Below, piece by piece: positions 1 to 64,000 of a stretch of 64,000 nt of DNA. The stretch's first letter is position 1, and each line of letters opens with the position of its first letter. Below the pieces are notes generated by a model. It was given only the letters and a program-made list of their open reading frames with translations, searched no databases and was not told where the DNA came from. The position numbers and the translations under genes are program-made. Source of the DNA: Nitrospirota bacterium (GTDB lineage: Bacteria > Nitrospirota > UBA9217). The stretch lies in assembly GCA_035623825.1 (NCBI GenBank), contig DASPSR010000007.1, positions 32,001 to 96,000 on the forward strand, in the 5' to 3' direction.

Positions 1-559
1 CGCGTTGTACGCGATGTACGCCTCTTTCGTATTTGAGTCTGCTGTACACTCCCTTGCCCTGAATTTGGGCGATGACTTCCTTCACGCCGCCGACACCCGT
101 GGTGCTCATGTCGAGGAGGGTGACTTTCCATCGCTTCTTCTCGGCATAGCGCGAATACATGCGGAAGAGCTCGGCAGCAAAGAGTCCTGCCTCGTCTCCA
201 CCGGCGCCTGCCCGGATCTCGAGGAAGATGTTCTTCTCGTCCCGGGGGTCCTTGGGCACAAGCATGATGCGGAGTTCCTGGTCCATCTGCTCGCTCTTGG
301 TCAGCAACTCCTTGAGCTCGGCCTCGGCCATTGCACGCAGTTCGGGGTCCGACTTCTTGTCCTTCAAGAGCTCCTCGGCATCGTGGATCTGCTTCTGAAC
401 ATCCTGATATGCCCGGTAATGGTTAACAACATCCTCGATTTCCGACCGTTCTTTCGAGTACTTCTGGTACTGTTGATGATTGGCGGCAACCGCTGGATCG
501 GAAAGGAGCCTGGTCAACTCATCATATTTTTCAGCTACCGCGTCTATTTTTTTGAACAT
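1..559 (-). CDS. prfA: peptide chain release factor 1 (N-terminal part; runs off window edge)
   Basis: Manual minus-strand translation from ATG at 559: MFKKIDAVAEKYDEL...LEIRAGAGGDEAGLFAAELFRMY...LKYERGVHRVQR, typical RF1 motifs; follows rpmE-DUF1385. Confidence 0.95.
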   Translation of the reverse strand, partial: MFKKIDAVAEKYDELTRLLSDPAVAANHQQYQKYSKERSEIEDVVNHYRAYQDVQKQIHDAEELLKDKKSDPELRAMAEAELKELLTKSEQMDQELRIMLVPKDPRDEKNIFLEIRAGAGGDEAGLFAAELFRMYSRYAEKKRWKVTLLDMSTTGVGGVKEVIAQIQGKGVYSRLKYERGVHRVQR

Positions 560-660
560 AGGTAAAACAACATTCCACGAAAAGACTAAGGAACGGAGAA
601 AAGAAAAGATTTTTATCTCGTGTCCTCGCCTCTTTGCGGCAAGGGGACTCTTACATCAAC

Positions 661-684
661 AAAAAACCCCGCATCAGCGGGGTT
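661..684 (-). terminator. intrinsic terminator-like hairpin overlapping the DUF1385 stop codon
   Basis: Minus strand AACCCCGC-TGAT-GCGGGGTT followed by T run. Confidence 0.6.
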
Positions 685-1579
685 CCATCGCGAGGGCCTC
701 GTCGAGCGCCCTGATGGCGACCTCTATTTGATCGTCAGACGGCTCTCGCGTCGTGAGGCGCTGGAGCCAGAGTCCCGGGAGGATCAGCACCTCAATGAGA
801 GGATGCCCTCGCTTCTTTGCACTGAACTTTATGAATTCGTAGCCCAGCCCAGCGATTAAGGGCAGTAGTACGATGCGTGAAAGGCCCTTCGCCCAGAAAG
901 GCCAGCTGCCCGGAATGAGCGAGAACAGGATGATGGAAAACGCTATAACCGTAAGTAGGAAGCTTGTCCCACAGCGTGGGTGGATGCAGGAATAGGGTTT
1001 AGCATTCTGCACCGTGAGTTCGACCCCTGCCTCGTACGCGGCGATGGCTTTGTGCTCGGCCCCATGGTACTCAAAGACCCGGCGGATGTCCTTCATGAAT
1101 GAGATGCCGGATACATATCCGAGGAAAAGAGTTATCCTGAGGGCCCCATCCGTGAGATTGAAGAGGATGCTGTTCCTGCTGACGGCATCGTATTTTGCGC
1201 CGAGCACGTTAGTGAGCAGGAGAGGGAGCGCTAGGAAAAGACCGAAAGCGAAAGCAAGCGCCAGGATAATGGTCCCGGCCATGGCAAGCGGGCCGACTTC
1301 TTCTTTCCTTTCACTGCCGGCGTCGAGTGATTCATTCGCAGAGAAATTGAGCGCCCGTATCCCGAGCCACAGGGCCTCGAACAGTGCCGCGGATCCCCGG
1401 ACTATCCTCTTCTTCAGGATTGGGAACCGTTCTCCAAGCGGTTTGAGCGATTGCGTGAGGACCGCGATCTCGGCACCAGGCCTGCCGCCTTTGCGTACAG
1501 CTACAGTGAAGCAGTGCGGTGAGCGCATCATCACTCCTTCGAGCACCGCCTGACCGCCTATGGTTAATTTTCCTGGCAA
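674..1579 (-). CDS. DUF1385 family membrane protein
   Basis: IGGQAVLEGVMMR N-terminus, YHGAEHK, HPRCGTSF, LQRLTTREP motifs; usual position between rpmE and prfA. Confidence 0.9.
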   Translation of the reverse strand: MPGKLTIGGQAVLEGVMMRSPHCFTVAVRKGGRPGAEIAVLTQSLKPLGERFPILKKRIVRGSAALFEALWLGIRALNFSANESLDAGSERKEEVGPLAMAGTIILALAFAFGLFLALPLLLTNVLGAKYDAVSRNSILFNLTDGALRITLFLGYVSGISFMKDIRRVFEYHGAEHKAIAAYEAGVELTVQNAKPYSCIHPRCGTSFLLTVIAFSIILFSLIPGSWPFWAKGLSRIVLLPLIAGLGYEFIKFSAKKRGHPLIEVLILPGLWLQRLTTREPSDDQIEVAIRALDEALAMEPR

Positions 1580-1633
1580 GATGGGGACCTCGTTTCAGGC
1601 TTGTTGATATTTCGCTAGCGGGTTGCCTGTGAA

Positions 1634-1834
1634 TTAGGCTTTCTTGTACTTTTTCCTGAACTTGTCGACTCGGCCTTCTGTATCAATCAGCTTCTGCTTG
1701 CCGGTGAAGAATGGATGGCAAACCGAGCAGATGTCGAGCTTGACATTCTCTTTTGTGGATCGCGTCTGGAACGATTCACCGCAAGCGCAGTGGATTGTCG
1801 TCACTTTGTAGTCGGGGTGGATTCCCTGTTTCAT
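1634..1834 (-). CDS. rpmE: 50S ribosomal protein L31 (Zn-binding type, CxC...CxxC)
   Basis: MKQGIHPDY...CACG...[15 protein letters not shown]. Confidence 0.97.
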
Positions 1835-1904
1835 GATTCATCTCCTCCTGATATAAAAGCCATAGCCACAGCGGACTGCTGTGACTCTCATTGTCAAGGC
1901 CGAA

Positions 1905-1933
1905 ATAATATATCAAACTGTCTAAAATTACAA
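1905..1933 (-). promoter_or_regulatory. sigma70-type promoter for rpmE
   Basis: Minus strand TTGTAA-17nt-TATTAT upstream of rpmE. Confidence 0.5.
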
Positions 1934-1949
1934 GCAAAAAATTATTTGA

Positions 1950-3197
1950 TTACTTGTTCATAGAGTCTAGAAAATCCCGGTTAGTCTTTGATTGCTTGAG
2001 TTTTTCGAGCAGGAACTCCATACTTTCCACCGTGGTGAGGGGGTTGAGGACCTTCCGCAGCACCCACATCCGGTTCAGATCGTCCTTGTCAACGAGAAGC
2101 TCTTCCTTACGCGTGCCGGATGCGTTGATGTCGATGGCTGGGAACACGCGCTTGTCCACGAGCTTACGGTCGAGGTGGAGCTCCATGTTGCCGGTACCCT
2201 TGAATTCTTCAAAGATTACGTCGTCCATACGGCTTCCAGTGTCGACGAGTGCGGTCGCAAGGATAGTCAGGCTGCCGCCCCCCTCGATGCTCCGGGCTGC
2301 GCCGAAGAACCGTTTTGGCCGCTGAAGCGCATTTGCGTCCAGACCACCGGAGAGCACCTTTCCAGAAGCCGGGATGATCGCGTTGTGCGCCCGCGCGAGA
2401 CGGGTGATGCTGTCAAGCAGGATGACGACGTCTTTTTTGTGCTCAACTAGACGCTTTGCGCGCTCGATCACCATGTCAGCGACCTGCACGTGCCGCTGCG
2501 GCGGCTCGTCGAAGGTGGAACTGATGATTTCCGCCTTGACCTGGCGCTGCCAGTCCGTCACCTCTTCAGGCCGCTCGTCAATTAGGAGCACTATGAGCTT
2601 GACGTCCTTATGGTTCTTCAGGACGGCTTTGGCGATGGCCTGGAGCAGCATGGTCTTTCCTGTCCGCGGTGGGGCCACGATCATGCCGCGCTGACCCATC
2701 CCGATAGGCGTGATGAGGTCCATAGCGCGGGTAGTATAGTCGGTCGGGGAATGTTCGAGTCTTATTTTCTTTTCGGGATAGTAGGGAGTGAGGTTGTCAA
2801 AGAGGATTTTGGTTCGAGAGATTTCGGGGTCCTCATAATTTATGCCGTCCACTTTCAGGAGGGCAAAATAGCGCTCGCCTTCTTTCGGTGGCCGTATCTG
2901 GCCGGAGACAGTATCGCCGGTGCGAATGTTGAACCTCCGTATCTGTGAAGGAGACACGTATATATCGTCCGGGCCGGGAAGGTAATTGTAATCGGGTGCT
3001 CGAAGGAAACCAAAACCGTCCGGCAGGATCTCAAGAACGCCTTCGCCGAATATCATGCCGTTCTTTTCGGTCTGCGCCTGCAGGATTGCAAAAATGAGCT
3101 CCTGCTTTCTCATACCACTGACGCCTTCGACCTTTAGCTCGTCCGCCATAGTCGTGAGCTCGGCTATGCTTTTCCCTTTAAGTTCTACTAAGTTCAT
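1950..3197 (-). CDS. rho: transcription termination factor Rho
   Basis: MNLVELKGK...[14 protein letters not shown]...[12 protein letters not shown]...APPRTGKT...DERPEEVTD; start set at ATG 3197 behind AAGGAG. Confidence 0.98.
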
Positions 3198-3519
3198 GAT
3201 TTTACTCCTTGGCCCATGGCCTGCGAGGGCAGACCTGGTCCGCACCCGAGAAGTAGGCTGATAGTTATTCTTCTCCAGCAACAAGCGTAATAGTTGTGTA
3301 AATAGTTATGATGCTTTTTTCTAGGGGGAGCGAGTTCCATTAGATTGTCAGTTTGTGTGGTTAATGTGAGTAACCAGCAAGGTGCTGCGTGACTTGGTTT
3401 ATTTACGGATGAAATTGCCCTTCTGTATTAAGCGGTATGCTTTTATTCTACCTGGTTATTATGCTGGGTTAGGTAATAACAGGGGTTTTTGGTCAGGTTT
3501 ACATGATTTACTGACAAAA

Positions 3520-3548
3520 AATATACCTCAGAAAGTCGGGTTTGTCAA
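3520..3548 (-). promoter_or_regulatory. sigma70-type promoter for rho
   Basis: Minus strand TTGACA-17nt-TATATT. Confidence 0.7.
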
Positions 3549-3799
3549 TAATTTATTTAATGCTATTGCAGACATCGTTATTTTGAGGCAAGTTTAATCG
3601 CACCCTTGGAAAACAGTCACCCAGATAACTGAAGTGCCGACTGGAATCGGGCCAGTCAAATAGCGTGAAGACCGACCATGCGCAGCGACCTCATGAACAG
3701 CCAATCTTCATCACCCCGGCAAGCGACGTGGACTGATCTCCCGAGAGTACGACAGCGAATCCGAATTGGTCTTATCTACCCCTGCTTGATGAATTCCGG

Positions 3800-3828
3800 T
3801 TGACACCCACTCTTCTCTGTCGTAGTAT
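3800..3828 (+). promoter_or_regulatory. sigma70-type promoter directly upstream of the Rieske gene
   Basis: TTGACA(3800-3805)-17nt-TAGTAT(3823-3828), 7 nt before ATG 3836. Confidence 0.7.
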
Positions 3829-3835
3829 TTCCCTC

Positions 3836-4288
3836 ATGGAGCCGGACCGAAGAGATTTTATCAAAAAAGCGCTTACAAGCGTGCTCGTCCTTCTTGGTCT
3901 TGGTTTCATGATACCGGGTCTTAAGATTCTCTCTCCTGCAGGCAGCCGCAATAAAGAGCTCGTTTATTTCCCCCTCGTCCCGGAGGGGGATGTCCCCAGG
4001 TCAGGAGTTAAGAAGAGCGAGCTAGCCTATGTCATCGCCGGCAAGGAGTGGAAGGCAAGGGTCTTTATTGTATCCACTTCGGACAGTTTGAGCGTATTCT
4101 CGGCAACCTGCACGCATCTGGGATGTCTCGTCAATTATAAGAAGGAAAAACGTGAGTTCGTCTGCCCATGCCACGGCGGGCGGTATGACCTGACCGGAAG
4201 GAATATTGCTGGACCTCCACCGGCCCCTCTTACTCGTTTTCCCATCAAGACGCAGGATGGGATGATTGTTGTCGGAATCAAGGTGTGA
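3836..4288 (+). CDS. Rieske [2Fe-2S] subunit of a Rieske/cytochrome b complex
   Basis: Tat-like RRDFIKK plus hydrophobic helix; CTHLGC and CPCHGG boxes. Confidence 0.93.
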   Translation: MEPDRRDFIKKALTSVLVLLGLGFMIPGLKILSPAGSRNKELVYFPLVPEGDVPRSGVKKSELAYVIAGKEWKARVFIVSTSDSLSVFSATCTHLGCLVNYKKEKREFVCPCHGGRYDLTGRNIAGPPPAPLTRFPIKTQDGMIVVGIKV

Positions 4289-4939
4289 TTGCGTATGGGG
4301 TTTCTCAATTATTTGAACACGCGCCTGGGATTTACGAGCAGGCACCGGGGAGTGCTGGACAAGCCGGTGCCGGGATGGATCAATTATTTTTATTGCTTCG
4401 GCGGAATAACGTTCACCCTGTTCATTATACAGGTTCTCACGGGCCTGCTCCTCTCTTTGCACTATATACCAGCCGAGGCAGAGGCTTACCGGAGCATTCA
4501 GCGCCTGCACCTGAATGTTCCACTCGGCCATCTGCTCCGCTCATTACATCACTGGAGCGCGAACCTCATGGTCGTGATGGTAATGCTCCATATGCTCAGA
4601 GTATTCATCACCGGGTCATACAAGAATCCGAGAGAATTAAACTGGGTCGCCGGGGCTGTACTGCTCCTGTTGACATTGGGATTCGGTTTTACGGGCTACC
4701 TTCTGCCTTGGGACCAGAAAGCCTACTGGGCAACGGTGGTGGGGACAAATATGCTCGGCTCGATACCGCTCATAGGGCCCGTCCTCGCTGCATTCGTCCG
4801 AGGGGGCCCCGAGGTGACCGGTCAGACGCTCCTCCGGTTTTATAGCATGCACCTGCTTTGGTTTCCTATCTTGACGGCGTTCTTTCTCTGGGTACATTTC
4901 CACATCCTGCGAAGGCTGGGCATCTCGGGGGGAATGTGA
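4289..4939 (+). CDS. cytochrome b6-type N-terminal subunit
   Basis: YCFGGITF (heme ci Cys position), RSLHHWSA, MLHMLR, GYLLPWDQKAYWA, FYSMH...VHF. Confidence 0.93.
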   Translation: MRMGFLNYLNTRLGFTSRHRGVLDKPVPGWINYFYCFGGITFTLFIIQVLTGLLLSLHYIPAEAEAYRSIQRLHLNVPLGHLLRSLHHWSANLMVVMVMLHMLRVFITGSYKNPRELNWVAGAVLLLLTLGFGFTGYLLPWDQKAYWATVVGTNMLGSIPLIGPVLAAFVRGGPEVTGQTLLRFYSMHLLWFPILTAFFLWVHFHILRRLGISGGM

Positions 4940-5049
4940 GCACATGATATGCATAGTAGGGCGTGAGGGATGCATAGAGATTGAGAAGCGTCTATAGTCT
5001 CAGCTGAGAGTATCGAACAGAGCCTCGTCACCCTGATGTTGGAGTACCG

Positions 5050-5433
5050 ATGAACAAAATCAGAGAAAAAAAGTTCTTCCCTTATTATCTCTTCGAGATC
5101 ACGCTTGTGGCCCTGTTCACGGTGGAGGCAGCTCTGCTGTTGGCTGTCTTGTTCCCGTCCACCGTCGGGCGAGAAATAGATTTTTCGGCGCAATATAGCC
5201 CAAGGCCCGAATGGTATTTCCTCTTTCTGTACCAGCTTACCAAATACTTTCCCGGGCGGTGGACGTTCGTGGGGGCAATTCTGCTGCCCGGGCTCGCCTT
5301 CAGCGTACTGCTCCTTTCGCCATTCCTGGATAGCAGTACGGAGCAATCCCTTGGGAAGCGAAGGGCCGCCGCGGTTATTGGCTTTGGTCTGCTAGCCGCA
5401 GTAGTGGCCTTGACTGTTGCATCCATGATATGA
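5050..5433 (+). CDS. cytochrome b6f subunit IV-like (cyt b C-terminal part)
   Basis: Three TM helices, RPEWYFLFLY (PEWY) motif, LSPFLD. Confidence 0.88.
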   Translation: MNKIREKKFFPYYLFEITLVALFTVEAALLLAVLFPSTVGREIDFSAQYSPRPEWYFLFLYQLTKYFPGRWTFVGAILLPGLAFSVLLLSPFLDSSTEQSLGKRRAAAVIGFGLLAAVVALTVASMI

Positions 5434-5518
5434 ATGACATGAAGGAAAGTTTCGAATTGTAGGAGTTGGCTTCAAGGGCATTGGCCTCTCAGATAGGCAA
5501 GAACCAGCAGGGTGATGT

Positions 5519-6559
5519 GTGAAACATCTCATATCGATTATCATTCCCAATTATAACGGCAGTCGGACGATCGGAAAGTGCCTGGAGTCCATCTTTGCGT
5601 TCAACGACGATGATTGGGAGGTCATAGTCGTTGACGACTGTTCTGAGGACAGCTCAATCGACATTATCGGGAAATATCCCTGCAGGCTTATCCAGTTGGA
5701 GAAACACGCAGGCGCTTCAGCCGCACGGAATGCAGGAGCATTCAGCAGCAAGGGCGATGTTCTGTTTTTTATCGATGCTGATTGCCTCCTGAAAGATGAC
5801 ACCCTGTTAATCATTCGGAATCATTTGTCAGCGCAGCCTGCAGATGTGGTTATCGGCGGCACCTACACACCTGTGCCGCGGGATCCCGGATTTTTCAATC
5901 AATTTCAGTCTGCATTTATCAACTACTTTGAGACGAAAAACAGCAGCAGCCCTGATTACCTCGCCACACATGCCTTGGTTATTAACGCCGAAACCTTTAG
6001 GAAGTTCGGCGGGTTTAAAGAAAACTTCCTGCCTATTCTCGAAGATGTCGAGTTCTGTCACCGTCTGCGAAGGGCAGGTTACAGGCTGATTATGGATCCT
6101 GATCTCCAGGTCCGCCACATCTTTAACCATTCATTCATGAGGTCAATCCAGAATGCCGAAAAAAAAGCACGATATTGGACCATGTATTCCTTGGTGAACA
6201 GGGATTTATTTGCAGATTCGGGAGCGGCGTCTAGAGAACTTAAGCTCAACGGTGTCGCATGGCTGGCGACGGTTGTGCTTGCATTTCTCTCCCTCGTGTC
6301 CGGGCAACGGGAATTTCTGCTGCCCTTGCCCTTGCTGTGGGCATTCGGCGTTTTTGTCAACAGATATTTATTCAAGGCGTTTTATAAAGCAGGCGGCGCT
6401 TTTTTTGCTCTAGTGGCAGGGACGTACTATGTGATAGTATATCCTGCGGCTGTCTGGCTGGGAGCTGCCAGGGGGGCTGTACAATATTCCCTTCAGAATA
6501 AAATGAAGTCTGGCAAAGGCGGTCCCCGCGAGTTCTATAAGGGAACATCGAAGGAATAG
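5519..6559 (+). CDS. glycosyltransferase family 2 with C-terminal membrane helices
   Basis: ISIIIPNYN, VIVVDDCSED, GASAARNAG, FIDAD (DxD), EDVEF; hydrophobic C-terminus. Confidence 0.88.
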   Translation: MKHLISIIIPNYNGSRTIGKCLESIFAFNDDDWEVIVVDDCSEDSSIDIIGKYPCRLIQLEKHAGASAARNAGAFSSKGDVLFFIDADCLLKDDTLLIIRNHLSAQPADVVIGGTYTPVPRDPGFFNQFQSAFINYFETKNSSSPDYLATHALVINAETFRKFGGFKENFLPILEDVEFCHRLRRAGYRLIMDPDLQVRHIFNHSFMRSIQNAEKKARYWTMYSLVNRDLFADSGAASRELKLNGVAWLATVVLAFLSLVSGQREFLLPLPLLWAFGVFVNRYLFKAFYKAGGAFFALVAGTYYVIVYPAAVWLGAARGAVQYSLQNKMKSGKGGPREFYKGTSKE

Positions 6560-6564
6560 ATACA

Positions 6565-7653
6565 ATGTACTCACCATTCAGATACGTACGGGACATATTC
6601 TGGAAGGGAAGGCCGATTCATCTAGCGTTTTTCATCACCAGACGGTGTAATGCCAAATGTCCCTTCTGCTTCTATCTCAGGTCGGGCGAACCCCCCGCTG
6701 ATTCCCTGCCCGAACTGTCGTTGGAGGAGATCGAGAGGACATCTTCCTCCCTAGGCAGTCTCCTGTGGCTGGCGTTTTCCGGCGGTGAGATTTTTCTTAG
6801 AGACGATCTCATTGAGATCGCCCGAATCTTCTACCGGAATAACAAACCGGCGATTATGCTGTTCCCGACGAACGGGCTTATGCCTGAGGTGATCCTTGAC
6901 AGGATAGAGACGATCGTTCGCTCATGTCCAAAGAGCGTTGTTGCCCTCAAGCTATCCGTTGATGGAGTAGGCGAGGCGCATGACACGATCCGCAATATGC
7001 CGGGAAGCTTTGACAAGACCCTGCAGACATATATGGCGGTTTCCGATCTTGTCGATCGGTACCCGAATTTCGAACTCGGAATAAATACGGTCTTCTGTTC
7101 AGAAAATCAAGAATCTATGGATGAGGTAATCGATTTCGTGCGGGAGCTCAAAAACATCAAAACGCACACAATTTCTCTCGTGAGGGGCAACCTTACTGAC
7201 AAGCGGTATGGCGTCGTAGATTCCAATAAATACCTTGATGCCGTGCGGAAGCTTGAAGAGAACCTAAAAGGAGGGAGGTCACCTGTATATCGTTTCAGGG
7301 GTGCACGCATCAAGGCAGCACAGGATATTCTTCAGCGCCGTCTCATCCACCAGACGATGCGCGAGAACAAAAGGATCATACCCTGTTTTGCAGGCAGGCT
7401 TAATCTGGTTCTCACGGAATGTGGCGATGTTTTCCCCTGCGAACTGCTTACGGAATCTTTCGGAAATGTGCGGGATTTCGGATATGACATAGGGAAAGTT
7501 GTCCGTTCAGAGAGAGCTTGCAGGGTGAATGGTTCGATAAGGGACAACACGTGCTACTGCACCCACGAATGTTATTTCATGACCAATATTTTGTTCAACC
7601 TTCAAATGTATCCCACTTTAATGAATGAATACTTGCAGCTCAGGACCAAATGA
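6565..7653 (+). CDS. radical SAM protein with SPASM/twitch-like C-terminus
   Basis: CNAKCPFC (CX3CX2C), SGGE, CFAG...GDVFPC...CYCTHEC. Confidence 0.9.
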   Translation: MYSPFRYVRDIFWKGRPIHLAFFITRRCNAKCPFCFYLRSGEPPADSLPELSLEEIERTSSSLGSLLWLAFSGGEIFLRDDLIEIARIFYRNNKPAIMLFPTNGLMPEVILDRIETIVRSCPKSVVALKLSVDGVGEAHDTIRNMPGSFDKTLQTYMAVSDLVDRYPNFELGINTVFCSENQESMDEVIDFVRELKNIKTHTISLVRGNLTDKRYGVVDSNKYLDAVRKLEENLKGGRSPVYRFRGARIKAAQDILQRRLIHQTMRENKRIIPCFAGRLNLVLTECGDVFPCELLTESFGNVRDFGYDIGKVVRSERACRVNGSIRDNTCYCTHECYFMTNILFNLQMYPTLMNEYLQLRTK

Positions 7654-7747
7654 TGGTACGTTGGTGGATGCGAGGGCTTTAGTCTTCACAAGCAGTTTTA
7701 CCAATCATCATGCCGAGCCGGACGTCGAAAGGGTGTGCTTGCATTGA

Positions 7748-9094
7748 TTATTCTATTCCAAGTTCTTTCAGCCTTTTCCACAGAGTGACTCTGCTGATAC
7801 CGAGGTGCTTCGCCGTAAGGGTCCGGTTTCCTCTATTCAGGGTCAGCGCCGAGCGCAGCTTTTCCCTATCCAAAATCTGTTCACTTTCCTCAGCCTTTTT
7901 CTCCTGGAAAACATATTCAGGGAGGTCAGTGACTTCGATAGTGTCTCCTTTACAGGTGATAGTGCTATGTTCCAAAGCGTTGATCAGCTGCCGCACGTTA
8001 CCCGGCCACGAGAAGTTTTCGATGATCTCCATTGCTTCTGGGCTTATGCGCCGGATGTTCTTGCTGTTGATATGAGATATCTTTTTCAGGTAGTGGAAGG
8101 CGATGACCGGGATATCTTCAGTCCGATCCCGCAGCGGCGGAACCTTGATAAGAATGGAGTTAATACGGTAGAGGAGATCTTCCCGAAAGATGTCCGATTT
8201 GACGAGGGCGTTCAGGTCCTTATTCGTAGCTGAAATCAGCCGGATGTTGACGGGGATCGGATGGTGATCTCCCACGCGTTCCACGACCTTCTCTTCAAGG
8301 ACCCTCAGCAGTTTCACCTGCATGACTTTCGGCATGTCGCCGATCTCATCGAGGAAGATACTGCCGTCATGGGCGGCCTCGAACCTGCCCGTCCGGTCGC
8401 TCATGGCTCCGGTAAAGGAGCCTTTTTTGTGGCCGAAGAGCTCGCTTTCGAGGAGGTAGTCGTTCAGAGATCCGCAGTTCATAGCTACGAACGGGCCCTC
8501 CTTGCGTCTGCTTAGGGAGTGGATGGCCTGGGCCACGAGGTTCTTGCCGGTGCCGCTTTCGCCGCAGATTAGTACAGGTGCTTCGCTCCCGGCAGCGTTC
8601 CGGATCTGCTCGAACAGTTTCTGCATAGGGGCGCTCTTCCCGAGCAGACCCATGAACCAGTATTCCTGCCGCAGTTCCTGTCTCAGTTCTTCGAGCTCCA
8701 TCTCCTTCATGTACAGCGATGTGATATCCGTCATGGACTCCACTGCACCGATCATTTCACCATTCTCATCCCGCAGGACAGTGGCATTTTTCAACAGGTA
8801 GACGGCCCTTCCGTCACCGGAGCGTATCCGGCATTTCTTGTTCTCGATCACGCCCATCTTGAATATGCCGCAGTCTTTTCTCTTCCCCTCGTTGGTTAAG
8901 AAGACACAGGTGTCACTGTCGAGGATCGTGCACTGTTGCCCAATGATCTCTTCTTTTCGATATCCGGTAATATTTTCCGCAGCCCGGTTGAAGAACAGAA
9001 TATTCCCGTCCTTATCGACGATCATGAGCCCGTCTCGCATGGTTTCGAAAACGTTGATAAGAAAGTGTGGCTCTTTGAATAATTTTTCGATCAT
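7748..9094 (-). CDS. PAS-domain sigma54-dependent transcriptional activator
   Basis: N-terminal PAS, GESGTGK, ESELFGHKKGSFTGA, FLDEIGDM, WPGNVR, C-terminal Fis HTH. Confidence 0.93.
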   Translation of the reverse strand: MIEKLFKEPHFLINVFETMRDGLMIVDKDGNILFFNRAAENITGYRKEEIIGQQCTILDSDTCVFLTNEGKRKDCGIFKMGVIENKKCRIRSGDGRAVYLLKNATVLRDENGEMIGAVESMTDITSLYMKEMELEELRQELRQEYWFMGLLGKSAPMQKLFEQIRNAAGSEAPVLICGESGTGKNLVAQAIHSLSRRKEGPFVAMNCGSLNDYLLESELFGHKKGSFTGAMSDRTGRFEAAHDGSIFLDEIGDMPKVMQVKLLRVLEEKVVERVGDHHPIPVNIRLISATNKDLNALVKSDIFREDLLYRINSILIKVPPLRDRTEDIPVIAFHYLKKISHINSKNIRRISPEAMEIIENFSWPGNVRQLINALEHSTITCKGDTIEVTDLPEYVFQEKKAEESEQILDREKLRSALTLNRGNRTLTAKHLGISRVTLWKRLKELGIE

Positions 9095-9121
9095 TGATCC
9101 CCCTAAGGTGTAAAAAAATGA

Positions 9122-9183
9122 AACATGTTAATTAGCATTTTGTTAATTGTTAATTTAACATGTTTAACGTTAATTAGCATTTT
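9122..9183. repeat. AT-rich direct and inverted repeats, probable activator-binding sites
   Basis: GTTAATTAGCATTTT at 9127-9141 and 9169-9183; AACATGTT at 9122 and 9157; near-palindrome TGTTAATTTAACA 9148-9160. Confidence 0.6.
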
Positions 9184-9260
9184 AACACTTATTTGTCAAC
9201 ATAAAATTATAATGATTTTGTAAGGTATTGAAATATTGTAAAATTGGTTGTATTATAAGA

Positions 9261-9277
9261 TAGGCATGACATTTGCT
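9261..9277 (+). promoter_or_regulatory. sigma54 (-24/-12) promoter for the USP operon
   Basis: TAGGCATGACATTTGCT: GG(9263-64)-N10-GC(9275-76); divergent from a sigma54 activator gene. Confidence 0.75.
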
Positions 9278-9330
9278 ATTGTATAAAGTAACTTGGAAAT
9301 ATACAATCCGCTGGTTAGGAGGAATGCAGC

Positions 9331-9915
9331 ATGAAAAAGATCCTGATAGCAGTAGATGATACAAAGGGATCAAAGAACGTACTTTCGGTCTTTCATAATT
9401 TTGTCCAGAAGCCGGTTGAGGTGGTTCTTCTTCATGTAGAAAAGTTACAGGGCAGGTCCCTGATGATTGACATGCTTGGCGACGCGGAAATGTCGACCCT
9501 GAAGGAAATGCTGAGTGGTACCGATTATAAAGTCGCTTTGGATAAGAGGGCGGAAAAGATTCTGGCATTTTACTCGAAAGAGCTAGCACAGGACGGTCTG
9601 GGAACGCTCAAGACCGTGAGGAGGGAAGGCGTTCCTTCTGAAGAAATCCTAAAGGTTGCTGGAGAAGAAGGCGCCGACATGATCATTCTTGGCCAGAGCG
9701 GAAAAAGAGGGTTCGACAGGTTTATCACCGGAAAAGTCGCGCGATATGTTGAGAACAACGCGAAGGTGCCTGTTCTGGTTGCAAAAAGACCGCTCATGTG
9801 TGAAGAACCATACACCAAGAGGGACGCCTGGGCCGCGGTTTCCGTTACATCGGCGATCATGCTTGCGTTGTTCCTTCTGGGCATCATACTTCAGAGGGGA
9901 TCGCTTATCCATTAA
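9331..9915 (+). CDS. universal stress protein with C-terminal TM extension
   Basis: MKKILIAVD...DMIILG...G.VA..V...A.VPVLV; hydrophobic tail. Confidence 0.88.
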   Translation: MKKILIAVDDTKGSKNVLSVFHNFVQKPVEVVLLHVEKLQGRSLMIDMLGDAEMSTLKEMLSGTDYKVALDKRAEKILAFYSKELAQDGLGTLKTVRREGVPSEEILKVAGEEGADMIILGQSGKRGFDRFITGKVARYVENNAKVPVLVAKRPLMCEEPYTKRDAWAAVSVTSAIMLALFLLGIILQRGSLIH

Positions 9916-9997
9916 GTTTAATAACGTGTTCTATTGTGTTTCAATGACAGATAACTAAAAAATCAGATAACTAAAAGCAATGTAAGAGGAGGTTCGC

Positions 9998-10513
9998 ATG
10001 AAAAAGGTATTGATCGCAGTAGATGAAACAGAAGGTTCAAAATCAGTATTGTCGGTATTTCGCAATATGGTGCGTCCACCCGAAAGTGTGGTGCTAGTCC
10101 ATGTGCAGCAGCTCGAAGGCAAGTCCCTCATGATCGACATGCTAGGTGACGCGGAGCTGAACACGCTTCGGGAAGCTCTGAGAGGCACGGAGTTCAAAGA
10201 GGCGCTTGACCGGAAGTCGGAAAGGATCCTGAACTACTACCGTAAGGAAATTGAGAACGGCGGTTTGGTCAGCGTGAAGACGGTAATCAGGGACGGAATC
10301 GCCTCTGAAGAGATACTGAAGGTGGCCCAGGAAGAGGGTGTGGACCTCATTGTCACTGGCTATAATGGGAAGTCCGTCATGCAAAGGCTTTTCACCGGCT
10401 CACTCAGTAAAGAGATGGAGAAGAATGCACCGGTACCGGTCCTTGTGGCGAAGGAACCCACAGAAAAAGAGAAGTATGCTTGGACAGCCGCTGCCGCAAT
10501 GCATTCGAAGTGA
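9998..10513 (+). CDS. universal stress protein
   Basis: MKKVLIAVD...DLIVTG...GSLS...APVPVLV. Confidence 0.9.
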   Translation: MKKVLIAVDETEGSKSVLSVFRNMVRPPESVVLVHVQQLEGKSLMIDMLGDAELNTLREALRGTEFKEALDRKSERILNYYRKEIENGGLVSVKTVIRDGIASEEILKVAQEEGVDLIVTGYNGKSVMQRLFTGSLSKEMEKNAPVPVLVAKEPTEKEKYAWTAAAAMHSK

Positions 10514-10560
10514 GGTCGTTAAGCAGTCGGCTAGTCGTTCACATGTTTCTTAACACAATT

Positions 10561-10633
10561 CATGTAATTCTGAGCGAAGCGAAGGATCTCTGGTTTCCAT
10601 AATCGAGTCCTTCGCTTCGTTGTGTGTGACATG
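10561..10633. repeat. degenerate REP-like palindromic element
   Basis: CGAAGCGAAGGA(T)CTC 10575-10590 pairs with GAGTCCTTCGCTTCG 10605-10619; outer CATGT/ACATG. Confidence 0.55.
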
Positions 10634-10719
10634 CAAAATACAATATCAAATCTTCAATGATTTCAGTGCCTACAGGGCCTGAAATAGCAGGCGTCCAAAT
10701 TATATTTAGGAGGGGGGGA

Positions 10720-11217
10720 ATGAAGAAGGTTTTAATGGCGATAGACGAGACAGCAGGTTCAAAATCCGTGCTGTCCGTCTATAAAACCATGGTTCAGGAA
10801 CCGGAAAACGTGATCCTGGTCCATGTGCAGCGGCTCGAGGGCAAGTCCATGATGAAGGATATGCTTGGCGAGTCCGAGTTGAAGGCCTTGAAGGAGTCGA
10901 TGCGGGGCACGAAGTACAAAGCGGAGCTTAACCGGAAGTCAGAAAATATTACGAGCTTCTACAAGAGGGAGATTGAGAACGGCGGTTCGGTCAAGGTGAC
11001 TACCCTGGTGAGGGAAGGCATCCCCTCGGAGGAGATTCTGAGGGTCGCCCAGGAGGAGAAGGTCGATCTGATTATTATGGGCCGCAACGGAAATACTGGG
11101 CTCCGACGATTTTTTGCCGGATGCGTTACTAAAGAAGTAGAACGAAGTGCAACAGCGCCCGTGCTTGTCGCAAAGACGGCTGGGTATAAAAAATTATTAC
11201 AATATGGCTGGAGGTAA
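10720..11217 (+). CDS. universal stress protein
   Basis: MKKVLMAID...DLIIMG...APVLV; start at ATG 10720 behind AGGAGG. Confidence 0.88.
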   Translation: MKKVLMAIDETAGSKSVLSVYKTMVQEPENVILVHVQRLEGKSMMKDMLGESELKALKESMRGTKYKAELNRKSENITSFYKREIENGGSVKVTTLVREGIPSEEILRVAQEEKVDLIIMGRNGNTGLRRFFAGCVTKEVERSATAPVLVAKTAGYKKLLQYGWR

Positions 11218-11221
11218 GCTT

Positions 11222-12319
11222 ATGCTGCATGGTAGCATTGTTTCTTTTGGGACCGCGATCTTGGCCGGTCTTGCACTTGGTTACATTCTGCAGAAGGGGC
11301 GTTTTTGCCTCAATTCGGCGTTTCGGGATATCATCTTCGTCAAGGATTATACGCTTTTCCGATCATACCTTTTCGCCGTGGTCATATCGATTGTGGGTTC
11401 AAATCTGATGGAAGACTTGAAGCTACTCCAGGTCATTAATATTGACACAGGGACATTGGAGGCCACGAACCTCATGCGCCAGACTTTTGTTCCTGTTGCG
11501 AACATCCTTGGAGGTTTTCTGTTCGGCATTGGGATCGTGCTTGCCGGAGGATGTGCAAGCGGCATCGTGTATCGTATCGGCGAAGGCCAGTTGTCTGCCA
11601 TGGTGGCGATTCTTGGTTTCTTTTTCGGTGCAGTGATGACGGCTGACGGCCTCCTAAGTCCTGTCAACAACTTTCTCAAAAGTTTTCGAGTCGAGATCAA
11701 CGGCACGACGAGCCCGGCCATATGGGACCTTTTCGGAGGCGGTCCAGTGCTGAAATGGCTTACTATCGCGATTTTCTCCTTCGGTGTTCTGACGTTTGTG
11801 TTTGCGGGCAAGCCGACATTCAAGTCGAAGTCGAAAGGATTCGCCTGGGGTACAACCGGTGTCCTGATCGGCGTGCTTACCATCGCATCATGGTGGGTAT
11901 CTTCCTATTTCGGCGGCGCCCCGCGCGGCATGGCCGTGAGCGGGCCGGTCAGGGAGTTCTTCTATGTCCTGCTTACCAAGAGCACGCATTCCAGCTTCCC
12001 TGAATTTAGCTTCCTCGGCATCTTCCGCGGGTCATGGGGTATGTTCTTCATTCTTTCCGTGCCATTCGGCGCGTGGCTGAGCGCACTGAGCCTCAAGGAA
12101 TTCAAATGGAAGATCCCGCCCGCGGCGGAGTTCCTTACAGTGTTCTTCGGAAGCATCCTGATGGGGATCGGCGCGGTCATCGCCGGTGGCTGCAACATCG
12201 GTCACGGCGTTACCGGCATGTCAACAATGGCGGTTTCGAGCCTCGTGGCAATTATCGCCATCATCCTCGGCAACTGGACCATGGTCTACTTCAAGCTGAT
12301 CAGGCCCATGCAGGAGTAA
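11222..12319 (+). CDS. YeeE/YedE family thiosulfate/sulfur-compound transporter
   Basis: Multiple TM helices; the three conserved Cys motifs GRFCL, LAGGCASG, IAGGCNIG. Confidence 0.9.
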   Translation: MLHGSIVSFGTAILAGLALGYILQKGRFCLNSAFRDIIFVKDYTLFRSYLFAVVISIVGSNLMEDLKLLQVINIDTGTLEATNLMRQTFVPVANILGGFLFGIGIVLAGGCASGIVYRIGEGQLSAMVAILGFFFGAVMTADGLLSPVNNFLKSFRVEINGTTSPAIWDLFGGGPVLKWLTIAIFSFGVLTFVFAGKPTFKSKSKGFAWGTTGVLIGVLTIASWWVSSYFGGAPRGMAVSGPVREFFYVLLTKSTHSSFPEFSFLGIFRGSWGMFFILSVPFGAWLSALSLKEFKWKIPPAAEFLTVFFGSILMGIGAVIAGGCNIGHGVTGMSTMAVSSLVAIIAIILGNWTMVYFKLIRPMQE

Positions 12320-12337
12320 ACTACAGCCCCCTTAAAC

Positions 12338-12378
12338 AAGGACGGTCCCGGCAGTTTTGCGGAACCGTCCTTTTTTTT
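12338..12378 (+). terminator. intrinsic terminator after the USP-YeeE operon
   Basis: AAGGACGGT...ACCGTCCTT stem followed by T run. Confidence 0.75.
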
Positions 12379-12597
12379 GCATCATATGATGAAATAAAAG
12401 GGGATTGAAGGATAATAAAGTCGTTTATAATACTTGTGTTTTTCACAGCCTGACAATTCGTCTTACCTTCTTTGCCAAGGTTCGTTCAAAAGCGCGTCCT
12501 TCCTGTAAAATTAGCTTTTTTTGTCTTGCTAATTCCCCTTTCAGGTGTTATTCTTTTTCTAAGTAACAAAGAACAAATCTCTAATAATTCTGCACAC

Positions 12598-13944
12598 ATG
12601 TTGGACAAATTATTAAAAGACCCGCGGTTTTTGCCTGAAGTGTTTGAGACCATGAGGGACGGCCTTATGGTAGTGGATAACAAAGGCCGTATCCTCTTGT
12701 TCAATCGTGCAGCTGAAGAAATAACCGGGTATCGAAAAGATGAGGTTATCGGAAAAGAATGCACTGTTTTTCAATGTGACACCTGCGTGGTCATAAATGA
12801 TTCCGAGGGCCAGCGAGACCGTCAGAAGGATAGATTCGAATCTACTTACAATAAGCGATGCCGGATACGGTCGGCGGACGGAAGGTCTGTTCTTCTGTTA
12901 AAGAATGCCGTTGTAATTCGGGATGACAATGGCGAGATACTTGGTACCGTTGAGTCGATGACAGATATTACATCGCTATACAACAAGGAATTGGAACTGC
13001 AGGGCCTGAAGGAGGATTTGAGACAGGACTACTGGTTCATGGGGCTTTTGGGGAAGAGCGTACCCATGCAGAGATTGTACGAGCACGTACGGAATGCTGC
13101 TGTGAGTGAAGCCCCTGTCCTTATTATCGGAGAAAGCGGTTCTGGCAAAAACCTTGTCGCACACGCCATACACAAACTGAGCAGGCGAAGGGATGGACCG
13201 TTCATCCAGATGAACTGCGCGTCACTGAACGAACAGCTTCTCGAAAGCGAGCTCTTTGGCCACAAGAAAGGTTCCTTCACCGGCGCGGTCAGCGACCGGA
13301 TAGGAAGATTCGAGGCGGCCCATGAGGGGGGGATTTTCCTTGACGAGATCGGAGATATGCCGATGACGATGCAGGTTAAGCTCCTCAGGGTTCTTGAAGA
13401 AAAAGTCGTGGAACGTGTGGGAGACCAGAAGCCGATTCCTGTGAACATTAGGCTCATTTCAGCCACCAACAAGGACCTCGCCAGCCTAATCCACGCAGGC
13501 AAGTTCAGGGAAGACCTCCTTTACCGGATAAATTCCATAGTTATCAACGTACCACCGTTACGGGAGCGAAAAGAAGACATTCCACTCATTGCTCTCCACT
13601 ACCTGCGGAAGATATCCTCGGTAAATAATAAAGAGATCCGCAGCATCAGCCCTTCTGCGATGGAGATTCTGATGGACTTCCCCTGGCCGGGCAACGTTCG
13701 GCGTCTCATCAATGCCCTTGAACACAGCGCCGCCACTTGTAAAAGCGATACTCTTGAGGTCTCGGACCTTCCGGACTATCTCACCTACGAAAAAAAAACG
13801 GAAACGAACGAAAGCCGCATCGACATCGAGGAGATCCGCTCCACCCTTTCTCTGTATAAAGGCAACAGGACGCTTGCGGCAAAGCACCTCGGGATAAGCA
13901 GAGTTACTCTCTGGAAAAGACTGAAGGCACTTGGCATCGATTGA
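12598..13944 (+). CDS. PAS-domain sigma54-dependent transcriptional activator (paralog of 7748-9094)
   Basis: VFETMRDGLM PAS start, GESGSGK, GSFTGA, HLGISRVTLWKRLK, all shared with the first copy. Confidence 0.92.
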   Translation: MLDKLLKDPRFLPEVFETMRDGLMVVDNKGRILLFNRAAEEITGYRKDEVIGKECTVFQCDTCVVINDSEGQRDRQKDRFESTYNKRCRIRSADGRSVLLLKNAVVIRDDNGEILGTVESMTDITSLYNKELELQGLKEDLRQDYWFMGLLGKSVPMQRLYEHVRNAAVSEAPVLIIGESGSGKNLVAHAIHKLSRRRDGPFIQMNCASLNEQLLESELFGHKKGSFTGAVSDRIGRFEAAHEGGIFLDEIGDMPMTMQVKLLRVLEEKVVERVGDQKPIPVNIRLISATNKDLASLIHAGKFREDLLYRINSIVINVPPLRERKEDIPLIALHYLRKISSVNNKEIRSISPSAMEILMDFPWPGNVRRLINALEHSAATCKSDTLEVSDLPDYLTYEKKTETNESRIDIEEIRSTLSLYKGNRTLAAKHLGISRVTLWKRLKALGID

Positions 13945-13962
13945 GGAGGTTCAGAGGAGGAT

Positions 13963-15609
13963 ATGAGGGGATATGCCGTCATCATAGGAGGTCTCGTGGC
14001 GGTTATTGCGATCCTCGCAACATTGAGTGTCTTTTTCCAGCGGACGCTCGAGACAGAGACAGCCGAACAATTCAACAAGCAGCAACTACTCCTTGCCAAT
14101 GCGGAAGCGTCGAACATCCAGACCTATATCAGCGGAATAAAGGAGGAAATGCTCAGCATCGCCAGAGCAATGTCGCAGTTCCAGGTCCGCAAGGAACCGG
14201 ATTGCAGGGTGCTGACCGATGTAGTCTTCAAAGATAACGATAACGTCAAAAAACGGGTAGAATTCCTTGACCGCAACGGGGAGATCTTTTTCAGCCGGGG
14301 AAACGTGCACGCCGAAGGACCCGATGAAAAAAAGATCATTAGCAGAGCGGCAAGATTATGCCCTGGCGACGTGCTGATGGAACAGAATCTGAAGATGATC
14401 TCCATAGTAGCTCCGATATGCCATTATGACTCCCTCATCGGCGCGGCGGTGCTTACCCTCGATATCCAGGACATCGCCAAGACCTTCCTCAGCTCCATAA
14501 AATCCGGTTCACGAGGATATGCATGGATGATGGATGAAAAAGGGAATCTCCTTTACCATCCGACGCAGCCCAACATGGTGGGCAGGAACCTATACAAGAC
14601 CGACTCATCCTGCTTTAAATGTCATAAGACCTTTGATACTGAGAAAAAAATCATCGAGGGAAGAGGCGACTATTTCGGACGGTATGTCGCACCGACCGGG
14701 GAAGACAAGGTCCTTGCCTTTTCTACCGTATCGGCCGGGAACGCACGGTGGATCGTGGCGGTATCGGCCCCCTATTCCGAGGTGACCCTATCGATCAAGC
14801 AGTCCATGCGATTCTACGCATGGATCATTATCCTGATCTTCGTGACGACCAGTGGCGTTGCCACCATGCTCATCATCCTAAACCGGAAACGGGAACAAGC
14901 AGAAGGACGGGCAAAACATGAGAAGGAGCTTGAGATGATGCATGCCGAAAAACTGGCATCCCTCGAACGATTGACCTCGGGCATTACCTCCGAAATAGGG
15001 AACCCGTTGACGTCCATCTTCTCTTTCGTGCAGATATTAACGGACATGGAGGAGGACGAATTTAAAAAGGAAACGCTCGAGACCATCTCTTTTCATATGA
15101 ACAGGATTGATGATATCCTGAAACAGCTTTCCGGTTTTTCGAAGGTGCCACCCCTTGAGATCAAACCGTGCAAAGTGAACGGCCTCATAGAGGATTCCCT
15201 TACCCTCCTCCAGTACGATAAGAGGGTGCAAAATATCACCATTATGAGGGACCTCGGGCTAGACATACCGGTGATCACCACGGACGGGAACCAGCTCTCT
15301 CAGGTCATTGTGAACATCATATTGAATGCCGTGGACGCAATGCCGAATGGCGGGACCCTAACGATTCGAAGCAGGCTTAAAGACAACGATGTAGAGATCG
15401 ATTTTGAAGATACGGGAGTTGGCATCTCTAAAGAGAACCTCGGAAACATCTTCGACCCGTTCTATACTACAAAAGAGAAGGGAACAGGTCTTGGCCTCGC
15501 CGTAAGCTACAGCATCATCAAGAAACTCAACGGAAGCCTCACGGTGGAAAGCGGCCCCGATAAGGGCTCCAGATTTGTGATAACCCTTCCCTTGAATGGG
15601 GCAAGGTAA
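13963..15609 (+). CDS. Cache-domain sensor histidine-kinase-like protein with CxxCH motif; H-box His replaced by Ser
   Basis: TM-Cache-TM, CFKCH, TSEIGNPL, N box ILNAVDAM, DTGVG, FDPFYTTK, GTGLGL. Confidence 0.85.
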   Translation: MRGYAVIIGGLVAVIAILATLSVFFQRTLETETAEQFNKQQLLLANAEASNIQTYISGIKEEMLSIARAMSQFQVRKEPDCRVLTDVVFKDNDNVKKRVEFLDRNGEIFFSRGNVHAEGPDEKKIISRAARLCPGDVLMEQNLKMISIVAPICHYDSLIGAAVLTLDIQDIAKTFLSSIKSGSRGYAWMMDEKGNLLYHPTQPNMVGRNLYKTDSSCFKCHKTFDTEKKIIEGRGDYFGRYVAPTGEDKVLAFSTVSAGNARWIVAVSAPYSEVTLSIKQSMRFYAWIIILIFVTTSGVATMLIILNRKREQAEGRAKHEKELEMMHAEKLASLERLTSGITSEIGNPLTSIFSFVQILTDMEEDEFKKETLETISFHMNRIDDILKQLSGFSKVPPLEIKPCKVNGLIEDSLTLLQYDKRVQNITIMRDLGLDIPVITTDGNQLSQVIVNIILNAVDAMPNGGTLTIRSRLKDNDVEIDFEDTGVGISKENLGNIFDPFYTTKEKGTGLGLAVSYSIIKKLNGSLTVESGPDKGSRFVITLPLNGAR

Positions 15610-15711
15610 AACCTTTGCAATGCTTATTTCTGAGAAACCTTTAGTCCATTGGTCAGACTGCCCCTTTGTCCCCTTTAAGAACAAAGGGACGGCACGTCAT
15701 GTATAGAGTGA

Positions 15712-16122
15712 TTACAGCGACTTAACGGTTGTTTCTTGCCATGAGCGTGCAACGAGACCGCCAAGTGCGCCAATAAGCATAGCTAATGGGACGAATATGA
15801 TAAAGGAAACTAAGACGCCGCCAAACGCGGCAAGACCCAGTCCTTGGGGTTTCAACAGATAGTTCAAAAGAAAAATACCTCCTTTTAACAGCACGTGGTC
15901 AATAAAGTATATACCTGCTCCCGTTGAAGCAGCTTGCCATATACCCCCAACCTTTTTCTTTATGACAAACCATCCTGCATAAAAAATTATGCAAATCCTG
16001 CCAATGTTATATAAAATATCTCCGAGACTATAAGGCAAGAAGGCGAGAAGAGTATTTACTAAAAAGAAATTGATTAGAACGAAGAAAATCGGACGTCTCA
16101 TCACAGCCAGGTATTTTTTCAT
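15712..16122 (-). CDS. hypothetical membrane protein (about 4 TM)
   Basis: Hydrophobic ORF, GGAG upstream, AT-richer than neighbours. Confidence 0.65.
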   Translation of the reverse strand: MKKYLAVMRRPIFFVLINFFLVNTLLAFLPYSLGDILYNIGRICIIFYAGWFVIKKKVGGIWQAASTGAGIYFIDHVLLKGGIFLLNYLLKPQGLGLAAFGGVLVSFIIFVPLAMLIGALGGLVARSWQETTVKSL

Positions 16123-16254
16123 AGCTTCACTCCCGATAATGATACCCTTCTTTCGTCCCTCTCTGCAGTAGCAAGCGAAATTTAAATGATTACCTCACAG
16201 CCTGTTCCCGCGAGCCAGTTTCATCTTCCTAATCGGAGAGGGCGCATCGAAAAG

Positions 16255-17739
16255 TCAAATTTGATGTCCGGAGGGTTTGATCGCCGTTGCGTTCAACTCC
16301 TTCTCCTGCCTGTGGAAAAGGTCCATTTTGAGCGCCAGCCAGAAGAGGCTTCTGATACTCTTCAAAACTACCTTCACGTCATTGATTGTCCTCAGACCAA
16401 ACAGTTTTTTAAACATAAAGGATGGCCTGAGGTAAAATCTCTTGAAGGCGATCTGCCGGAGCGTCTGGATATCCTCCCGCTTCATGGTCTTCGGTATGAA
16501 GGCCGCACCCTGATACGTAAAGTCTGAGAGTTCATTGGAAATCGCACCGTATCGTTCCAGATTGTCATATAGATAAGTGCCAGGGAACGGTGTTATGGCG
16601 TGAAAGTTTGCCATGTCTGGGTTCAGCTTGACCGCGAATTCGATTGTCTTAAGGCCTTCTTCAAATGTTTCACCTGGTATTCCGAACATGAAGGGAGTGC
16701 TGACCTTGAGGCCGACAGCGTGCGCAGTCCTTACGGCGTTCTCAATCTGATCCAGTGTTATGCCTTTTCTTATGGTATTGAGATTTTTTTGGACGCCGCT
16801 CTCTGCACCGAAGAGAATGGCCCAGCAGCCTGCATCCCGGAATGTCTCGAGAAGGGGCTTGTCTACCTGGTTGACACAGGCAGAGGCAAACCACGTAATC
16901 GCAAGTCGGCGCCTCTGGATCTCCTGTGCAATTTGCATTGCCCGCTCATAATCAGCTGCGAAGGTATCGTCCAGGAATTTTATCTCTTTATATCCCAGCT
17001 TTACGCAGAGTCCGATCTCTTTCATAACATTATCGACACTCCGGTAGCGGATCCCGCTCTTTCGGTCCTTGTCCAATTGAAAACAGTAAATACAATGCCT
17101 GTTACAGCCCCGGGAGGTTATCATCACGGCTACCGGTCTTTTCCGGTAGGTTCCCGGGGGAGGGATGTAGCGATTCGTGTCGCCAAGAAGCTCCCGCGCA
17201 GGGAACGGAAGGGAATCCAGATCGCTGATGAGCGGCCTCGGGGGGTTTTTGAAGACCCTGTTCCGCTCGCGATACACCACGCCCAGAACTCCTTCAAGGT
17301 TTCTGCCGCTCTGTAGCCGTTCGACGATCTCGAGGACAGTAAGCTCACCTTCACCGGTAACGATCGCATCGATTTCGGTTCCGGCGTCATCCAAGCAATG
17401 CTCCTGCACAGCAGTAGGATAAGGCCCGCCAGCACAGATAAAGCAACGTCCGTCAAACAATCTTTTCAGGTCAGCGGCGGTTTTCTTTGCTTTGTTCCAG
17501 CCAAAGGTCGTTGAGTAGATTCCGATAAAGTGAGGCCTGAATTGCTCAAGTTCGGCAAGGATCTGCTCGTGGGTCAGGAAAGCGCCATTGATAAACTTGA
17601 CGAAATGACCGGCATTCTGGAGAACGGCAGCCACGGACAGGGTACCGACCGGCTGCCAGTAGTTAATCTGCGAGCTTGCGGTCTTTGAGGAAAAGATCTC
17701 TTCGGGGATCCAGGCGGGTATGACAAGTGCGCACTTCAT
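16255..17739 (-). CDS. cobalamin-binding radical SAM protein
   Basis: N-terminal B12-binding-like domain (GGPYPT, GEGE), SRGCNRHCIYC, DDTF, FGAESG, TPFPGT. Confidence 0.9.
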   Translation of the reverse strand: MKCALVIPAWIPEEIFSSKTASSQINYWQPVGTLSVAAVLQNAGHFVKFINGAFLTHEQILAELEQFRPHFIGIYSTTFGWNKAKKTAADLKRLFDGRCFICAGGPYPTAVQEHCLDDAGTEIDAIVTGEGELTVLEIVERLQSGRNLEGVLGVVYRERNRVFKNPPRPLISDLDSLPFPARELLGDTNRYIPPPGTYRKRPVAVMITSRGCNRHCIYCFQLDKDRKSGIRYRSVDNVMKEIGLCVKLGYKEIKFLDDTFAADYERAMQIAQEIQRRRLAITWFASACVNQVDKPLLETFRDAGCWAILFGAESGVQKNLNTIRKGITLDQIENAVRTAHAVGLKVSTPFMFGIPGETFEEGLKTIEFAVKLNPDMANFHAITPFPGTYLYDNLERYGAISNELSDFTYQGAAFIPKTMKREDIQTLRQIAFKRFYLRPSFMFKKLFGLRTINDVKVVLKSIRSLFWLALKMDLFHRQEKELNATAIKPSGHQI

Positions 17740-17746
17740 ATAAATG

Positions 17747-19159
17747 TTATGTGCTTGCAAGGACCAATTCTTCAAGTTCGAGGGCGCCAGCAGAGCGGGA
17801 TTTTTTAATGACCTTCCCCGCGGTCTCTATGCCCGATCGTATCGCAACGTCCATATTGTAATAGCGGAACATGCCGCTTCTTCCTGCAATGTGAAGGTTG
17901 CTGAAGCGTCCCAGGTAGTCCTGCAGATGGTCGGCGTGTTTCCGGTAACCGACTTCGAAAAGCGGATATGCATTCGGCACGCGCACAACCATGCTGTCCA
18001 GGACCAGCTGTTCGTTGATAAAGCCGAGCCGGACAAGGTTCTTGACGGTGAGCTCCGCAAGCTTGTCATCTTGCATGTTCCAGATCGCATCGCCTCTAAA
18101 GCTGAAAAACTCCGTGATTAAAAGCGATTTGCCAGGAGGGGCCATGGCGGGGCTCCAGTTCGTCGGCTCATGGATCCTGCCGAAGGGGATCTTCTTTTCC
18201 GGGATATAGATCCATGTCTGGTTCGTGACCCGCTTTCGGTCCACCATGATTGCCACGACCACTAAATCACGGTATCTGAGCTTTGAAGCTGCTTCGAGGA
18301 TGGCGGGAGGGGGAGAAGGGTTGAGCATGCTCACGAGCTTTGTAACGGGAATGCTTGACACAAATTCATCAGCCGGTATTGTAAGCACCCGGCCCTGGTC
18401 CCGGACACAGATGCTCCCTACTCTGAAATCAGAGTGATTAACAAGTTGGACAATAGTATCGGTGAATACATCGTTGCTCTTTACGATCTCCTCCTTAAGC
18501 CGGTCGGACAGCCGCCCGATGCCGAGAAAGGGGTATAAAAAACTGTCTGTCAGGGTGGCCAAGTCTTTGCCGCTGAACTTAAAAAAAGCATTTTTAAGCG
18601 CTGTTCCCAGGGAGAGCCCTTTGATGCGCTGGGCAACCCATGTTGCGCTTATCCTGCTGCAATCGATGCCCCACACTTTTTCACTGTATTCCTTGAAATA
18701 GATATTGAACATGGTGCGACCGAAATTGCTGGTCACCCAGTCCTCGAGAGATACGGTCACATTATTTCGGATTGTTCTCCTGGTTGTTTGCCGTACGTAG
18801 TCAGCCAGGATCCGGGTGGTGGTCGGAATACCAAGACGGAACATCGCGTTGATCGGCCTCAGCGGATAGTCAAAATATCGATCGCGCAGGTAAATCTTGC
18901 TGCTGCGCTTGACGGTGAGCAATTCATCTCCCATCAGATTCCGCACAAAGGCATCGATCTGCTCGTCCTGAGTGAAAAACCGGTGACCTCCCAGATCAAA
19001 ACGGAACCCGTTTTTAACGATAGTTTTTGAGAGGCCGCCGACGACGGAATCGCGTTCGTACACCTTTACGCTGAACCCGGCATTCGACAAGACGTAACCG
19101 GCCGAAAGGCCGGAGAGACCACCGCCTAATATGATGATATCATGTAAAGTACCGTTCAC
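17747..19159 (-). CDS. FAD-dependent oxidoreductase (protoporphyrinogen oxidase/UDP-galactopyranose mutase-like superfamily)
   Basis: ILGGGLSGL, ERDSVVGG, RFDLGGHRFF, YSEKVWG, GRSGMFRYYNMD. Confidence 0.85.
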   Translation of the reverse strand: MNGTLHDIIILGGGLSGLSAGYVLSNAGFSVKVYERDSVVGGLSKTIVKNGFRFDLGGHRFFTQDEQIDAFVRNLMGDELLTVKRSSKIYLRDRYFDYPLRPINAMFRLGIPTTTRILADYVRQTTRRTIRNNVTVSLEDWVTSNFGRTMFNIYFKEYSEKVWGIDCSRISATWVAQRIKGLSLGTALKNAFFKFSGKDLATLTDSFLYPFLGIGRLSDRLKEEIVKSNDVFTDTIVQLVNHSDFRVGSICVRDQGRVLTIPADEFVSSIPVTKLVSMLNPSPPPAILEAASKLRYRDLVVVAIMVDRKRVTNQTWIYIPEKKIPFGRIHEPTNWSPAMAPPGKSLLITEFFSFRGDAIWNMQDDKLAELTVKNLVRLGFINEQLVLDSMVVRVPNAYPLFEVGYRKHADHLQDYLGRFSNLHIAGRSGMFRYYNMDVAIRSGIETAGKVIKKSRSAGALELEELVLAST

Positions 19160-19358
19160 GCTATTACCTGTGATATGGGGGAAAAGGTGCAGCGGAGAGG
19201 ATATTGCCTATTTCACGTGTGTCTGTCAGATGACAGCATGATAAAATCTGATGCAGCTCCCCTCTGATACTGCATCAACTCGCATGTCCGTGTCACCCTT
19301 TGCCGGAACGCAGATAGGGACTGCCGGATGCCAGCAAAGGAATTAATGTTTTCCCCGC

Positions 19359-19820
19359 CTACTTCACTATAAGTACGGGAATTTCAGCATTGTTCGCCAC
19401 TTCTCTACTAACGCTTCCCATGAAGAGGTGCGTGGTTCGTGTCCCCCGAGAGCCAACGATAATCAAATCCGCTTTTTCCTCCCTGGATGTTTTCAGGATT
19501 TCTTCGGCGGGGTGCCCTCTCTTGATGATCGTCGTGACACCTGTCAAGCCTTTATCCTCCAAGGCCTTCTTGTAATAATTCAGGATGGTCCGCGCTTTCC
19601 TGTCTAGTGCGTCCTGATATTCAGTCCCCTTCAGCATTTCTTTCAGGGTAGCCATTTCTGCGTTCCCGAGCATTTCATCGATGAGTGATTTGCCCTCGAA
19701 TTTTTCCACGTAGATCAGTGCGATTCGCTCGGGACGAATACAGGAGCAAATATTCGTGCACGCTGAAAAAGCATTTTTTGTGCCCTTGGTTTCGTCCACT
19801 GCAATGAGTATCCTGTTCAT
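19359..19820 (-). CDS. universal stress protein
   Basis: MNRILIAVD...DLIIVGSRG...MGSVSREV...PVLIV. Confidence 0.9.
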   Translation of the reverse strand: MNRILIAVDETKGTKNAFSACTNICSCIRPERIALIYVEKFEGKSLIDEMLGNAEMATLKEMLKGTEYQDALDRKARTILNYYKKALEDKGLTGVTTIIKRGHPAEEILKTSREEKADLIIVGSRGTRTTHLFMGSVSREVANNAEIPVLIVK

Positions 19821-19919
19821 GATTTCTCCGTTAATCAGCGATGGTCCCGAAACGACCAGTTAAATTATGGGAACTTTATGTGTCGCAATGAGAAAAGTCA
19901 CGGATGCTGGTTCCGGGCA

Positions 19920-20204
19920 CTATTTATATCCGCCTGCTGCCGGGGCTCCATAACCACCTGACTTGGGAGCCGGTGCTGCGCCATAGCCGCCAGATGCTGG
20001 CGGTGCTGCGCCATAGCCGCCAGATGCGTGTGTCGGTGCTGTACCATAGCCACCGGCTGCTGGCGCGGATCCCGAGCCATAGCCGCCTGCGGCGCTCTGG
20101 CCTGGTGAAGCTTTCGCTATCGTCTCATGCTGCTGGCTGTAAACCACCAGGAATCCAAGAATGCACACCACGATCGCAATGAGAATTACAAGGGGTGTTT
20201 TCAT
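19920..20204 (-). CDS. small membrane-anchored/exported Gly-Ala-Pro-Tyr repeat protein
   Basis: GAGGGAGG RBS, N-terminal hydrophobic helix, six GGY units; downstream of TusA on the same strand. Confidence 0.8.
   Translation of the reverse strand: MKTPLVILIAIVVCILGFLVVYSQQHETIAKASPGQSAAGGYGSGSAPAAGGYGTAPTHASGGYGAAPPASGGYGAAPAPKSGGYGAPAAGGYK
19924..20090. repeat. imperfect ~30-bp tandem repeat encoding GGYG units
   Basis: CGGTGCTGCGCCATAGCCGCCAGATGC identical at 19971-19997 and 20001-20027; degenerate copies on both sides. Confidence 0.85.
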
Positions 20205-20237
20205 AGATCCTCCCTCAAGTACAGTTGACGCAACCGC

Positions 20238-20489
20238 TTAAGCCTTTTGGATTTTAAAGATGATCTTGCCGCCCTCGTGCTTCTTTTCCATAAGCTCATG
20301 CCCGCCCTGATCAAGCATCTGAACTATAGTTTCTGCCGATGAGGGGTTGTCGAAGATCATCTCGAGGACCTCACCGGAAGATATTTTCTCCAGGGATTTC
20401 TTGCAGTAGATCTGGGGATGGGGGCACACATAGCCGCATACGTCGAGCATATAGGTCCCATCACCTTTTTTTTCAAATTTCATAGCCAT
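20238..20489 (-). CDS. TusA family sulfur carrier protein
   Basis: LDVCGYVCPHP (CPxP), GEVLEM.FDNPSS. Confidence 0.9.
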   Translation of the reverse strand: MAMKFEKKGDGTYMLDVCGYVCPHPQIYCKKSLEKISSGEVLEMIFDNPSSAETIVQMLDQGGHELMEKKHEGGKIIFKIQKA

Positions 20490-20538
20490 GACGAATTTCC
20501 TCCTCTATGAGTATTATGTATTCAATGTAAACTGTACG

Positions 20539-21957
20539 TTAGAATTCGGCCATTTCCGCCGCCATCTTTCTTTCCGACCACCAGTTGAAGAACTTAACTC
20601 CTCCAAATGCACCGACCACCATGCCCAGACCGTAAAGCCATCCACTGGGATCGCCGCCAGCAACGCGAATGAAAAACGCGCCGATGTTACAGCCGAGTGC
20701 GGGACGCGAGCCCAGCCCCATCAGGGTGCCTCCGAGCAGACCCCAAACGATGAGCTCCCCTTTCGGCAGCTTGAACTTGAACTCCTTGCTCATGAGAGAC
20801 ATGATCATGGCGCCGAAAATGATGCCGAAGGACATCCAAAGGGCCGGGTTGCGCCAGAGTTCGGGGAGCCCGTTATTGACACCGAAGAACACGTTGTTCC
20901 GCATATTCCAGCCGAGCTTGTCGAGAACCCATGCTCCGAACTGTCCCTCCTGACTTGTGATATACCAGTAGCCCGGGTCGAACACCGTGCCCCTGATGCT
21001 GGTATCGGCGGCATGTCCCATCTTGGTGAGGAGCTGTCCGAAATTCGAGACACCGAACTTGATCTGCATGCCCTTCATGACGAAGATGTGGAGTCCTGCC
21101 GTGATGCCAATGATGACACCCATCAGGGTCGTCCTTTTGGAAGCGGTCAGCATGCTCCAGATCCCGGAGAACTCATCAGCGAAGCCGGTTGGCTTGCCAG
21201 TCTGCTTTGTTCGTTTTTTGATGAACCCTTTCCGGATATAGAAGGCATAGATGACGATAATCAGGATGAGGGCAGGAATGATCGCACTGATGAGCGCATC
21301 TCCGATGAAGTACTTTGTTACGCCGGGGAGGGCTCCTCCGATAGACTTGGTGTGTGAAAGCTGAATGGCGGGCTGGTCCCAGACGTACCCGGTGAGGTAG
21401 TAGTCGAACCAGGAATTGACCTTGTCGACGGGGAGGTTCTTTGCGGCAGAGGATGCCTTCCAGGAATCGGGAACCAGTGCCAGGAACGGTCCTCCGACAT
21501 TCACAAAGATAGCCTGGCCAAAGGATATCCCCAGTATGGAAAGTATCGAGGTGCCGTTGCCTTCGCCGATCTTGTACAGCGACCCCGATGCGCATCCGCC
21601 GGCAAGGACCATTCCCACACCAAAGATCATCCCCGATATCAGAGTGTGAACGCCGAACGGAGCCGGGTGGAAGGTGCTCATGTTGGTCGCTTGGAGCGTT
21701 GCCTGGATGATGCTGAAAAATATGAGCGCGACCAAAATGCCGACCGCCATTCTTGGAACGCCTGCGGCAAACAAATCCCTCGATGCCGACGCGAAACAGA
21801 ACCTGCCGTATTGAAGCATTATGCCGTAAGCAATTCCGAACCAGATGTATACTACGAGGTACATATAGTATACATTTGCCTTGTAATAAAGCAGGCTAAT
21901 GAGAATCAGCAAGCCTGTTATTACGAAGGCCCATATCTGATTTCTTCTTTCTTCCAT
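20539..21957 (-). CDS. YeeE/YedE family transporter (long form)
   Basis: YGRFCFAS, LAGGCASG, PALGCNIG; many TM helices; upstream of TusA. Confidence 0.9.
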   Translation of the reverse strand: MEERRNQIWAFVITGLLILISLLYYKANVYYMYLVVYIWFGIAYGIMLQYGRFCFASASRDLFAAGVPRMAVGILVALIFFSIIQATLQATNMSTFHPAPFGVHTLISGMIFGVGMVLAGGCASGSLYKIGEGNGTSILSILGISFGQAIFVNVGGPFLALVPDSWKASSAAKNLPVDKVNSWFDYYLTGYVWDQPAIQLSHTKSIGGALPGVTKYFIGDALISAIIPALILIIVIYAFYIRKGFIKKRTKQTGKPTGFADEFSGIWSMLTASKRTTLMGVIIGITAGLHIFVMKGMQIKFGVSNFGQLLTKMGHAADTSIRGTVFDPGYWYITSQEGQFGAWVLDKLGWNMRNNVFFGVNNGLPELWRNPALWMSFGIIFGAMIMSLMSKEFKFKLPKGELIVWGLLGGTLMGLGSRPALGCNIGAFFIRVAGGDPSGWLYGLGMVVGAFGGVKFFNWWSERKMAAEMAEF

Positions 21958-22170
21958 AATACTATTTCCCCCTTAAAAATAGTTTTGAAAGATGTTGCTC
22001 ATGTGCAAGGCAGTTTTCTTATTGTAAGATGATCACGCCCCCCTTCGCCGTTGAAATCGCTCGAAAAACCCGTCAATTATTTTAAGATCGTGGATGCGGG
22101 TAAATTTATGATGCGCAGGTTATCCGGAGATATATATAATATATAAACGGAGTATCAAAAACAAGCACTA

Positions 22171-22210
22171 TTTTGCATGTAATGTTGCGTAATTGCATGA
22201 TTTTGCAACA
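22171..22210. promoter_or_regulatory. candidate operator upstream of the yeeE-tusA operon
   Basis: Inverted repeat TGTTGC(22183-88)...GCAACA(22205-10); TTGC repeated four times at roughly helical spacing. Confidence 0.4.
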
Positions 22211-22264
22211 AAAAACGGATTGAACGTGCAGCGAAGCTGATGGACAGCTTATTCAAGGATTTTT

Positions 22265-23962
22265 TTAGCGGGTAAAGGAGACATCTTTTCGATAGATTCT
22301 GACGCCGACACTGTATCGAAATATTTCTTCTCTCACATTGAACACTTTGGTTAATCGGTAGCCTTCGAGCCTCTGTGCAACAGGTTTCGGCAACGGGTCA
22401 TCTGAAGCGTCCAAAATTACAATGACGGGAACGCTTAAAAATGCATCTGGTTTGACCATATAGTATGCCGGGTTCCGGTATTCCCAGGTAAATCGGAGAG
22501 GAGACCGTTCAATCTCCTCGCGGGGTGGGATGCCTTCAGGCCTGTATTGATATCGTATCTGCTGGTCCGTGAAAAGGTCGAGAAGGGGAACAGCTACAGC
22601 AGGATTTACAACGGGCTCCTTCGAAGCCAGCGTTATGACTTCGACCTCCCCGGCTTCCATCCTATTGAGATACTCCCCGGCATGTTTAAGGTTAACGATG
22701 CTCATGCGTTCTGCAAGCGGCAGGTAGGCGAAGATTCCGATAACAAGCGATGTCGTGACTGTGCTGAAGACAATGAATCGTTTCAACGCATCCTGTTTGA
22801 TGACCTGCAGCCCGTACCCTGCCATAAGAGTAAGCATGGGAAAGACGGGTACTATGTATCGGATCCTCTTGATGTTAAAGAGGATGATGAGTAGGACGAG
22901 CCAGCAGGTAATTACATAATTTATGTCCCGTTTGCGGAATGCAACCACGAGGGAAGCAAGTGCTGATGCCGCAATGAAGGGGTGTGTCTGGAATAGAAAG
23001 GTCGAAACGAAGCTTTCTCCCCACCGGGCAAGGCCGCGTTGTTGAAACCCGTGCAGAAGTCCGACCTGTTCTGAAACCACGTCGAACTTTAAAATCAGCA
23101 TCACTCCCGAAACTGCCGCTGCCGTGAGCAGGATAACAACCCCTCTTAGAAGCGGGCGGCGGTCTTTCGACCATGCATGACCTACGATGTAAACGATCAA
23201 CACGACTCCGAGCACGGAGAGCATGAGCCAGGCAGAATACTTGGTGAGAACGGTGAGAACAATCGCCGCTATGGCACATGCAACTCTCGCGGACCGACCT
23301 TTGTTGAGCGCTTCGAGAAATGTGAACACCGACAGGGCGAGGAAAAACATGGTTGGTACATCCACCAGCATAAGCGGGACCTGGGTCAGCAGATAGGGAA
23401 TGCCGAGGAGCAGCATCCCGGCAGAAAATCCTGTTTCCCTGTCCCAAAGTGTTTTCCCGATGAGAGATGTCAGAACAACGGTCAGAGAGAACAGTACGGT
23501 CGTAAACATCTGGATAAAGATTCTGCTCTCACCGAAAAGTTTGAAGATTATTCCGTAGAGAAATGGTACGAGCGGCATATCCGTCCAGGCAAAGATCGTT
23601 CTGCCCCATTCTTTCAGAAAATAGCCGATGCCGTACACTTCGAGGTGCTTTGCCTGGGTAAAATATCGCGACGCGTCAACGATGATCTCTGATTCTTTCC
23701 AAAAAAGCGCGCTGGAAGCAAATGAGAGCGCCACAAGAAGCGGGATCTGATATCTATCGGAGACGGCGCCTCGCGACAGGAAAAAAGAAACGATGAGACC
23801 CGCGACGATACCGATGTAAATCCGTGAAATATCGACGCTGGCAAATACCCACGACCAGCTGAACAGGGCATTGTCGTCTGCATCGCGGAGGAGAATAAGG
23901 GCGACAAAGATCAAAAGACACACAACGGCGATGAGGATAAAACTGGCAGGTTTGTCTTGCAC
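22265..23962 (-). CDS. ArnT/PMT-like (GT-C fold) membrane glycosyltransferase
   Basis: About 12 TM, IIVDASRY, DMPLVPF, LTKYS, KRIRYIVPVFP; start set at GTG 23962. Confidence 0.8.
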   Translation of the reverse strand: MQDKPASFILIAVVCLLIFVALILLRDADDNALFSWSWVFASVDISRIYIGIVAGLIVSFFLSRGAVSDRYQIPLLVALSFASSALFWKESEIIVDASRYFTQAKHLEVYGIGYFLKEWGRTIFAWTDMPLVPFLYGIIFKLFGESRIFIQMFTTVLFSLTVVLTSLIGKTLWDRETGFSAGMLLLGIPYLLTQVPLMLVDVPTMFFLALSVFTFLEALNKGRSARVACAIAAIVLTVLTKYSAWLMLSVLGVVLIVYIVGHAWSKDRRPLLRGVVILLTAAAVSGVMLILKFDVVSEQVGLLHGFQQRGLARWGESFVSTFLFQTHPFIAASALASLVVAFRKRDINYVITCWLVLLIILFNIKRIRYIVPVFPMLTLMAGYGLQVIKQDALKRFIVFSTVTTSLVIGIFAYLPLAERMSIVNLKHAGEYLNRMEAGEVEVITLASKEPVVNPAVAVPLLDLFTDQQIRYQYRPEGIPPREEIERSPLRFTWEYRNPAYYMVKPDAFLSVPVIVILDASDDPLPKPVAQRLEGYRLTKVFNVREEIFRYSVGVRIYRKDVSFTR

Positions 23963-24352
23963 GGAGGCATTATAGCATTGGCTCGTATGAAGTTCTACGA
24001 TTTTCGACCCGAGCGTCAGTTGTTGCCGGCCGAAAAGGATGACGCCGAAAAGCACTGCTATTTTGGCTGACCGCTGCACGAGGTCATTTAGGTGCTCATG
24101 CTTATTCGAGAGATGGCCGCCCTTTGTCCCAGACGAACAGCATAAACGTGCATATTCTCCTCAATTCGACCAAAATAGTCGTCGGAGCATGCCTTGTGAC
24201 ATGTCCTTTGCGTTTTTTTTGAAGATCGCTTGCGGACAGCCCAAACGACGTGTCGGACAGATGAAAGTAATCTCGTAGATGCTGCTAATGGGCAGCTCGT
24301 TACTTGAACTCAATGACGCCGAAAATAGTGGGCTAGGAAACAAGATGAGGCC

Positions 24353-24379
24353 CCGGGAGGCACCGGAATGCCTCCCGGA
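24353..24379 (-). terminator. hairpin after the rhodanese gene
   Basis: CCGGGAGGCA...TGCCTCCCGG inverted repeat; no clear U tract. Confidence 0.4.
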
Positions 24380-24386
24380 AGAAGAT

Positions 24387-24887
24387 TCATTTTACGATTG
24401 GATAGTTCTTGCTGGCTGCGCCTTGGATGGCTTCCTGCATCTTCTGCCCTCCGCGATAGCCCTTGATCCATGCAGCGTAGCCGAAAGCCATGGTGTAGGC
24501 ATCGTAGCCGAGCGCGCGCAAGCCCACGATTGGGAGATTCTGTGTTTGGCCGGTTACGCAGACGACAATAACTTTCTTGTTCTTAGGGAGCTTCTTGAGA
24601 TTTTCGAGCTTAAAGATGTCCTGGACGGTTATCTGCATAGAACCGGGGATGTGCCCTTCACTGTACTCGGCCGGATTGGGCCGCACATCGACGATCACGA
24701 AGTCGGTCTTCTTCTCGTTGATCATGGCCATTACCTCGTCGGCCGTGATTTGCCAGAACTTGGCTTCTGGACCTTTGGATAGCACCGCATTCAGCTTTGC
24801 TGCCATATCATCTGCGGCAGACGCAGCAGGGATTGTGACAGCCACGGCAAGAATCAATACCCACATTACAAACAAGATCTTTTTCAT
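24387..24887 (-). CDS. exported rhodanese-like sulfurtransferase
   Basis: Signal peptide (…PAASA), IVDVRP, GHIPGS, active-site loop VCVTGQT, GYAAW. Confidence 0.88.
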   Translation of the reverse strand: MKKILFVMWVLILAVAVTIPAASAADDMAAKLNAVLSKGPEAKFWQITADEVMAMINEKKTDFVIVDVRPNPAEYSEGHIPGSMQITVQDIFKLENLKKLPKNKKVIVVCVTGQTQNLPIVGLRALGYDAYTMAFGYAAWIKGYRGGQKMQEAIQGAASKNYPIVK

Positions 24888-24961
24888 TGCCCCCTCCTTA
24901 AGTGTATGCATAATGTTCACCACTCGCTTCCTTCCGAGAAACGGCTTTTTTATTACGAACG

Positions 24962-25264
24962 TCACAGTATGATTACTCGGTCCGCCTCATGCTGCATGAC
25001 GGCGTTGTTGTACTGGCTCCCACAGACGATTTCCGATGGAAGGCCCTCCGATGTAACCCCCAGGTGCTTTGCGCTATGATCGCAGAAACTCACGGTTACC
25101 CCTGTTGTCCTGCACAATTCGGCGAATGCGGGTGTTCCAACGAGCTTTGTGCCAGCATCCATGTTAAAGAGCATGACGGTATGTCCCTTTGCAAGGGCCA
25201 CTTTGGTAATCCCCTGCACTGCGTCAAGATTTTTATTGGTGTTCACAAGTATGCCGAGCTTCAT
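24962..25264 (-). CDS. DsrE-family sulfur relay protein
   Basis: GHTVMLFNMDAG, VSFCDHSA, GSQYNNA...ADRVIIL. Confidence 0.82.
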   Translation of the reverse strand: MKLGILVNTNKNLDAVQGITKVALAKGHTVMLFNMDAGTKLVGTPAFAELCRTTGVTVSFCDHSAKHLGVTSEGLPSEIVCGSQYNNAVMQHEADRVIIL

Positions 25265-25348
25265 GCGTGCTCCCTCCCCTCGAATCGAATATCGCGCGTC
25301 CGGATGTGCCTGTTTCCGGAAAGCCTGAACCAACCTGCAGCTTCTCGT

Positions 25349-25516
25349 CTACCAGGATATAACTTTATCGCTGGAGAAAATGAGATCGACGATCTGGTCG
25401 TAGTTCTTGTTCTCTTTGAGATTCACGACTGTGACGTCATTTCCTTTTTTATGTACTTCCATGATCTTTTTTGCCGTGGCATCGAAATCCTGCTTTTGAA
25501 TGTATAAAATTTTCAT
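25349..25516 (-). CDS. small DsrH-like protein (55 aa; not in ORF track)
   Basis: GAGGTG RBS; MKILYIQKQDFDATAKKIMEVHKKGNDVTVVNLKENKNYDQIVDLIFSSDKVISW; clear paralog at 27604-27774. Confidence 0.8.
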   Translation of the reverse strand: MKILYIQKQDFDATAKKIMEVHKKGNDVTVVNLKENKNYDQIVDLIFSSDKVISW

Positions 25517-25541
25517 TAGTCATCACCTCGTTCTGGTTACT

Positions 25542-25814
25542 TTAGTACGGAAGGATATGGTCATATTCCAGAAGTTTTTGCGCCAGTTCTTCAGTTGAAA
25601 TGTAATCCATTCCCGAGTTCTCTTTCGTGTTCGTGGCAAGCTTCATTCCCAGGTCCTTGATGGTCTCGAGATTCAGGTCGTTGTCATCGTTCTTTTCAAC
25701 CTTTCGGTCCAACACATATACATCGATGGTATCATCCATGAGCGTGATCCCCACAGACATCCTCAGGGCCTCACCTTGCCGGTCCCTGACGAGTACAGCA
25801 ATTTTTTTCCCCAC
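25542..25814 (-). CDS. DsrF-like small protein (no Cys)
   Basis: AAGGAGG + GTG; KKIAVLVRDRQGEALR...EELAQKLLEYD; paralog at 27305. Confidence 0.78.
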   Translation of the reverse strand: MGKKIAVLVRDRQGEALRMSVGITLMDDTIDVYVLDRKVEKNDDNDLNLETIKDLGMKLATNTKENSGMDYISTEELAQKLLEYDHILPY

Positions 25815-26263
25815 GGTATCCTCCTTAATTGAGATTCGCAGCCTTGTCATCGTGTTTTTCCGAATAAATTTCAAGAATTAGAATCTGCGGACAAGAATGC
25901 GTGATTGGAATTGAACAACACCTCCTCCCATCCTCAACATCAGGCGGTGATGCAAAATGTTGAGAAGACGTTCAGTACCGGCAGATATGTTACATGCTCC
26001 AGCATGCATGATCGCGCTTGCGCAGGCACTTAGTTGCGGGATATAGAATTTTATCGGTTTTTAAATTATATTCTTATTGTATGAGGAAGATAGGGACCTA
26101 ATAAACACATTAATAACATAATACAAAAAAAAATAAAATGCAAGCAGAGGCCGTTGGCCCTGCCATAAACTCTCATTATGGAGCAATGAAAGTTTTTAAT
26201 AGGCATGCCGCGGGATGATGTGCGGTCTGACCTTTCATTTTATTTAAGTTCGAAAAACGCATA

Positions 26264-26292
26264 TTGACACGAGGGATGGTTTTTGTTAAGTT
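26264..26292 (+). promoter_or_regulatory. sigma70-type promoter for the tusA-dsrE operon
   Basis: TTGACA-17nt-TAAGTT with extended TG. Confidence 0.6.
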
Positions 26293-26490
26293 ACTATACT
26301 CAGGAACTCATAAATGCATTCTGGATAATTGCCGATCTGCTGATACGGTAGTGTGGTGTGCGCAGAGTGGGCCACTTGTCCAGCATGCTTCTGAATAAAA
26401 CATCGGGGATATAGTAGTGATCGTTAAGTTGAAAGAATCGGGCAAATTAAACAGCCCGAATTTGATACTCAATGGTGAGGAGGAATAATC

Positions 26491-26739
26491 ATGGCACTGA
26501 AAGATGAAGCACCGAAGCAAACGCTGGATACTCTTGGTAGGGTATGCCCCTATCCGCTGTTGTTGACCAAAAAAGCGCTGGAAAAGCTCGGAAGCGGCCA
26601 GATGCTCAAGGTTCTTTGCGATGCCCCTGCTTCTGCCGAGGACAGCATCCCGCGCTACTGCGAGAAAAACAAATTTGCCTTTGAAGCTGTGAAATTGGAA
26701 GACAAAGGCATGTGGGAGCTCTATATCAAGAAGTCATAA
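26491..26739 (+). CDS. TusA family sulfur carrier protein
   Basis: LDTLGRVCPYP, LKVLCDAPAS. Confidence 0.9.
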   Translation: MALKDEAPKQTLDTLGRVCPYPLLLTKKALEKLGSGQMLKVLCDAPASAEDSIPRYCEKNKFAFEAVKLEDKGMWELYIKKS

Positions 26740-26826
26740 GCGCGTGAGCAGTACCCTCATAGCTCTCAATGGTTTTATCCGACCGTGATCTGTTATTTTC
26801 CGGCATCCAAACTTGCCGCACCACAA

Positions 26827-26858
26827 GCCGGGCAGTGTTAATCTGCCCGGCACTCTTT
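26827..26858 (+). terminator. terminator-like hairpin after the second tusA
   Basis: GCCGGGCAG-loop-CTGCCCGGC then ACTCTTT. Confidence 0.5.
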
Positions 26859-26971
26859 ATGCCTAAGACAGAATAAAACAGTTGTTAGGAAATCAATCTT
26901 GGCAGGTTAATGGCAATTATCGGTCCGATTCCATTGTTTTGCTATATTCTACGAGAGAGGAGGTGAAAATC

Positions 26972-27277
26972 ATGGCAAATGGAATGTTGGGTATGATGGT
27001 TACCAAGTATGAGAACCTGGAGCATATCACTGGAGTAGTTAAAGCGGCATCGGATGCAGGGCATCCGGTAGTGATATTCTTGACTGACGAAGGAGTGCGT
27101 TTCACGAGGGATCCAAAGTTTCTGGAATTGCTCAAGGTTCCCGGCGTTGAGCTGTCCTGTTGTGACCACAGTTGCGAGCTGATCGGGATTCATGAAAAGA
27201 CGGCTGGCATCTCGTACGGCAGCCAGTACAACAATGCCGGAATGCTGCATGACAGCACCCGGGTACTAGTGTTCTAG
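26972..27277 (+). CDS. DsrE-family sulfur relay protein
   Basis: GHPVVIFLTDEGV, LSCCDHSC, GSQYNNA. Confidence 0.82.
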   Translation: MANGMLGMMVTKYENLEHITGVVKAASDAGHPVVIFLTDEGVRFTRDPKFLELLKVPGVELSCCDHSCELIGIHEKTAGISYGSQYNNAGMLHDSTRVLVF

Positions 27278-27304
27278 CAAATATGAGAAGAAGGGGAGTT
27301 TTCT

Positions 27305-27583
27305 ATGGGAGATACGAAAAAAATAGCAGTGATCGTGAGGGACAGGCCGAGCGAGGCGCTCCGTGTTTCAGGAGGGCTTACCCTGGCCGACGATACAATA
27401 GATGTCTTTGTGCTGGACCGGAAACTTGACAAGAGCAATCCCGAAATCGCGACGCCACTTGAACTGGTCAACGAACTTGACCTGAAGATGTATTCCAATA
27501 ATCCCGAAAACGGGTACACGACAATCACACTTGAGGAGATGGCGAAGAAGCTCCTCGAATATGATTTAGTAGTGCCATACTAA
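27305..27583 (+). CDS. DsrF-like small protein (no Cys)
   Basis: KKIAVIVRDRPSEALR...EEMAKKLLEYD. Confidence 0.8.
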   Translation: MGDTKKIAVIVRDRPSEALRVSGGLTLADDTIDVFVLDRKLDKSNPEIATPLELVNELDLKMYSNNPENGYTTITLEEMAKKLLEYDLVVPY

Positions 27584-27603
27584 CATGATAGGGGGTTTCA
27601 ACC

Positions 27604-27774
27604 GTGAGGATCCTGCATATCTTAAAAACAACGCCTGATGCAAGCACAAAAAAGATCATGCAAGTGCACTCGGCAGGGCATCAGGTAAAGACCGTTGAGC
27701 TGTATAAGGGAGGCGTTTCCTACGACGGGCTTGTGGCGGAAGTATTCGCGCACGACAAAGTGTTCTGCTGGTAA
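27604..27774 (+). CDS. small DsrH-like protein (56 aa; not in ORF track)
   Basis: AGGGG + GTG; MRILHILKTTPDASTKKIMQVHSAGHQVKTVELYKGGVSYDGLVAEVFAHDKVFCW. Confidence 0.8.
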   Translation: MRILHILKTTPDASTKKIMQVHSAGHQVKTVELYKGGVSYDGLVAEVFAHDKVFCW

Positions 27775-28007
27775 GGGCAGCATGCAGATAATCCCGGTGG
27801 TCGGGATTGTTGGAAGGACAGGCGCGACAACGAGGGCTTGCGCTGGCGGGGGATGAGCGCGGCTCGTGTTTGATCATAAGAATAAGCGAAGCAATTCAGT
27901 ACCGCATCAGCAGAACCGACTTCGTACACCACTTTTTTAACTGCGACAATAAAACAGGCATCGTAGCCGCTATCCCTGGACCTGCTTTGACTACCTGTGG
28001 CAGAAAT

Positions 28008-28655
28008 TTAAAACTCAAACAGTAATCCAGCGAGCCAGCTCGACCCTCCGAGATTGACGGAGCCGCCAGTGTTAGTGTTCGCCATGGCGTGAGTGTACTC
28101 AACTTCTACGAACAAGTAGGTGTGAAATACGCCGATGTCTTCGTACAGGCTCGTCGATGCGCTCTGATCGATCCTGTCCAGCAACATCTGGAGCCCTCCC
28201 CTGCCGTGATACCCGTCGGCCGTGCCGCGGGCTGTGGACTGGGATTGAAGCTCCTCCTTATAATATATGCGGGTCCAACCGCCGCCGATGTAGGGAACGA
28301 GCAACTGCTTTTCACTGAATACCCCGCGCACGAGGACAAAGGCGTTCACAGGAGCGAGCTCATACGTCACCGATCCGGCCGTAATCCCGTGCAGCGGGGC
28401 CAACGCTTCTCCGTTGTCCTTTATATAACCGCCCTGGATGCCCACCTCGATCTGTCTGGTGATTTTGTATGCCAATGAGCCCGCGTATTCACCGGTATAA
28501 TCCTTCCCGTAGTAGGTCGACCAGTTGCTGATGTCCGGATAGAAACGGCCGCCCTTAATTTCCAATGACCAATGAGGACGCTCCTGATCTGAACCAGCTG
28601 CGAAAACAACTACCGGGAAGAAGGAGAAGAGCAAAATCAGGATGGATTTCTTCAA
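28008..28655 (-). CDS. outer-membrane beta-barrel protein (MXAN_2562-like)
   Basis: Signal peptide, alternating beta strands, LVPYIGGG, C-terminal LLFEF; overlaps the CFI-box gene stop. Confidence 0.72.
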
Positions 28656-30442
28656 CGTTTTCCTCCTGCATGCAAGAGCTTCTTACGGGCGTGGAGAGCA
28701 AAGACCAGCAGTCCCGCACTCACCAAGGTGAGGGCTTTTGCTAAGGCTGATGCCCGCGTCATGAACAGTGCGCCGCCGACTGCCGGCATGAGCGCCATCC
28801 GCACCGCGGGTTTGAGCCAGGGATGTGCGTTGATGAACTCCGCACCGCCCGGCCCGACCCGGTAATACCACCGGACAAAAGCCCTCCCTGGTGCGTTCGT
28901 CAGAAGGTACCGCTCACGGAACTCCCGCAGTGCCTGCACCTGAGATGCCGAGTAATGGCCGTATGCTGCGGTTGCTATGAAGCAGCCGTTGTTGACGAGA
29001 TCCGGGTTCGGTATGATGGTTTCGGGGAAATCTGTCTGGGAGTTCGAAAGGGGGCCTTCCACCGTACTCCCGATAGGAATCGATTGTTCCGCCGAGTAAT
29101 TGCTTTCATGGGAAACGCCAGGGGTACCGCCGCCCGCGCCTACTACCGTACTGTCAAATGCTGTTACCGAAAAAAAATAGGTGTTCTGAGCTAAAGCAGA
29201 GACAGTGATGAGATAATAGTGACCATTTATCAGCCCCCCGAGCGCGTATGAGGTCGTGTTGCCGACATGGATGGTGGTGGTTGTAGCCGAGCTAACAATA
29301 GATGTATCAGTGTAATGGAGAAGGTAATCCGTCGCTGCTGGAACTGCCGACCAACTGGCGAACAGTGTTCCGTTACCGATACCCAGTTTATTGAGAACAG
29401 GCGCTGAGACTGATTCGACAGCTTCAGATAGGCCGCTGATGACGGTGCTCGTCACCGAACTTGCCAGGGTCGCCTTACTATCATAGGGCGCACCCGACCT
29501 GTTCAGACTGTAATATACATTATATCCGCCTATGTTATAGGCATTGTTTGGCGACCAGTCTACCGATACCGAACCCGAACTAGGCGAGCTGAGCGCAACG
29601 CCAGAGATTATAAATGGTATGGTATCGGCACCCGCACCGCCGTAGGCCCCGATGTCGGTTCCGCTAAAACCGTTCCCAATGCAGGGTGAGCCTTGCTGTA
29701 GATGCAAATCCATTCCTGGCGGCGGACTGCTGGGGTTGACGAACTTAGGATTGGTGGCGGCAACAATCGAATTCGGAATGTTTGTATCGCCTGTCGGCAA
29801 GAATGTGTAACCATTATTCGGATTTGCATCGAAATCATTATACGTGATGTTAGTAGTCTGCGGAGAAGACAGCGCAGTGCTGTTTTGGGAAAAAATATTG
29901 CTCTGAATCAGGATACCCGTGGGGGGACTGCTTATGGCAGTTAGATTTTGAAAAAAAGTGTTATTTGAGATCGTACCAGATGAAGAAGCGCCTTGGAACT
30001 CAATTGCTGTTGCCTTCCCGCTCCCAAAGAAGACGTTGTTGGAAATATTCGCCGATGATACACCCGTGAGCTGTATGCCGACTGATGTGCTTACGATCGT
30101 AAGTTTTGAAATATTTACAGTCCCCAGACCATTTGCCGTGATAGCCGGACCGCTGGCACTCTGGAGAACCGTCCTGGCTGTCTCGGTGCCTGATATGGGC
30201 AGATTGTCAACAGTCAAAGAGACCGATTCGGTGTATGTGCCGGCTTCAATAACAATACTGGGACTGGTGGTATTACTGGCTGCGCTGACGGCAGCCGAAA
30301 TCGAAGCGAAACAATTTACATTAAGCGCCGAGCCGCACGATTTACTCACTGTCAATGTCGCCGCCTGCACGATGCGGGGCGAAGAGGTGATGAGCAAGAT
30401 CAATATGGAAAATGAAAGCACGATGGCATGTCTTGTGCGCAT
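28652..30442 (-). CDS. secreted beta-helix/FN3 surface protein with CFI-box-CTERM tail
   Basis: Signal peptide, IEAGTY, Asn-rich beta-helix repeats, [17 protein letters not shown]3-like segments, CFIATAAYG...LREFRE...YY...P, TM plus basic tail. Confidence 0.82.
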
Positions 30443-30499
30443 GCTTTTTCCCTTCAATGAGTAAATTTTAAAGCCATACCAAAGAAGGTATAAATTCAA

Positions 30500-30786
30500 A
30501 CCGAGATTACCGTCTTCTGCAAAAGAGATGAGAACGCCCGCTTATTGTTAACGTGATTTCCTGCATAGGTGCCGGCTTCGATCAATGCGGAATGGCTTTG
30601 CCTGCATTCGCCAGGTCCGCGACCAAGGCCACCGCGACGATGGCTGACTGAGTGGTGAATACTGAGCGAGAACAAAGAGCTTAATAGCTGCAGCGACGGC
30701 GGTCGAACGAGCTATGAGCGCAAACAGAATGCGCGTTACAACAGAACATGTAAGAAATTGTTCGCCTCACTTCACCGGTCCTCATG
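30500..30786 (-). pseudogene. possible degraded remnant of a paralog of the CFI-box gene 5' end
   Basis: Frameshifted segments read IEAGTY then [12 protein letters not shown] versus [20 protein letters not shown] in the intact gene. Confidence 0.35.
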
Positions 30787-31060
30787 AGAAAGCTCAATAA
30801 CCATAGCATAATAAGAGTGGGAAAGTCAAACCCATATGAGGAGGAGGCAGCGTTGTCGCCGTGCCCGGAAGGCAAGAATGTCACGTTTTTTATTGTAGCC
30901 CGCTGTGATTTACGGTATCATTGGCATTGCGCAGAATTTAACGCTGGGAACAGCTGCTTTCATTTCGCCTTGCACTGCAGCAAATTATAATGCTAAGGTC
31001 AGAGACATGATTGACAACCCGTCTTCACGCCGCCGTCTTGCGCTTCGGGGGACGAACGCC

Positions 31061-34000
31061 ATGATTAGACACATTCGTTTGAGTTGTTTCGTCTTAGCGC
31101 TTCTCACGATATTGGCTTCAACGGCATTTGCCTACCAGCAGATCGAGTTCATCAGAGAAATCGGCGGTTCCGAAAAAAAAACCAAAGAACGCCTGTTGAG
31201 CTCACCCAGGGCGCTGGCACTGTCCGGGGAAAAGATCTATATTGCTGACACCGATGCGCACAGGGTCGCGGTACTTGATATGAGCGGCAAGATGGTTTTC
31301 TCGTGGGGCGAGAAGGGTGATAAGTCCGGCCAGTTCAAGTCGCCTGCAGGCATCGCTGTTGATGAGCAGGGCAGGGTTTATGTCGCAGATACGGGCAACG
31401 GACGCATCCAGGTGTTCGATGCAGCGGGAAAGTGGCTCAGGAGCATCGGCGGCAAGGGCAGCGGGCCCCGCGAATTCAGCAATCCTTCGGGGATCACGGT
31501 CCGAAGAGGGCTACTCTATGTTGCCGATGCAGGAAACAGCCGAGTTCAGGTGCTCACCTACGACGGTATCTTCACCGGACAGTTTACGGTGAAGACCAAG
31601 AAGGATGAAATGAGGGCGCCTGTAGCGGTGGCGGTGGATGTTCGGAACAAGGTTTACGTGCTTGATGCCGACGGCAATACGGTCCGTGTATTCGACGCCG
31701 CAGGGGTACAGATAGAAAAATTCGGCTCCCGGGGCAAGGGATCCGGAGGATTTAATAAACCGCAAGGTCTTGCCGTTGACAATCGCGGGAACGTCTATGT
31801 GTCGGACATGGGAAACTTTAAACTCAAGAAGTTCGATGGCGAGGGAACGCTGCTCGGATCCCTTGGTTCCGAGGGCGACGGACCGGGTCAGTTCCGCGAG
31901 GCTGCCGGAATCGACATTGACCGTGATGGCGAAGTCTTCATGCTCGATGCTGGGAAAAACACGCTTCAGATATTCTCATCCGAGCCCGATGATGGCCGGC
32001 AGCTTGAGCCAGCTTCTCCGCTGCCGACAGTAGGGCTGGTGCAGGAATCGCCAGGCGAGGTCAGCGCCATTGCCGCGAACAAGCGGGTATGGGCGCTTAC
32101 CAACGATTCAATAATCGCTGTTGGCGTTCGTGGCGAACGAACCATCGGTTCCCGCGGCAGCAAACCCGCTCTGCTCAAGAATCCCCGTGGACTGACCTTG
32201 GATAGAGCGGGAAATTTCTGGGTGGCCGATACGGGCAATGACAGACTGCAGAAATTCAGCCTCCAAGGCAGTCTCCTCCAAGTGATTGGGCAATCGGGTT
32301 CAGGCGAGGGGGAGTTCCGTTCGCCGTCGGGTATCGCCATCGACTCCAAGGGGACCATTTACGTTGCAGACACCGGTAACAGGCGGGTGCAGGTATTCAG
32401 CTCCAAGGGAATGTTCCTCGGAACCTTTGGCAAAGGGGGGAATCTTCGCGGGCAGTTCAGCGAGCCTGTAGGCTTAGCCGTGGATGGCTCGGACTTCGTT
32501 TATGTTGTTGACCGCGGGAACGACCGGATTGCAAAATACGATAACAAAGGAGTACTTGTTTGGGAAACTGGCAAGACAGGAAAGCAGGACGGTGAATTTA
32601 ATGCTCCATCGGACGTCCTCGTCTTGCCGGAAGGCGAGCTCTGTGTCCTCGATGCGGGCAATGCGCGCGTCCAGGTTTTCGACCGGAATGGCAAATTTCT
32701 CAGAAAGTTCGGTAACGAGGGCAAGGGGCCGGGAGAGTTCCGTTCGCCCCAAGGACTGGCCCTAGAGTCGAGCGTCAGACTCTACGTCGGTGACCGGGGC
32801 AACAGCCGGGTGCAGGTCTTTTCGCTCCACTATACGCCAGCCGAGCCCCGGGACCTCGCTGTACAGACGAGGGCGAATCAAATCCAGCTGAATTGGAAGG
32901 CGAATACTGAACCGTTCTTGGAACAGTATAGAGTCTATCGCTCAGATTCTCCCACAGGGCAGTTCAAGCTCATTGGAACACCGACGGAACCGTTTTTTAT
33001 CGATCGGAACCTTCCGAGCAACCGGGCCTTCATCTACCGCGTGACGGGCAAGGCGAGAGAAGGAAATGAGAGCGTCGCTTCAGATTCAGTCACTGCCATG
33101 ACACCAAAGCTGGTCCCCGTTCACCCGAAAAAAGTGCGCATAGAACCGTGGGAGAAGGAGGTCACGCTCTCCTGGCTTCCGAACACAGAGCCCTTCGTAA
33201 GCCACTACCGCGTGTACCGAACCAAGCAGGTGAAGACGGGATTTGAACTTGTGGCCAGGACTGAGAAGACCGTTTTTGTGGACAGTCCGCTTGCCGACGA
33301 GACACTGTACTATTATCAGGTAACGGCCGTGGGAAAAGAAGGAGATGAGAGCCCGCCAAGCGAAGTGGTATTCGCATCAACGCCTAAAGCGTCCCTCACC
33401 ATGCCACCGATTGAAATCAGTCGGATCGAGATCAACGAGATTTTTGCAGCCGCGTATAAGAACTACGAATCGAATCCTCTCGGCAAATTAGTGATCACGA
33501 ACAATACCGACCAGCCCTACCCCAAAGCGAAGATCCGCTTCTCCATTAAGGGGTTCATGGATTATCCCGCGGAGATCGAGATCGCGGAAATCGCTCCGAA
33601 ACAGAGTATGGTCCTGGAACTCAAACCAGTCTTCAACAATAAGATTCTGGACGTGACCGAGAACGCATCACTGCAGAGCGAAATTAATCTTACTTATTAC
33701 GAGGCCGGAGAACCAAAGACCGTGACACGGAGCTTTCCGGTCACGCTTTACGAACTGCACGCTATACGATGGGACCAGAAGGCAAAGATAGGGTCGTTCG
33801 TTACGGCAAATGATGCGGTCGTTGCGGATTTCGCCAGATCGGTGATTCTGCCGTATGCGGATTCATATCCCTCTCTGCACAAGTCGATTGTGTATGCACG
33901 TGCCATATATGATGCCCTCGGCGTTCTGGGCGTGTCCTACATTGTGGACCAGACACCGTTCCAAGAGTTTTCCGAAAACACCGCAATCGTGGATTACACT

Positions 34001-34861
34001 CAGTTTCCCCGCGACGTGCTTGCGAGGAAGAGCGGGGACTGCGACGACCTTTCAATGATGTACGCAGCATCCTTGGAAAACATCGGGATCGAAACTGCCC
34101 TCGTGGGCGTGCCGGGCCATGTCTTCGTCATGTTCAATACCGGGACTGCAGAGAACGAGCGGTTTATGCTCGGTTTTCCCGATGACCTGCTGGTTGTGTA
34201 CCAAGGCACTGCCTGGATACCGGTTGAAATGACCTTGGTGGGTACGTCGTTCACACGGGCATGGCAGAAGGGTGCCGAAGAATGCCGAGACTGGTCGGCA
34301 AAGGGAAAGATGGACATCATAAGCGTCCACAAAGCATGGGAGCGGTTCCAGCCTGTCACTCTGTCAGCTTCGGATATCAAGGTAAGCAAGGTCAAGAGCG
34401 ATGATATAGAGGCAAAATACAAAGGCGAGCTTCAGACCCTTGCCGAGCAGCGGCTCGCCAATCTGTCTGCGAGGCTTATCGATACCCTTAAGAAGAATTC
34501 GCGTGATCTCAACGCACTGGGCCAGCTGGGGCTCCTGTATAGCGAAAACGGTCTCTATGCAGAAGCACTCGAGCAGTTCCAGAAAATGCTTGCCATCGAC
34601 AAAAACGACGCCATGGCACTCAATAATATTGGGAATATCAACTACCTTCAGGGAAGGCTGGACGACGCGCGCTTGGCGTACGAGGCGACGCTCAAGATCT
34701 CCGAATCGGAACCGGGTGTCATGGTGAACTTGGCCCGAGTCTTTTTGCAGATGGGCAAGAAGGAGGAAGCCAAGCAGTGGTTCCAGAATGCGCTTGCTCT
34801 CGACCCGAGAGTGGTACGTAGCTACAACGACCTTGCGGCGAGTCTGGGAGTGATAAAATAG
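31061..34861 (+). CDS. large exported NHL-repeat/FN3/transglutaminase-like/TPR protein
   Basis: Signal peptide, many P.GIAVD..G..YVADTGN.R.Q.F repeats, two FN3-like domains, GDCDD...HVF, C-terminal TPRs. Confidence 0.88.
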   Translation: MIRHIRLSCFVLALLTILASTAFAYQQIEFIREIGGSEKKTKERLLSSPRALALSGEKIYIADTDAHRVAVLDMSGKMVFSWGEKGDKSGQFKSPAGIAVDEQGRVYVADTGNGRIQVFDAAGKWLRSIGGKGSGPREFSNPSGITVRRGLLYVADAGNSRVQVLTYDGIFTGQFTVKTKKDEMRAPVAVAVDVRNKVYVLDADGNTVRVFDAAGVQIEKFGSRGKGSGGFNKPQGLAVDNRGNVYVSDMGNFKLKKFDGEGTLLGSLGSEGDGPGQFREAAGIDIDRDGEVFMLDAGKNTLQIFSSEPDDGRQLEPASPLPTVGLVQESPGEVSAIAANKRVWALTNDSIIAVGVRGERTIGSRGSKPALLKNPRGLTLDRAGNFWVADTGNDRLQKFSLQGSLLQVIGQSGSGEGEFRSPSGIAIDSKGTIYVADTGNRRVQVFSSKGMFLGTFGKGGNLRGQFSEPVGLAVDGSDFVYVVDRGNDRIAKYDNKGVLVWETGKTGKQDGEFNAPSDVLVLPEGELCVLDAGNARVQVFDRNGKFLRKFGNEGKGPGEFRSPQGLALESSVRLYVGDRGNSRVQVFSLHYTPAEPRDLAVQTRANQIQLNWKANTEPFLEQYRVYRSDSPTGQFKLIGTPTEPFFIDRNLPSNRAFIYRVTGKAREGNESVASDSVTAMTPKLVPVHPKKVRIEPWEKEVTLSWLPNTEPFVSHYRVYRTKQVKTGFELVARTEKTVFVDSPLADETLYYYQVTAVGKEGDESPPSEVVFASTPKASLTMPPIEISRIEINEIFAAAYKNYESNPLGKLVITNNTDQPYPKAKIRFSIKGFMDYPAEIEIAEIAPKQSMVLELKPVFNNKILDVTENASLQSEINLTYYEAGEPKTVTRSFPVTLYELHAIRWDQKAKIGSFVTANDAVVADFARSVILPYADSYPSLHKSIVYARAIYDALGVLGVSYIVDQTPFQEFSENTAIVDYTQFPRDVLARKSGDCDDLSMMYAASLENIGIETALVGVPGHVFVMFNTGTAENERFMLGFPDDLLVVYQGTAWIPVEMTLVGTSFTRAWQKGAEECRDWSAKGKMDIISVHKAWERFQPVTLSASDIKVSKVKSDDIEAKYKGELQTLAEQRLANLSARLIDTLKKNSRDLNALGQLGLLYSENGLYAEALEQFQKMLAIDKNDAMALNNIGNINYLQGRLDDARLAYEATLKISESEPGVMVNLARVFLQMGKKEEAKQWFQNALALDPRVVRSYNDLAASLGVIK

Positions 34862-35093
34862 AAGATAATAGAAAAAATTTAAACAGCAATTGATGACTGC
34901 TAGGACGTCGTTCACTAAAAAAAAGTCGTGAACTAAAACCCGTGAACAATATCCTGACAATTGTTAACAAAAATAAATTCTAAATAAATTAAAATAGTAA
35001 TTTCAAATGTTGGCACTGTTTTAAATTTTTGACTTTCGGTTTCATTGCGCATTGAGGGTCTCGGTTTTAGTACCTATCGATCCAAGGAGCGTC

Positions 35094-35531
35094 ATGTTGA
35101 ACAAGATGGCCATCCTTGCCGTTCTTGTCTGTTTATTTTGCGCCCTGGTTCTTGCCCAGGCTCAGGAGCAACAGAAGAAGTCTGGTGATCCTGGTATCTC
35201 CGCGTGGCTGCATGGTCTGCAGAACAAGCTAGAACAGATCGTGCCAAGGAAATCCGTCCCTCTGAGAAGCGGGGTTGGCGGGTTGCACGGATCCAGGGAA
35301 GCCCCCCAGGTCAGGCTTTATTGGAAAGGCAATAAGGACGACGAGGCGGTAACGGAAGGGGAACTTATGAAATTCAAGTCGGCTGTCGACGCAGCGGCAA
35401 AGGACGATCGTGCTGGTTCTGTCAAAGGATTCGAAGAGTTCATGAAACTGTATCCTGACAGCGCCCTTATCCCCGATGCCAAGAAGACACTCGACATCAT
35501 GAGGTCAGAAGGGAAAGGGGAGAAAAAATGA
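35094..35531 (+). CDS. exported hypothetical protein with TPR-like C-terminal helices
   Basis: AAGGAG RBS, signal peptide, LYWKG, FEEFMKLYPDS. Confidence 0.7.
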   Translation: MLNKMAILAVLVCLFCALVLAQAQEQQKKSGDPGISAWLHGLQNKLEQIVPRKSVPLRSGVGGLHGSREAPQVRLYWKGNKDDEAVTEGELMKFKSAVDAAAKDDRAGSVKGFEEFMKLYPDSALIPDAKKTLDIMRSEGKGEKK

Positions 35532-35744
35532 GATCATATTCGAGTGTTTTTTTTGGCGGTCTTTGAGGGCCGAGCAATGCAACCTCAGGTTTTTGCGTTT
35601 AGTACAAACTACGGAATCTTAATGTCATTGGTTTTCGATTGCCGCTCAGCGGCGCGTCGAACCCTGATATTGATCTGTCAAGGACAGGACCATATCCTGC
35701 TTTTTTTCTGGATGTTTGAACGGCAATCTGATAGTCTTGCCTGC

Positions 35745-37016
35745 ATGATAAAACCGTCTGCAGCGCCCCATAATCCTTGGACCTTCCTGCCTACCCTCTA
35801 CTTTGCCGAAGGCCTGCCCTATGTCATCATCAACACGGTGTCGGTCATCATGTATAAGCGGATGGGGATCGACAACGCCCACATTGCATTCTGGACCAGT
35901 TTCCTCTACCTCCCCTGGGTCATCAAGATGTTCTGGGGCCCACTCGTGGACATCTATTCAACCAAGAGGAACTGGATACTCTCTACGCAGTTAGCCATGA
36001 CCGCATGCACCCTTTCCCTCGCGTTCTCGCTCAGAACAGCTGGCTTTTTCTCCCTGTCCCTGTCTGCATTATTTGTTGGTGCGTTCATCTCAGCGACCTA
36101 TGACATCGCCACAGATGGATTTTACATGCTCGCGCTCACCGAGAATGAGCAGGCGCTGTTCGTTGGGATCAGGGCAGCTTTCTACCGGTTGGCGATGATC
36201 TTCGGATCCGGCGTACTTGTATATTTGGCCGGCATCCTCGAAACGCTCACCGGCAACATTCCCTTGAGCTGGACTGTGGTCATGGCCCTTACCGCAATAA
36301 TTTTTGCACTGGCTTTTCTGTACCATACAGTTATGCTTCCTGTACCTGCTGCTGACAAGAAGCGTTTGGCACGAGAGAATACTGATCATACATCCTTCGG
36401 AGAGGTCATCCGGTCCTACTTCAACCAAAGGAAAATTGGGACCATGCTTGCGTTCATCCTGCTCTACCGGCTGGGCGAGGCCATGCTTATAAAACTGGTC
36501 TCTCCCTTTCTTCTGGATCCGAAGAGCGCGGGGGGGCTGGAATTAACGACAAAGCAGGTTGGCTTGGTCTACGGGACGGTGGGAGTTCTGTCGCTCGTCT
36601 CCGGTGGGGTCCTAGGCGGTTGGCTGATATCAAAATTCGGTTTCAAGCGATGTGTCTGGCCCATGGTGCTTGCCATGCACATCCCCGACCTCTTTTTTGT
36701 ATACATGGCCTATACGCAGCCCGGCATCGGGCTCATCTATCCGCTTGTAGCCTTCGAACAGTTCGGGTATGGCGTCGGTTTTACGGTATTCACGGTATAT
36801 CTCATGTATACGGCGAACGGAAGATACAAGACATCTCACTACGCCATCTCCACAGGAATCATGGCGCTTGGAATGATGCTTCCGGGATTCATCAGCGGGT
36901 ACGTTCAGCAGGTCTTGGGCTATAAAATGTTTTTCATAATTGTCTGCCTGATGACGATCCCCGGGATGCTGACCATTCCGTTTATTCAGAAGGATGGAAT
37001 GGATATAAACAGATGA
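35745..37016 (+). CDS. AmpG-family muropeptide MFS permease
   Basis: PTLYFAEGLP, LPWVIKMFWGPLVD, SATYDIATDG, 12 TM. Confidence 0.85.
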   Translation: MIKPSAAPHNPWTFLPTLYFAEGLPYVIINTVSVIMYKRMGIDNAHIAFWTSFLYLPWVIKMFWGPLVDIYSTKRNWILSTQLAMTACTLSLAFSLRTAGFFSLSLSALFVGAFISATYDIATDGFYMLALTENEQALFVGIRAAFYRLAMIFGSGVLVYLAGILETLTGNIPLSWTVVMALTAIIFALAFLYHTVMLPVPAADKKRLARENTDHTSFGEVIRSYFNQRKIGTMLAFILLYRLGEAMLIKLVSPFLLDPKSAGGLELTTKQVGLVYGTVGVLSLVSGGVLGGWLISKFGFKRCVWPMVLAMHIPDLFFVYMAYTQPGIGLIYPLVAFEQFGYGVGFTVFTVYLMYTANGRYKTSHYAISTGIMALGMMLPGFISGYVQQVLGYKMFFIIVCLMTIPGMLTIPFIQKDGMDINR

Positions 37017-37382
37017 ATCTATTTTCCGGCTGATTCAGCGTCCGGGGACTCGATCATTTTTCCCCTTCGCCTGCATATTGCGCACTCGGCGACCTCTTCC
37101 GAACCGTCTTCCCAAAGTACAATCTTGATGCCTGAGTTCCAGCAGACAGGGTTGATTGTCTTCACCAATGTCGGCGGGAAAACGCAAAAAAATTGACGGC
37201 TGCAGGCAGCCTGCAGGCTCTCTCAGGAAAGGGGAGAGTTTTTCAAAGAAGCGTGTCTGTATTGGGAATGACTGTGTTCGAAACATTTGCTGGTATCTTT
37301 TTATGAAAGCGGGTAAAATAAAGAAATTCGCTGTGCCGATGTCCTGCGACGTGCTGGTATACTATATTATGAGGAGTTCCGT

Positions 37383-38309
37383 ATCAACAGTGTCCTGTAC
37401 TCATTCGGCCTGATTATAGCCGCGGGATATCTTTGGAGGTATTTCAATCCCGGTGGTATTGACCGTCAGCGTGCGCGGCATGCTCTGAGCACAACGGTTC
37501 TTCATTTTTTCCTGCCTGCGCTTGCCTTCGCGCTAGTTGCAGGCGCTCACGTCGACAAGAGCTTTATCTCGGTGCCGCTGACAGCGGCTGTTGTCACGCT
37601 ATTGGGGATCGCAGCCGGGTTTGCAGCGTACAAACTGATCCCATGGTTTACGAATATAACGCGCCCCGCGCTCGGGGTTTTGGTTCTCGCGGCTTCCTTT
37701 GGCAACGTAACCTATCTTGGTCTGCCGGTCATTACTGAGATTCTCGGCGCGCAGCGCGGGTATGTGGCGATCCTCTACGATCTTCTCGCGGCCACGCCCA
37801 TCCTGCTTACCGTAGGCGTATTTATTGCCGCACGGTACGGTCGCGGCGATTCGGTATCGTTTGCGCTGTCTATCAGACGTGTGCTCAGGCTGCCACCGCT
37901 CTGGGGCGTAGCCGCCGGTATTGCGGTCCACATCGTCGGGATTGCGATTCCGCAGATTGTGTTGGAAACTGCAGGGCTCATGGGTAAGGCCGTGATCCCG
38001 ATCATGACATTCACGGTGGGCCTCGCGCTTGATTTCAGCGACCTAAGGCGACTGCCAATCGCAATTCCGGCCCTTGCTCTTAAGCTGGGTGCTGCCCCGG
38101 TTCTTGCCTGGTGGTTTGGCTCACGATTTGGCTTAACCGGGGAAGAGCTCAAGGCAGTCACCATTGAGGGGGCTATGCCGGTCATGGTTCTCTCGCTCGT
38201 GATTGCGGACGAATTCGATCTTGATGTGCAACTTGCCGCTATGTGTATTACAGTATCGACGGTAGCGCTGTTCTTCACGATGCCGGTGGTGATGAATATG
38301 CTGTTCTGA
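37383..38309 (+). CDS. AEC family transporter (probable ATC start)
   Basis: FFLPAL, FGNVTYLGLP, LKL...P, EGAMP; frame open for 63 codons upstream of the track start, GAGGAG 6 nt before ATC. Confidence 0.8.
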   Translation: MNSVLYSFGLIIAAGYLWRYFNPGGIDRQRARHALSTTVLHFFLPALAFALVAGAHVDKSFISVPLTAAVVTLLGIAAGFAAYKLIPWFTNITRPALGVLVLAASFGNVTYLGLPVITEILGAQRGYVAILYDLLAATPILLTVGVFIAARYGRGDSVSFALSIRRVLRLPPLWGVAAGIAVHIVGIAIPQIVLETAGLMGKAVIPIMTFTVGLALDFSDLRRLPIAIPALALKLGAAPVLAWWFGSRFGLTGEELKAVTIEGAMPVMVLSLVIADEFDLDVQLAAMCITVSTVALFFTMPVVMNMLF

Positions 38310-38380
38310 GTTTAGATTAAAGAGGCGCCTTACGTCATGCCACCCGCTCCAAGTCTCATGCGCCTTTCGGAGGTTGGTTT

Positions 38381-38593
38381 ATGAGTGACAGACACAATCA
38401 TTCTCATCTGCATCACGAACACGGACACCACGGCCTGGTGGAGGTCACGCTGCTGCTCGAGGACGAGCACATGGAAGCCCTGGACGAGGTCGCGGCGGAG
38501 ATCAGCAAGGAGCTCAAGCAGCCCTGGGACCGCGGGGCGGTTGTGCGGCTGGCCTTGAGCGAATTCTTCTCGCGGCGAGGTAAAATAACTTAG
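38381..38593 (+). CDS. small His-rich protein with ribbon-helix-helix-like C-terminus
   Basis: GGAGG RBS; HNHSHLHHEHGHH then VTLLL..E..EALDEVA...DRGAVVRLALSEF. Confidence 0.7.
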   Translation: MSDRHNHSHLHHEHGHHGLVEVTLLLEDEHMEALDEVAAEISKELKQPWDRGAVVRLALSEFFSRRGKIT

Positions 38594-38698
38594 CAGGACA
38601 GGGAAACGCGAGAACGGGGGAAGCGCCGACACTCGTCGAATACGTTTCTCCATATTCCGCCAGACATGCAGTTCGCGTAATAAGCATCGGAGTTCTTT

Positions 38699-39571
38699 AT
38701 GGCTTACGTAATCGGGAACAAGCGATACCTCGTCGATGTTCATGTCCACGGAGCGGCCGCATACGATACGCGCACGAGGAGGCAGGACGATATCCTACAG
38801 ATGGCAAACATTCACGGAGAGCGCGGCACGTCCGCCATGCTTCCCACCATTTATCCCGGTTCAGTCGAATCGATGCGCGACAATATGGCGGCTGTGCAGC
38901 GCGCCATGACAGCACAGCGGGAGGGGGCCCGTATCTTGGGTGTGCATCTCGAAGGCCCTTTCCTGAATCCGGATCGGGCAGGCGCTTTGGACGGAAAGAG
39001 CTGTGCTGATCCGTCCGTGGAAACGCTGACACGCCTTGTCGAAGATTTTGAGGATATTATCAAGATCGTTACCGTCGCTCCGGAGTTGCCAGGAGCGCTT
39101 CGGGTGATTGAGGTGTGCAGGGAGATGGGCTTTCTCGTGCACATGGGGCACAGCGATGCTTCGTTTGAGCAGGCAGAGGAGGGAAAGAACGCCGGCGCCA
39201 CCGGCATAACCCATATATTTAACGCCATGCGGGGGTTCCATCACCGCGAACCCGGTCTCGCGGGGTTCGGACTTATGGACGAGGACGTCTATGTGGAAGT
39301 CATCGCGGATATGGCGCACCTCCATCCGCAGAGCCTTAAGATGCTCTTCGACATGAAATCGCCAGATAAGATCCTCCTCGTATCGGATTCCGTCAAGGGG
39401 CCGGGCTGGGGGAACGGGCCCGTGCGTGGGGCTGGAGGAATTCTTCTTGGGAGCGGCATATCTCTAACGGATGCCGTGAAAAACCTGATATCCCTTGGCG
39501 TCCCGTCCGAGAGGGCTCTTCAGTTTGCCTCGGATAACCCGATGAGATACCTGGGAATAACGGTTCTCTAA
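38699..39571 (+). CDS. nagA: N-acetylglucosamine-6-phosphate deacetylase (short form)
   Basis: DVHVHG, GVHLEGPFLN, TVAPE, GHSDA, THIFNAM, HHREPG, ADMAHLHP, VSD. Confidence 0.85.
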   Translation: MAYVIGNKRYLVDVHVHGAAAYDTRTRRQDDILQMANIHGERGTSAMLPTIYPGSVESMRDNMAAVQRAMTAQREGARILGVHLEGPFLNPDRAGALDGKSCADPSVETLTRLVEDFEDIIKIVTVAPELPGALRVIEVCREMGFLVHMGHSDASFEQAEEGKNAGATGITHIFNAMRGFHHREPGLAGFGLMDEDVYVEVIADMAHLHPQSLKMLFDMKSPDKILLVSDSVKGPGWGNGPVRGAGGILLGSGISLTDAVKNLISLGVPSERALQFASDNPMRYLGITVL

Positions 39572-39696
39572 AAAAATCTCATGCCAAAATCCCCAATTCG
39601 TAATTTTTCATACTGCTGAATGCGGAGTCGGCATCTCATCTTGCTTCTTCGCGTTCGTTTAGAGTTGAGATATTTGATTTTTGTGTTTTTTGAACG

Positions 39697-40347
39697 ATGA
39701 CATCCATTGGACTGCTCATATTCGACCTCGACGGCACACTGGTGAATACGTTGGATGATATTGCCACGTCAGTGAATCATACCCTTGAGTGCCTGGGTGA
39801 AAGCCCGGTCGCCTTGGAGGCCGTCCGGCGGTACGTGGGAGACGGGATAGAAATGCTGATGCAGCGCTCGCTCAGGGGAAAAAAGGGGCGACTTGCTGAG
39901 GCCGTCAGCATGTACAAAGACCACCACCGACGTAACCTGGTTGTCAGATCCTCTCTTTATCCGACCGTAAAAGAGACGCTCGAATACTACAGAACGCTCC
40001 CCATGGCGGTGATTACGAACAAGACCATGGAATTTTCAAAACCCCTGCTCGATCGACTCGGTATCGGCCACTATTTTAAGCTGGTTATCGGGGCGGACCA
40101 CGGCTTGCCGCTCAAGCCTGCTCCGGACTCAGTGCTGAAGATCATGACAGAGTTCAACGTGCCGAAAGAGCGCACCGTGATCGTGGGAGACGGGACCACG
40201 GATGTTCGGGCGGGAAAGGCGGCGGGCATTATCACCTGCTCGGTGACGTATGGCTTCAGGCCCGAAGAAGAACTGAGGAAGGAAGGACCAGACTATATCA
40301 TCTCGGTCCTTTCAGACCTGCGGAAGATCTTTGCGCCAGCGACCTGA
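39697..40347 (+). CDS. HAD family phosphatase (phosphoglycolate phosphatase-like)
   Basis: IFDLDGTLV, ITNK, KPAP, VGDGTTDVRAGKAAG. Confidence 0.88.
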   Translation: MTSIGLLIFDLDGTLVNTLDDIATSVNHTLECLGESPVALEAVRRYVGDGIEMLMQRSLRGKKGRLAEAVSMYKDHHRRNLVVRSSLYPTVKETLEYYRTLPMAVITNKTMEFSKPLLDRLGIGHYFKLVIGADHGLPLKPAPDSVLKIMTEFNVPKERTVIVGDGTTDVRAGKAAGIITCSVTYGFRPEEELRKEGPDYIISVLSDLRKIFAPAT

Positions 40348-40504
40348 TTCGGCCCTGCTCATGAATTTGGTCTTTACTATTCCGGTCTGATTGGTTAATA
40401 TGTGCAATGAAAGACTCAATGTCAAGCCCAAGTTCAAATGAATTTTTCGTGACTTGAGCTTTTGAATTTTTGAAATTTGTATTTCGCGATGAAGGAGAGC
40501 TTTC

Positions 40505-41620
40505 ATGTCCCATCCACATGCTGTCAAAGCGCCCCATGGGCACGGTCATCCCGGGGGCGATGGTAAGGAAAAGAAGTACCTTCCCCGGCTAATTGCCTGG
40601 GAGGTGACGCGAAGTTGTCTCTTGAACTGTGTCCACTGCCGGGCCGCGGCCCGGTATGGTCCATATCCAGGAGAACTGACGACTGAGGAGTGCTACCGGT
40701 TTCTCGATGATGTCAAGTCCTTCAGCGACCCTATCATCATCCTTACGGGTGGCGAACCCATGATGCGGCCGGACATCTACGACATAGCAAAGTACGGCAC
40801 GAGACTTGGCCTACGTATGGTCATGGCGCCCTGCGGCCTCCTTGTGACAGAAGAACTCGCCCAGAAGATTAAGGACTCAGGCGTTATGCGGGTTTCATTG
40901 TCCATTGATGGGTTGACCGCCGAGAGCCATAATGCCTTCCGTCGTGTAGAAGGGGCATTCGAGGGCGTGATGAAGGCCATCGAGAACTTCAAGAAGGTCG
41001 GCATGGAATTCCAAGTAAATACCACTATCACACAGCACAATGTCAAGGATTTGCCGAAGCTTCTCGAGATGGTGATTAAGCTAGGCGCCGTTGCTTACCA
41101 CCCGTTCCTGCTCGTACCTACGGGCCGTGGCAAGGACCTTGCTGATCAGGAAATTCCGCCGAAAGAGTATGAAAATACGCTTAAGTGGTTTTATGAAATG
41201 CGCGACAAGGTGCCGATCCAGTTTAAACCGACATGCGCCCCGCACTACTACCGCATTTTCCGCCAGGGCGAAAAGGCAAAGGGAAAGACCGTCACTCCGG
41301 AGTCCCATGGTTTCGATGCCATGACAAAGGGCTGCATGGGAGGCCAGAGCTTTGCCTTTGTATCGCATGTCGGCAAGGTACAGATCTGCGGGTTCCTTGA
41401 GGAAGAGGCTGGCGATATCAGGAAGGAACCCTTCTCAAAGATTTGGAACACGTCGAAGCTTTTCATGGAGATGCGGGACCTCGACCACTACCACGGAAAA
41501 TGCGGCATCTGCGAGTACCGCAGGGTCTGCGGTGGGTGCCGCGCTAGGGCCTATGCAATCTCGGGGGACTATCTCGCGGCAGAGCCCTTCTGCACGTACG
41601 AGCCGGTCAAGGTGCGTTAA
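40505..41620 (+). CDS. ahbD: radical SAM/SPASM heme b synthase (AhbD-like)
   Basis: LRLIAWEVTR-type start, CLLNCVHCRA, LVPTGRG, KPTCAPHYYR, GKCGICEYRRVCGGCRARAY. Confidence 0.75.
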   Translation: MSHPHAVKAPHGHGHPGGDGKEKKYLPRLIAWEVTRSCLLNCVHCRAAARYGPYPGELTTEECYRFLDDVKSFSDPIIILTGGEPMMRPDIYDIAKYGTRLGLRMVMAPCGLLVTEELAQKIKDSGVMRVSLSIDGLTAESHNAFRRVEGAFEGVMKAIENFKKVGMEFQVNTTITQHNVKDLPKLLEMVIKLGAVAYHPFLLVPTGRGKDLADQEIPPKEYENTLKWFYEMRDKVPIQFKPTCAPHYYRIFRQGEKAKGKTVTPESHGFDAMTKGCMGGQSFAFVSHVGKVQICGFLEEEAGDIRKEPFSKIWNTSKLFMEMRDLDHYHGKCGICEYRRVCGGCRARAYAISGDYLAAEPFCTYEPVKVR

Positions 41621-41640
41621 GCGATCCTATCGTTATCACC

Positions 41641-41669
41641 GGGGATGATGAAAGCATCATCCCCTTTTT
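41641..41669 (+). terminator. intrinsic terminator
   Basis: GGGGATGATG-AAAG-CATCATCCCC-TTTTT. Confidence 0.85.
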
Positions 41670-41770
41670 ATTTGATGGCATTTAGCAATGATGGTTGCGG
41701 TCCTTATGACTGTAAGGGGCACAGGTCGTTTCTGTCCCTGCCTATGTTGCTCCGTTCCGGGTGACGGCTC

Positions 41771-42610
41771 ATGGAAAAGACAAAGTTCTCACAAGTGTTG
41801 ACAAAAATTGACAGGCTGCTCGACCGCTACGTGGACGGTAGGCCGGAGACAGCGGATTTCGAGCGGTACCATGCACATCTCTGGGAGGGGAGGAAAGCAG
41901 GGCTGCGTCCGATCCAGAGGCCCGTAAGGATTAACCAGGACGACCTCATCGGCATCGATGCAATCAAGAAACAGGTCGTGCGGAACACTCGGAATTTTAT
42001 CGAGGGCAGGAAGGCGAACAACGTACTTCTGTGGGGAGAGCGGGGTGCCGGTAAATCGTCGCTCGTGAAGTCCCTTCTTATGACCTTTGCTGACACAAAT
42101 CTGAGATTGATCCAGGTCTACAAGCATGACATACTGACCATCCAGGACCTGTATGACATACCTGCACTGAACAGCTCTTACCGGTTCATCCTCTTCATCG
42201 ATGACCTCACTTTTGAGGAAAGTCAGACCGATTATAAGGAGATGAAGACGATCATGGACGGCGGCCTGGAGGAGATTCCCGACAATGTCCTGTTCTATGC
42301 TACGTCAAACCGGAAGCACCTGATTCCAACAAGATTCTCGGACAACGAGAGCGATGAGATTCGACCCGCGGATACCGTTGAGGAAAAGATCTCCCTTGCC
42401 GACCGTTTCGGTCTGAGGTTAGGCTTCTATCATTTTTCACAGGAGACCTATCTCGAGATTGTTGCATCCTATGCCGCCAAGTATGGTCTCCGGATGGACG
42501 CTGTGAGGCTCGAGCGGCTTGCGCTCCAGTGGGCTCTTTTCGCAGGGGGGAGGAACGGGCGAATCGCCGAGCAGTTCGTGAGGTCAGTCCAGAATGAGAC
42601 CAATCCGTAG
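41771..42610 (+). CDS. DUF815 family AAA+ ATPase
   Basis: NNVLLWGERGAGKSS, FIDDLTF, YATSNRKHL, EEKISLADRFG. Confidence 0.9.
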   Translation: MEKTKFSQVLTKIDRLLDRYVDGRPETADFERYHAHLWEGRKAGLRPIQRPVRINQDDLIGIDAIKKQVVRNTRNFIEGRKANNVLLWGERGAGKSSLVKSLLMTFADTNLRLIQVYKHDILTIQDLYDIPALNSSYRFILFIDDLTFEESQTDYKEMKTIMDGGLEEIPDNVLFYATSNRKHLIPTRFSDNESDEIRPADTVEEKISLADRFGLRLGFYHFSQETYLEIVASYAAKYGLRMDAVRLERLALQWALFAGGRNGRIAEQFVRSVQNETNP

Positions 42611-43066
42611 GGGATTGGAATGTTTCAGCTTCTCTTTTTTCCTCGATTTTCCGGTGTCAGTTCTGCCTTCCCCACCGATTTATCAAATTGCGTTGTAAAA
42701 AAATGTTGCATCGGCTGGTTTTGAGGCGCTGATTTTCTATTTGCTCTTTAGCTGCTTGTTTGATATATATACTATATTTATATCGTTCTTTTATTGTTTT
42801 TTCTGATTCGCAGCATTGGCTGTCGTTGGTCATGGTTGACGGAGTAAAACTGATATCCACTATTGCGTCCACCATGCCAACGTGTTGTAATCCATCCACG
42901 TTACGGTGAATAAGGCGGGGATGTCCACAAATATCACATGTCCAAATTCCTGCTGATTTGGACTCCTCGGCCATCAGGCCGGAGAGGATGTCAGCCATGT
43001 CCGAATACAGTGATATAACGGTGCGCAGCGTCCGCTGTTGCTGAATTTGCAACCCCGGGAGGAAAA

Positions 43067-43546
43067 ATGAAAAAAATCCTTATAGCCATTGATGATTCAA
43101 AAAGTGCGATGAAGGCCGTGGAGTATGCGGGGCAACAGTTTTCCGACGTCGGTGATTTGCAGATCGCGCTCGTACACGTGCTTCCGAACCTTCCGGCCAT
43201 ATTCTGGGACGAGGGGCATATCCTCTCAGAACAGGAGAAGGCAGAGAGAAAAAAGGTCGTGGACAGGTGGTTGGCAGACCGGAAAACAAAGATGGAGCCC
43301 GTGTTTCGTAAGGCCATTGATGCACTGACTGGACTAGGGATCAAGTTGCAGCAGGTGCAGACAAAGTCAATATCCGATTCCACGGATGTTGCTCAAAGCA
43401 TCCTTGAGGAGGCCAGGGACAACGGATATCAGACAATCATCGTGGGCCGGCGGGGAGCGGCAGAAGGAAAGCATTCTCTGATTGGCAGCGTCACGAGCAA
43501 GATCATCAACCACGGAAGCGGGATTGCCGTTACGGTGGTTGAATAG
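43067..43546 (+). CDS. universal stress protein (different subtype from the island USPs)
   Basis: MKKILIAIDDS, IIVGRRG, IGSVTSKI. Confidence 0.88.
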   Translation: MKKILIAIDDSKSAMKAVEYAGQQFSDVGDLQIALVHVLPNLPAIFWDEGHILSEQEKAERKKVVDRWLADRKTKMEPVFRKAIDALTGLGIKLQQVQTKSISDSTDVAQSILEEARDNGYQTIIVGRRGAAEGKHSLIGSVTSKIINHGSGIAVTVVE

Positions 43547-43755
43547 GAAAGCCGAAGGGCTATAAATCAAGGTCCCGGATCAGCAATCTCTATGCGGAAG
43601 ACTGCTTTTTTCTTGCGGAGGCGCTTTTTGTCAGCATGGTACGCCCGGAGCAGGCTCGTGCCGGTCGGCAAACGGACCGCACATGCGACGTAAAAGAATG
43701 AAAGGCGCAAGCCGGGCATTTTTCTTTGTTCGACGGAAAGGCAATTGGTGTGGCA

Positions 43756-44202
43756 GTGAATAAGGTCATTGGAGTCATCGGCGCGGGCTTGGCCGATGAA
43801 CGCACGCTCGCTACTGCGGAAGCAACGGGGAGGCTCATCGCGAAGAGGGGTGCAATCCTTGTCTGCGGTGGTCTGGGCGGAGTGATGGAGGCCGCTGCAA
43901 AAGGCATGAAAGCCGAAGGCGGAACCACCATTGGCATACTTCCCCAGGACAAAAAAGATGGAGCCAATCCATATATAGACATTCCCATCGCCACAGGTTT
44001 CGGAGAAGGACGGAATGTCATCATCGTTCGTACTGCCGACGCACTCATTGCCGTGGGTGGCGAGTACGGCACGCTTTCGGAGATTGCCTATGCCCTCAAG
44101 ATGGGGAAACCAGTTGTGGGATTAAATACGTGGGACATCAAGGGTATAATAAAAGCGGAAAACGCAGAAGAAGCGGTTGAAAAAGCGCTTGGAAAATCAT
44201 GA
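43756..44202 (+). CDS. LOG/TIGR00725 family protein
   Basis: IGVIG, VCGGLGGVMEAA, IGILP, TGFGEGRN, GGEYGTLSEI; start uncertain. Confidence 0.85.
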   Translation: MNKVIGVIGAGLADERTLATAEATGRLIAKRGAILVCGGLGGVMEAAAKGMKAEGGTTIGILPQDKKDGANPYIDIPIATGFGEGRNVIIVRTADALIAVGGEYGTLSEIAYALKMGKPVVGLNTWDIKGIIKAENAEEAVEKALGKS

Positions 44203-44380
44203 GCGAGACTAAAAAATCTGATGCCCACAGTTGTGTCCGCTATACTGACGCTCGTAATCCATTCACGTCACCGGGAATGCGGACACCAAGCCAAAAAGTA
44301 TCTCCTGAAACGAAAGCCCTTGGAGTTGGGGAGCGTCGGCATTGCTTGGTGGTTTTGGTTCCCCGACCCACTCTTCCCCT

Positions 44381-45091
44381 ATGAACCTCATTCTGCTGTT
44401 TCCGGACGATTTTATAGACGGTACGAGCCGTGCGCGCATTCAGGGTCGCAGGCTCCGACAAGTGTTGGACGTTCACCACGCGTCGATCGACGATGAATTG
44501 TGCGTGGGACTTGCGGGTGGCGGCGTCGGCACCGGAAGGGTGATCAGCTTGAGTATGGGTTTCCTCGAGATGGAGGTGTGCTTCACAAACACGCCTCCAC
44601 CGGCGCTTCCCGTGACGCTAGTTCTCTCTCTACCGAGGCCCAAGGTCCTGAGGAGAGCACTCCGGTCGGTGAGCGCCATGGGGGTCAAGCGGGTCATTCT
44701 GTTCAACTCCTTCCGGGTGGAGAAGAGCTTCTGGCTGAGCCCTTTCCTGGACGAGTCAAGCCTCAAGGAGGAGTTGATTCTCGGCCTAGAACAGGCCCGC
44801 GACACGATTCTGCCGGAAGTCATGCTCCGGCCGCTATTCAAACCGTTCGTTGAAGATGAGCTTCCAACGCTTATTGACGGGACGCTTCCTCTTGTTGCGC
44901 ATCCGGCGGCATCCACCCCATGTCCTCGCGATCTCAAGCGTCCTGTGACCATTGCCATCGGTCCTGAAGGCGGTTTCATTCCCTATGAAATCGAAATGCT
45001 TGTTTCGCATGGATTTACTCCTATTCATCTTGGTGAACGAATACTCCCAGTCGAGACGGTATTACCTTTTTTGCTCTCGCGACTGTTCTGA
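44381..45091 (+). CDS. rsmE: 16S rRNA m3U1498 methyltransferase
   Basis: LPRPK, GLEQARDT, IGPEGGF, LGERILPVET (SPOUT knot). Confidence 0.85.
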   Translation: MNLILLFPDDFIDGTSRARIQGRRLRQVLDVHHASIDDELCVGLAGGGVGTGRVISLSMGFLEMEVCFTNTPPPALPVTLVLSLPRPKVLRRALRSVSAMGVKRVILFNSFRVEKSFWLSPFLDESSLKEELILGLEQARDTILPEVMLRPLFKPFVEDELPTLIDGTLPLVAHPAASTPCPRDLKRPVTIAIGPEGGFIPYEIEMLVSHGFTPIHLGERILPVETVLPFLLSRLF

Positions 45092-45340
45092 CGGAAGGCA
45101 TGAACACTGCGATGATCTTCCGTTTATAAACCGAAATTCAATGAAGGGTTTTTAACAGGATTATTGCCGGTTACCTGCAGAAGGAGAGCCTGGCTGAAAG
45201 GTGCCATGCGGGTGTTGCTGTCAAGCACACCGAAGGACCCTGGTTAATTGGCGTCACCCGGTATTCGTCATTGCTCGTTTCAGATACCTTCGGTGACCAT
45301 AGTCACGTTTGGGTCGGTAGTGATACAGGTGTGAAGTACA

Positions 45341-45763
45341 ATGATGATCCCAATCACCCGGAACATATCTATCGACGAGAATGAAATAGAGATGCACTTC
45401 ATCCGTTCTTCGGGGCCCGGCGGCCAGAACGTGAACAAAGTAGCCACAGCCGTGCAATTAAGGTTCGGCGTGGGGAACTCTCCCTCTCTGCCGGGCGACG
45501 TCCGTGCACGGCTTATCAGTCTTGCGGGGAGGCGTATCACACGAGAAGGGATCCTCATCGTCGAAGCGCATCGCTTCCGGACCCAGGAAAGGAACCGCGA
45601 GGACGCAATAGGTCGGTTGAAGGAGCTTATCCGAAGGGCTGCGGAAAAACCGAAGACACGGAAAAAGACGAAACCGTCCAAGGAGGTGAAGATGCGGCGT
45701 ATAGAAAGCAAAAAGCGGAGAGGCGAAGTTAAGAGGATAAGGAGAGAAATCCCGATTCATTGA
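45341..45763 (+). CDS. arfB: alternative ribosome rescue peptidyl-tRNA hydrolase
   Basis: RSSGPGGQNVNKVAT, RTQERNR, basic C-terminal tail. Confidence 0.92.
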   Translation: MMIPITRNISIDENEIEMHFIRSSGPGGQNVNKVATAVQLRFGVGNSPSLPGDVRARLISLAGRRITREGILIVEAHRFRTQERNREDAIGRLKELIRRAAEKPKTRKKTKPSKEVKMRRIESKKRRGEVKRIRREIPIH

Positions 45764-45828
45764 CATGCGCCGGGAGCAGGCGTGCTGATCGACGCAGAAT
45801 AATCAAGACACCGCTCATCTTTGATTTG

Positions 45829-46005
45829 TCACCGTTTTATCTGCTCTTTGTCCTGTTTTTTTGACAAATAGCAGGTTACACAGTAGATTCCTTCATCATC
45901 GACATGACTAGACTGCCATCTAATCTCTCCCGATGAAGTCTTTAAACTTAATCGCGTACCGCAGACGTTGCAATGTGATTTTCGTTTAGACTTATTATCA
46001 TCCAT
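45829..46005 (-). CDS. small CxxC...CxxC zinc-ribbon-like protein (58 aa; not in ORF track)
   Basis: AAGGAGG RBS 8 nt before ATG; MDDNKSKRKSHCNVCG...IYCVTCYLSKKQDKEQIKR. Confidence 0.7.
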   Translation of the reverse strand: MDDNKSKRKSHCNVCGTRLSLKTSSGEIRWQSSHVDDEGIYCVTCYLSKKQDKEQIKR

Positions 46006-46051
46006 ACGATTAACCTCCTTTCTTGAACTTGATCGGCATCCTCGCTTTTGG

Positions 46052-46399
46052 TCACGCGAGAACTGAATTACGGATAAAATCTGCGATCATGTCTTGTGAG
46101 CCGTCGGCAAACCTCATGCCAGCTGTATATGTTAACACTCTTTCCCCGCTGCGACCTTCCTCGATTCCGGTTAATTTACAACGTGCTGCAATGCCATTCA
46201 CCTCGATACTCGTGTCCCTGTCTTTTATGAGCGTAAATAAATATTCCCTCCCTACACTGAGTCTCCTATCGACTTTCAGGCCAACGCCACCGAAGCTGAT
46301 GTCGATGATTTCCACATGATCGGACGAGCTCAATTTGCCGCTCATCTCAATTAAATCCAATCCGAATCTTTTATGCCGCCTCTTCTCAAGCAACATCAT
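46052..46399 (-). CDS. PilZ domain (c-di-GMP binding) protein
   Basis: EKRRHKRF (RxxxR) and DISFGG (DxSxxG), GMRF. Confidence 0.85.
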   Translation of the reverse strand: MMLLEKRRHKRFGLDLIEMSGKLSSSDHVEIIDISFGGVGLKVDRRLSVGREYLFTLIKDRDTSIEVNGIAARCKLTGIEEGRSGERVLTYTAGMRFADGSQDMIADFIRNSVLA

Positions 46400-46471
46400 G
46401 GAACCCCCATTCTCGGTATTTCCCTCCGGCAGTTCACAGATCAATTCATGGTTGTTAGAGATAATAAAAAG

Positions 46472-46500
46472 AGTCTAAATCGTTCTAAGAGCTGTGTCAA
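46472..46500 (-). promoter_or_regulatory. sigma70-type promoter for the PilZ gene
   Basis: Minus strand TTGACA-17nt-TAGACT. Confidence 0.6.
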
Positions 46501-46626
46501 TGATAGATTGTAAAAAGAATCGAAATGATATCCGTCTTCATTTCCGACGTTCGTGAGCCGCCACTCCCGTGGTATGACCTGTTCACGCGTACTCGCGTAT
46601 TGGTCGCCTGAACATCCTGTTGAAAA

Positions 46627-47013
46627 CTACTTCTTGTTATCCTTCAGCAAGTCGCTGAGCGCTGCGAACGGCTTATAGGTGGCGTGTGTCTCCTTTTCGC
46701 TGCCCGGCGGCGCCTTGCCGAAGGATGCTTCATCCTGATACTTCTGGTGCTCGTTGTCGTGACAGTAGAGACAGAGCAACTCCCAGTTGCTGCCGTCAGG
46801 GGGGTTGTTATCGTGATTGTGGTCCTTGTGATGGACCGTCAGCTCTCGCAGCTTCCTGCCCGCGAATTCGCGGCCGCACCGGCTGCAGATATGGGGGTAC
46901 TTCTTGAGCGCCTGATCGCGGTATTCCTTTTCGCGAATCTCCCGGCTGCGTCTGGCTTCCGCAATGATCTGGTCTCGTCTATCGTTCTCGCTCTGCGTCT
47001 TCTTCGGGGACAT
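46627..47013 (-). CDS. YajD-family HNH nuclease
   Basis: CSRCGREF, LTVHHKDHNHDNNPPDGSNWELLCLYCHDNEH. Confidence 0.88.
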   Translation of the reverse strand: MSPKKTQSENDRRDQIIAEARRSREIREKEYRDQALKKYPHICSRCGREFAGRKLRELTVHHKDHNHDNNPPDGSNWELLCLYCHDNEHQKYQDEASFGKAPPGSEKETHATYKPFAALSDLLKDNKK

Positions 47014-47162
47014 GTGTGCACCCTATTAAAGCTGCTTATTCCTTACACAAGACGGATGCTTTATGCTGTTCTGCGCTACTTGGCAGTCCCTTTGCATGCC
47101 AGCCAAGGTGCTTGCGCAGCTTGTGAGTGTTGACTCGTAAGGATTACCTGTGCGGCGAAAAA

Positions 47163-48077
47163 CTAAAAAATGCTGAAGGAGAAATATTTTTTCGGATGTT
47201 CCTTGATGTCTTTTGCCAAGGCGTTGATCTCCTTCAACGTTGAGCGCAGGTCGTCGGCAAGTTCCTTGTCGGTTACAAGCTTTCCCATTGCCCCTTCTCC
47301 CCTGTCAACCTTTTCCAGGATCGCATTGAGCCGTATGGCGGCGGCATTCATGTTCTCGTACAAGCTGGCGTCCTCCACCAGCTTGTTTACGGTTCCACGC
47401 GATGTTGCCAGCTTTTCAGTGAATGAGTCAAGGGCACTAGATGCCCTGACGAACCGGTCGTAGAGAGCTGGATCCTTTACGACCTTGCTGATCGTTCCCT
47501 CGGACGACTTGAGCATGGCAGCAAAGACCTTGATATCTTTCACCGAATACAAAAGCTCCCGATAGAGCGTGTCCTCGTTCAGGAGCTTTGCAAGTGAGCC
47601 TTTGCTGGTCTCGACGTTTTCGATGGCCCGCTTGAGCTCCTCGGCAATTTCGGAGCTGGGCGACCCGCTGATTGCATCACCCGGCTTCAATAGAGCGGCC
47701 TCCCGGGTTCCGGTGCCTATTTCCACATATTTATCGCCGAGAAGCCCCATCGTGAGAATACTTGCGGTGCAATCTTTTTTAAGATACGAGAACGCCGACT
47801 TTTCGATGGCCAGTGCCGCGGTGATTTTTTCGCCTCCCTCGAACCGGAGAGACTTGACCGATCCGATCTGAATGCCCGCGAACCACACCGGCGCGCTCGG
47901 ACGCAGCCCTTTGACATCGCTGAACGTGGCATACACAATTGCTTGCGGCGTAAAAAGGCGCATCACGTTTCCCGAGAAGAGCATTGCGAAGAACATGACG
48001 GCAAGACCGGCCGTGACGACTATTCCGACTCTTAGCTTGGCCCAGCTAGCGTGCCGGCGTGAATCGAACATAACCAT
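47163..48077 (-). CDS. MlaD/MCE family protein
   Basis: N-terminal TM, VKGL...APVWFAGIQIGSV, MGLLGDKYVEI, helical tail. Confidence 0.9.
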   Translation of the reverse strand: MVMFDSRRHASWAKLRVGIVVTAGLAVMFFAMLFSGNVMRLFTPQAIVYATFSDVKGLRPSAPVWFAGIQIGSVKSLRFEGGEKITAALAIEKSAFSYLKKDCTASILTMGLLGDKYVEIGTGTREAALLKPGDAISGSPSSEIAEELKRAIENVETSKGSLAKLLNEDTLYRELLYSVKDIKVFAAMLKSSEGTISKVVKDPALYDRFVRASSALDSFTEKLATSRGTVNKLVEDASLYENMNAAAIRLNAILEKVDRGEGAMGKLVTDKELADDLRSTLKEINALAKDIKEHPKKYFSFSIF

Positions 48078-48095
48078 CCCTCCGAGTTTAGGAAT

Positions 48096-48833
48096 TTAAA
48101 GGATGTCCTTGATGAACCTCTTCAGCTCGGCGTCCTGGGTGCTCGTGAGGGCACCCAAGTCGCCATCGAACCGGATCTTTCCGTTTCTGAGATACAGGAA
48201 GCGATCAGCGACCTTGACCGCATCCGCCACATCATGGGTCACGATAATGAGCCCTGTCCGTTCAGACGGATTGCCGGATGAGAGCTCATTAATCAGGTCG
48301 CAGATGGTGTCCGCGGTGATGGGATCGAGCCCGGAAGTGGGCTCATCGTACAGCATCATCTTGGGCTTGCACCCTGCTAAGGAGCGGGCGATGGCAACCC
48401 TGCGCTGCATGCCCCCGCTGAGCTCCTCGGGCATGAGATCCGCAGCGTCCTTAATGCCTACCCGGTCGAGAAGATTTTTGACCGTGGACTCCACGATATC
48501 CTCCGGTAATTTTTCCCTCTCCAGCAGACAGAACGACACATTGTCCCGTACGCTCAGAGAGTCGAAGAGAGCGCCTTCCTGAAACACGACGCTGAAGTTC
48601 ATACGGATATCCCTGAGCTTGGATTCGGACAAATTCGCGATGTCCGTCCTATTGATCAGGATTTTACCGCTGTCAGGCTGTTCGAGACCAAGGATCAGTT
48701 TTAGGATCGTCGTCTTTCCTTTGCCGCTGGATCCCAAGATCGCGATTTTCTCATGGAACTGAATGGAAAAGCTCATTCCGTCAAGAACGGGATTCTCATT
48801 GTAGGAGAGCGTTACGTCCCGAAACTCTATCAT
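48096..48833 (-). CDS. MlaF-type ABC ATPase
   Basis: GSSGKGKT, FQEGALFDSL, LSGGMQRR, YDEPTSGLDP; start ATG 48833. Confidence 0.9.
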   Translation of the reverse strand: MIEFRDVTLSYNENPVLDGMSFSIQFHEKIAILGSSGKGKTTILKLILGLEQPDSGKILINRTDIANLSESKLRDIRMNFSVVFQEGALFDSLSVRDNVSFCLLEREKLPEDIVESTVKNLLDRVGIKDAADLMPEELSGGMQRRVAIARSLAGCKPKMMLYDEPTSGLDPITADTICDLINELSSGNPSERTGLIIVTHDVADAVKVADRFLYLRNGKIRFDGDLGALTSTQDAELKRFIKDIL

Positions 48834-49618
48834 GCCTGCATCCCCAGAATGAAGAACAATACCTGCGTCAGGAAAAAATCGACGACAATGATCATGATGG
48901 TTGAAAGCACCACGGCGGTGGTGGTGGCGCGCCGCAGTCCTTGTGCGCCTCCGTGTGCGGATAGGCCCACCGCGCAGCTGATGCAGGTGATAAGGTAGCC
49001 GAAGATAAATGGTTTGGTCAGTCCGGATACAACATTTTGAAAATTCAATTCGTCGCCGATCTGGCTCCAATAGAAGACACCGCTCTGGTGGCTCATCGCG
49101 ACAGCGATATAGTAGCCTCCTGTCAAGGAGATAGCGTCACCCATCAGTGTGAGGAGCGGCAGCATGATCGTAGAACTCAGCACTCTAGGCGTGACCAGCT
49201 TAATGATAGGATCCGTCCCGTACACTCGGAGCATGTCCACTTGGTGGCTCAGCACCATGGAGCCTATTTCAGACGCCATTCCGGAACCTACACGGCCCGC
49301 GTAACTGAGAGCAATGGCTACGGGGCCGATTTCCCGGATGATGGCGATACCTACGATTTTCGCTGTGTACATCTTGAGGCCGAGAGGCGCCAGCTCGGCT
49401 GATATCTGTAGGGAAAGGGCCATGCCAATGAAGAGGGAGACAAGAAAAACGATAAAAAAAGATCCCACTCCTGCATAATCCATCTGATCGATGACGTCCC
49501 GCCAGTTCAATGATCTGCGGAATATTCCCAGCAGCGCATTAAGGGAAAGGATGTAGAAATTCTGCAGTTCTGAGATTAACCGTCGGAGAGTCATCTGTCG
49601 TATCGTAAAAGGCCGCAC
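48830..49618 (-). CDS. MlaE-type ABC permease
   Basis: REIGPV, AGRVGSGMASEIGSM, LVTPRV, TTTAVV. Confidence 0.9.
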   Translation of the reverse strand: MRPFTIRQMTLRRLISELQNFYILSLNALLGIFRRSLNWRDVIDQMDYAGVGSFFIVFLVSLFIGMALSLQISAELAPLGLKMYTAKIVGIAIIREIGPVAIALSYAGRVGSGMASEIGSMVLSHQVDMLRVYGTDPIIKLVTPRVLSSTIMLPLLTLMGDAISLTGGYYIAVAMSHQSGVFYWSQIGDELNFQNVVSGLTKPFIFGYLITCISCAVGLSAHGGAQGLRRATTTAVVLSTIMIIVVDFFLTQVLFFILGMQA

Positions 49619-49818
49619 TCATGGGAAACATGATCATTCACCACAAGGCGGAGAACAGCCCGTCATGTCGGACGCGCTTCCCTGAACCTGTGTTGGGCTG
49701 GGAGTCCGGGGGGATATATGAACAATATTAGCATCTTCTGCTTGAGCTTGCAATCGTGTCGGGAAAAATATTTTGCGGACGTTCTTGTCCTGTCATGCGA
49801 TCGATGGAACCATCCTCA

Positions 49819-50853
49819 TCAAGATACATCGCACGCTGAAGAACGACTTGAGCATAGAGAGGTGCGCAAAGGTTGAGAATGTGTCGACAGTTCCGCTAAC
49901 GTAAAATATCCTTCTACAGCCGCTTCGACATCTTCCACTCGTAACAGGTGGTTCACCTTTGTCCTGAACTCTGCTCCGCCTGGCAATCCTTTCGTATACC
50001 AGCAGAGGTGCTTGCGCATCTCTCGAACACCTGCGCTCTCGCCGAGTAGTTTAACAATATCATTCAGGTGACGGAGCATGATCGCTTTCCGTTCTTCATG
50101 AGAAGGGTTAGGAGGGACAACGCCGGTTGCAAGATGTTGCTTTGCCTCACGGAAAATCCAGGGATTTCCCTGAATCGCCCGCCCAATCATGACACCGTCG
50201 CACCCTGTTTCGGCCATCATCCGTTTTGCATCCTGGGCGATGCGCACATCACCGTTCCCGATTACGGGGATGCCAACCGCGTCCTTCACTGCCTTGATCA
50301 TGCTCCAGTCAGCATGGCCGGAGAAGCCCTGCGCCTTCGTGCGGCCGTGTACGGTTACGGCGGCGATACCGACGGATTCTGCAGCTCGTGCGAGATCCAC
50401 TGCAACGATATTCTGAGAATCCCAGCCGAGGCGTATTTTGACCGTCACCGGTACGCTGGATGCTTCCACAACCGCAGTCATGATTTCTGTTGCCCGTCCG
50501 ATATCGCGCAGGAGCGCCGAGCCCGCGCCGCATTTCAAGATCTTCGGCACGGGGCAGCCCATGTTGATGTCGATAAAATCCACTGCCCCTCGTGAAACGA
50601 TGCGGGCCGCAGCTTCCATTGACTTCGGCTTCGAGCCGAAGATCTGGAACGCGACGGGCCTCTCCGCAGGATCGGTGCGAAGTATGTCGAAAGTCCTTTT
50701 GTGCTCCCGGATCAGCGCCTCGACGCTAACCATCTCGGAAAACACGAGTCCTGCGCCGAGTTCCCTGCAGATCCTGCGGAAGGGGAAGTCGGTGATCCCG
50801 GCCATGGGAGCGAGCACGAGTGGGTTGTTCCTGAGGATTTCACGGATCGACAT
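49819..50853 (-). CDS. dusB: tRNA-dihydrouridine synthase B
   Basis: LAPMAGITD, DINMGCP, PVTVKIR, VHGRT, IGNGD, MIGR, MRKH. Confidence 0.92.
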   Translation of the reverse strand: MSIREILRNNPLVLAPMAGITDFPFRRICRELGAGLVFSEMVSVEALIREHKRTFDILRTDPAERPVAFQIFGSKPKSMEAAARIVSRGAVDFIDINMGCPVPKILKCGAGSALLRDIGRATEIMTAVVEASSVPVTVKIRLGWDSQNIVAVDLARAAESVGIAAVTVHGRTKAQGFSGHADWSMIKAVKDAVGIPVIGNGDVRIAQDAKRMMAETGCDGVMIGRAIQGNPWIFREAKQHLATGVVPPNPSHEERKAIMLRHLNDIVKLLGESAGVREMRKHLCWYTKGLPGGAEFRTKVNHLLRVEDVEAAVEGYFTLAELSTHSQPLRTSLCSSRSSACDVS

Positions 50854-51219
50854 GAAGCTATTATAACCGAAAGAAATCGAAATGCGAAAGCTTTTCGGGA
50901 GTTGATTTCGAAGAAAAGGGCCCATGACAAATGAGGAGAAAAGCGAAAGAAGGGGGGAACCGTCAATATTCAAACCGCCATTCCCGTTCTGTCAGCCTCC
51001 TAAGGTAAGAAAAAAGCATTACCCCCAGAGGAGAACGAATGTGATTGGCCTCACGGTCGTGTTTGAGAAGATTACGTATAATGAGCAGAAGAAAAAACAA
51101 AAAATTTGGTGTGTTATGTAACTCGCTGCAGCTCCGAGCGATTATCCATTCTAAAGAAATGAGGCGGGAAATTTCGCAAACGGGGAGCGACCGAGGCAAT
51201 GGTCTGCTCTCTTCAGGTG

Positions 51220-52662
51220 ATGAAAGTGAAACTGAGCATTCTCTTTCGGTTGTTTCTAGGATATTTTTTCTTGCTGGGCCTGGCAACGTGCCTGAGCGTC
51301 TACGTCATTGTTCAGCTCGGCCGCGTAATCGATGTCACCCGTTCCATCATCCTGGTGGACAATTCCCTTATGAGCCATCTTAAAGATCTGACCGATACCC
51401 TTCTTTCCGAAACGAGGTGCGAAAAAAAATATCTTATTGAACAGGATTCGTCGCTCTATGAAGGCTTTTTGAAATCAAAGGGAGAGTTCGAACATTACTT
51501 GAGTGAAGCACGCCTGCTGGATATTACAATCGAGGCACGGAATGTTTTGGACAACATAGCGGACTTTCATCTGACGTATGATGCACTGTTTCAAGAGGAG
51601 GCTGATTATCTGAAGGACGGTACAAACTACAACAAGGAATGGTATGCCAAAGAGAAGGAACGGGCAGTCAACGCCGCAATAGAAGAGTTAGTCAAGGTCA
51701 GGCTTTTGAGCCAGCAGGGCATCTTCTACAAAGTGAAAAATCTAAGCGAAGAGGGCACGAGGTCGCGGGCAATTTCCATTGCGGTGAGTGCGGCATTGCT
51801 TCTGGCCGGAATTCTCCTGGTAGTCTTGATAACTAGGAGTATTACGCAGCCTCTCGCGCTCATGCAGAAGAAGACGAGAGAAATCGCTGACGGCGTGTTC
51901 GAAGCGGACTTAAATCTCCCTTCCCCTCCGGAAATAGGGGAACTGGCACAGGCATTCAATATCATGTGCCGTAAGCTGAAAGAGGTGGACAAGACGAAGT
52001 CTGATTTTTTTGCTCTCATGTCCCATGAACTGCGAACGCCACTCACCGCCATCAATGAGGGGACCAACCTCTTCCTCGAAGGCAAGGGAGGGGAGGTTAC
52101 GGAAAAGCAAAAAAAGCTGCTTACCATCGTATCTGAGGAAAGCAACCGACTCATCGGGCTGGTCAACTCCGTTCTGGATTTGTCGAAGCTTGAATCGGGA
52201 ATGCTGAATTTCAATTTTGCCAGGGCCGACCTGTCTCCACTCATCGCGAGAGTGGTGGATGAAGTGGGGCCGCTGGCAGAAGCGAAACGAATCAGGATAA
52301 AACGCGAGATGTCAGATTTGCCGGCGCTGTCAATGGACACCGAAAGAATGCTTCAGGTACTGCGGAACCTTATGGGGAATGCGCTGAAATTCACGCCTCG
52401 CGGAGGAATGGTGGGTATTGCCGCTCGGCGTCTGGATAATGCAGTCATGGTTTCCGTTTCCGACACAGGGCCAGGTATTCCGAAGGAACATGAAGCGGTT
52501 ATTTTTGACAAGTTCCGGCAGGTCCCCGGTTCCACTAGGCTCCCCGGGACCGGTCTAGGCCTGGCTATCGTCAAACACATTATTCAGGCTCACGGAGGAA
52601 CGGTATGGGTAGAATGCGAAGCAGGTGGCGGCAGCACCTTCACTTTTCGGCTGCCTGCCTGA
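51220..52662 (+). CDS. HAMP-domain sensor histidine kinase (GlrK/QseE-like)
   Basis: 2 TM, HAMP, MSHELRTPL, NALKFT, DTGPGI, GTGLGL. Confidence 0.9.
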   Translation: MKVKLSILFRLFLGYFFLLGLATCLSVYVIVQLGRVIDVTRSIILVDNSLMSHLKDLTDTLLSETRCEKKYLIEQDSSLYEGFLKSKGEFEHYLSEARLLDITIEARNVLDNIADFHLTYDALFQEEADYLKDGTNYNKEWYAKEKERAVNAAIEELVKVRLLSQQGIFYKVKNLSEEGTRSRAISIAVSAALLLAGILLVVLITRSITQPLALMQKKTREIADGVFEADLNLPSPPEIGELAQAFNIMCRKLKEVDKTKSDFFALMSHELRTPLTAINEGTNLFLEGKGGEVTEKQKKLLTIVSEESNRLIGLVNSVLDLSKLESGMLNFNFARADLSPLIARVVDEVGPLAEAKRIRIKREMSDLPALSMDTERMLQVLRNLMGNALKFTPRGGMVGIAARRLDNAVMVSVSDTGPGIPKEHEAVIFDKFRQVPGSTRLPGTGLGLAIVKHIIQAHGGTVWVECEAGGGSTFTFRLPA

Positions 52663-53054
52663 TCCTTTTCATGGTCGTCACAGCCTGCGCTCCTCTCACG
52701 CAGACTTTCGCAGAACGCGAGGGTTGTTGCCATCTTACGCGCCTTAACAGCTTTATCAGCAGGGGAGATTTCGAGGGCGCGATGAAGCAGTGCCAGGATG
52801 TTCTGGCACGCTCGCCAAAAACTCCTCCGGGAGATGAGGCGCTCATGGACATGGGGCTCATCAGCGCCCATTACGCCAATCCGAAGAAGGATTATAGAAA
52901 AGCGCTGGGCTACTTCACGCGCGTCGATAAGGAATTTCCCCAGAGCCCTCTTGTGGAAGAGGCGAAGATATGGACGAGCGTGCTGCAGGCCTTCGAGAAG
53001 GCTAAGCAGGTGGATTTCGAGATCGAGGAAAAGAAGCAGGGCCTGGGAAAGTAG
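52605..53054 (+). CDS. TPR-like lipoprotein (QseG-like position)
   Basis: Lipobox VTAC, helical repeat FPQSPLVEEA; lies between kinase and regulator. Confidence 0.75.
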   Translation: MGRMRSRWRQHLHFSAACLILFMVVTACAPLTQTFAEREGCCHLTRLNSFISRGDFEGAMKQCQDVLARSPKTPPGDEALMDMGLISAHYANPKKDYRKALGYFTRVDKEFPQSPLVEEAKIWTSVLQAFEKAKQVDFEIEEKKQGLGK

Positions 53055-53056
53055 GT

Positions 53057-54424
53057 ATGGCCGTGACGTCCGGAAAACTCTTGATCGTGGATGACGATCA
53101 TAACCTCCTGGAGCTGATGAAGATCAGGCTCGAATCATCGGGTTACGCCGTAACAACAGCGCACGATGAAGACGAGGCAAAAACGGCGACGGTCGGACAA
53201 GCATTTGACCTTGCGATTGTCGACCTTCAACTCGTCCACCAAGACGGGATCTCTCTCATGGAGGAGGTCCACCGTGTGAGCCCCGGAATGCCCGTCATCA
53301 TCCTTACCGCCCATGGCAGCATTGAGAGCGCCGTGGAGGCGATGAAGCGGGGAGCATTTACCTATCTCACGAAACCCTTCGATGCCCACGAGCTGATTCT
53401 GCACGTAGAGCATGCCATGGAAAACAGGAGGCTTGCTTCGGAGATTAATCGGCTGAAAGGCATTTTAGCCGAGCGGTTAGATTTTCGGAACATCGTTGCT
53501 CGAAGTGCAGCAATGCAGACAGTGCTAGAGGCAGTTTCCCGGATTGCGAAGACGGATTCGACCGTGTACGTCCAGGGAGAAAGCGGCACGGGCAAGGAAC
53601 TCATCGCACGGGCCATTCACCTTGCGAGCGATAGAAGAGACAAGCCCTTTGTGGCAATCAACTGTGCAGCCCTTCCCGAAACGCTGCTTGAGAGCGAACT
53701 ATTTGGCCATGAGAAGGGCGCGTTCACCGGGGCTGTGAAAAGTTCAAGGGGTCTCTTTGCCAAGGCCCATGAGGGCTCTATATTTCTTGACGAAATAGGC
53801 GACATGCCGCTTTCCACCCAGGCAAAATTTCTCCGCGTCCTTCAGGAGCGCCAGTTCTATCCCGTAGGGAGCGAACATTCGCTGGACGTGGACGTGCGCG
53901 TCATAGTGGCCACGAACAAAGATCTGGAAGAGCACGTCAAACAAGGGCTGTTCCGCGAGGACCTATATTACCGCATTCACGTTATTCCCATAGCCCTTCC
54001 GCCCCTTAGGGAGCGGAAGGAGGACATCCCCGTTCTGGTGGACCATTTCATGAAGCAGTTCTGTGGCCAGATGGATAAAAAGATAAAAGGCCTCACGCCT
54101 CTGGCGCTTCAGCGGCTGATGCTCCATAATTGGCCCGGAAACGTCCGCGAGCTCGAAAACACCATTGAGTATGCTGTAGCCATGACGAGGCAGGACGTTA
54201 TTACCGAGGACTTGATCCTTCCAGCGAAAAGCGCAACTGAAGAAACGATCAAGCCGCTGAAAGAAGCCAGAGAAACCTTCGAAAAAAGCTATCTCATCCG
54301 GGTTCTCGAACTGACCAGGGGAAACGTGAGTCGCGCCGCAACCTTGGCGGGGAAATACAGGGCTGATTTGTACAATCTCCTGAAAAAATATGTTATTAAT
54401 CCCGCTGATTTTAAAAAAGAGTGA
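53057..54424 (+). CDS. sigma54-dependent response regulator (GlrR/QseF/NtrC family)
   Basis: Receiver (IVDDD, LTAHG, KPF), GESGTGKE, GAFTGA, WPGNVRELEN, C-terminal HTH. Confidence 0.93.
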   Translation: MAVTSGKLLIVDDDHNLLELMKIRLESSGYAVTTAHDEDEAKTATVGQAFDLAIVDLQLVHQDGISLMEEVHRVSPGMPVIILTAHGSIESAVEAMKRGAFTYLTKPFDAHELILHVEHAMENRRLASEINRLKGILAERLDFRNIVARSAAMQTVLEAVSRIAKTDSTVYVQGESGTGKELIARAIHLASDRRDKPFVAINCAALPETLLESELFGHEKGAFTGAVKSSRGLFAKAHEGSIFLDEIGDMPLSTQAKFLRVLQERQFYPVGSEHSLDVDVRVIVATNKDLEEHVKQGLFREDLYYRIHVIPIALPPLRERKEDIPVLVDHFMKQFCGQMDKKIKGLTPLALQRLMLHNWPGNVRELENTIEYAVAMTRQDVITEDLILPAKSATEETIKPLKEARETFEKSYLIRVLELTRGNVSRAATLAGKYRADLYNLLKKYVINPADFKKE

Positions 54425-54506
54425 AAAACATGGAATCCGCCGTCTGTCCGTTTCCATCAGTACAAACGCCCCGAGTCCGAAAGGCCCGTGAACAAATAAT
54501 CCCATA

Positions 54507-54710
54507 TGTATGCATTTTCATACAGAGGCATAACCACGTGATTTCTTGCCTCTAATCTGTCAATCAAGTCATTATAGGCAGTATTTACTGCAGAGGATTC
54601 CATACGCTTTTGACCAACCAGCCATGAGCGTCAAAGCACGTGCGAGTGAAAATTGCACCAAGAAATCAATACGATTGCACTATCAGTACATCCACGGCAT
54701 TTGATTTGCT
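54507..54710 (+). promoter_or_regulatory. sigma54 promoter with palindromic upstream site and IHF-like site
   Basis: TGTATG-N6-CATACA 54507-24; AATCAAGTCATTA 54562-74 fits WATCAANNNNTTR; GG(54696-97)-N10-GC(54708-09). Confidence 0.65.
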
Positions 54711-54839
54711 TTATATGACATCAGGGCGGGACAAAAAAGGAGATTCACGCACTGCAAAAAAAGATGAGTGTGGCATCGCTGTTATCTTCTATTGAATGCC
54801 CTTTTCAGGATTAGAGAAAAAAAGAGGGAGGAATCGAAC

Positions 54840-55079
54840 ATGTCTGTCAATTTTTTCCCAAACAGAAAAGAGATGTTGAAGGAAATAGAACGGTGTACAG
54901 CCGAGAGCAAACTGGATATGTTGCTGAGTTTATGTACGTGTTGTTTGTATAGCAGCTACGATGAAGGGCCCTTGGTGTCCCAGTGCCTCAAGTGCAGTGT
55001 ACAGCAGGGGATAATGAAAATATCGGATAAGAGAACGCCCTCAGGGACCCCTCATCTCGAGTTTCTGAGAGTAAGTTGA
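54840..55079 (+). CDS. small Cys-rich hypothetical protein
   Basis: GGAGG RBS; CTCC...CLKC. Confidence 0.7.
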   Translation: MSVNFFPNRKEMLKEIERCTAESKLDMLLSLCTCCLYSSYDEGPLVSQCLKCSVQQGIMKISDKRTPSGTPHLEFLRVS

Positions 55080-55222
55080 TGGTTGGGGGTGCATGAGGAT
55101 TTCAACGGGGTGCGGCATGTTCACTCTACGCACCATACTTAACATGACCACCGTTGTGCAAGAAGAGCCGGTATGAGATTCGCGAATCTCTGTAATAATC
55201 ATGCAACGAAAGGAGCGTGGAG

Positions 55223-55585
55223 ATGCAGCAACTTATTAGACATTTCTTGATTCCGCTGCTTGCCACCACGATGTGTGTAGTGGTCTTCGAAGGATTGTCC
55301 CGGGCCTCCCTGCCGGGAGGAGGGGAACAGAAGCCTTCGCTCCTTGAAGACACACGGCTGTCGCCGGCACATAAGGATTATGATGTGAACAAGATCATCA
55401 ATGTCCTTGAGAGCAGGATTAAGAATCATAATCTGCCGGAAAAGGCAAAAAACAAACTCGCCGCTATGAAAGATGAAGATGTCCAGATCTTAAAATCCCT
55501 TTGTGACCGGATGTCCGAGACGGGTGATACGGCGATTGCAGATTTTGCCCTCCTGCTTGCCGCCGCTGTCATCGTGATATCATAA
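55223..55585 (+). CDS. hypothetical exported/membrane protein
   Basis: AGGAG RBS, N-terminal signal-like helix, hydrophobic C-terminus. Confidence 0.65.
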   Translation: MQQLIRHFLIPLLATTMCVVVFEGLSRASLPGGGEQKPSLLEDTRLSPAHKDYDVNKIINVLESRIKNHNLPEKAKNKLAAMKDEDVQILKSLCDRMSETGDTAIADFALLLAAAVIVIS

Positions 55586-55641
55586 GAAAGCATTCGATTA
55601 ATTGTGGGCGATTATTGCACATCTCACGAGAAGGAGCGACC

Positions 55642-56508
55642 ATGAAGAGAAGCGTAGCTAACATTTTATATCATGTAAGTGTCGTTATTCTGAGCGCTGG
55701 CATTGCACTCTCACTTCCCAATACCATTAAGTATCTGGCACAGAAAGTTCTGATGTACTGGTCTCTTCTGGAAAACGAGGAGATCTTCCTGATCGTCACG
55801 GAAGTAGCGGCTGCAATAATCCTGATCTTTCTAGTGAATGTTGTCGTAAGAGATTGGAGACTCAGGAAACTCGCGCGGCTTGCTAAGGATGCCGGCTTGG
55901 CAGGTGTTGCCCCTGCCACGGCGCTCATTACGAGGAGACGGTTGAAGAAGAAGAAGGAAGAGCAGGGATTCGGACGAAACGTCATGATTATCAATTCAAC
56001 GGGTTTTCAGACGTTCACCGACTCTGAGGGCGATCTGCATCAGGTCCTGCGAAATTGCCGTGAGGCGAAGATAATGCTCCTTAATCCGCTGATGGATGGC
56101 GTAACCGCCCGCGCGAAAAGCCTTTCCGACCCGGATACAACCCCTGAAATATTTCGAGAGAAGATCATACGAAGCATCGATTTTCTAAAAGGCCTCAAAG
56201 TGCTTCAGAAAAACGTCAGACTGAAGCTCTACGGGAACGCACCCCTTCTCAAGCTGGCCATACTCGGAGATTATCTGTGTTTACAGCATTATCCGATGGG
56301 CTTGAATGCGCGGAATATGCCCGAATATGTGTTCAAACATGACCAGCACGGCGGTCTCTTCAATCTCTTTTATCAATATTTCGTGAGCCAGTGGTTCGAT
56401 TTGAAGATACCGGAATACGATCTCGACACCGATGAGCTTATTTATAGAGACAAGGCAGGCAACGAGGTGAGACGGGAAAAGTTCAATGAAGTTGTTATGG
56501 AGTCTTGA
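55642..56508 (+). CDS. 2-TM protein with DUF5919-like (PLD-related fold) soluble domain
   Basis: AAGGAG RBS; KIMLLNP...RA, LKLY...P, GLF..F...F...W pattern. Confidence 0.6.
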   Translation: MKRSVANILYHVSVVILSAGIALSLPNTIKYLAQKVLMYWSLLENEEIFLIVTEVAAAIILIFLVNVVVRDWRLRKLARLAKDAGLAGVAPATALITRRRLKKKKEEQGFGRNVMIINSTGFQTFTDSEGDLHQVLRNCREAKIMLLNPLMDGVTARAKSLSDPDTTPEIFREKIIRSIDFLKGLKVLQKNVRLKLYGNAPLLKLAILGDYLCLQHYPMGLNARNMPEYVFKHDQHGGLFNLFYQYFVSQWFDLKIPEYDLDTDELIYRDKAGNEVRREKFNEVVMES

Positions 56509-56549
56509 CTTTCGTATCAGTACTTCTGACCATACTCAGCCCCCCCCAC

Positions 56550-56606
56550 AGGGCGTCCTGACGGTCATTGAGCGGCAATCAGGATGCCCTTTCTTCGTTG
56601 TGTCAC
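56550..56606 (+). terminator. terminator-like hairpin
   Basis: AGGGCGTCCTGA...TCAGGATGCCCT then TTCTT. Confidence 0.55.
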
Positions 56607-56657
56607 TAACAGAAGCTTATTACGGCGTCTGATAGGATCATGCAATAAACGCGATAA

Positions 56658-56691
56658 AGTCCCGGATAAAATCCAGTCCCGGAGAAAATCC
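56658..56691. repeat. 17-bp tandem duplication abutting a -35 box upstream of ffh
   Basis: AGTCCCGGATAAAATCC/AGTCCCGGAGAAAATCC followed by TTGACA at 56692. Confidence 0.75.
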
Positions 56692-56749
56692 TTGACAATA
56701 ACGGGCTTATCTTATATATTTTATATTCTTTTCCGAGCGGGTGCTTTCT

Positions 56750-58084
56750 ATGTTTGATTCCCTGACGGGTAAATTAGAGGCCGTATTCAAGAAGCTTCGG
56801 GGCAGGGGTGTTCTCAAAGAGGATGACGTCAAAGAAGCCATGCGCGAGGTGCGTCTGGCGCTCCTCGAGGCTGATGTAAACTTCAAAGTCGTCAAGAACT
56901 TCATCGACCGTGTCCAGGAACGGGCAGTCGGGCAGGAAATCCTCGGCAGTCTTACGCCGGGTCAGCAGGTTGTCAAGATCGTCCACGAAGAGCTTGTAGC
57001 CTTGCTCGGTGGTGCGCAGGCAAAGCTCCATCTGGTGCCGAATCCCCCAACCATTATTATGATGGTCGGATTGCAGGGTTCTGGTAAAACGACCACTGCA
57101 GGTAAACTGGCAAAGAACTTCAAGAAAGATGGCCGACGCGTTATGCTTGTCCCGGCAGACACGCGAAGGCCGGCAGCGGTCCAACAGCTCATGACCTTGG
57201 CAAAACAGGTTGGCGTCGATGCCTACCCTTCGGACAGGCAAGATCCGGTAATCATCTGTCGCGAAGCAGTGAAGCAGGCGGCCTCTTCACTGTACGAGGT
57301 CGTAATCCTCGATACGGCGGGGCGGCTCCAGATCGATGAGCCTCTCATGGAAGAGCTCCGGCAGATCAAGACGGAGGTCAAGCCGCACGAGACGCTGTTC
57401 GTGGCCGACGCCATGACCGGCCAGGAAGCCGTGAATATCGCGGCGAAGTTCAACACTGACCTCGGATTCGACGGCGTTGTCCTGACCAAGCTTGACGGCG
57501 ACGCGCGGGGCGGGGCGGCGCTTTCGGTCAGGGCCGTCACGGGCAAGCCGCTCAAGTTCGTCGGCATGGGTGAGAAGCTCGACGCCCTCGAGCCGTTCCA
57601 TCCGGATCGTATGGCCTCTCGCATCCTCGGCATGGGCGATGTCATGTCGCTCATCGAGAAGGCGCAGGAAACGGTTTCCCAGGAGGAGGCGCTTAAGCTT
57701 GCGAAGAAGCTCAAGAAAAACTCTTTCGACCTCGACGACTTCCGAAGCCAGCTGAAACAGGTAAAAAAGCTCGGAGGACTTGAGCAGATCATGGGCATGA
57801 TTCCTGGGATGGGCAAGATGAAGATACTGGAAGCGCAGGTGAACGAGAGGGAACTGACGAAAATAGATGCCATCATCAGTTCCATGACCCCCAAGGAGCG
57901 GGCCGATTATACCGTCATCAATGGGAGCCGCAGGTCCCGCATCGCCAGGGGCAGTGGCACCCAGGTCCAGGACGTGAACCGCCTGCTCAAACAGTTCGCC
58001 GAGATGCTTAAGATGATAAAGGCCATGTCGGGCGGTAAGATGGGAAAGATGGGCAGAATGTTCGGCGGCAGGATGCCGTTTTAA
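56750..58084 (+). CDS. ffh: signal recognition particle protein
   Basis: ALLEADVN, GLQGSGKTTT, DTAGR, TKLDGDARGG, M domain. Confidence 0.98.
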   Translation: MFDSLTGKLEAVFKKLRGRGVLKEDDVKEAMREVRLALLEADVNFKVVKNFIDRVQERAVGQEILGSLTPGQQVVKIVHEELVALLGGAQAKLHLVPNPPTIIMMVGLQGSGKTTTAGKLAKNFKKDGRRVMLVPADTRRPAAVQQLMTLAKQVGVDAYPSDRQDPVIICREAVKQAASSLYEVVILDTAGRLQIDEPLMEELRQIKTEVKPHETLFVADAMTGQEAVNIAAKFNTDLGFDGVVLTKLDGDARGGAALSVRAVTGKPLKFVGMGEKLDALEPFHPDRMASRILGMGDVMSLIEKAQETVSQEEALKLAKKLKKNSFDLDDFRSQLKQVKKLGGLEQIMGMIPGMGKMKILEAQVNERELTKIDAIISSMTPKERADYTVINGSRRSRIARGSGTQVQDVNRLLKQFAEMLKMIKAMSGGKMGKMGRMFGGRMPF

Positions 58085-58203
58085 ATTTGTCACTAGGCAC
58101 AAAGACCCTGAGGCAAATAAATACATTCCTGACAGTATCTCTCAGATCTATTTAGTGCCTTCGTGGTCAAGATTCGTGATTATCAGAAGAAAGAGGTGAA
58201 ACA

Positions 58204-58467
58204 ATGTCAGTAAGGATCAGGCTGAAACGGATGGGGACCCACAAGAAACCCTACTATCGGCTCGTCGTGGCGGATTCCCGGTCGCCAAGGGATGGTCGCT
58301 TTATCGAAATGGTCGGCACCTACGACCCGCTCAAGAAGCCGGCGGAGATCAAGGTCGACCAGACCAAGACGATCGACTGGCTCAAGAAGGGTGCGATCCC
58401 TTCCAATACAGTTAAGGCCCTGCTCTCCAAAGTAGGGGTCATGAAGCAGTTCGCAGAGGCTAAATAA
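58204..58467 (+). CDS. rpsP: 30S ribosomal protein S16
   Basis: [11 protein letters not shown]...[14 protein letters not shown]. Confidence 0.98.
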
Positions 58468-58517
58468 ATAGACAGCTTGCACGTCTGCCAGATTTCAAGA
58501 TTGCAAGCCTCGGGACC

Positions 58518-59021
58518 ATGCTCATCACCATCGGCAAAGCGGTAAGGCCTTTTGGAGTCAGGGGCGAGATGAAGATCGAGCCCATGACGGACTTCCTGGA
58601 GAGATTTAAGGGACTCCGCCGCGTATACTTGGTCTCGCCCGCGGGAAAAGAGATCGCATGCGAGGTGCGGTCGGTACGATATGCCGGGGACATCCCGTTG
58701 ATTCTTTTTACTGGATATGATTCTCCAGAGAAGGCTAAGACGCTCAACGGGTGGCTCGTCAAAGTACCGGAAGAAGAGACGGTCCCGCTCCCGGAAGGCA
58801 CTTACTACTGGTTCGAGCTCATCGGCATGGAGGTTATTTCCGAAAGCGGTGACAAGCTTGGTAAAATCGTTGATATCTTCAGAACGGGCAGCAACGACGT
58901 CTATGTGATGAAGCAGGGCAGGAAAGAAACATACATGCCTGCCACGGCAGAGGTGGTAAAGAAGATCGACCGTAAGGAAAAGCGGATGGTTATCCATCTC
59001 CTGGACGGCCTGATGGACTGA
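58518..59021 (+). CDS. rimM: ribosome maturation factor RimM
   Basis: IGK...FGVRGE, YYWFELIG, TGSNDV. Confidence 0.95.
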   Translation: MLITIGKAVRPFGVRGEMKIEPMTDFLERFKGLRRVYLVSPAGKEIACEVRSVRYAGDIPLILFTGYDSPEKAKTLNGWLVKVPEEETVPLPEGTYYWFELIGMEVISESGDKLGKIVDIFRTGSNDVYVMKQGRKETYMPATAEVVKKIDRKEKRMVIHLLDGLMD

Positions 59022-59049
59022 ATCAAGGGGACTAGGCAAGGCAGCCGCT

Positions 59050-59805
59050 ATGCGAAGATTGAACTTTGAGGTGCTCACCCTGTTCCCGGGGATACTCGAG
59101 GGGCCGCTGAACGAGAGCATCCTCAAGCGTGGCAGGGAGAAGGGTCTACTGAACATAACGGTACGGAACATCCGGGATTACGCCGAGGATAAACACAAGA
59201 CCGCCGATGACAGCCCTTACGGCGGCGGTGCGGGCATGGTGCTCAAGCCAGAGCCTATTTTCGCAGCCTTTGAGGCTCTCAAGAGCGAGTATCGTGGAGA
59301 AGAATTCATAACGATCCTGCTCTCACCGCAGGGCAGGCTCTTTAATCAGAATCGGGCGGAAGAGCTCTCCAGAGAGAGGCGGAGGATCATTCTGCTCTGC
59401 GGCCACTATGAGTCAGTCGATGAACGCGTGATCGACGCCCTCATTGATGAGGAACTCTCGATCGGCGATTACGTGCTCACCGGCGGCGAGATCGCGGCGC
59501 TCGCGGTGATCGATGCGTCGGCGCGCCTCCTGCCGGGAGTACTCGGCGACGAAGAGTCAGCCTGCCGCGACTCCTTCGTCGAAGGGCTGCTTGATCATCC
59601 GCATTATACGAGGCCAGCTGAATTCCGCGGCATGAAGGTTCCGGACGTGCTTCTCTCTGGCAACCACGCCGAAATCAACAAGTGGCGACGGCGCGAGGCT
59701 CTCAAGGCTACGCTAATGAAGAGACCTGATCTTCTCGCGATGGCAGATCTGGCATATGAGGACCGCGAGATACTGAAAGAACTGAAGAGAGAGCTTGCTC
59801 TCTGA
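59050..59805 (+). CDS. trmD: tRNA (guanine37-N1)-methyltransferase
   Basis: DDSPYGGGAGMV, CGHYE, SIGDYVLTGGE, PHYTRP, LLSGNH. Confidence 0.97.
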   Translation: MRRLNFEVLTLFPGILEGPLNESILKRGREKGLLNITVRNIRDYAEDKHKTADDSPYGGGAGMVLKPEPIFAAFEALKSEYRGEEFITILLSPQGRLFNQNRAEELSRERRRIILLCGHYESVDERVIDALIDEELSIGDYVLTGGEIAALAVIDASARLLPGVLGDEESACRDSFVEGLLDHPHYTRPAEFRGMKVPDVLLSGNHAEINKWRRREALKATLMKRPDLLAMADLAYEDREILKELKRELAL

Positions 59806-59938
59806 TGGGTGAAGTACCAATGGCGGAGTACGGAATTACCAATTAAGCCCCAATGATCCGGATCGGAATTCGGCATCTGGGATCATGTGTAACTATAGCT
59901 GTTGAATTTGGAATTTACACAATGCTGGGAGGTCAGCC

Positions 59939-60337
59939 ATGGACATTATACAGTCGTTGGAAAAGGCGCAGTTGAAAGAAGGAATTCCGAGTTTCCGCGT
60001 GGGTGACACCATCCGCGTTCATGCGAAAGTCGTCGAAGGAGATAAGGAAAGAATCCAGGTCTACGAGGGTGTGGTGATAGGCCGCCAGGGTGCTGGCGCG
60101 CGCGAGGTCATCCGGGTCCGGAAGCTGTCCTACGGCGTAGGTGTCGAGCGGCTTTTTCCGCTCCATTCGCCCATGATCGACAAGATCGAGCTTGCGAAGC
60201 AGGGCAAAGTTAGGAGAGCAAAGCTCTACTTCCTCCGTGATCTGCGCGGCAAGGCCGCCAGGATCAAAGAGAAAGAACGCGCCCTGGCGACCGCAGCCGG
60301 TGCAACGCAGCCGGATGCGGCTTCTCAACAGAAGTAA
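59939..60337 (+). CDS. rplS: 50S ribosomal protein L19
   Basis: [31 protein letters not shown]. Confidence 0.97.
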
Positions 60338-60463
60338 GGGCAAATACGAATTTCAAAACACCGGCAAAGTGCGAACATCACTGTAACAAACATTACAGTG
60401 GTTATGGCTGCTTATCTGAAGTTCGGGCTTTCTAAGTTGAAACCATCGTTCATTGAGGTTGTT

Positions 60464-61156
60464 ATGCCTCGAGGCCGGCCCCACGGGGGGAACTCGCATC
60501 AGGACCGGATTGATGATCTGTTCGGCAATGAACTGGTATGCGATCCTCTATTCTTCGAGGTCCGTGCACGCGCTTCCGGTTTTACCTGCATCGCCGGGCT
60601 GGACGAGGCTGGAAGGGGGCCGCTGGCCGGACCCGTAGTGGCAGCTGCCGTGGTTCTCCCCGTTGGGCTCCTTATACCTGGCCTCAAAGATTCCAAGCAG
60701 GTGCCGGAACAAGATCGGGAACGACTCTTTGATAAGATACGAGAGCAGGCAACCTGTTACAGCATCGGCATCGTTGACGAGCGGACCATTGATGACGTGA
60801 ACATCCTCCGTGCGACTATCATCGCTATGGAACGGGCGCTTGAAACCCTCGCCCTTCGACCCGATTATCTTCTTATTGACGCACTTATCCTTCCTCGCGT
60901 GCCGCTTCCGCAGAAACCGCTCATAAAAGGCGATTGCCGCAGCCACAGTATTGCGGCAGCTTCAATCCTCGCCAAGGTGACCCGTGACCGGCTAATGCTG
61001 GAACTTCACGAAAAATTCCCTCAGTACAACTTCCAGAAAAATAAAGGTTACGGGACCAGGGAGCACATGGAACTGCTCAGACGGCACGGCCCCTGCGATG
61101 CGCACCGCAAGAGCTTCAATCCCGTTGCGCAGATGCTGCGAGGTGAAGCCCGCTGA
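60464..61156 (+). CDS. rnhB: ribonuclease HII
   Basis: GLDEAGRGPLAGPV, DSK, IKGD..S.SIAAASILAKVTRD, KGYGT, HRKSF. Confidence 0.95.
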   Translation: MPRGRPHGGNSHQDRIDDLFGNELVCDPLFFEVRARASGFTCIAGLDEAGRGPLAGPVVAAAVVLPVGLLIPGLKDSKQVPEQDRERLFDKIREQATCYSIGIVDERTIDDVNILRATIIAMERALETLALRPDYLLIDALILPRVPLPQKPLIKGDCRSHSIAAASILAKVTRDRLMLELHEKFPQYNFQKNKGYGTREHMELLRRHGPCDAHRKSFNPVAQMLRGEAR

Positions 61157-61319
61157 GATAAATGAAAACGATCAACCACAAAGGGTCGAGGACCTTGCAG
61201 CGAATTTCCTGGGTGGCAAGAGACTAGGCCGCAACACGGCCGAAGCAGCGCAGAGGGAGAAGGAAATAATTCATTCTGAAGGTGCTGCCAGCGGAACGCT
61301 TCCTTACATTGAACGGTGA
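61143..61319 (+). pseudogene. probable degraded YraN (UPF0102) gene
   Basis: Position directly after rnhB; residual EDLAANFL...RN...EII...GTL..IE then stop. Confidence 0.5.
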
Positions 61320-61367
61320 CGCTCCAGATGTCAAGCTGGCCCCCGGCGAATATTAACTTTTTTCCCT

Positions 61368-61396
61368 TTGTCTGCGCCTATGTCAGGTGGTATAGT
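61368..61396 (+). promoter_or_regulatory. sigma70-type promoter for rimO
   Basis: TTGTCT-17nt-TATAGT with extended TG. Confidence 0.55.
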
Positions 61397-61457
61397 GATG
61401 CTGCCGCAGTGATCGCTCCTTGTTGAGTTGTCTGCGCGTTATAGCTATTTCAAATCA

Positions 61458-62795
61458 ATGGGTTGGAAATCATATAAAGTAGGAATGGTCAGCCTGGGCT
61501 GCCCCAAGAACCAGGTGGATGCTGAGCAGATGCTCGGGGTACTCGCCGGCTCGGGTTTTGAAATCACCTCTGAGCAGAGCGAGGCCGATGTGATCGTGGT
61601 GAACACCTGCGGGTTCATCGAGTCGGCCAAGGCAGAGTCCATCGAGGCCATACTTGATGCAGCGAAGATGAAAAAGCAGGGAAAGTGCGCGAAGCTCATT
61701 GTCGCCGGCTGCCTCGCCCAGCGGTACAAGGGTGAGCTCCTGAAGGAACTCCCTGAGGCGGACGCCGTCATCGGCACGGCCGAAATCGGCCGGATCACCG
61801 AGATCTGTGAGGCGGCGCTTACGGGAAAAGAACACATCCTGAAAACATCGGGGCCGGCGATGGTCTACGGACTGCCCCGCGTGAGCACAACGCCACGTCA
61901 TTATCGCTACCTCAAGATTGCCGAGGGGTGCAGCAACCGCTGCTCTTACTGCGCTATCCCCATCATCCGCGGGAACTTTACGAGCAGACCCTACGAGTCT
62001 ATTCTTGATGAGGCACGTGTTCTCGCGGATGAAGGTTCGAAGGAGCTCGTCCTCCTTGCGCAGGACTCCACGGGATATCGTGACGGGGAGGCCGATCTGC
62101 CGCTGCTCCTGAAAGGTCTGACCCAAGTTCCCGGGATCGAGTGGGTGCGGCTAATGTATGCGTATCCGGGTCGGATCAGCGCGGAGCTCATGACTGTCAT
62201 GGCAGACGAAGAGAAAATTTGTAAGTACCTCGATATCCCGGTCCAGCACTTCGACGACAGGGTGCTCCGGGCGATGAATCGCCGCGGGACGTCTGAGGAC
62301 ATCCGAAAGACGATCGAACAGCTCCGGAAGCGGGTGCCCGGCATTACGCTGCGCACCTCACTGATTGTCGGATTTCCGGGAGAGACCGGAACTGCCTTCA
62401 AGCGGCTGCTAGCATTCGTTAAAGAAGCGGAGTTCGAGCACCTTGGCGTGTTCACCTTTTCACCTGAAGAGGGGACAGTCGCCTATGATCTTGATGTCCA
62501 TTCGCACATTCCGTCGGAGGTCGCCGCAGAGCGGCTTGATAGAATTATGAAGGCCCAGGCAAAGATATCGCTGAAAAAGAACCGTGAGCTCATCGGCTCG
62601 CATCAGCGCGTAGTCATCGACGCTGTGGAAGATATGACGCTCGTCGGCAGGCTCTCAACCCAAGCTCCGGAGGTCGACGGCGCGATCTACCTCTCCGAGA
62701 CCACGGCAGAGCCCGGTGAGTTTGTTGAGGTAACCATCACCGATGCCAGGGAATACGATCTGGCAGGAAAGGCAATAAAGCCGGAACATGAATGA
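61458..62795 (+). CDS. rimO: ribosomal protein S12 methylthiotransferase
   Basis: SLGCPKNQVD, NTCGFI, YLKIAEGCSNRCSYCAIP, RLMYAYP, APEVDG (TRAM). Confidence 0.93.
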   Translation: MGWKSYKVGMVSLGCPKNQVDAEQMLGVLAGSGFEITSEQSEADVIVVNTCGFIESAKAESIEAILDAAKMKKQGKCAKLIVAGCLAQRYKGELLKELPEADAVIGTAEIGRITEICEAALTGKEHILKTSGPAMVYGLPRVSTTPRHYRYLKIAEGCSNRCSYCAIPIIRGNFTSRPYESILDEARVLADEGSKELVLLAQDSTGYRDGEADLPLLLKGLTQVPGIEWVRLMYAYPGRISAELMTVMADEEKICKYLDIPVQHFDDRVLRAMNRRGTSEDIRKTIEQLRKRVPGITLRTSLIVGFPGETGTAFKRLLAFVKEAEFEHLGVFTFSPEEGTVAYDLDVHSHIPSEVAAERLDRIMKAQAKISLKKNRELIGSHQRVVIDAVEDMTLVGRLSTQAPEVDGAIYLSETTAEPGEFVEVTITDAREYDLAGKAIKPEHE

Positions 62796-62900
62796 CCCGC
62801 ATAGTCGAATGTCCGTGAATAACAGAATTGCACGTAACTTTATTCCGTGACTGTTGAATAATTTTCTCAACACGTGTGACTATTTTGTGGAAGGGACTTT

Positions 62901-64000
62901 ATGGGTGATAACAATCAGTCAGCCAACAATAACAATGAAGAGAGCTTTGCGGATCTGTTCGAGAAGAGCTTCAAAAAGCGGGGTCGGCTTGAGCCAGGAC
63001 AGATGGCCGAGGCAATGATCGTGAAGATCACGCCGGACTGGATCTTCCTCGATCTCGGTGGCAAAGGCGAGGGCTATCTTGACAAGAAAGAGATGATCGA
63101 TGAGTCTGGCAATCTCACCGTAAAAGAGGGTGACACGATTCGAGCCTATTTTGTGTCCTCAGAAAACAACGAGATGCATTTCACGACCAGGATCGGTTCG
63201 GGTCCTGGAAAGCAAGCCAAGATCGAAGAGGCCTGGAGGAACCATATCCCCGTCGAAGGCACGATCTCGAAGGAAATAAAGGGCGGGTTCGAGGTCAAGA
63301 TCGGCGGCAGCGTGAGAGCTTTCTGCCCCTTTTCCCAGATGGGAATCCGGCGCGAGGAACATCAGGCTGATTACATCGGAAGATCCTTCTCATTTAAGAT
63401 CGTTGAGTACGGTGAGGACGGCAGGAACATTGTTCTTTCACGGAAAGCTGTCCTGGAGGATGCACGGAGGATTAAGAAACAGGAATTGCGCGATACTCTT
63501 AAGGAAGGCATGAAGGTGAAGGGAACCGTTACCTCTCTTCAAAAGTTCGGTGCCTTTGTGGACGTCGGCGGCATAGAAGGCCTGCTGCCGGTCTCTGAGA
63601 TCGCCTGGAGCAGGACGGAGAAGGTCGATGATATCCTCTCCGTAGGACAGGAAGTCGAAGTGATCATCAAGAAGCTCGACTGGGAGCAGGACCGATTCTC
63701 CTTCAGCCTAAAGGACGCCCTGCCAGACCCGTGGGACCGCGTTGCGGACACCTATCCTGTCGGATCCTTTCACACGGGGAAGGTTTCCCGTCTTGCGCCC
63801 TTTGGAGCGTTCGTCTCTGTGAAGGATGGCATCGACGGGTTGATCCATATTTCGAGACTGGGTTCGGGAAGAAGGATCAACCATCCTCGAGAGGTGCTGA
63901 AGGAGGGCCAGGAGGTTGAGGTGAAGGTTGAGGCTTTTGACCAGGCACAGAGAAAGCTCTCGCTCTCTCTGGCTGACATCAGCCGAGAAGAAGAAGAGGC
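62901..64000 (+). CDS. rpsA: 30S ribosomal protein S1 / S1-domain protein (runs off window edge)
   Basis: Manual translation: MGDNNQ...ESFADLFEKS...GKGEG...RAFCPFSQ...FGAFVDVGGIEGLL..SE...FGAFV...DGLIHIS. Confidence 0.8.
   Translation, partial: MGDNNQSANNNNEESFADLFEKSFKKRGRLEPGQMAEAMIVKITPDWIFLDLGGKGEGYLDKKEMIDESGNLTVKEGDTIRAYFVSSENNEMHFTTRIGSGPGKQAKIEEAWRNHIPVEGTISKEIKGGFEVKIGGSVRAFCPFSQMGIRREEHQADYIGRSFSFKIVEYGEDGRNIVLSRKAVLEDARRIKKQELRDTLKEGMKVKGTVTSLQKFGAFVDVGGIEGLLPVSEIAWSRTEKVDDILSVGQEVEVIIKKLDWEQDRFSFSLKDALPDPWDRVADTYPVGSFHTGKVSRLAPFGAFVSVKDGIDGLIHISRLGSGRRINHPREVLKEGQEVEVKVEAFDQAQRKLSLSLADISREEEE

Follow-up and report, generated by a model that had tools for sequence, protein, structure and literature searches.

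Gene clusters with a core of the YeeE-TusA-DsrE type (the YTD cluster) are described in published papers, and in the naming used in two papers from 2026 the F-like and H-like genes of the locus studied here correspond to DsrF and DsrH of type II (PMC12998232; PMC13293266). YeeE/YeeD is presented as an assimilatory thiosulfate-uptake system (PMC13047784), and the formation of thiosugars by radical SAM (rSAM) enzymes is reported in a further study (PMC12691670). The YeeE-TusA-DsrEFH carrier genes are already described. What is new here is that one set of them (set A, viz. DsrE/F/H_A, a long YedE and TusA_A) is interleaved with genes for a GT-C glycosyltransferase, a UDP-galactopyranose-mutase (UGM)-like flavoprotein, a B12-binding rSAM enzyme, a GT2 plus SPASM rSAM pair and a GGYG-repeat protein. 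This partnership of relay genes with sugar-modifying and rSAM genes is present in about 60 other genomes from two phyla, and no description of it was found in the literature searched.

In the present work, we have analysed a window of 64,000 nucleotides (the whole stretch of Nitrospirota DNA examined). All of the components that a first-pass annotation had named are located at 3800-27774 and are real open reading frames with family matches far beyond chance; two YeeE/YedE genes, two TusA genes, two triads of DsrE, F-like and H-like genes and an exported rhodanese have all been mapped, and the YTD cluster which that annotation had mentioned is documented in the literature and agrees with the core found here (PMC12998232; PMC13293266). 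The annotation had further taken the whole 24 kb as one system, larger than the YTD core by an electron-transfer part and a biosynthetic branch. The biosynthetic branch (GT-C, FAD enzyme, B12-rSAM and GT2-rSAM) is borne out: synteny is conserved, the phyletic profile is close to all-or-none, and the genes recur in a second phylum, where their order is shuffled. The electron-transfer part (Rieske/cytochrome b6/subunit IV) is not, its adjacency being confined to the window's own family. Because this adjacency is family-limited and a sigma-54 site is found only at the USP-YeeE operon, we regard the 24 kb as at least three modules placed side by side (viz. module A, module B and the sigma-54 USP1-3/YeeE operon) rather than one system. 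Marks of a mobile island (tRNA, integrase or terminal repeats) were not found at 3800-27774. Module A, lying between module B and the Rieske/cytochrome b6/subunit IV genes, is a conserved composite unit in which relay and glycan genes are interleaved. Its cross-phylum core consists of 11 genes (viz. GT-C, long YedE, TusA, TM-anchored GGYG-repeat protein, UGM-like flavoprotein, B12 rSAM, membrane GT2, SPASM rSAM, DsrE, DsrF and DsrH type II), to which some lineages add an exported rhodanese, USP4 or a 4-TM protein. It is probable that module A forms one functional unit.

The relay genes of module A all lie on the reverse strand. TusA_A (20238-20489; PF01206, 4.7e-19) has a CPxP cysteine that is invariant in 49/49 sequences. 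The long YedE/YeeE-family transporter (YedE_L, Sulf_transp, 472 aa; 20539-21957; PF04143, 5.1e-40) contains an insertion of ~100 aa and three cysteines that are invariant in 54/54, and it matches YeeE in the PDB (6leo, 7.2e-20). The single-domain rhodanese (24387-24965; PF00581, 1e-15) has a signal-peptide-like N-terminus, with a likely start at 24887, a Sec-type signal and an active-site Cys136 that is invariant in 27/27; it is present at 27/45 loci and missing in 18/45. DsrE_A of type II (24962-25333, likely start 25264) scores 23.3 bits against PF02635, above the cut-off of 22.7, and its Cys61 is invariant in 40/40. The 55 aa DsrH_A-like protein (25349-25516) is predicted to bind DsrE_A and DsrF_A, and the DsrF_A-like protein (25542-25874) gave an AF2 model (pLDDT 87) for which Foldseek returned YchN (1jx7), 3mc3 and then, at rank 3, DsrF (2hy5_B); the fold also matches TusBCD (2d1p_E). 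The three proteins are predicted to form a complex with a score of 0.94, versus 0.52 for the best control, passing a mark also reached by 116/157 solved complexes and 2/215 mismatched pairs; the partner pLDDT is 95 and the runs agree in at least 98% of contacts. This pass may partly reflect likeness, since a similar complex (2HY5) has already been solved. The GGYG protein (19920-20204), which was absent from the first-pass annotation, has a TM anchor at its N-terminus and then six (A/S)GGYG repeats. Its slot holds a TM-anchored ORF in 50/51 loci, with at least two G(G/A)Y motifs in 44/51, and in two loci (L044 and L048) the same anchor and Gly/Tyr stretch are fused to a tandem rhodanese on the periplasmic side.

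The glycan genes of module A are found on both strands. On the forward strand, a GT2 glycosyltransferase (5519-6559; PF00535, 4.2e-29) with two C-terminal TM helices (243-261 and 294-312, by hydropathy) is always found paired with an rSAM enzyme (6565-7653; PF04055) that has a Cys-rich SPASM/twitch-like C-terminus, scores far below cut-off in every NCBIfam match and shares the phyletic profile of YedE_L and B12-rSAM. On the reverse strand, the HpnJ/AprD4-like B12-rSAM (16255-17775; PF02310 and PF04055) has HpnJ as its best NCBIfam match (197.6 bits, below the cut-off of 577.6) and AprD4 as its best PDB match (6fd2, 3.7e-25). Its gene overlaps translationally with that of the amine-oxidase-family, UGM-like FAD flavoprotein (17747-19159; NF005548, 454 bits, above the cut-off of 389), whose best PDB match is UGM (4dsg, 2.9e-25, residues 7-451). 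The GT-C glycosyltransferase (PMT_2; 22265-24079; PF13231) gave an AF2 model (pLDDT 89.3) with an ArnT-like fold (Foldseek top match ArnT 5f15, E 3.9e-8, TMq 0.56), and the first ~40 residues of its ORF lack conservation. USP4 (19359-19820, reverse strand), assigned by its universal stress protein family match, lies between the GGYG and FAD genes in Nitrospirota. A small membrane protein with four TM helices by hydropathy (15712-16122, reverse strand), also absent from the first-pass annotation, gave no family match and occurs 3' of B12-rSAM in close relatives only (5/37 and 10/19 loci). In the NCBIfam comparison no cassette enzyme attains the cut-off of a characterised family, and the sugar chemistry is hence assigned at the level of enzyme class.

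The neighbourhood and phylogenetic-profile analyses that the first-pass annotation had proposed show that the GT-C, FAD and rSAM genes co-localise and co-occur with YedE_L, TusA and DsrEFH in both Nitrospirota and Thermodesulfobacteriota. Around 59 YedE_L orthologues in Nitrospirota, counted over loci with enough flank, TusA is found at 56/57 loci, USP4 at 46/49, FAD at 42/45, B12-rSAM at 38/42, GT-C at 37/47 (it is missing in the other 10) and DsrE at 37/44, all co-directional. With B12-rSAM as the reciprocal anchor (63 metagenome loci, two of which come from the window's DNA or from a near copy of it), FAD is found at 29/32, YedE_L at 12/14 and GT-C at 9/9. Among 41 relatives scored for YedE_L, B12-rSAM, rSAM and GT-C, all four are present in 10, three in 3 and none in 28, and of 301 genomes of the phylum 45 hold both YedE_L and B12-rSAM, 15 B12-rSAM only, 3 YedE_L only and 238 neither. 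These linkage and profile counts overstate the number of independent events, since most of the genomes behind them are relatives of one another. The genome of the window itself contains dsrA/B, dsrC and aprA, and dsrA is found in 55/60 genomes with B12-rSAM and in 45/48 with YedE_L.

Five genomes of the Thermodesulfobacteriota hold a B12-rSAM orthologue (61-64%), which is clustered with YeeE/YedE in 5/5. Four of these loci, in three different gene orders, also contain TusA, DsrEFH, GT2-rSAM and GT-C; the fifth (L176) is cut by a contig end. The order is TusA-DsrE-F-H-GT2-rSAM in L170 and L169 and GT2-rSAM-x-DsrE-F-H in L171 and L172, the last being a single same-strand string in which the GGYG protein is present. 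The copies of module A in this second phylum could stem from a single transfer.

Module B, on the forward strand, comprises TusA_B (26491-26739; PF01206, 2.6e-20), DsrE_B (26882-27277, likely start 26975), which is orthologous to the ordinary YTD DsrE of the family, and the DsrF_B-like (27305-27583) and DsrH_B-like (27604-27774) proteins. It represents the family's ordinary YTD locus (TusA_B-DsrE/F/H_B), its own YeeE having been lost here, and in the window's family it adjoins rho and the genes for Rieske, cytochrome b6 and subunit IV. The sulfur genes had been called duplicated and two sets are indeed present, but a recent duplication is not indicated: the orders differ (F-H-E-Rhd at 24962-25874, reverse, versus TusA-E-F-H, with the triad at 26882-27774, forward) and the triads share 39% (E), 53% (F) and 47% (H) identity, so that they are distinct subtypes.

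The third module is the USP1-3/YeeE operon, which is under sigma-54 control and has activators and a kinase to itself. EBP1, a sigma-54 PAS enhancer-binding protein (7748-9094, reverse; PF00158, 6.5e-68), is divergent from the operon and conserved beside USP1, and a promoter-like motif (9262-9277, forward) lies 53 nt upstream of USP1. The three tandem genes USP1 (9331-9915), USP2 (9998-10513) and USP3 (10657-11217), all forward (PF00582, 1e-18 to 1e-21), and USP4 are paralogous as annotated, cross-matching each other at 36-60% identity. USP1-3 are followed on the same strand by a short YeeE/TsuA-like thiosulfate-transporter homologue (Sulf_transp; 11147-12319; PF04143, 1.7e-66; NF052577 TsuA 217 bits, below the cut-off of 400), whose true start is probably downstream of 11147, and, by family match, a second sigma-54 PAS activator, EBP2 (12472-13944), which resembles EBP1 (947 nt at 73%), and a dCache sensor histidine kinase (13963-15609). 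The regulators had been thought dedicated to the whole island; the sigma-54 site is conserved only before this operon, being found upstream of USP1 in 11/11 loci, YedE_L in 0/55, GT-C in 0/36, the FAD gene in 1/45 and DsrE_A in 0/39. A shared promoter or regulator for module A was looked for and none was found. Contigs from an RNA library match the window identically over USP1, USP2, the GGYG/TusA_A junction and YedE_L; this evidence is weak, and such a library can hold DNA.

From the observed gene content, folds, conserved cysteines, linkage and co-occurrence of module A, and from the predicted DsrEFH_A complex, we infer its substrates, its acceptor and the reason for coupling relay and glycan genes, and tentatively propose a role in envelope handling of sulfur. 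The rhodanese would mobilise sulfane sulfur or thiosulfate in the periplasm, possibly on the tethered GGYG protein; YedE_L together with TusA_A would import the mobilised sulfur, and the persulfide would pass to Cys61 of DsrE_A in the DsrEFH_A complex and on to the genome-encoded DsrC/DsrAB. Alongside this, a sugar may be tailored by the flavoprotein and both rSAM enzymes; GT2 would load it on polyprenyl phosphate, and on the periplasmic side the ArnT-fold GT-C would move it to an acceptor in the envelope, either LPS core/lipid A or the GGYG protein. The envelope would thereby become competent for zero-valent or anionic sulfur species.

It is also conceivable, if somewhat unlikely, that module A is a biosynthetic rather than a dissimilatory relay, with TusA-TusBCD-like delivery of persulfide to an rSAM enzyme making a sulfur-containing sugar that is loaded by GT2 and placed by GT-C on an envelope acceptor, module B remaining the dissimilatory YTD set. 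The reports on assimilatory YeeE/YeeD (PMC13047784) and on thiosugar-making rSAM enzymes (PMC12691670) are in keeping with this, as are the TusBCD match of the DsrF_A fold, the ordinary YTD set already present as module B, and the fact that DsrE/F/H and GT2-rSAM share one operon-like string in L170, L169, L171 and L172. YedE_L is hardly ever without the cassette (3/48) and the cassette more often without YedE_L (15/60), an asymmetry suggesting that the relay serves the cassette. However, no likeness to a known sulfur-inserting rSAM enzyme was found in the NCBIfam and PDB comparisons, stand-alone cassettes show a pathway without need of a dedicated relay, and module A occurs almost only in dsrA-bearing genomes (the 45/48 above). 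The exported rhodanese, like the rhodanese fusions, suggests that sulfane is handled in the periplasm, as is typical of energy metabolism. That module A handles selenium through a YedE/YedF-type system is highly improbable: the top NCBIfam rows are the selenium-associated YedE/FdhT (YedE_L, 122 bits) and YedF (TusA_A, 46.8 bits), and TGA-interrupted YeeE-like and DsrC-like genes occur elsewhere in the genome, but these scores are far below the cut-offs of 350 and 79, and the partners are DsrEFH type II and rhodanese with conserved cysteines typical of persulfide relays.

The functional coupling itself may be questioned, in that an ordinary LPS/envelope-modification cassette could have been interleaved in an ancestor and since then passed on as a block, by descent and in one or two transfers. 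The cassette (GT-C-FAD-B12-rSAM, with or without rSAM-GT2) occurs alone in 7 genomes (G105, G142, G209, G220, G199, G015 and G124), where the 10 kb fetched on either side contain no sulfur gene, and is tandemly duplicated in three of them; hence it can work without an adjacent relay; a GT9 heptosyltransferase pair (LPS-core type) lies upstream in 19/59 YedE_L loci, most of the evidence stems from a single class within one phylum, the search for a common promoter or regulator found none, and the functionally unrelated rho, an equally conserved neighbour of the Rieske genes in the window's family, shows that unrelated genes can stay syntenic. We nevertheless consider the absence of coupling unlikely, since the core persists while flanking genes turn over completely (any non-core ORF family is found in at most 6/59 YedE_L loci), membership is kept while internal gene order varies across lineages and phyla, the parts co-occur even where 210-250 kb separate them or they are on other contigs (G012, G004 and G007), and within one genus the profile is patchy and all-or-none (G000 and G001 hold all genes, G002 and G003 none). 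The original reading of the whole 24 kb, including Rieske/cytochrome b6, four USPs and regulators, as one undescribed sulfur/electron-transfer system is already weakened and very unlikely. The genes in question, all forward, encode a Rieske 2Fe-2S subunit (3800-4288; PF00355, 4.1e-11; one TM anchor by sequence and hydropathy; likely start 3836, an in-frame ATG just 5' of the twin-arginine motif RRDFIKK), a cytochrome b6-type subunit (4289-4939; PF00033, 5.7e-55; NCBIfam ExtP 252.7 bits, below the cut-off of 290) and a PetD-like subunit IV with 3 TM helices by hydropathy (5050-5433; PF00032, 1.6e-07). In 14/19 family relatives DsrE type II has a cytochrome b6 orthologue on the same contig at a distance of up to 30 kb (within 3.2 kb in 9), the family genomes without DsrE type II (G003, G013 and G023) also lack this orthologue, GT2-rSAM is directly 3' of subunit IV in G000, G001, G019 and L108, and L058 forms one same-strand string, Rieske-cytb6-subIV-TusA_B-DsrFHE_A-Rhd-GT-C-YedE_L-...-B12-rSAM. 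However, the cytochrome b6 and DsrE type II genes are unlinked in 5/5 genomes of other families holding both (G035, G036, G039, G028 and G031), no Rieske gene stands beside module A in the second-phylum loci or beyond GT2 in more distant Nitrospirota loci, the sigma-54 sites are confined to the USP operon, and in the ancestral layout ~300 bp separate subunit IV and TusA_B. A place in module A is thus not supported for the Rieske/cytochrome b6 genes, which are a neighbour at the family level only; they probably encode a general respiratory complex, since the cytochrome b6 gene is the sole cytochrome b match found in the window's genome (G000, 89.65% complete).

Our analyses show that Thermodesulfovibrionia and some Thermodesulfobacteriota carry the YTD cluster in two or more forms, and that one of these forms is associated with a glycan/radical-SAM cassette and with a membrane protein containing Gly/Tyr repeats. 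As described in passages of two papers, the YTD cluster consists of a yedE-like gene, tusA and a dsrE-like gene, plus two or three conserved hypothetical genes, and it has been proposed as a marker of sulfur disproportionation (PMC12998232, PMC9751629). According to passages of work from 2026, the DsrE-like protein of the cluster has been shown to be, together with two hypothetical proteins, a sulfur transferase with one active cysteine ("DsrEFH type II"), which is reported in 985 genomes and includes one subtype that is mostly from Nitrospirota (PMC13293266; PMC13047784); the functional cysteine of the Electronema DsrE-like protein is given as Cys67 in a passage of the former paper (PMC13293266). 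Whether the cluster marks sulfur disproportionation or sulfur oxidation by "sulfate reducers" is debated in passages of this literature (PMC12998232, PMC13293266).

The first-pass annotation of the window had mentioned such a cluster and had read positions 3836..27774 as a single 24-kb sulfur, Rieske, radical-SAM and glycosyltransferase system. The cluster that it mentioned exists in print, and its composition agrees with the published passages (PMC12998232, PMC9751629, PMC13293266). All of the listed elements are present between 3800 and 27774 in our ORF listing and Pfam/NCBIfam scans, together with two conserved small genes that had been missed, viz. that of the GGYG protein (19920-20204; 94 aa, in which a TM helix at the N-terminus is accompanied by six (A/S)GGYG repeats) and that of a 4-TM protein of 136 aa (hyp136; 15712-16122). 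The genes dsrAB and aprAB, which it had suggested looking for elsewhere in the genome (3.24 Mb, 67 contigs, 89.65% complete), are represented by aprA, by dsrA (569.6 bits, above the cut-off) and by a dsrB-like gene; several dsrC-like genes are present as well. The region itself is divided differently by our results. Module A comprises DsrE/F/H_A, a long YedE of 472 aa (YedE_L), TusA_A, a GT-C, an FAD protein, a B12 radical-SAM protein (B12-rSAM), a GT2, a second radical-SAM protein (rSAM) and the GGYG protein, and is probably one functional unit; set B, TusA_B-DsrE/F/H_B, is the ordinary YTD locus of the family.

Both sets resemble the published cluster in a YeeE-family transporter, a TusA bearing the CPxP cysteine, a DsrE-like protein in which a single active cysteine is conserved and two small conserved proteins in DsrF/DsrH-like roles, and in a genome context with dsrAB, dsrC and aprA. 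Set A differs from it in that its five genes are non-contiguous, being interleaved with those of the GT-C, the GGYG protein, a USP, the UGM-like flavoprotein, the two radical-SAM proteins and the GT2, and in that its YedE is the 472-aa form with an insertion. The YedE of set A matches PF04143 (5.1e-40), and both TusA copies match PF01206. Invariant in our alignments are the CPxP cysteine of TusA (49/49 sequences), Cys61 of DsrE (40/40, DsrE_B included), three cysteines of YedE (54/54) and the rhodanese cysteine (27/27). Cys61 of DsrE_A is the likely counterpart of Electronema Cys67, as judged by motif position only. An AlphaFold model of F_A (pLDDT 87) matches DsrE/F-fold proteins in a fold search, with DsrF (2hy5_B) at rank 3. 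In a three-chain prediction, the 55-aa H_A packs against DsrE_A as well as F_A with a score of 0.94, compared with 0.52 for the best control (partner pLDDT 95, run agreement at least 98%); 116 of 157 solved complexes attained such a mark, as did 2 of 215 mismatched pairs. Since DsrEFH has already been solved, this prediction indicates likeness and is not proof. As modelled, the set would also resemble the TusA-TusBCD-TusE relay of E. coli tRNA thiolation (2D1P), in which TusA passes sulfur to a DsrEFH-fold heterotrimer and on to a downstream persulfide acceptor; in the fold search with the F_A model, 2d1p_E is the match at rank 10. However, no TusE/MnmA partner lies nearby, and the neighbours here are membrane transport and glycan enzymes.

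Module A is conserved in other genomes. A scan for YedE_L, with one genome per species, identified 59 loci with orthologues of 62-92% identity. Among the loci with enough flank, the genes retained around it are TusA_A (56/57), USP4 (46/49), FAD (42/45), B12-rSAM (38/42), GT-C (37/47), DsrE_A (37/44) and H (37/44), with the core genes co-directional; the rhodanese (27/45) and an upstream F gene (20/44) are less constant, F lying on the far side, after GT2, in four loci (L028, L030, L031 and L054), and rSAM and GT2 are found within 10 kb downstream in 13/36 and 8/33 loci. These and the following counts come mostly from mutually related MAGs and carry tblastn labels resting on the window's own proteins. 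Clustering of the 1194 ORFs of the 59 loci yielded the same families (YedE_L 57, GT-C 45, TusA 42, USP4 42, FAD 42, B12-rSAM 37), together with a GT9 heptosyltransferase pair that is present in 19/59 loci by Pfam and absent from the window; all other ORF families are limited to at most 6/59 loci, as background synteny. In these 19 loci the GT9 pair stands directly upstream of DsrE_A, with one gene fused to a HAD phosphatase domain, as at L028:3696-6261, L035:5538-6545, L063:3784-6614 and L074:3512-6199. The reciprocal anchor, B12-rSAM in 63 loci of metagenome contigs (two of which, L090 and L139, are the window's DNA or a near-identical copy and are counted in), has upstream of it FAD in 29/32, USP4 in 17/22, TusA_A in 14/17, YedE_L in 12/14 and GT-C in 9/9 loci.

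The same genes also occur together at the level of whole genomes. Within a set of 41 relatives, orthologues of YedE_L, B12-rSAM, rSAM and GT-C are found in 12, 13, 12 and 12 genomes; all four are present in 10, three of the four in 3 fragmented genomes, and none in 28, including two of the window's own genus (G002 and G003). In three relatives (G012, G004 and G007) rSAM or B12-rSAM lies on a different contig or at a distance of 210-250 kb and still co-occurs with the rest. Of 301 evenly sampled genomes of the phylum, 60 have a B12-rSAM orthologue and 48 have YedE_L; a count by hand gives 45 genomes with both, 15 with B12-rSAM only, 3 with YedE_L only and 238 without either. The two genes are no more than 5 kb apart in 35 of the 45. 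The 15 genomes with B12-rSAM alone are of several kinds. Four (G196, G201, G239 and G283) have a short YeeE directly before FAD-B12-rSAM, preceded in three of them by DsrE-H-GT-C; one (G237) is cut at a contig end and three are on short contigs. The remaining seven (G105, G142, G209, G220, G199, G015 and G124) have a stand-alone GT-C-FAD-B12-rSAM cassette, with or without rSAM-GT2 and tandemly duplicated in three of them, and no sulfur gene is present within the fetched stretches; each of the five such genomes that were searched has one DsrE type II elsewhere. Module A is also found, with a YedE_L 71-92% identical to that of the window, in four loci titled Betaproteobacteria, Bacteroidota or Desulfobulbaceae (L021, L055, L057 and L046), and the genome of L046 holds in addition a 66% B12-rSAM orthologue; these are likely mis-binned or mislabelled Nitrospirota contigs.

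The association extends to a second phylum. A search of 301 Thermodesulfobacteriota genomes (the phylum of a Geobacterales-titled record; E <= 1e-80) returned B12-rSAM matches in 9, of which 5 are orthologues of 61-64% identity, and all 5 cluster with the relay. In L172 and L171 the order, all on one strand, is GT-C-YedE_L-TusA-GGYG-like TM protein-(multihaem cytochrome, 101-aa ORF)-FAD-B12-rSAM-GT2-rSAM-(143-aa ORF)-DsrE-F-H, after which unrelated housekeeping genes follow. L170 and L169 have two convergent operons, [TusA-DsrE-F-H-GT2-rSAM] and [FAD-GT-C-YeeE-B12-rSAM], and L176 is cut by its contig end. Among the lower-identity matches, context is readable only for G484 and G545, which are paralogues without sulfur genes; the contig of G514 is only 1.9 kb long. 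The multihaem protein of L172 (3589-4527) is a 312-aa c-type cytochrome with weak c7/MtrC-like matches, and it occupies the slot of the Nitrospirota USP4.

The first-pass annotation had proposed that the functional unit is larger than the YTD core and includes both a biosynthetic branch and electron transfer. The biosynthetic part is supported, as the GT-C, FAD, radical-SAM and GT2 genes are linked to the relay or co-occur with it, whereas the inclusion of the Rieske/cytochrome b6 genes is not supported. The Rieske, cytochrome b6 and subunit IV genes (3800-5433; PF00355, PF00033 and PF00032) are adjacent; no gene for a c-type cytochrome (f/c1) subunit is present among the ORFs of 3285-5518, and the next gene is a GT2. 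Orthologues of cytochrome b6 (at least 71% identity) are found in 19 relatives of the family, in 14 of which they lie on the same contig as DsrE type II within 30 kb and in 9 within 3.2 kb. Among genomes from the phylum's other families, 5/5 of those with both genes show no linkage between them, and at the Thermodesulfobacteriota loci Rieske/cytochrome b6 is not beside the unit. We read this complex, which contains the only cytochrome b gene found in the window genome, as a general quinol-oxidising complex kept next to the YTD genes by family-level synteny, as rho is. It has some likeness to the Rieske/cytochrome b gene pair of the Geobacter selenite/tellurite "Ext" operon, its cytochrome b6 scoring best against ExtP and subunit IV weakly against ExtQ, and its operon having no c-type cytochrome gene; however, the scores are below the cut-offs (ExtP NF040969, 252.7 vs. 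290 bits; ExtQ NF040970, 21.2 vs. 150 bits) and the Ext porin and cytochrome genes are absent here.

Dedicated regulators had also been listed among the parts of the island. They sit beside a sigma-54 promoter-like site found only before the operon of USP1-3 and the short YeeE (9331-12319), which forms a third module with the sigma-54 activators EBP1 and EBP2 and a kinase. EBP1 faces the USP1-USP2-USP3-YeeE operon (7748-12319), and a sigma-54 promoter-like site (-24/-12) precedes USP1, with an equivalent in 11/11 orthologous loci, always beside a divergent activator. No such site precedes the module A genes in the orthologous loci scanned, and a single regulon for the whole island was rejected, the sites being confined to the USP operon. 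A scan of 15500-28200 for sigma-70 promoters and terminators gave counts at chance level (15 vs. 13.2 and 15 vs. 13.8) and is uninformative on operon structure. The contigs of one peat metatranscriptome run include pieces with full identity to USP1 and USP2, to the junction of GGYG and TusA_A and to YedE_L, which is presence in an RNA library and not regulated expression; none aligned to FAD, B12-rSAM, GT-C or DsrEFH, which is evidence neither way. In Desulfolithobacter, USPs belong to the proteins that were detected during thiosulfate disproportionation only, according to a passage of PMC9751629.

The two sets are distinct in sequence and in distribution. Sets A and B share 39% (E), 53% (F) and 47% (H) identity; in a search of 40 relatives, DsrE_B-type genes were found in 18 same-family genomes, and the DsrE_A type in a partly different set, being on other contigs in four (G004, G009, G011 and G015). 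A comparison of 40 kb around the matches in ten genomes indicates that the usual family layout (G002, G017 and G005) is rho(-) | Rieske-cytb6-subIV - TusA_B-YeeE-DsrE_B-F_B-H_B, followed further on by an OM barrel and a CFI-box protein gene; G014 has this layout with an insert of 6.7 kb. The window and G001, of the same genus, have about 22 kb between subunit IV and TusA_B and lack the YeeE after TusA_B, although it is retained in G002, G017, G005 and G014. The same inserted block as in the window is found in G012, G019 and G007. A mobile genomic island was rejected, as neither a tRNA, an integrase/transposase among the ORFs nor terminal repeats were found; apart from the paralogous pairs of EBP, DsrE and DsrH genes and the repeated codons of GGYG, the region has no long repeats. 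In the gap between TusA_B and DsrE_B, where relatives have YeeE, there is a strong hairpin (26827-26851; 9 pairs, 8 of them G-C) with a T-rich tail, followed by a weak sigma-54-like site at 26900. Two relatives have a second, paralogous GT-C and YedE_L pair with 42-54% identity to that of the window (G012:C10:212936-216157 and G019:C6:62859-66122).

The cassette enzymes can be assigned only at the level of chemistry class. The FAD protein exceeds the cut-off of a single NCBIfam model, the unnamed "hypothetical protein" equivalog NF005548 (454 vs. 389 bits); among solved structures it is most similar, along its full length, to UDP-galactopyranose mutases (2.9e-25), and it scores below the cut-off of the UGM model TIGR00031 (54.8 vs. 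303.75 bits). The best solved relative of B12-rSAM is the sugar diol-dehydratase AprD4 (PDB 6fd2, 3.7e-25), and its closest NCBIfam model is HpnJ, with scores below the NCBIfam cut-offs for HpnJ (197.6 vs. 577.6 bits) and AprD4 (102.7 vs. 500 bits). The second radical-SAM protein has a Cys-rich C-terminus and weak family matches only. GT2 has two C-terminal TM helices and generic GT-A/GT2-domain similarity, and its assignment as ArnC/GtrB/DPM1 was rejected (ArnC-type NF007986, 23.4 vs. 529 bits); an assignment of hyp136 as a GtrA/ArnE/F-type flippase was likewise rejected, its only match being DUF5518 (18.7 bits, cut-off 27). The GT-C matches PF13231 (43 bits, cut-off 26.1). Because it has no match in the PDB by sequence, a fold search was used, in which the top Foldseek matches of its model (pLDDT 89.3, pTM 0.91) are all GT-C enzymes, viz. 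ArnT, then STT3, PglB and ALG enzymes.

Arn-type periplasmic glycosylation is a three-component system of the ArnC GT2, the ArnE/F flippase and the ArnT GT-C. The cassette resembles it in a GT-C of ArnT-like fold (5F15), a GT2 with membrane helices, accompanying sugar-tailoring enzymes and a small 4-TM protein that is present in close relatives. It differs in that tailoring involves a UGM-like flavoprotein and two radical-SAM proteins instead of ArnA/B/D, and in that GT2 is below the ArnC cut-off and the 4-TM protein matches no flippase family. Given these enzymes and the GT9 genes that neighbour them in a third of the loci, the cassette has the look of a pathway for lipid-linked sugar tailoring and transfer that acts at the periplasmic face. 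The GGYG slot holds a TM-anchored small ORF in 50/51 loci, with at least two G(G/A)Y motifs in 44/51, and in the ESM Atlas the GGYG protein has no match beyond its own Nitrospirota cluster, which is unnamed and has 66 members. In two Nitrospirota loci (L044:11809-12921 and L048:11847-12953), the anchor and a short Gly/Tyr stretch are fused to a tandem rhodanese of about 370 aa, which ties the GGYG anchor to periplasmic sulfur handling. In purple sulfur bacteria, zero-valent sulfur is associated with the sulfur globule proteins (Sgp), which are small, exported, repetitive and rich in Gly and Tyr. The GGYG protein is also small, Gly/Tyr-rich and repetitive, as compared with the general description of Sgp, but it retains an N-terminal TM anchor that appears uncleaved.

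Taken as one unit, module A would capture sulfur in the periplasm, import and relay it, and couple this to modification of an envelope glycan. The main rival explanation is a biosynthetic relay that supplies the radical-SAM sugar pathway with sulfur: DsrEFH type II of the A subtype, long YedE and TusA would serve biosynthesis and not energy metabolism, a sulfur-containing sugar would be exported on polyprenyl phosphate, and the ArnT-like GT-C would attach it to LPS or to the GGYG protein. We regard this specific proposal as unlikely; if true, the anaerobic Nitrospirota and Thermodesulfobacteriota of the sulfur cycle would have envelope glycoconjugates of a new, sulfur-bearing class. As YedE_L rarely occurs without the cassette and the cassette sometimes occurs without YedE_L, we favour a relay that serves the cassette, an asymmetry that does not decide between the envelope-handling and the biosynthetic-relay mechanisms. 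Co-occurrence with dsrA was considered as a discriminator between energy metabolism and biosynthesis and was set aside as non-discriminating, because nearly all families that bear module A have dsrA anyway. Our results provide a concrete, testable link between sulfur trafficking and either envelope glycobiology or the biosynthesis of sulfur-containing sugars.

In the openly accessible main texts that our literature search covered, which do not include Umezawa et al. 2020, no paper was found that combines these elements. The terms "radical SAM" and "glycosyltransferase" have 0 occurrences in four YTD papers, supplements excepted (PMC13293266, PMC12998232, PMC9751629, PMC13490349), and the additional genes of set A (GT-C, GGYG, USP, flavoprotein, the radical-SAM proteins and GT2) are absent from the relevant passages of YTD papers (PMC13293266, PMC13047784, PMC12998232). 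Ca. Sulfobium and Ca. Nitrobium have been scored as having an "incomplete YTD cluster" in a passage of PMC8906906. The locus L074, from a record titled Ca. Sulfobium sp., carries the interleaved form; genomes scored in this manner may in fact carry that form, and the two subtypes should be kept apart in marker-gene surveys.

Some other features of the window and its genome were observed. Downstream of DsrEFH_B (28008-30499), a gene for an MXAN_2562-family outer-membrane beta-barrel is paired with a CFI-box-CTERM protein gene, a pair that is retained at this place in five relatives (G001, G002, G014, G017 and G007), and an ORF of 1318 aa (30905-34861) lies just past the 24-kb region. On another contig of the window genome, a YeeE-like gene (G000:C14:12998-14103) and a DsrC-like gene (G000:C14:19758-20071) each contain one in-frame TGA and may encode selenoproteins.
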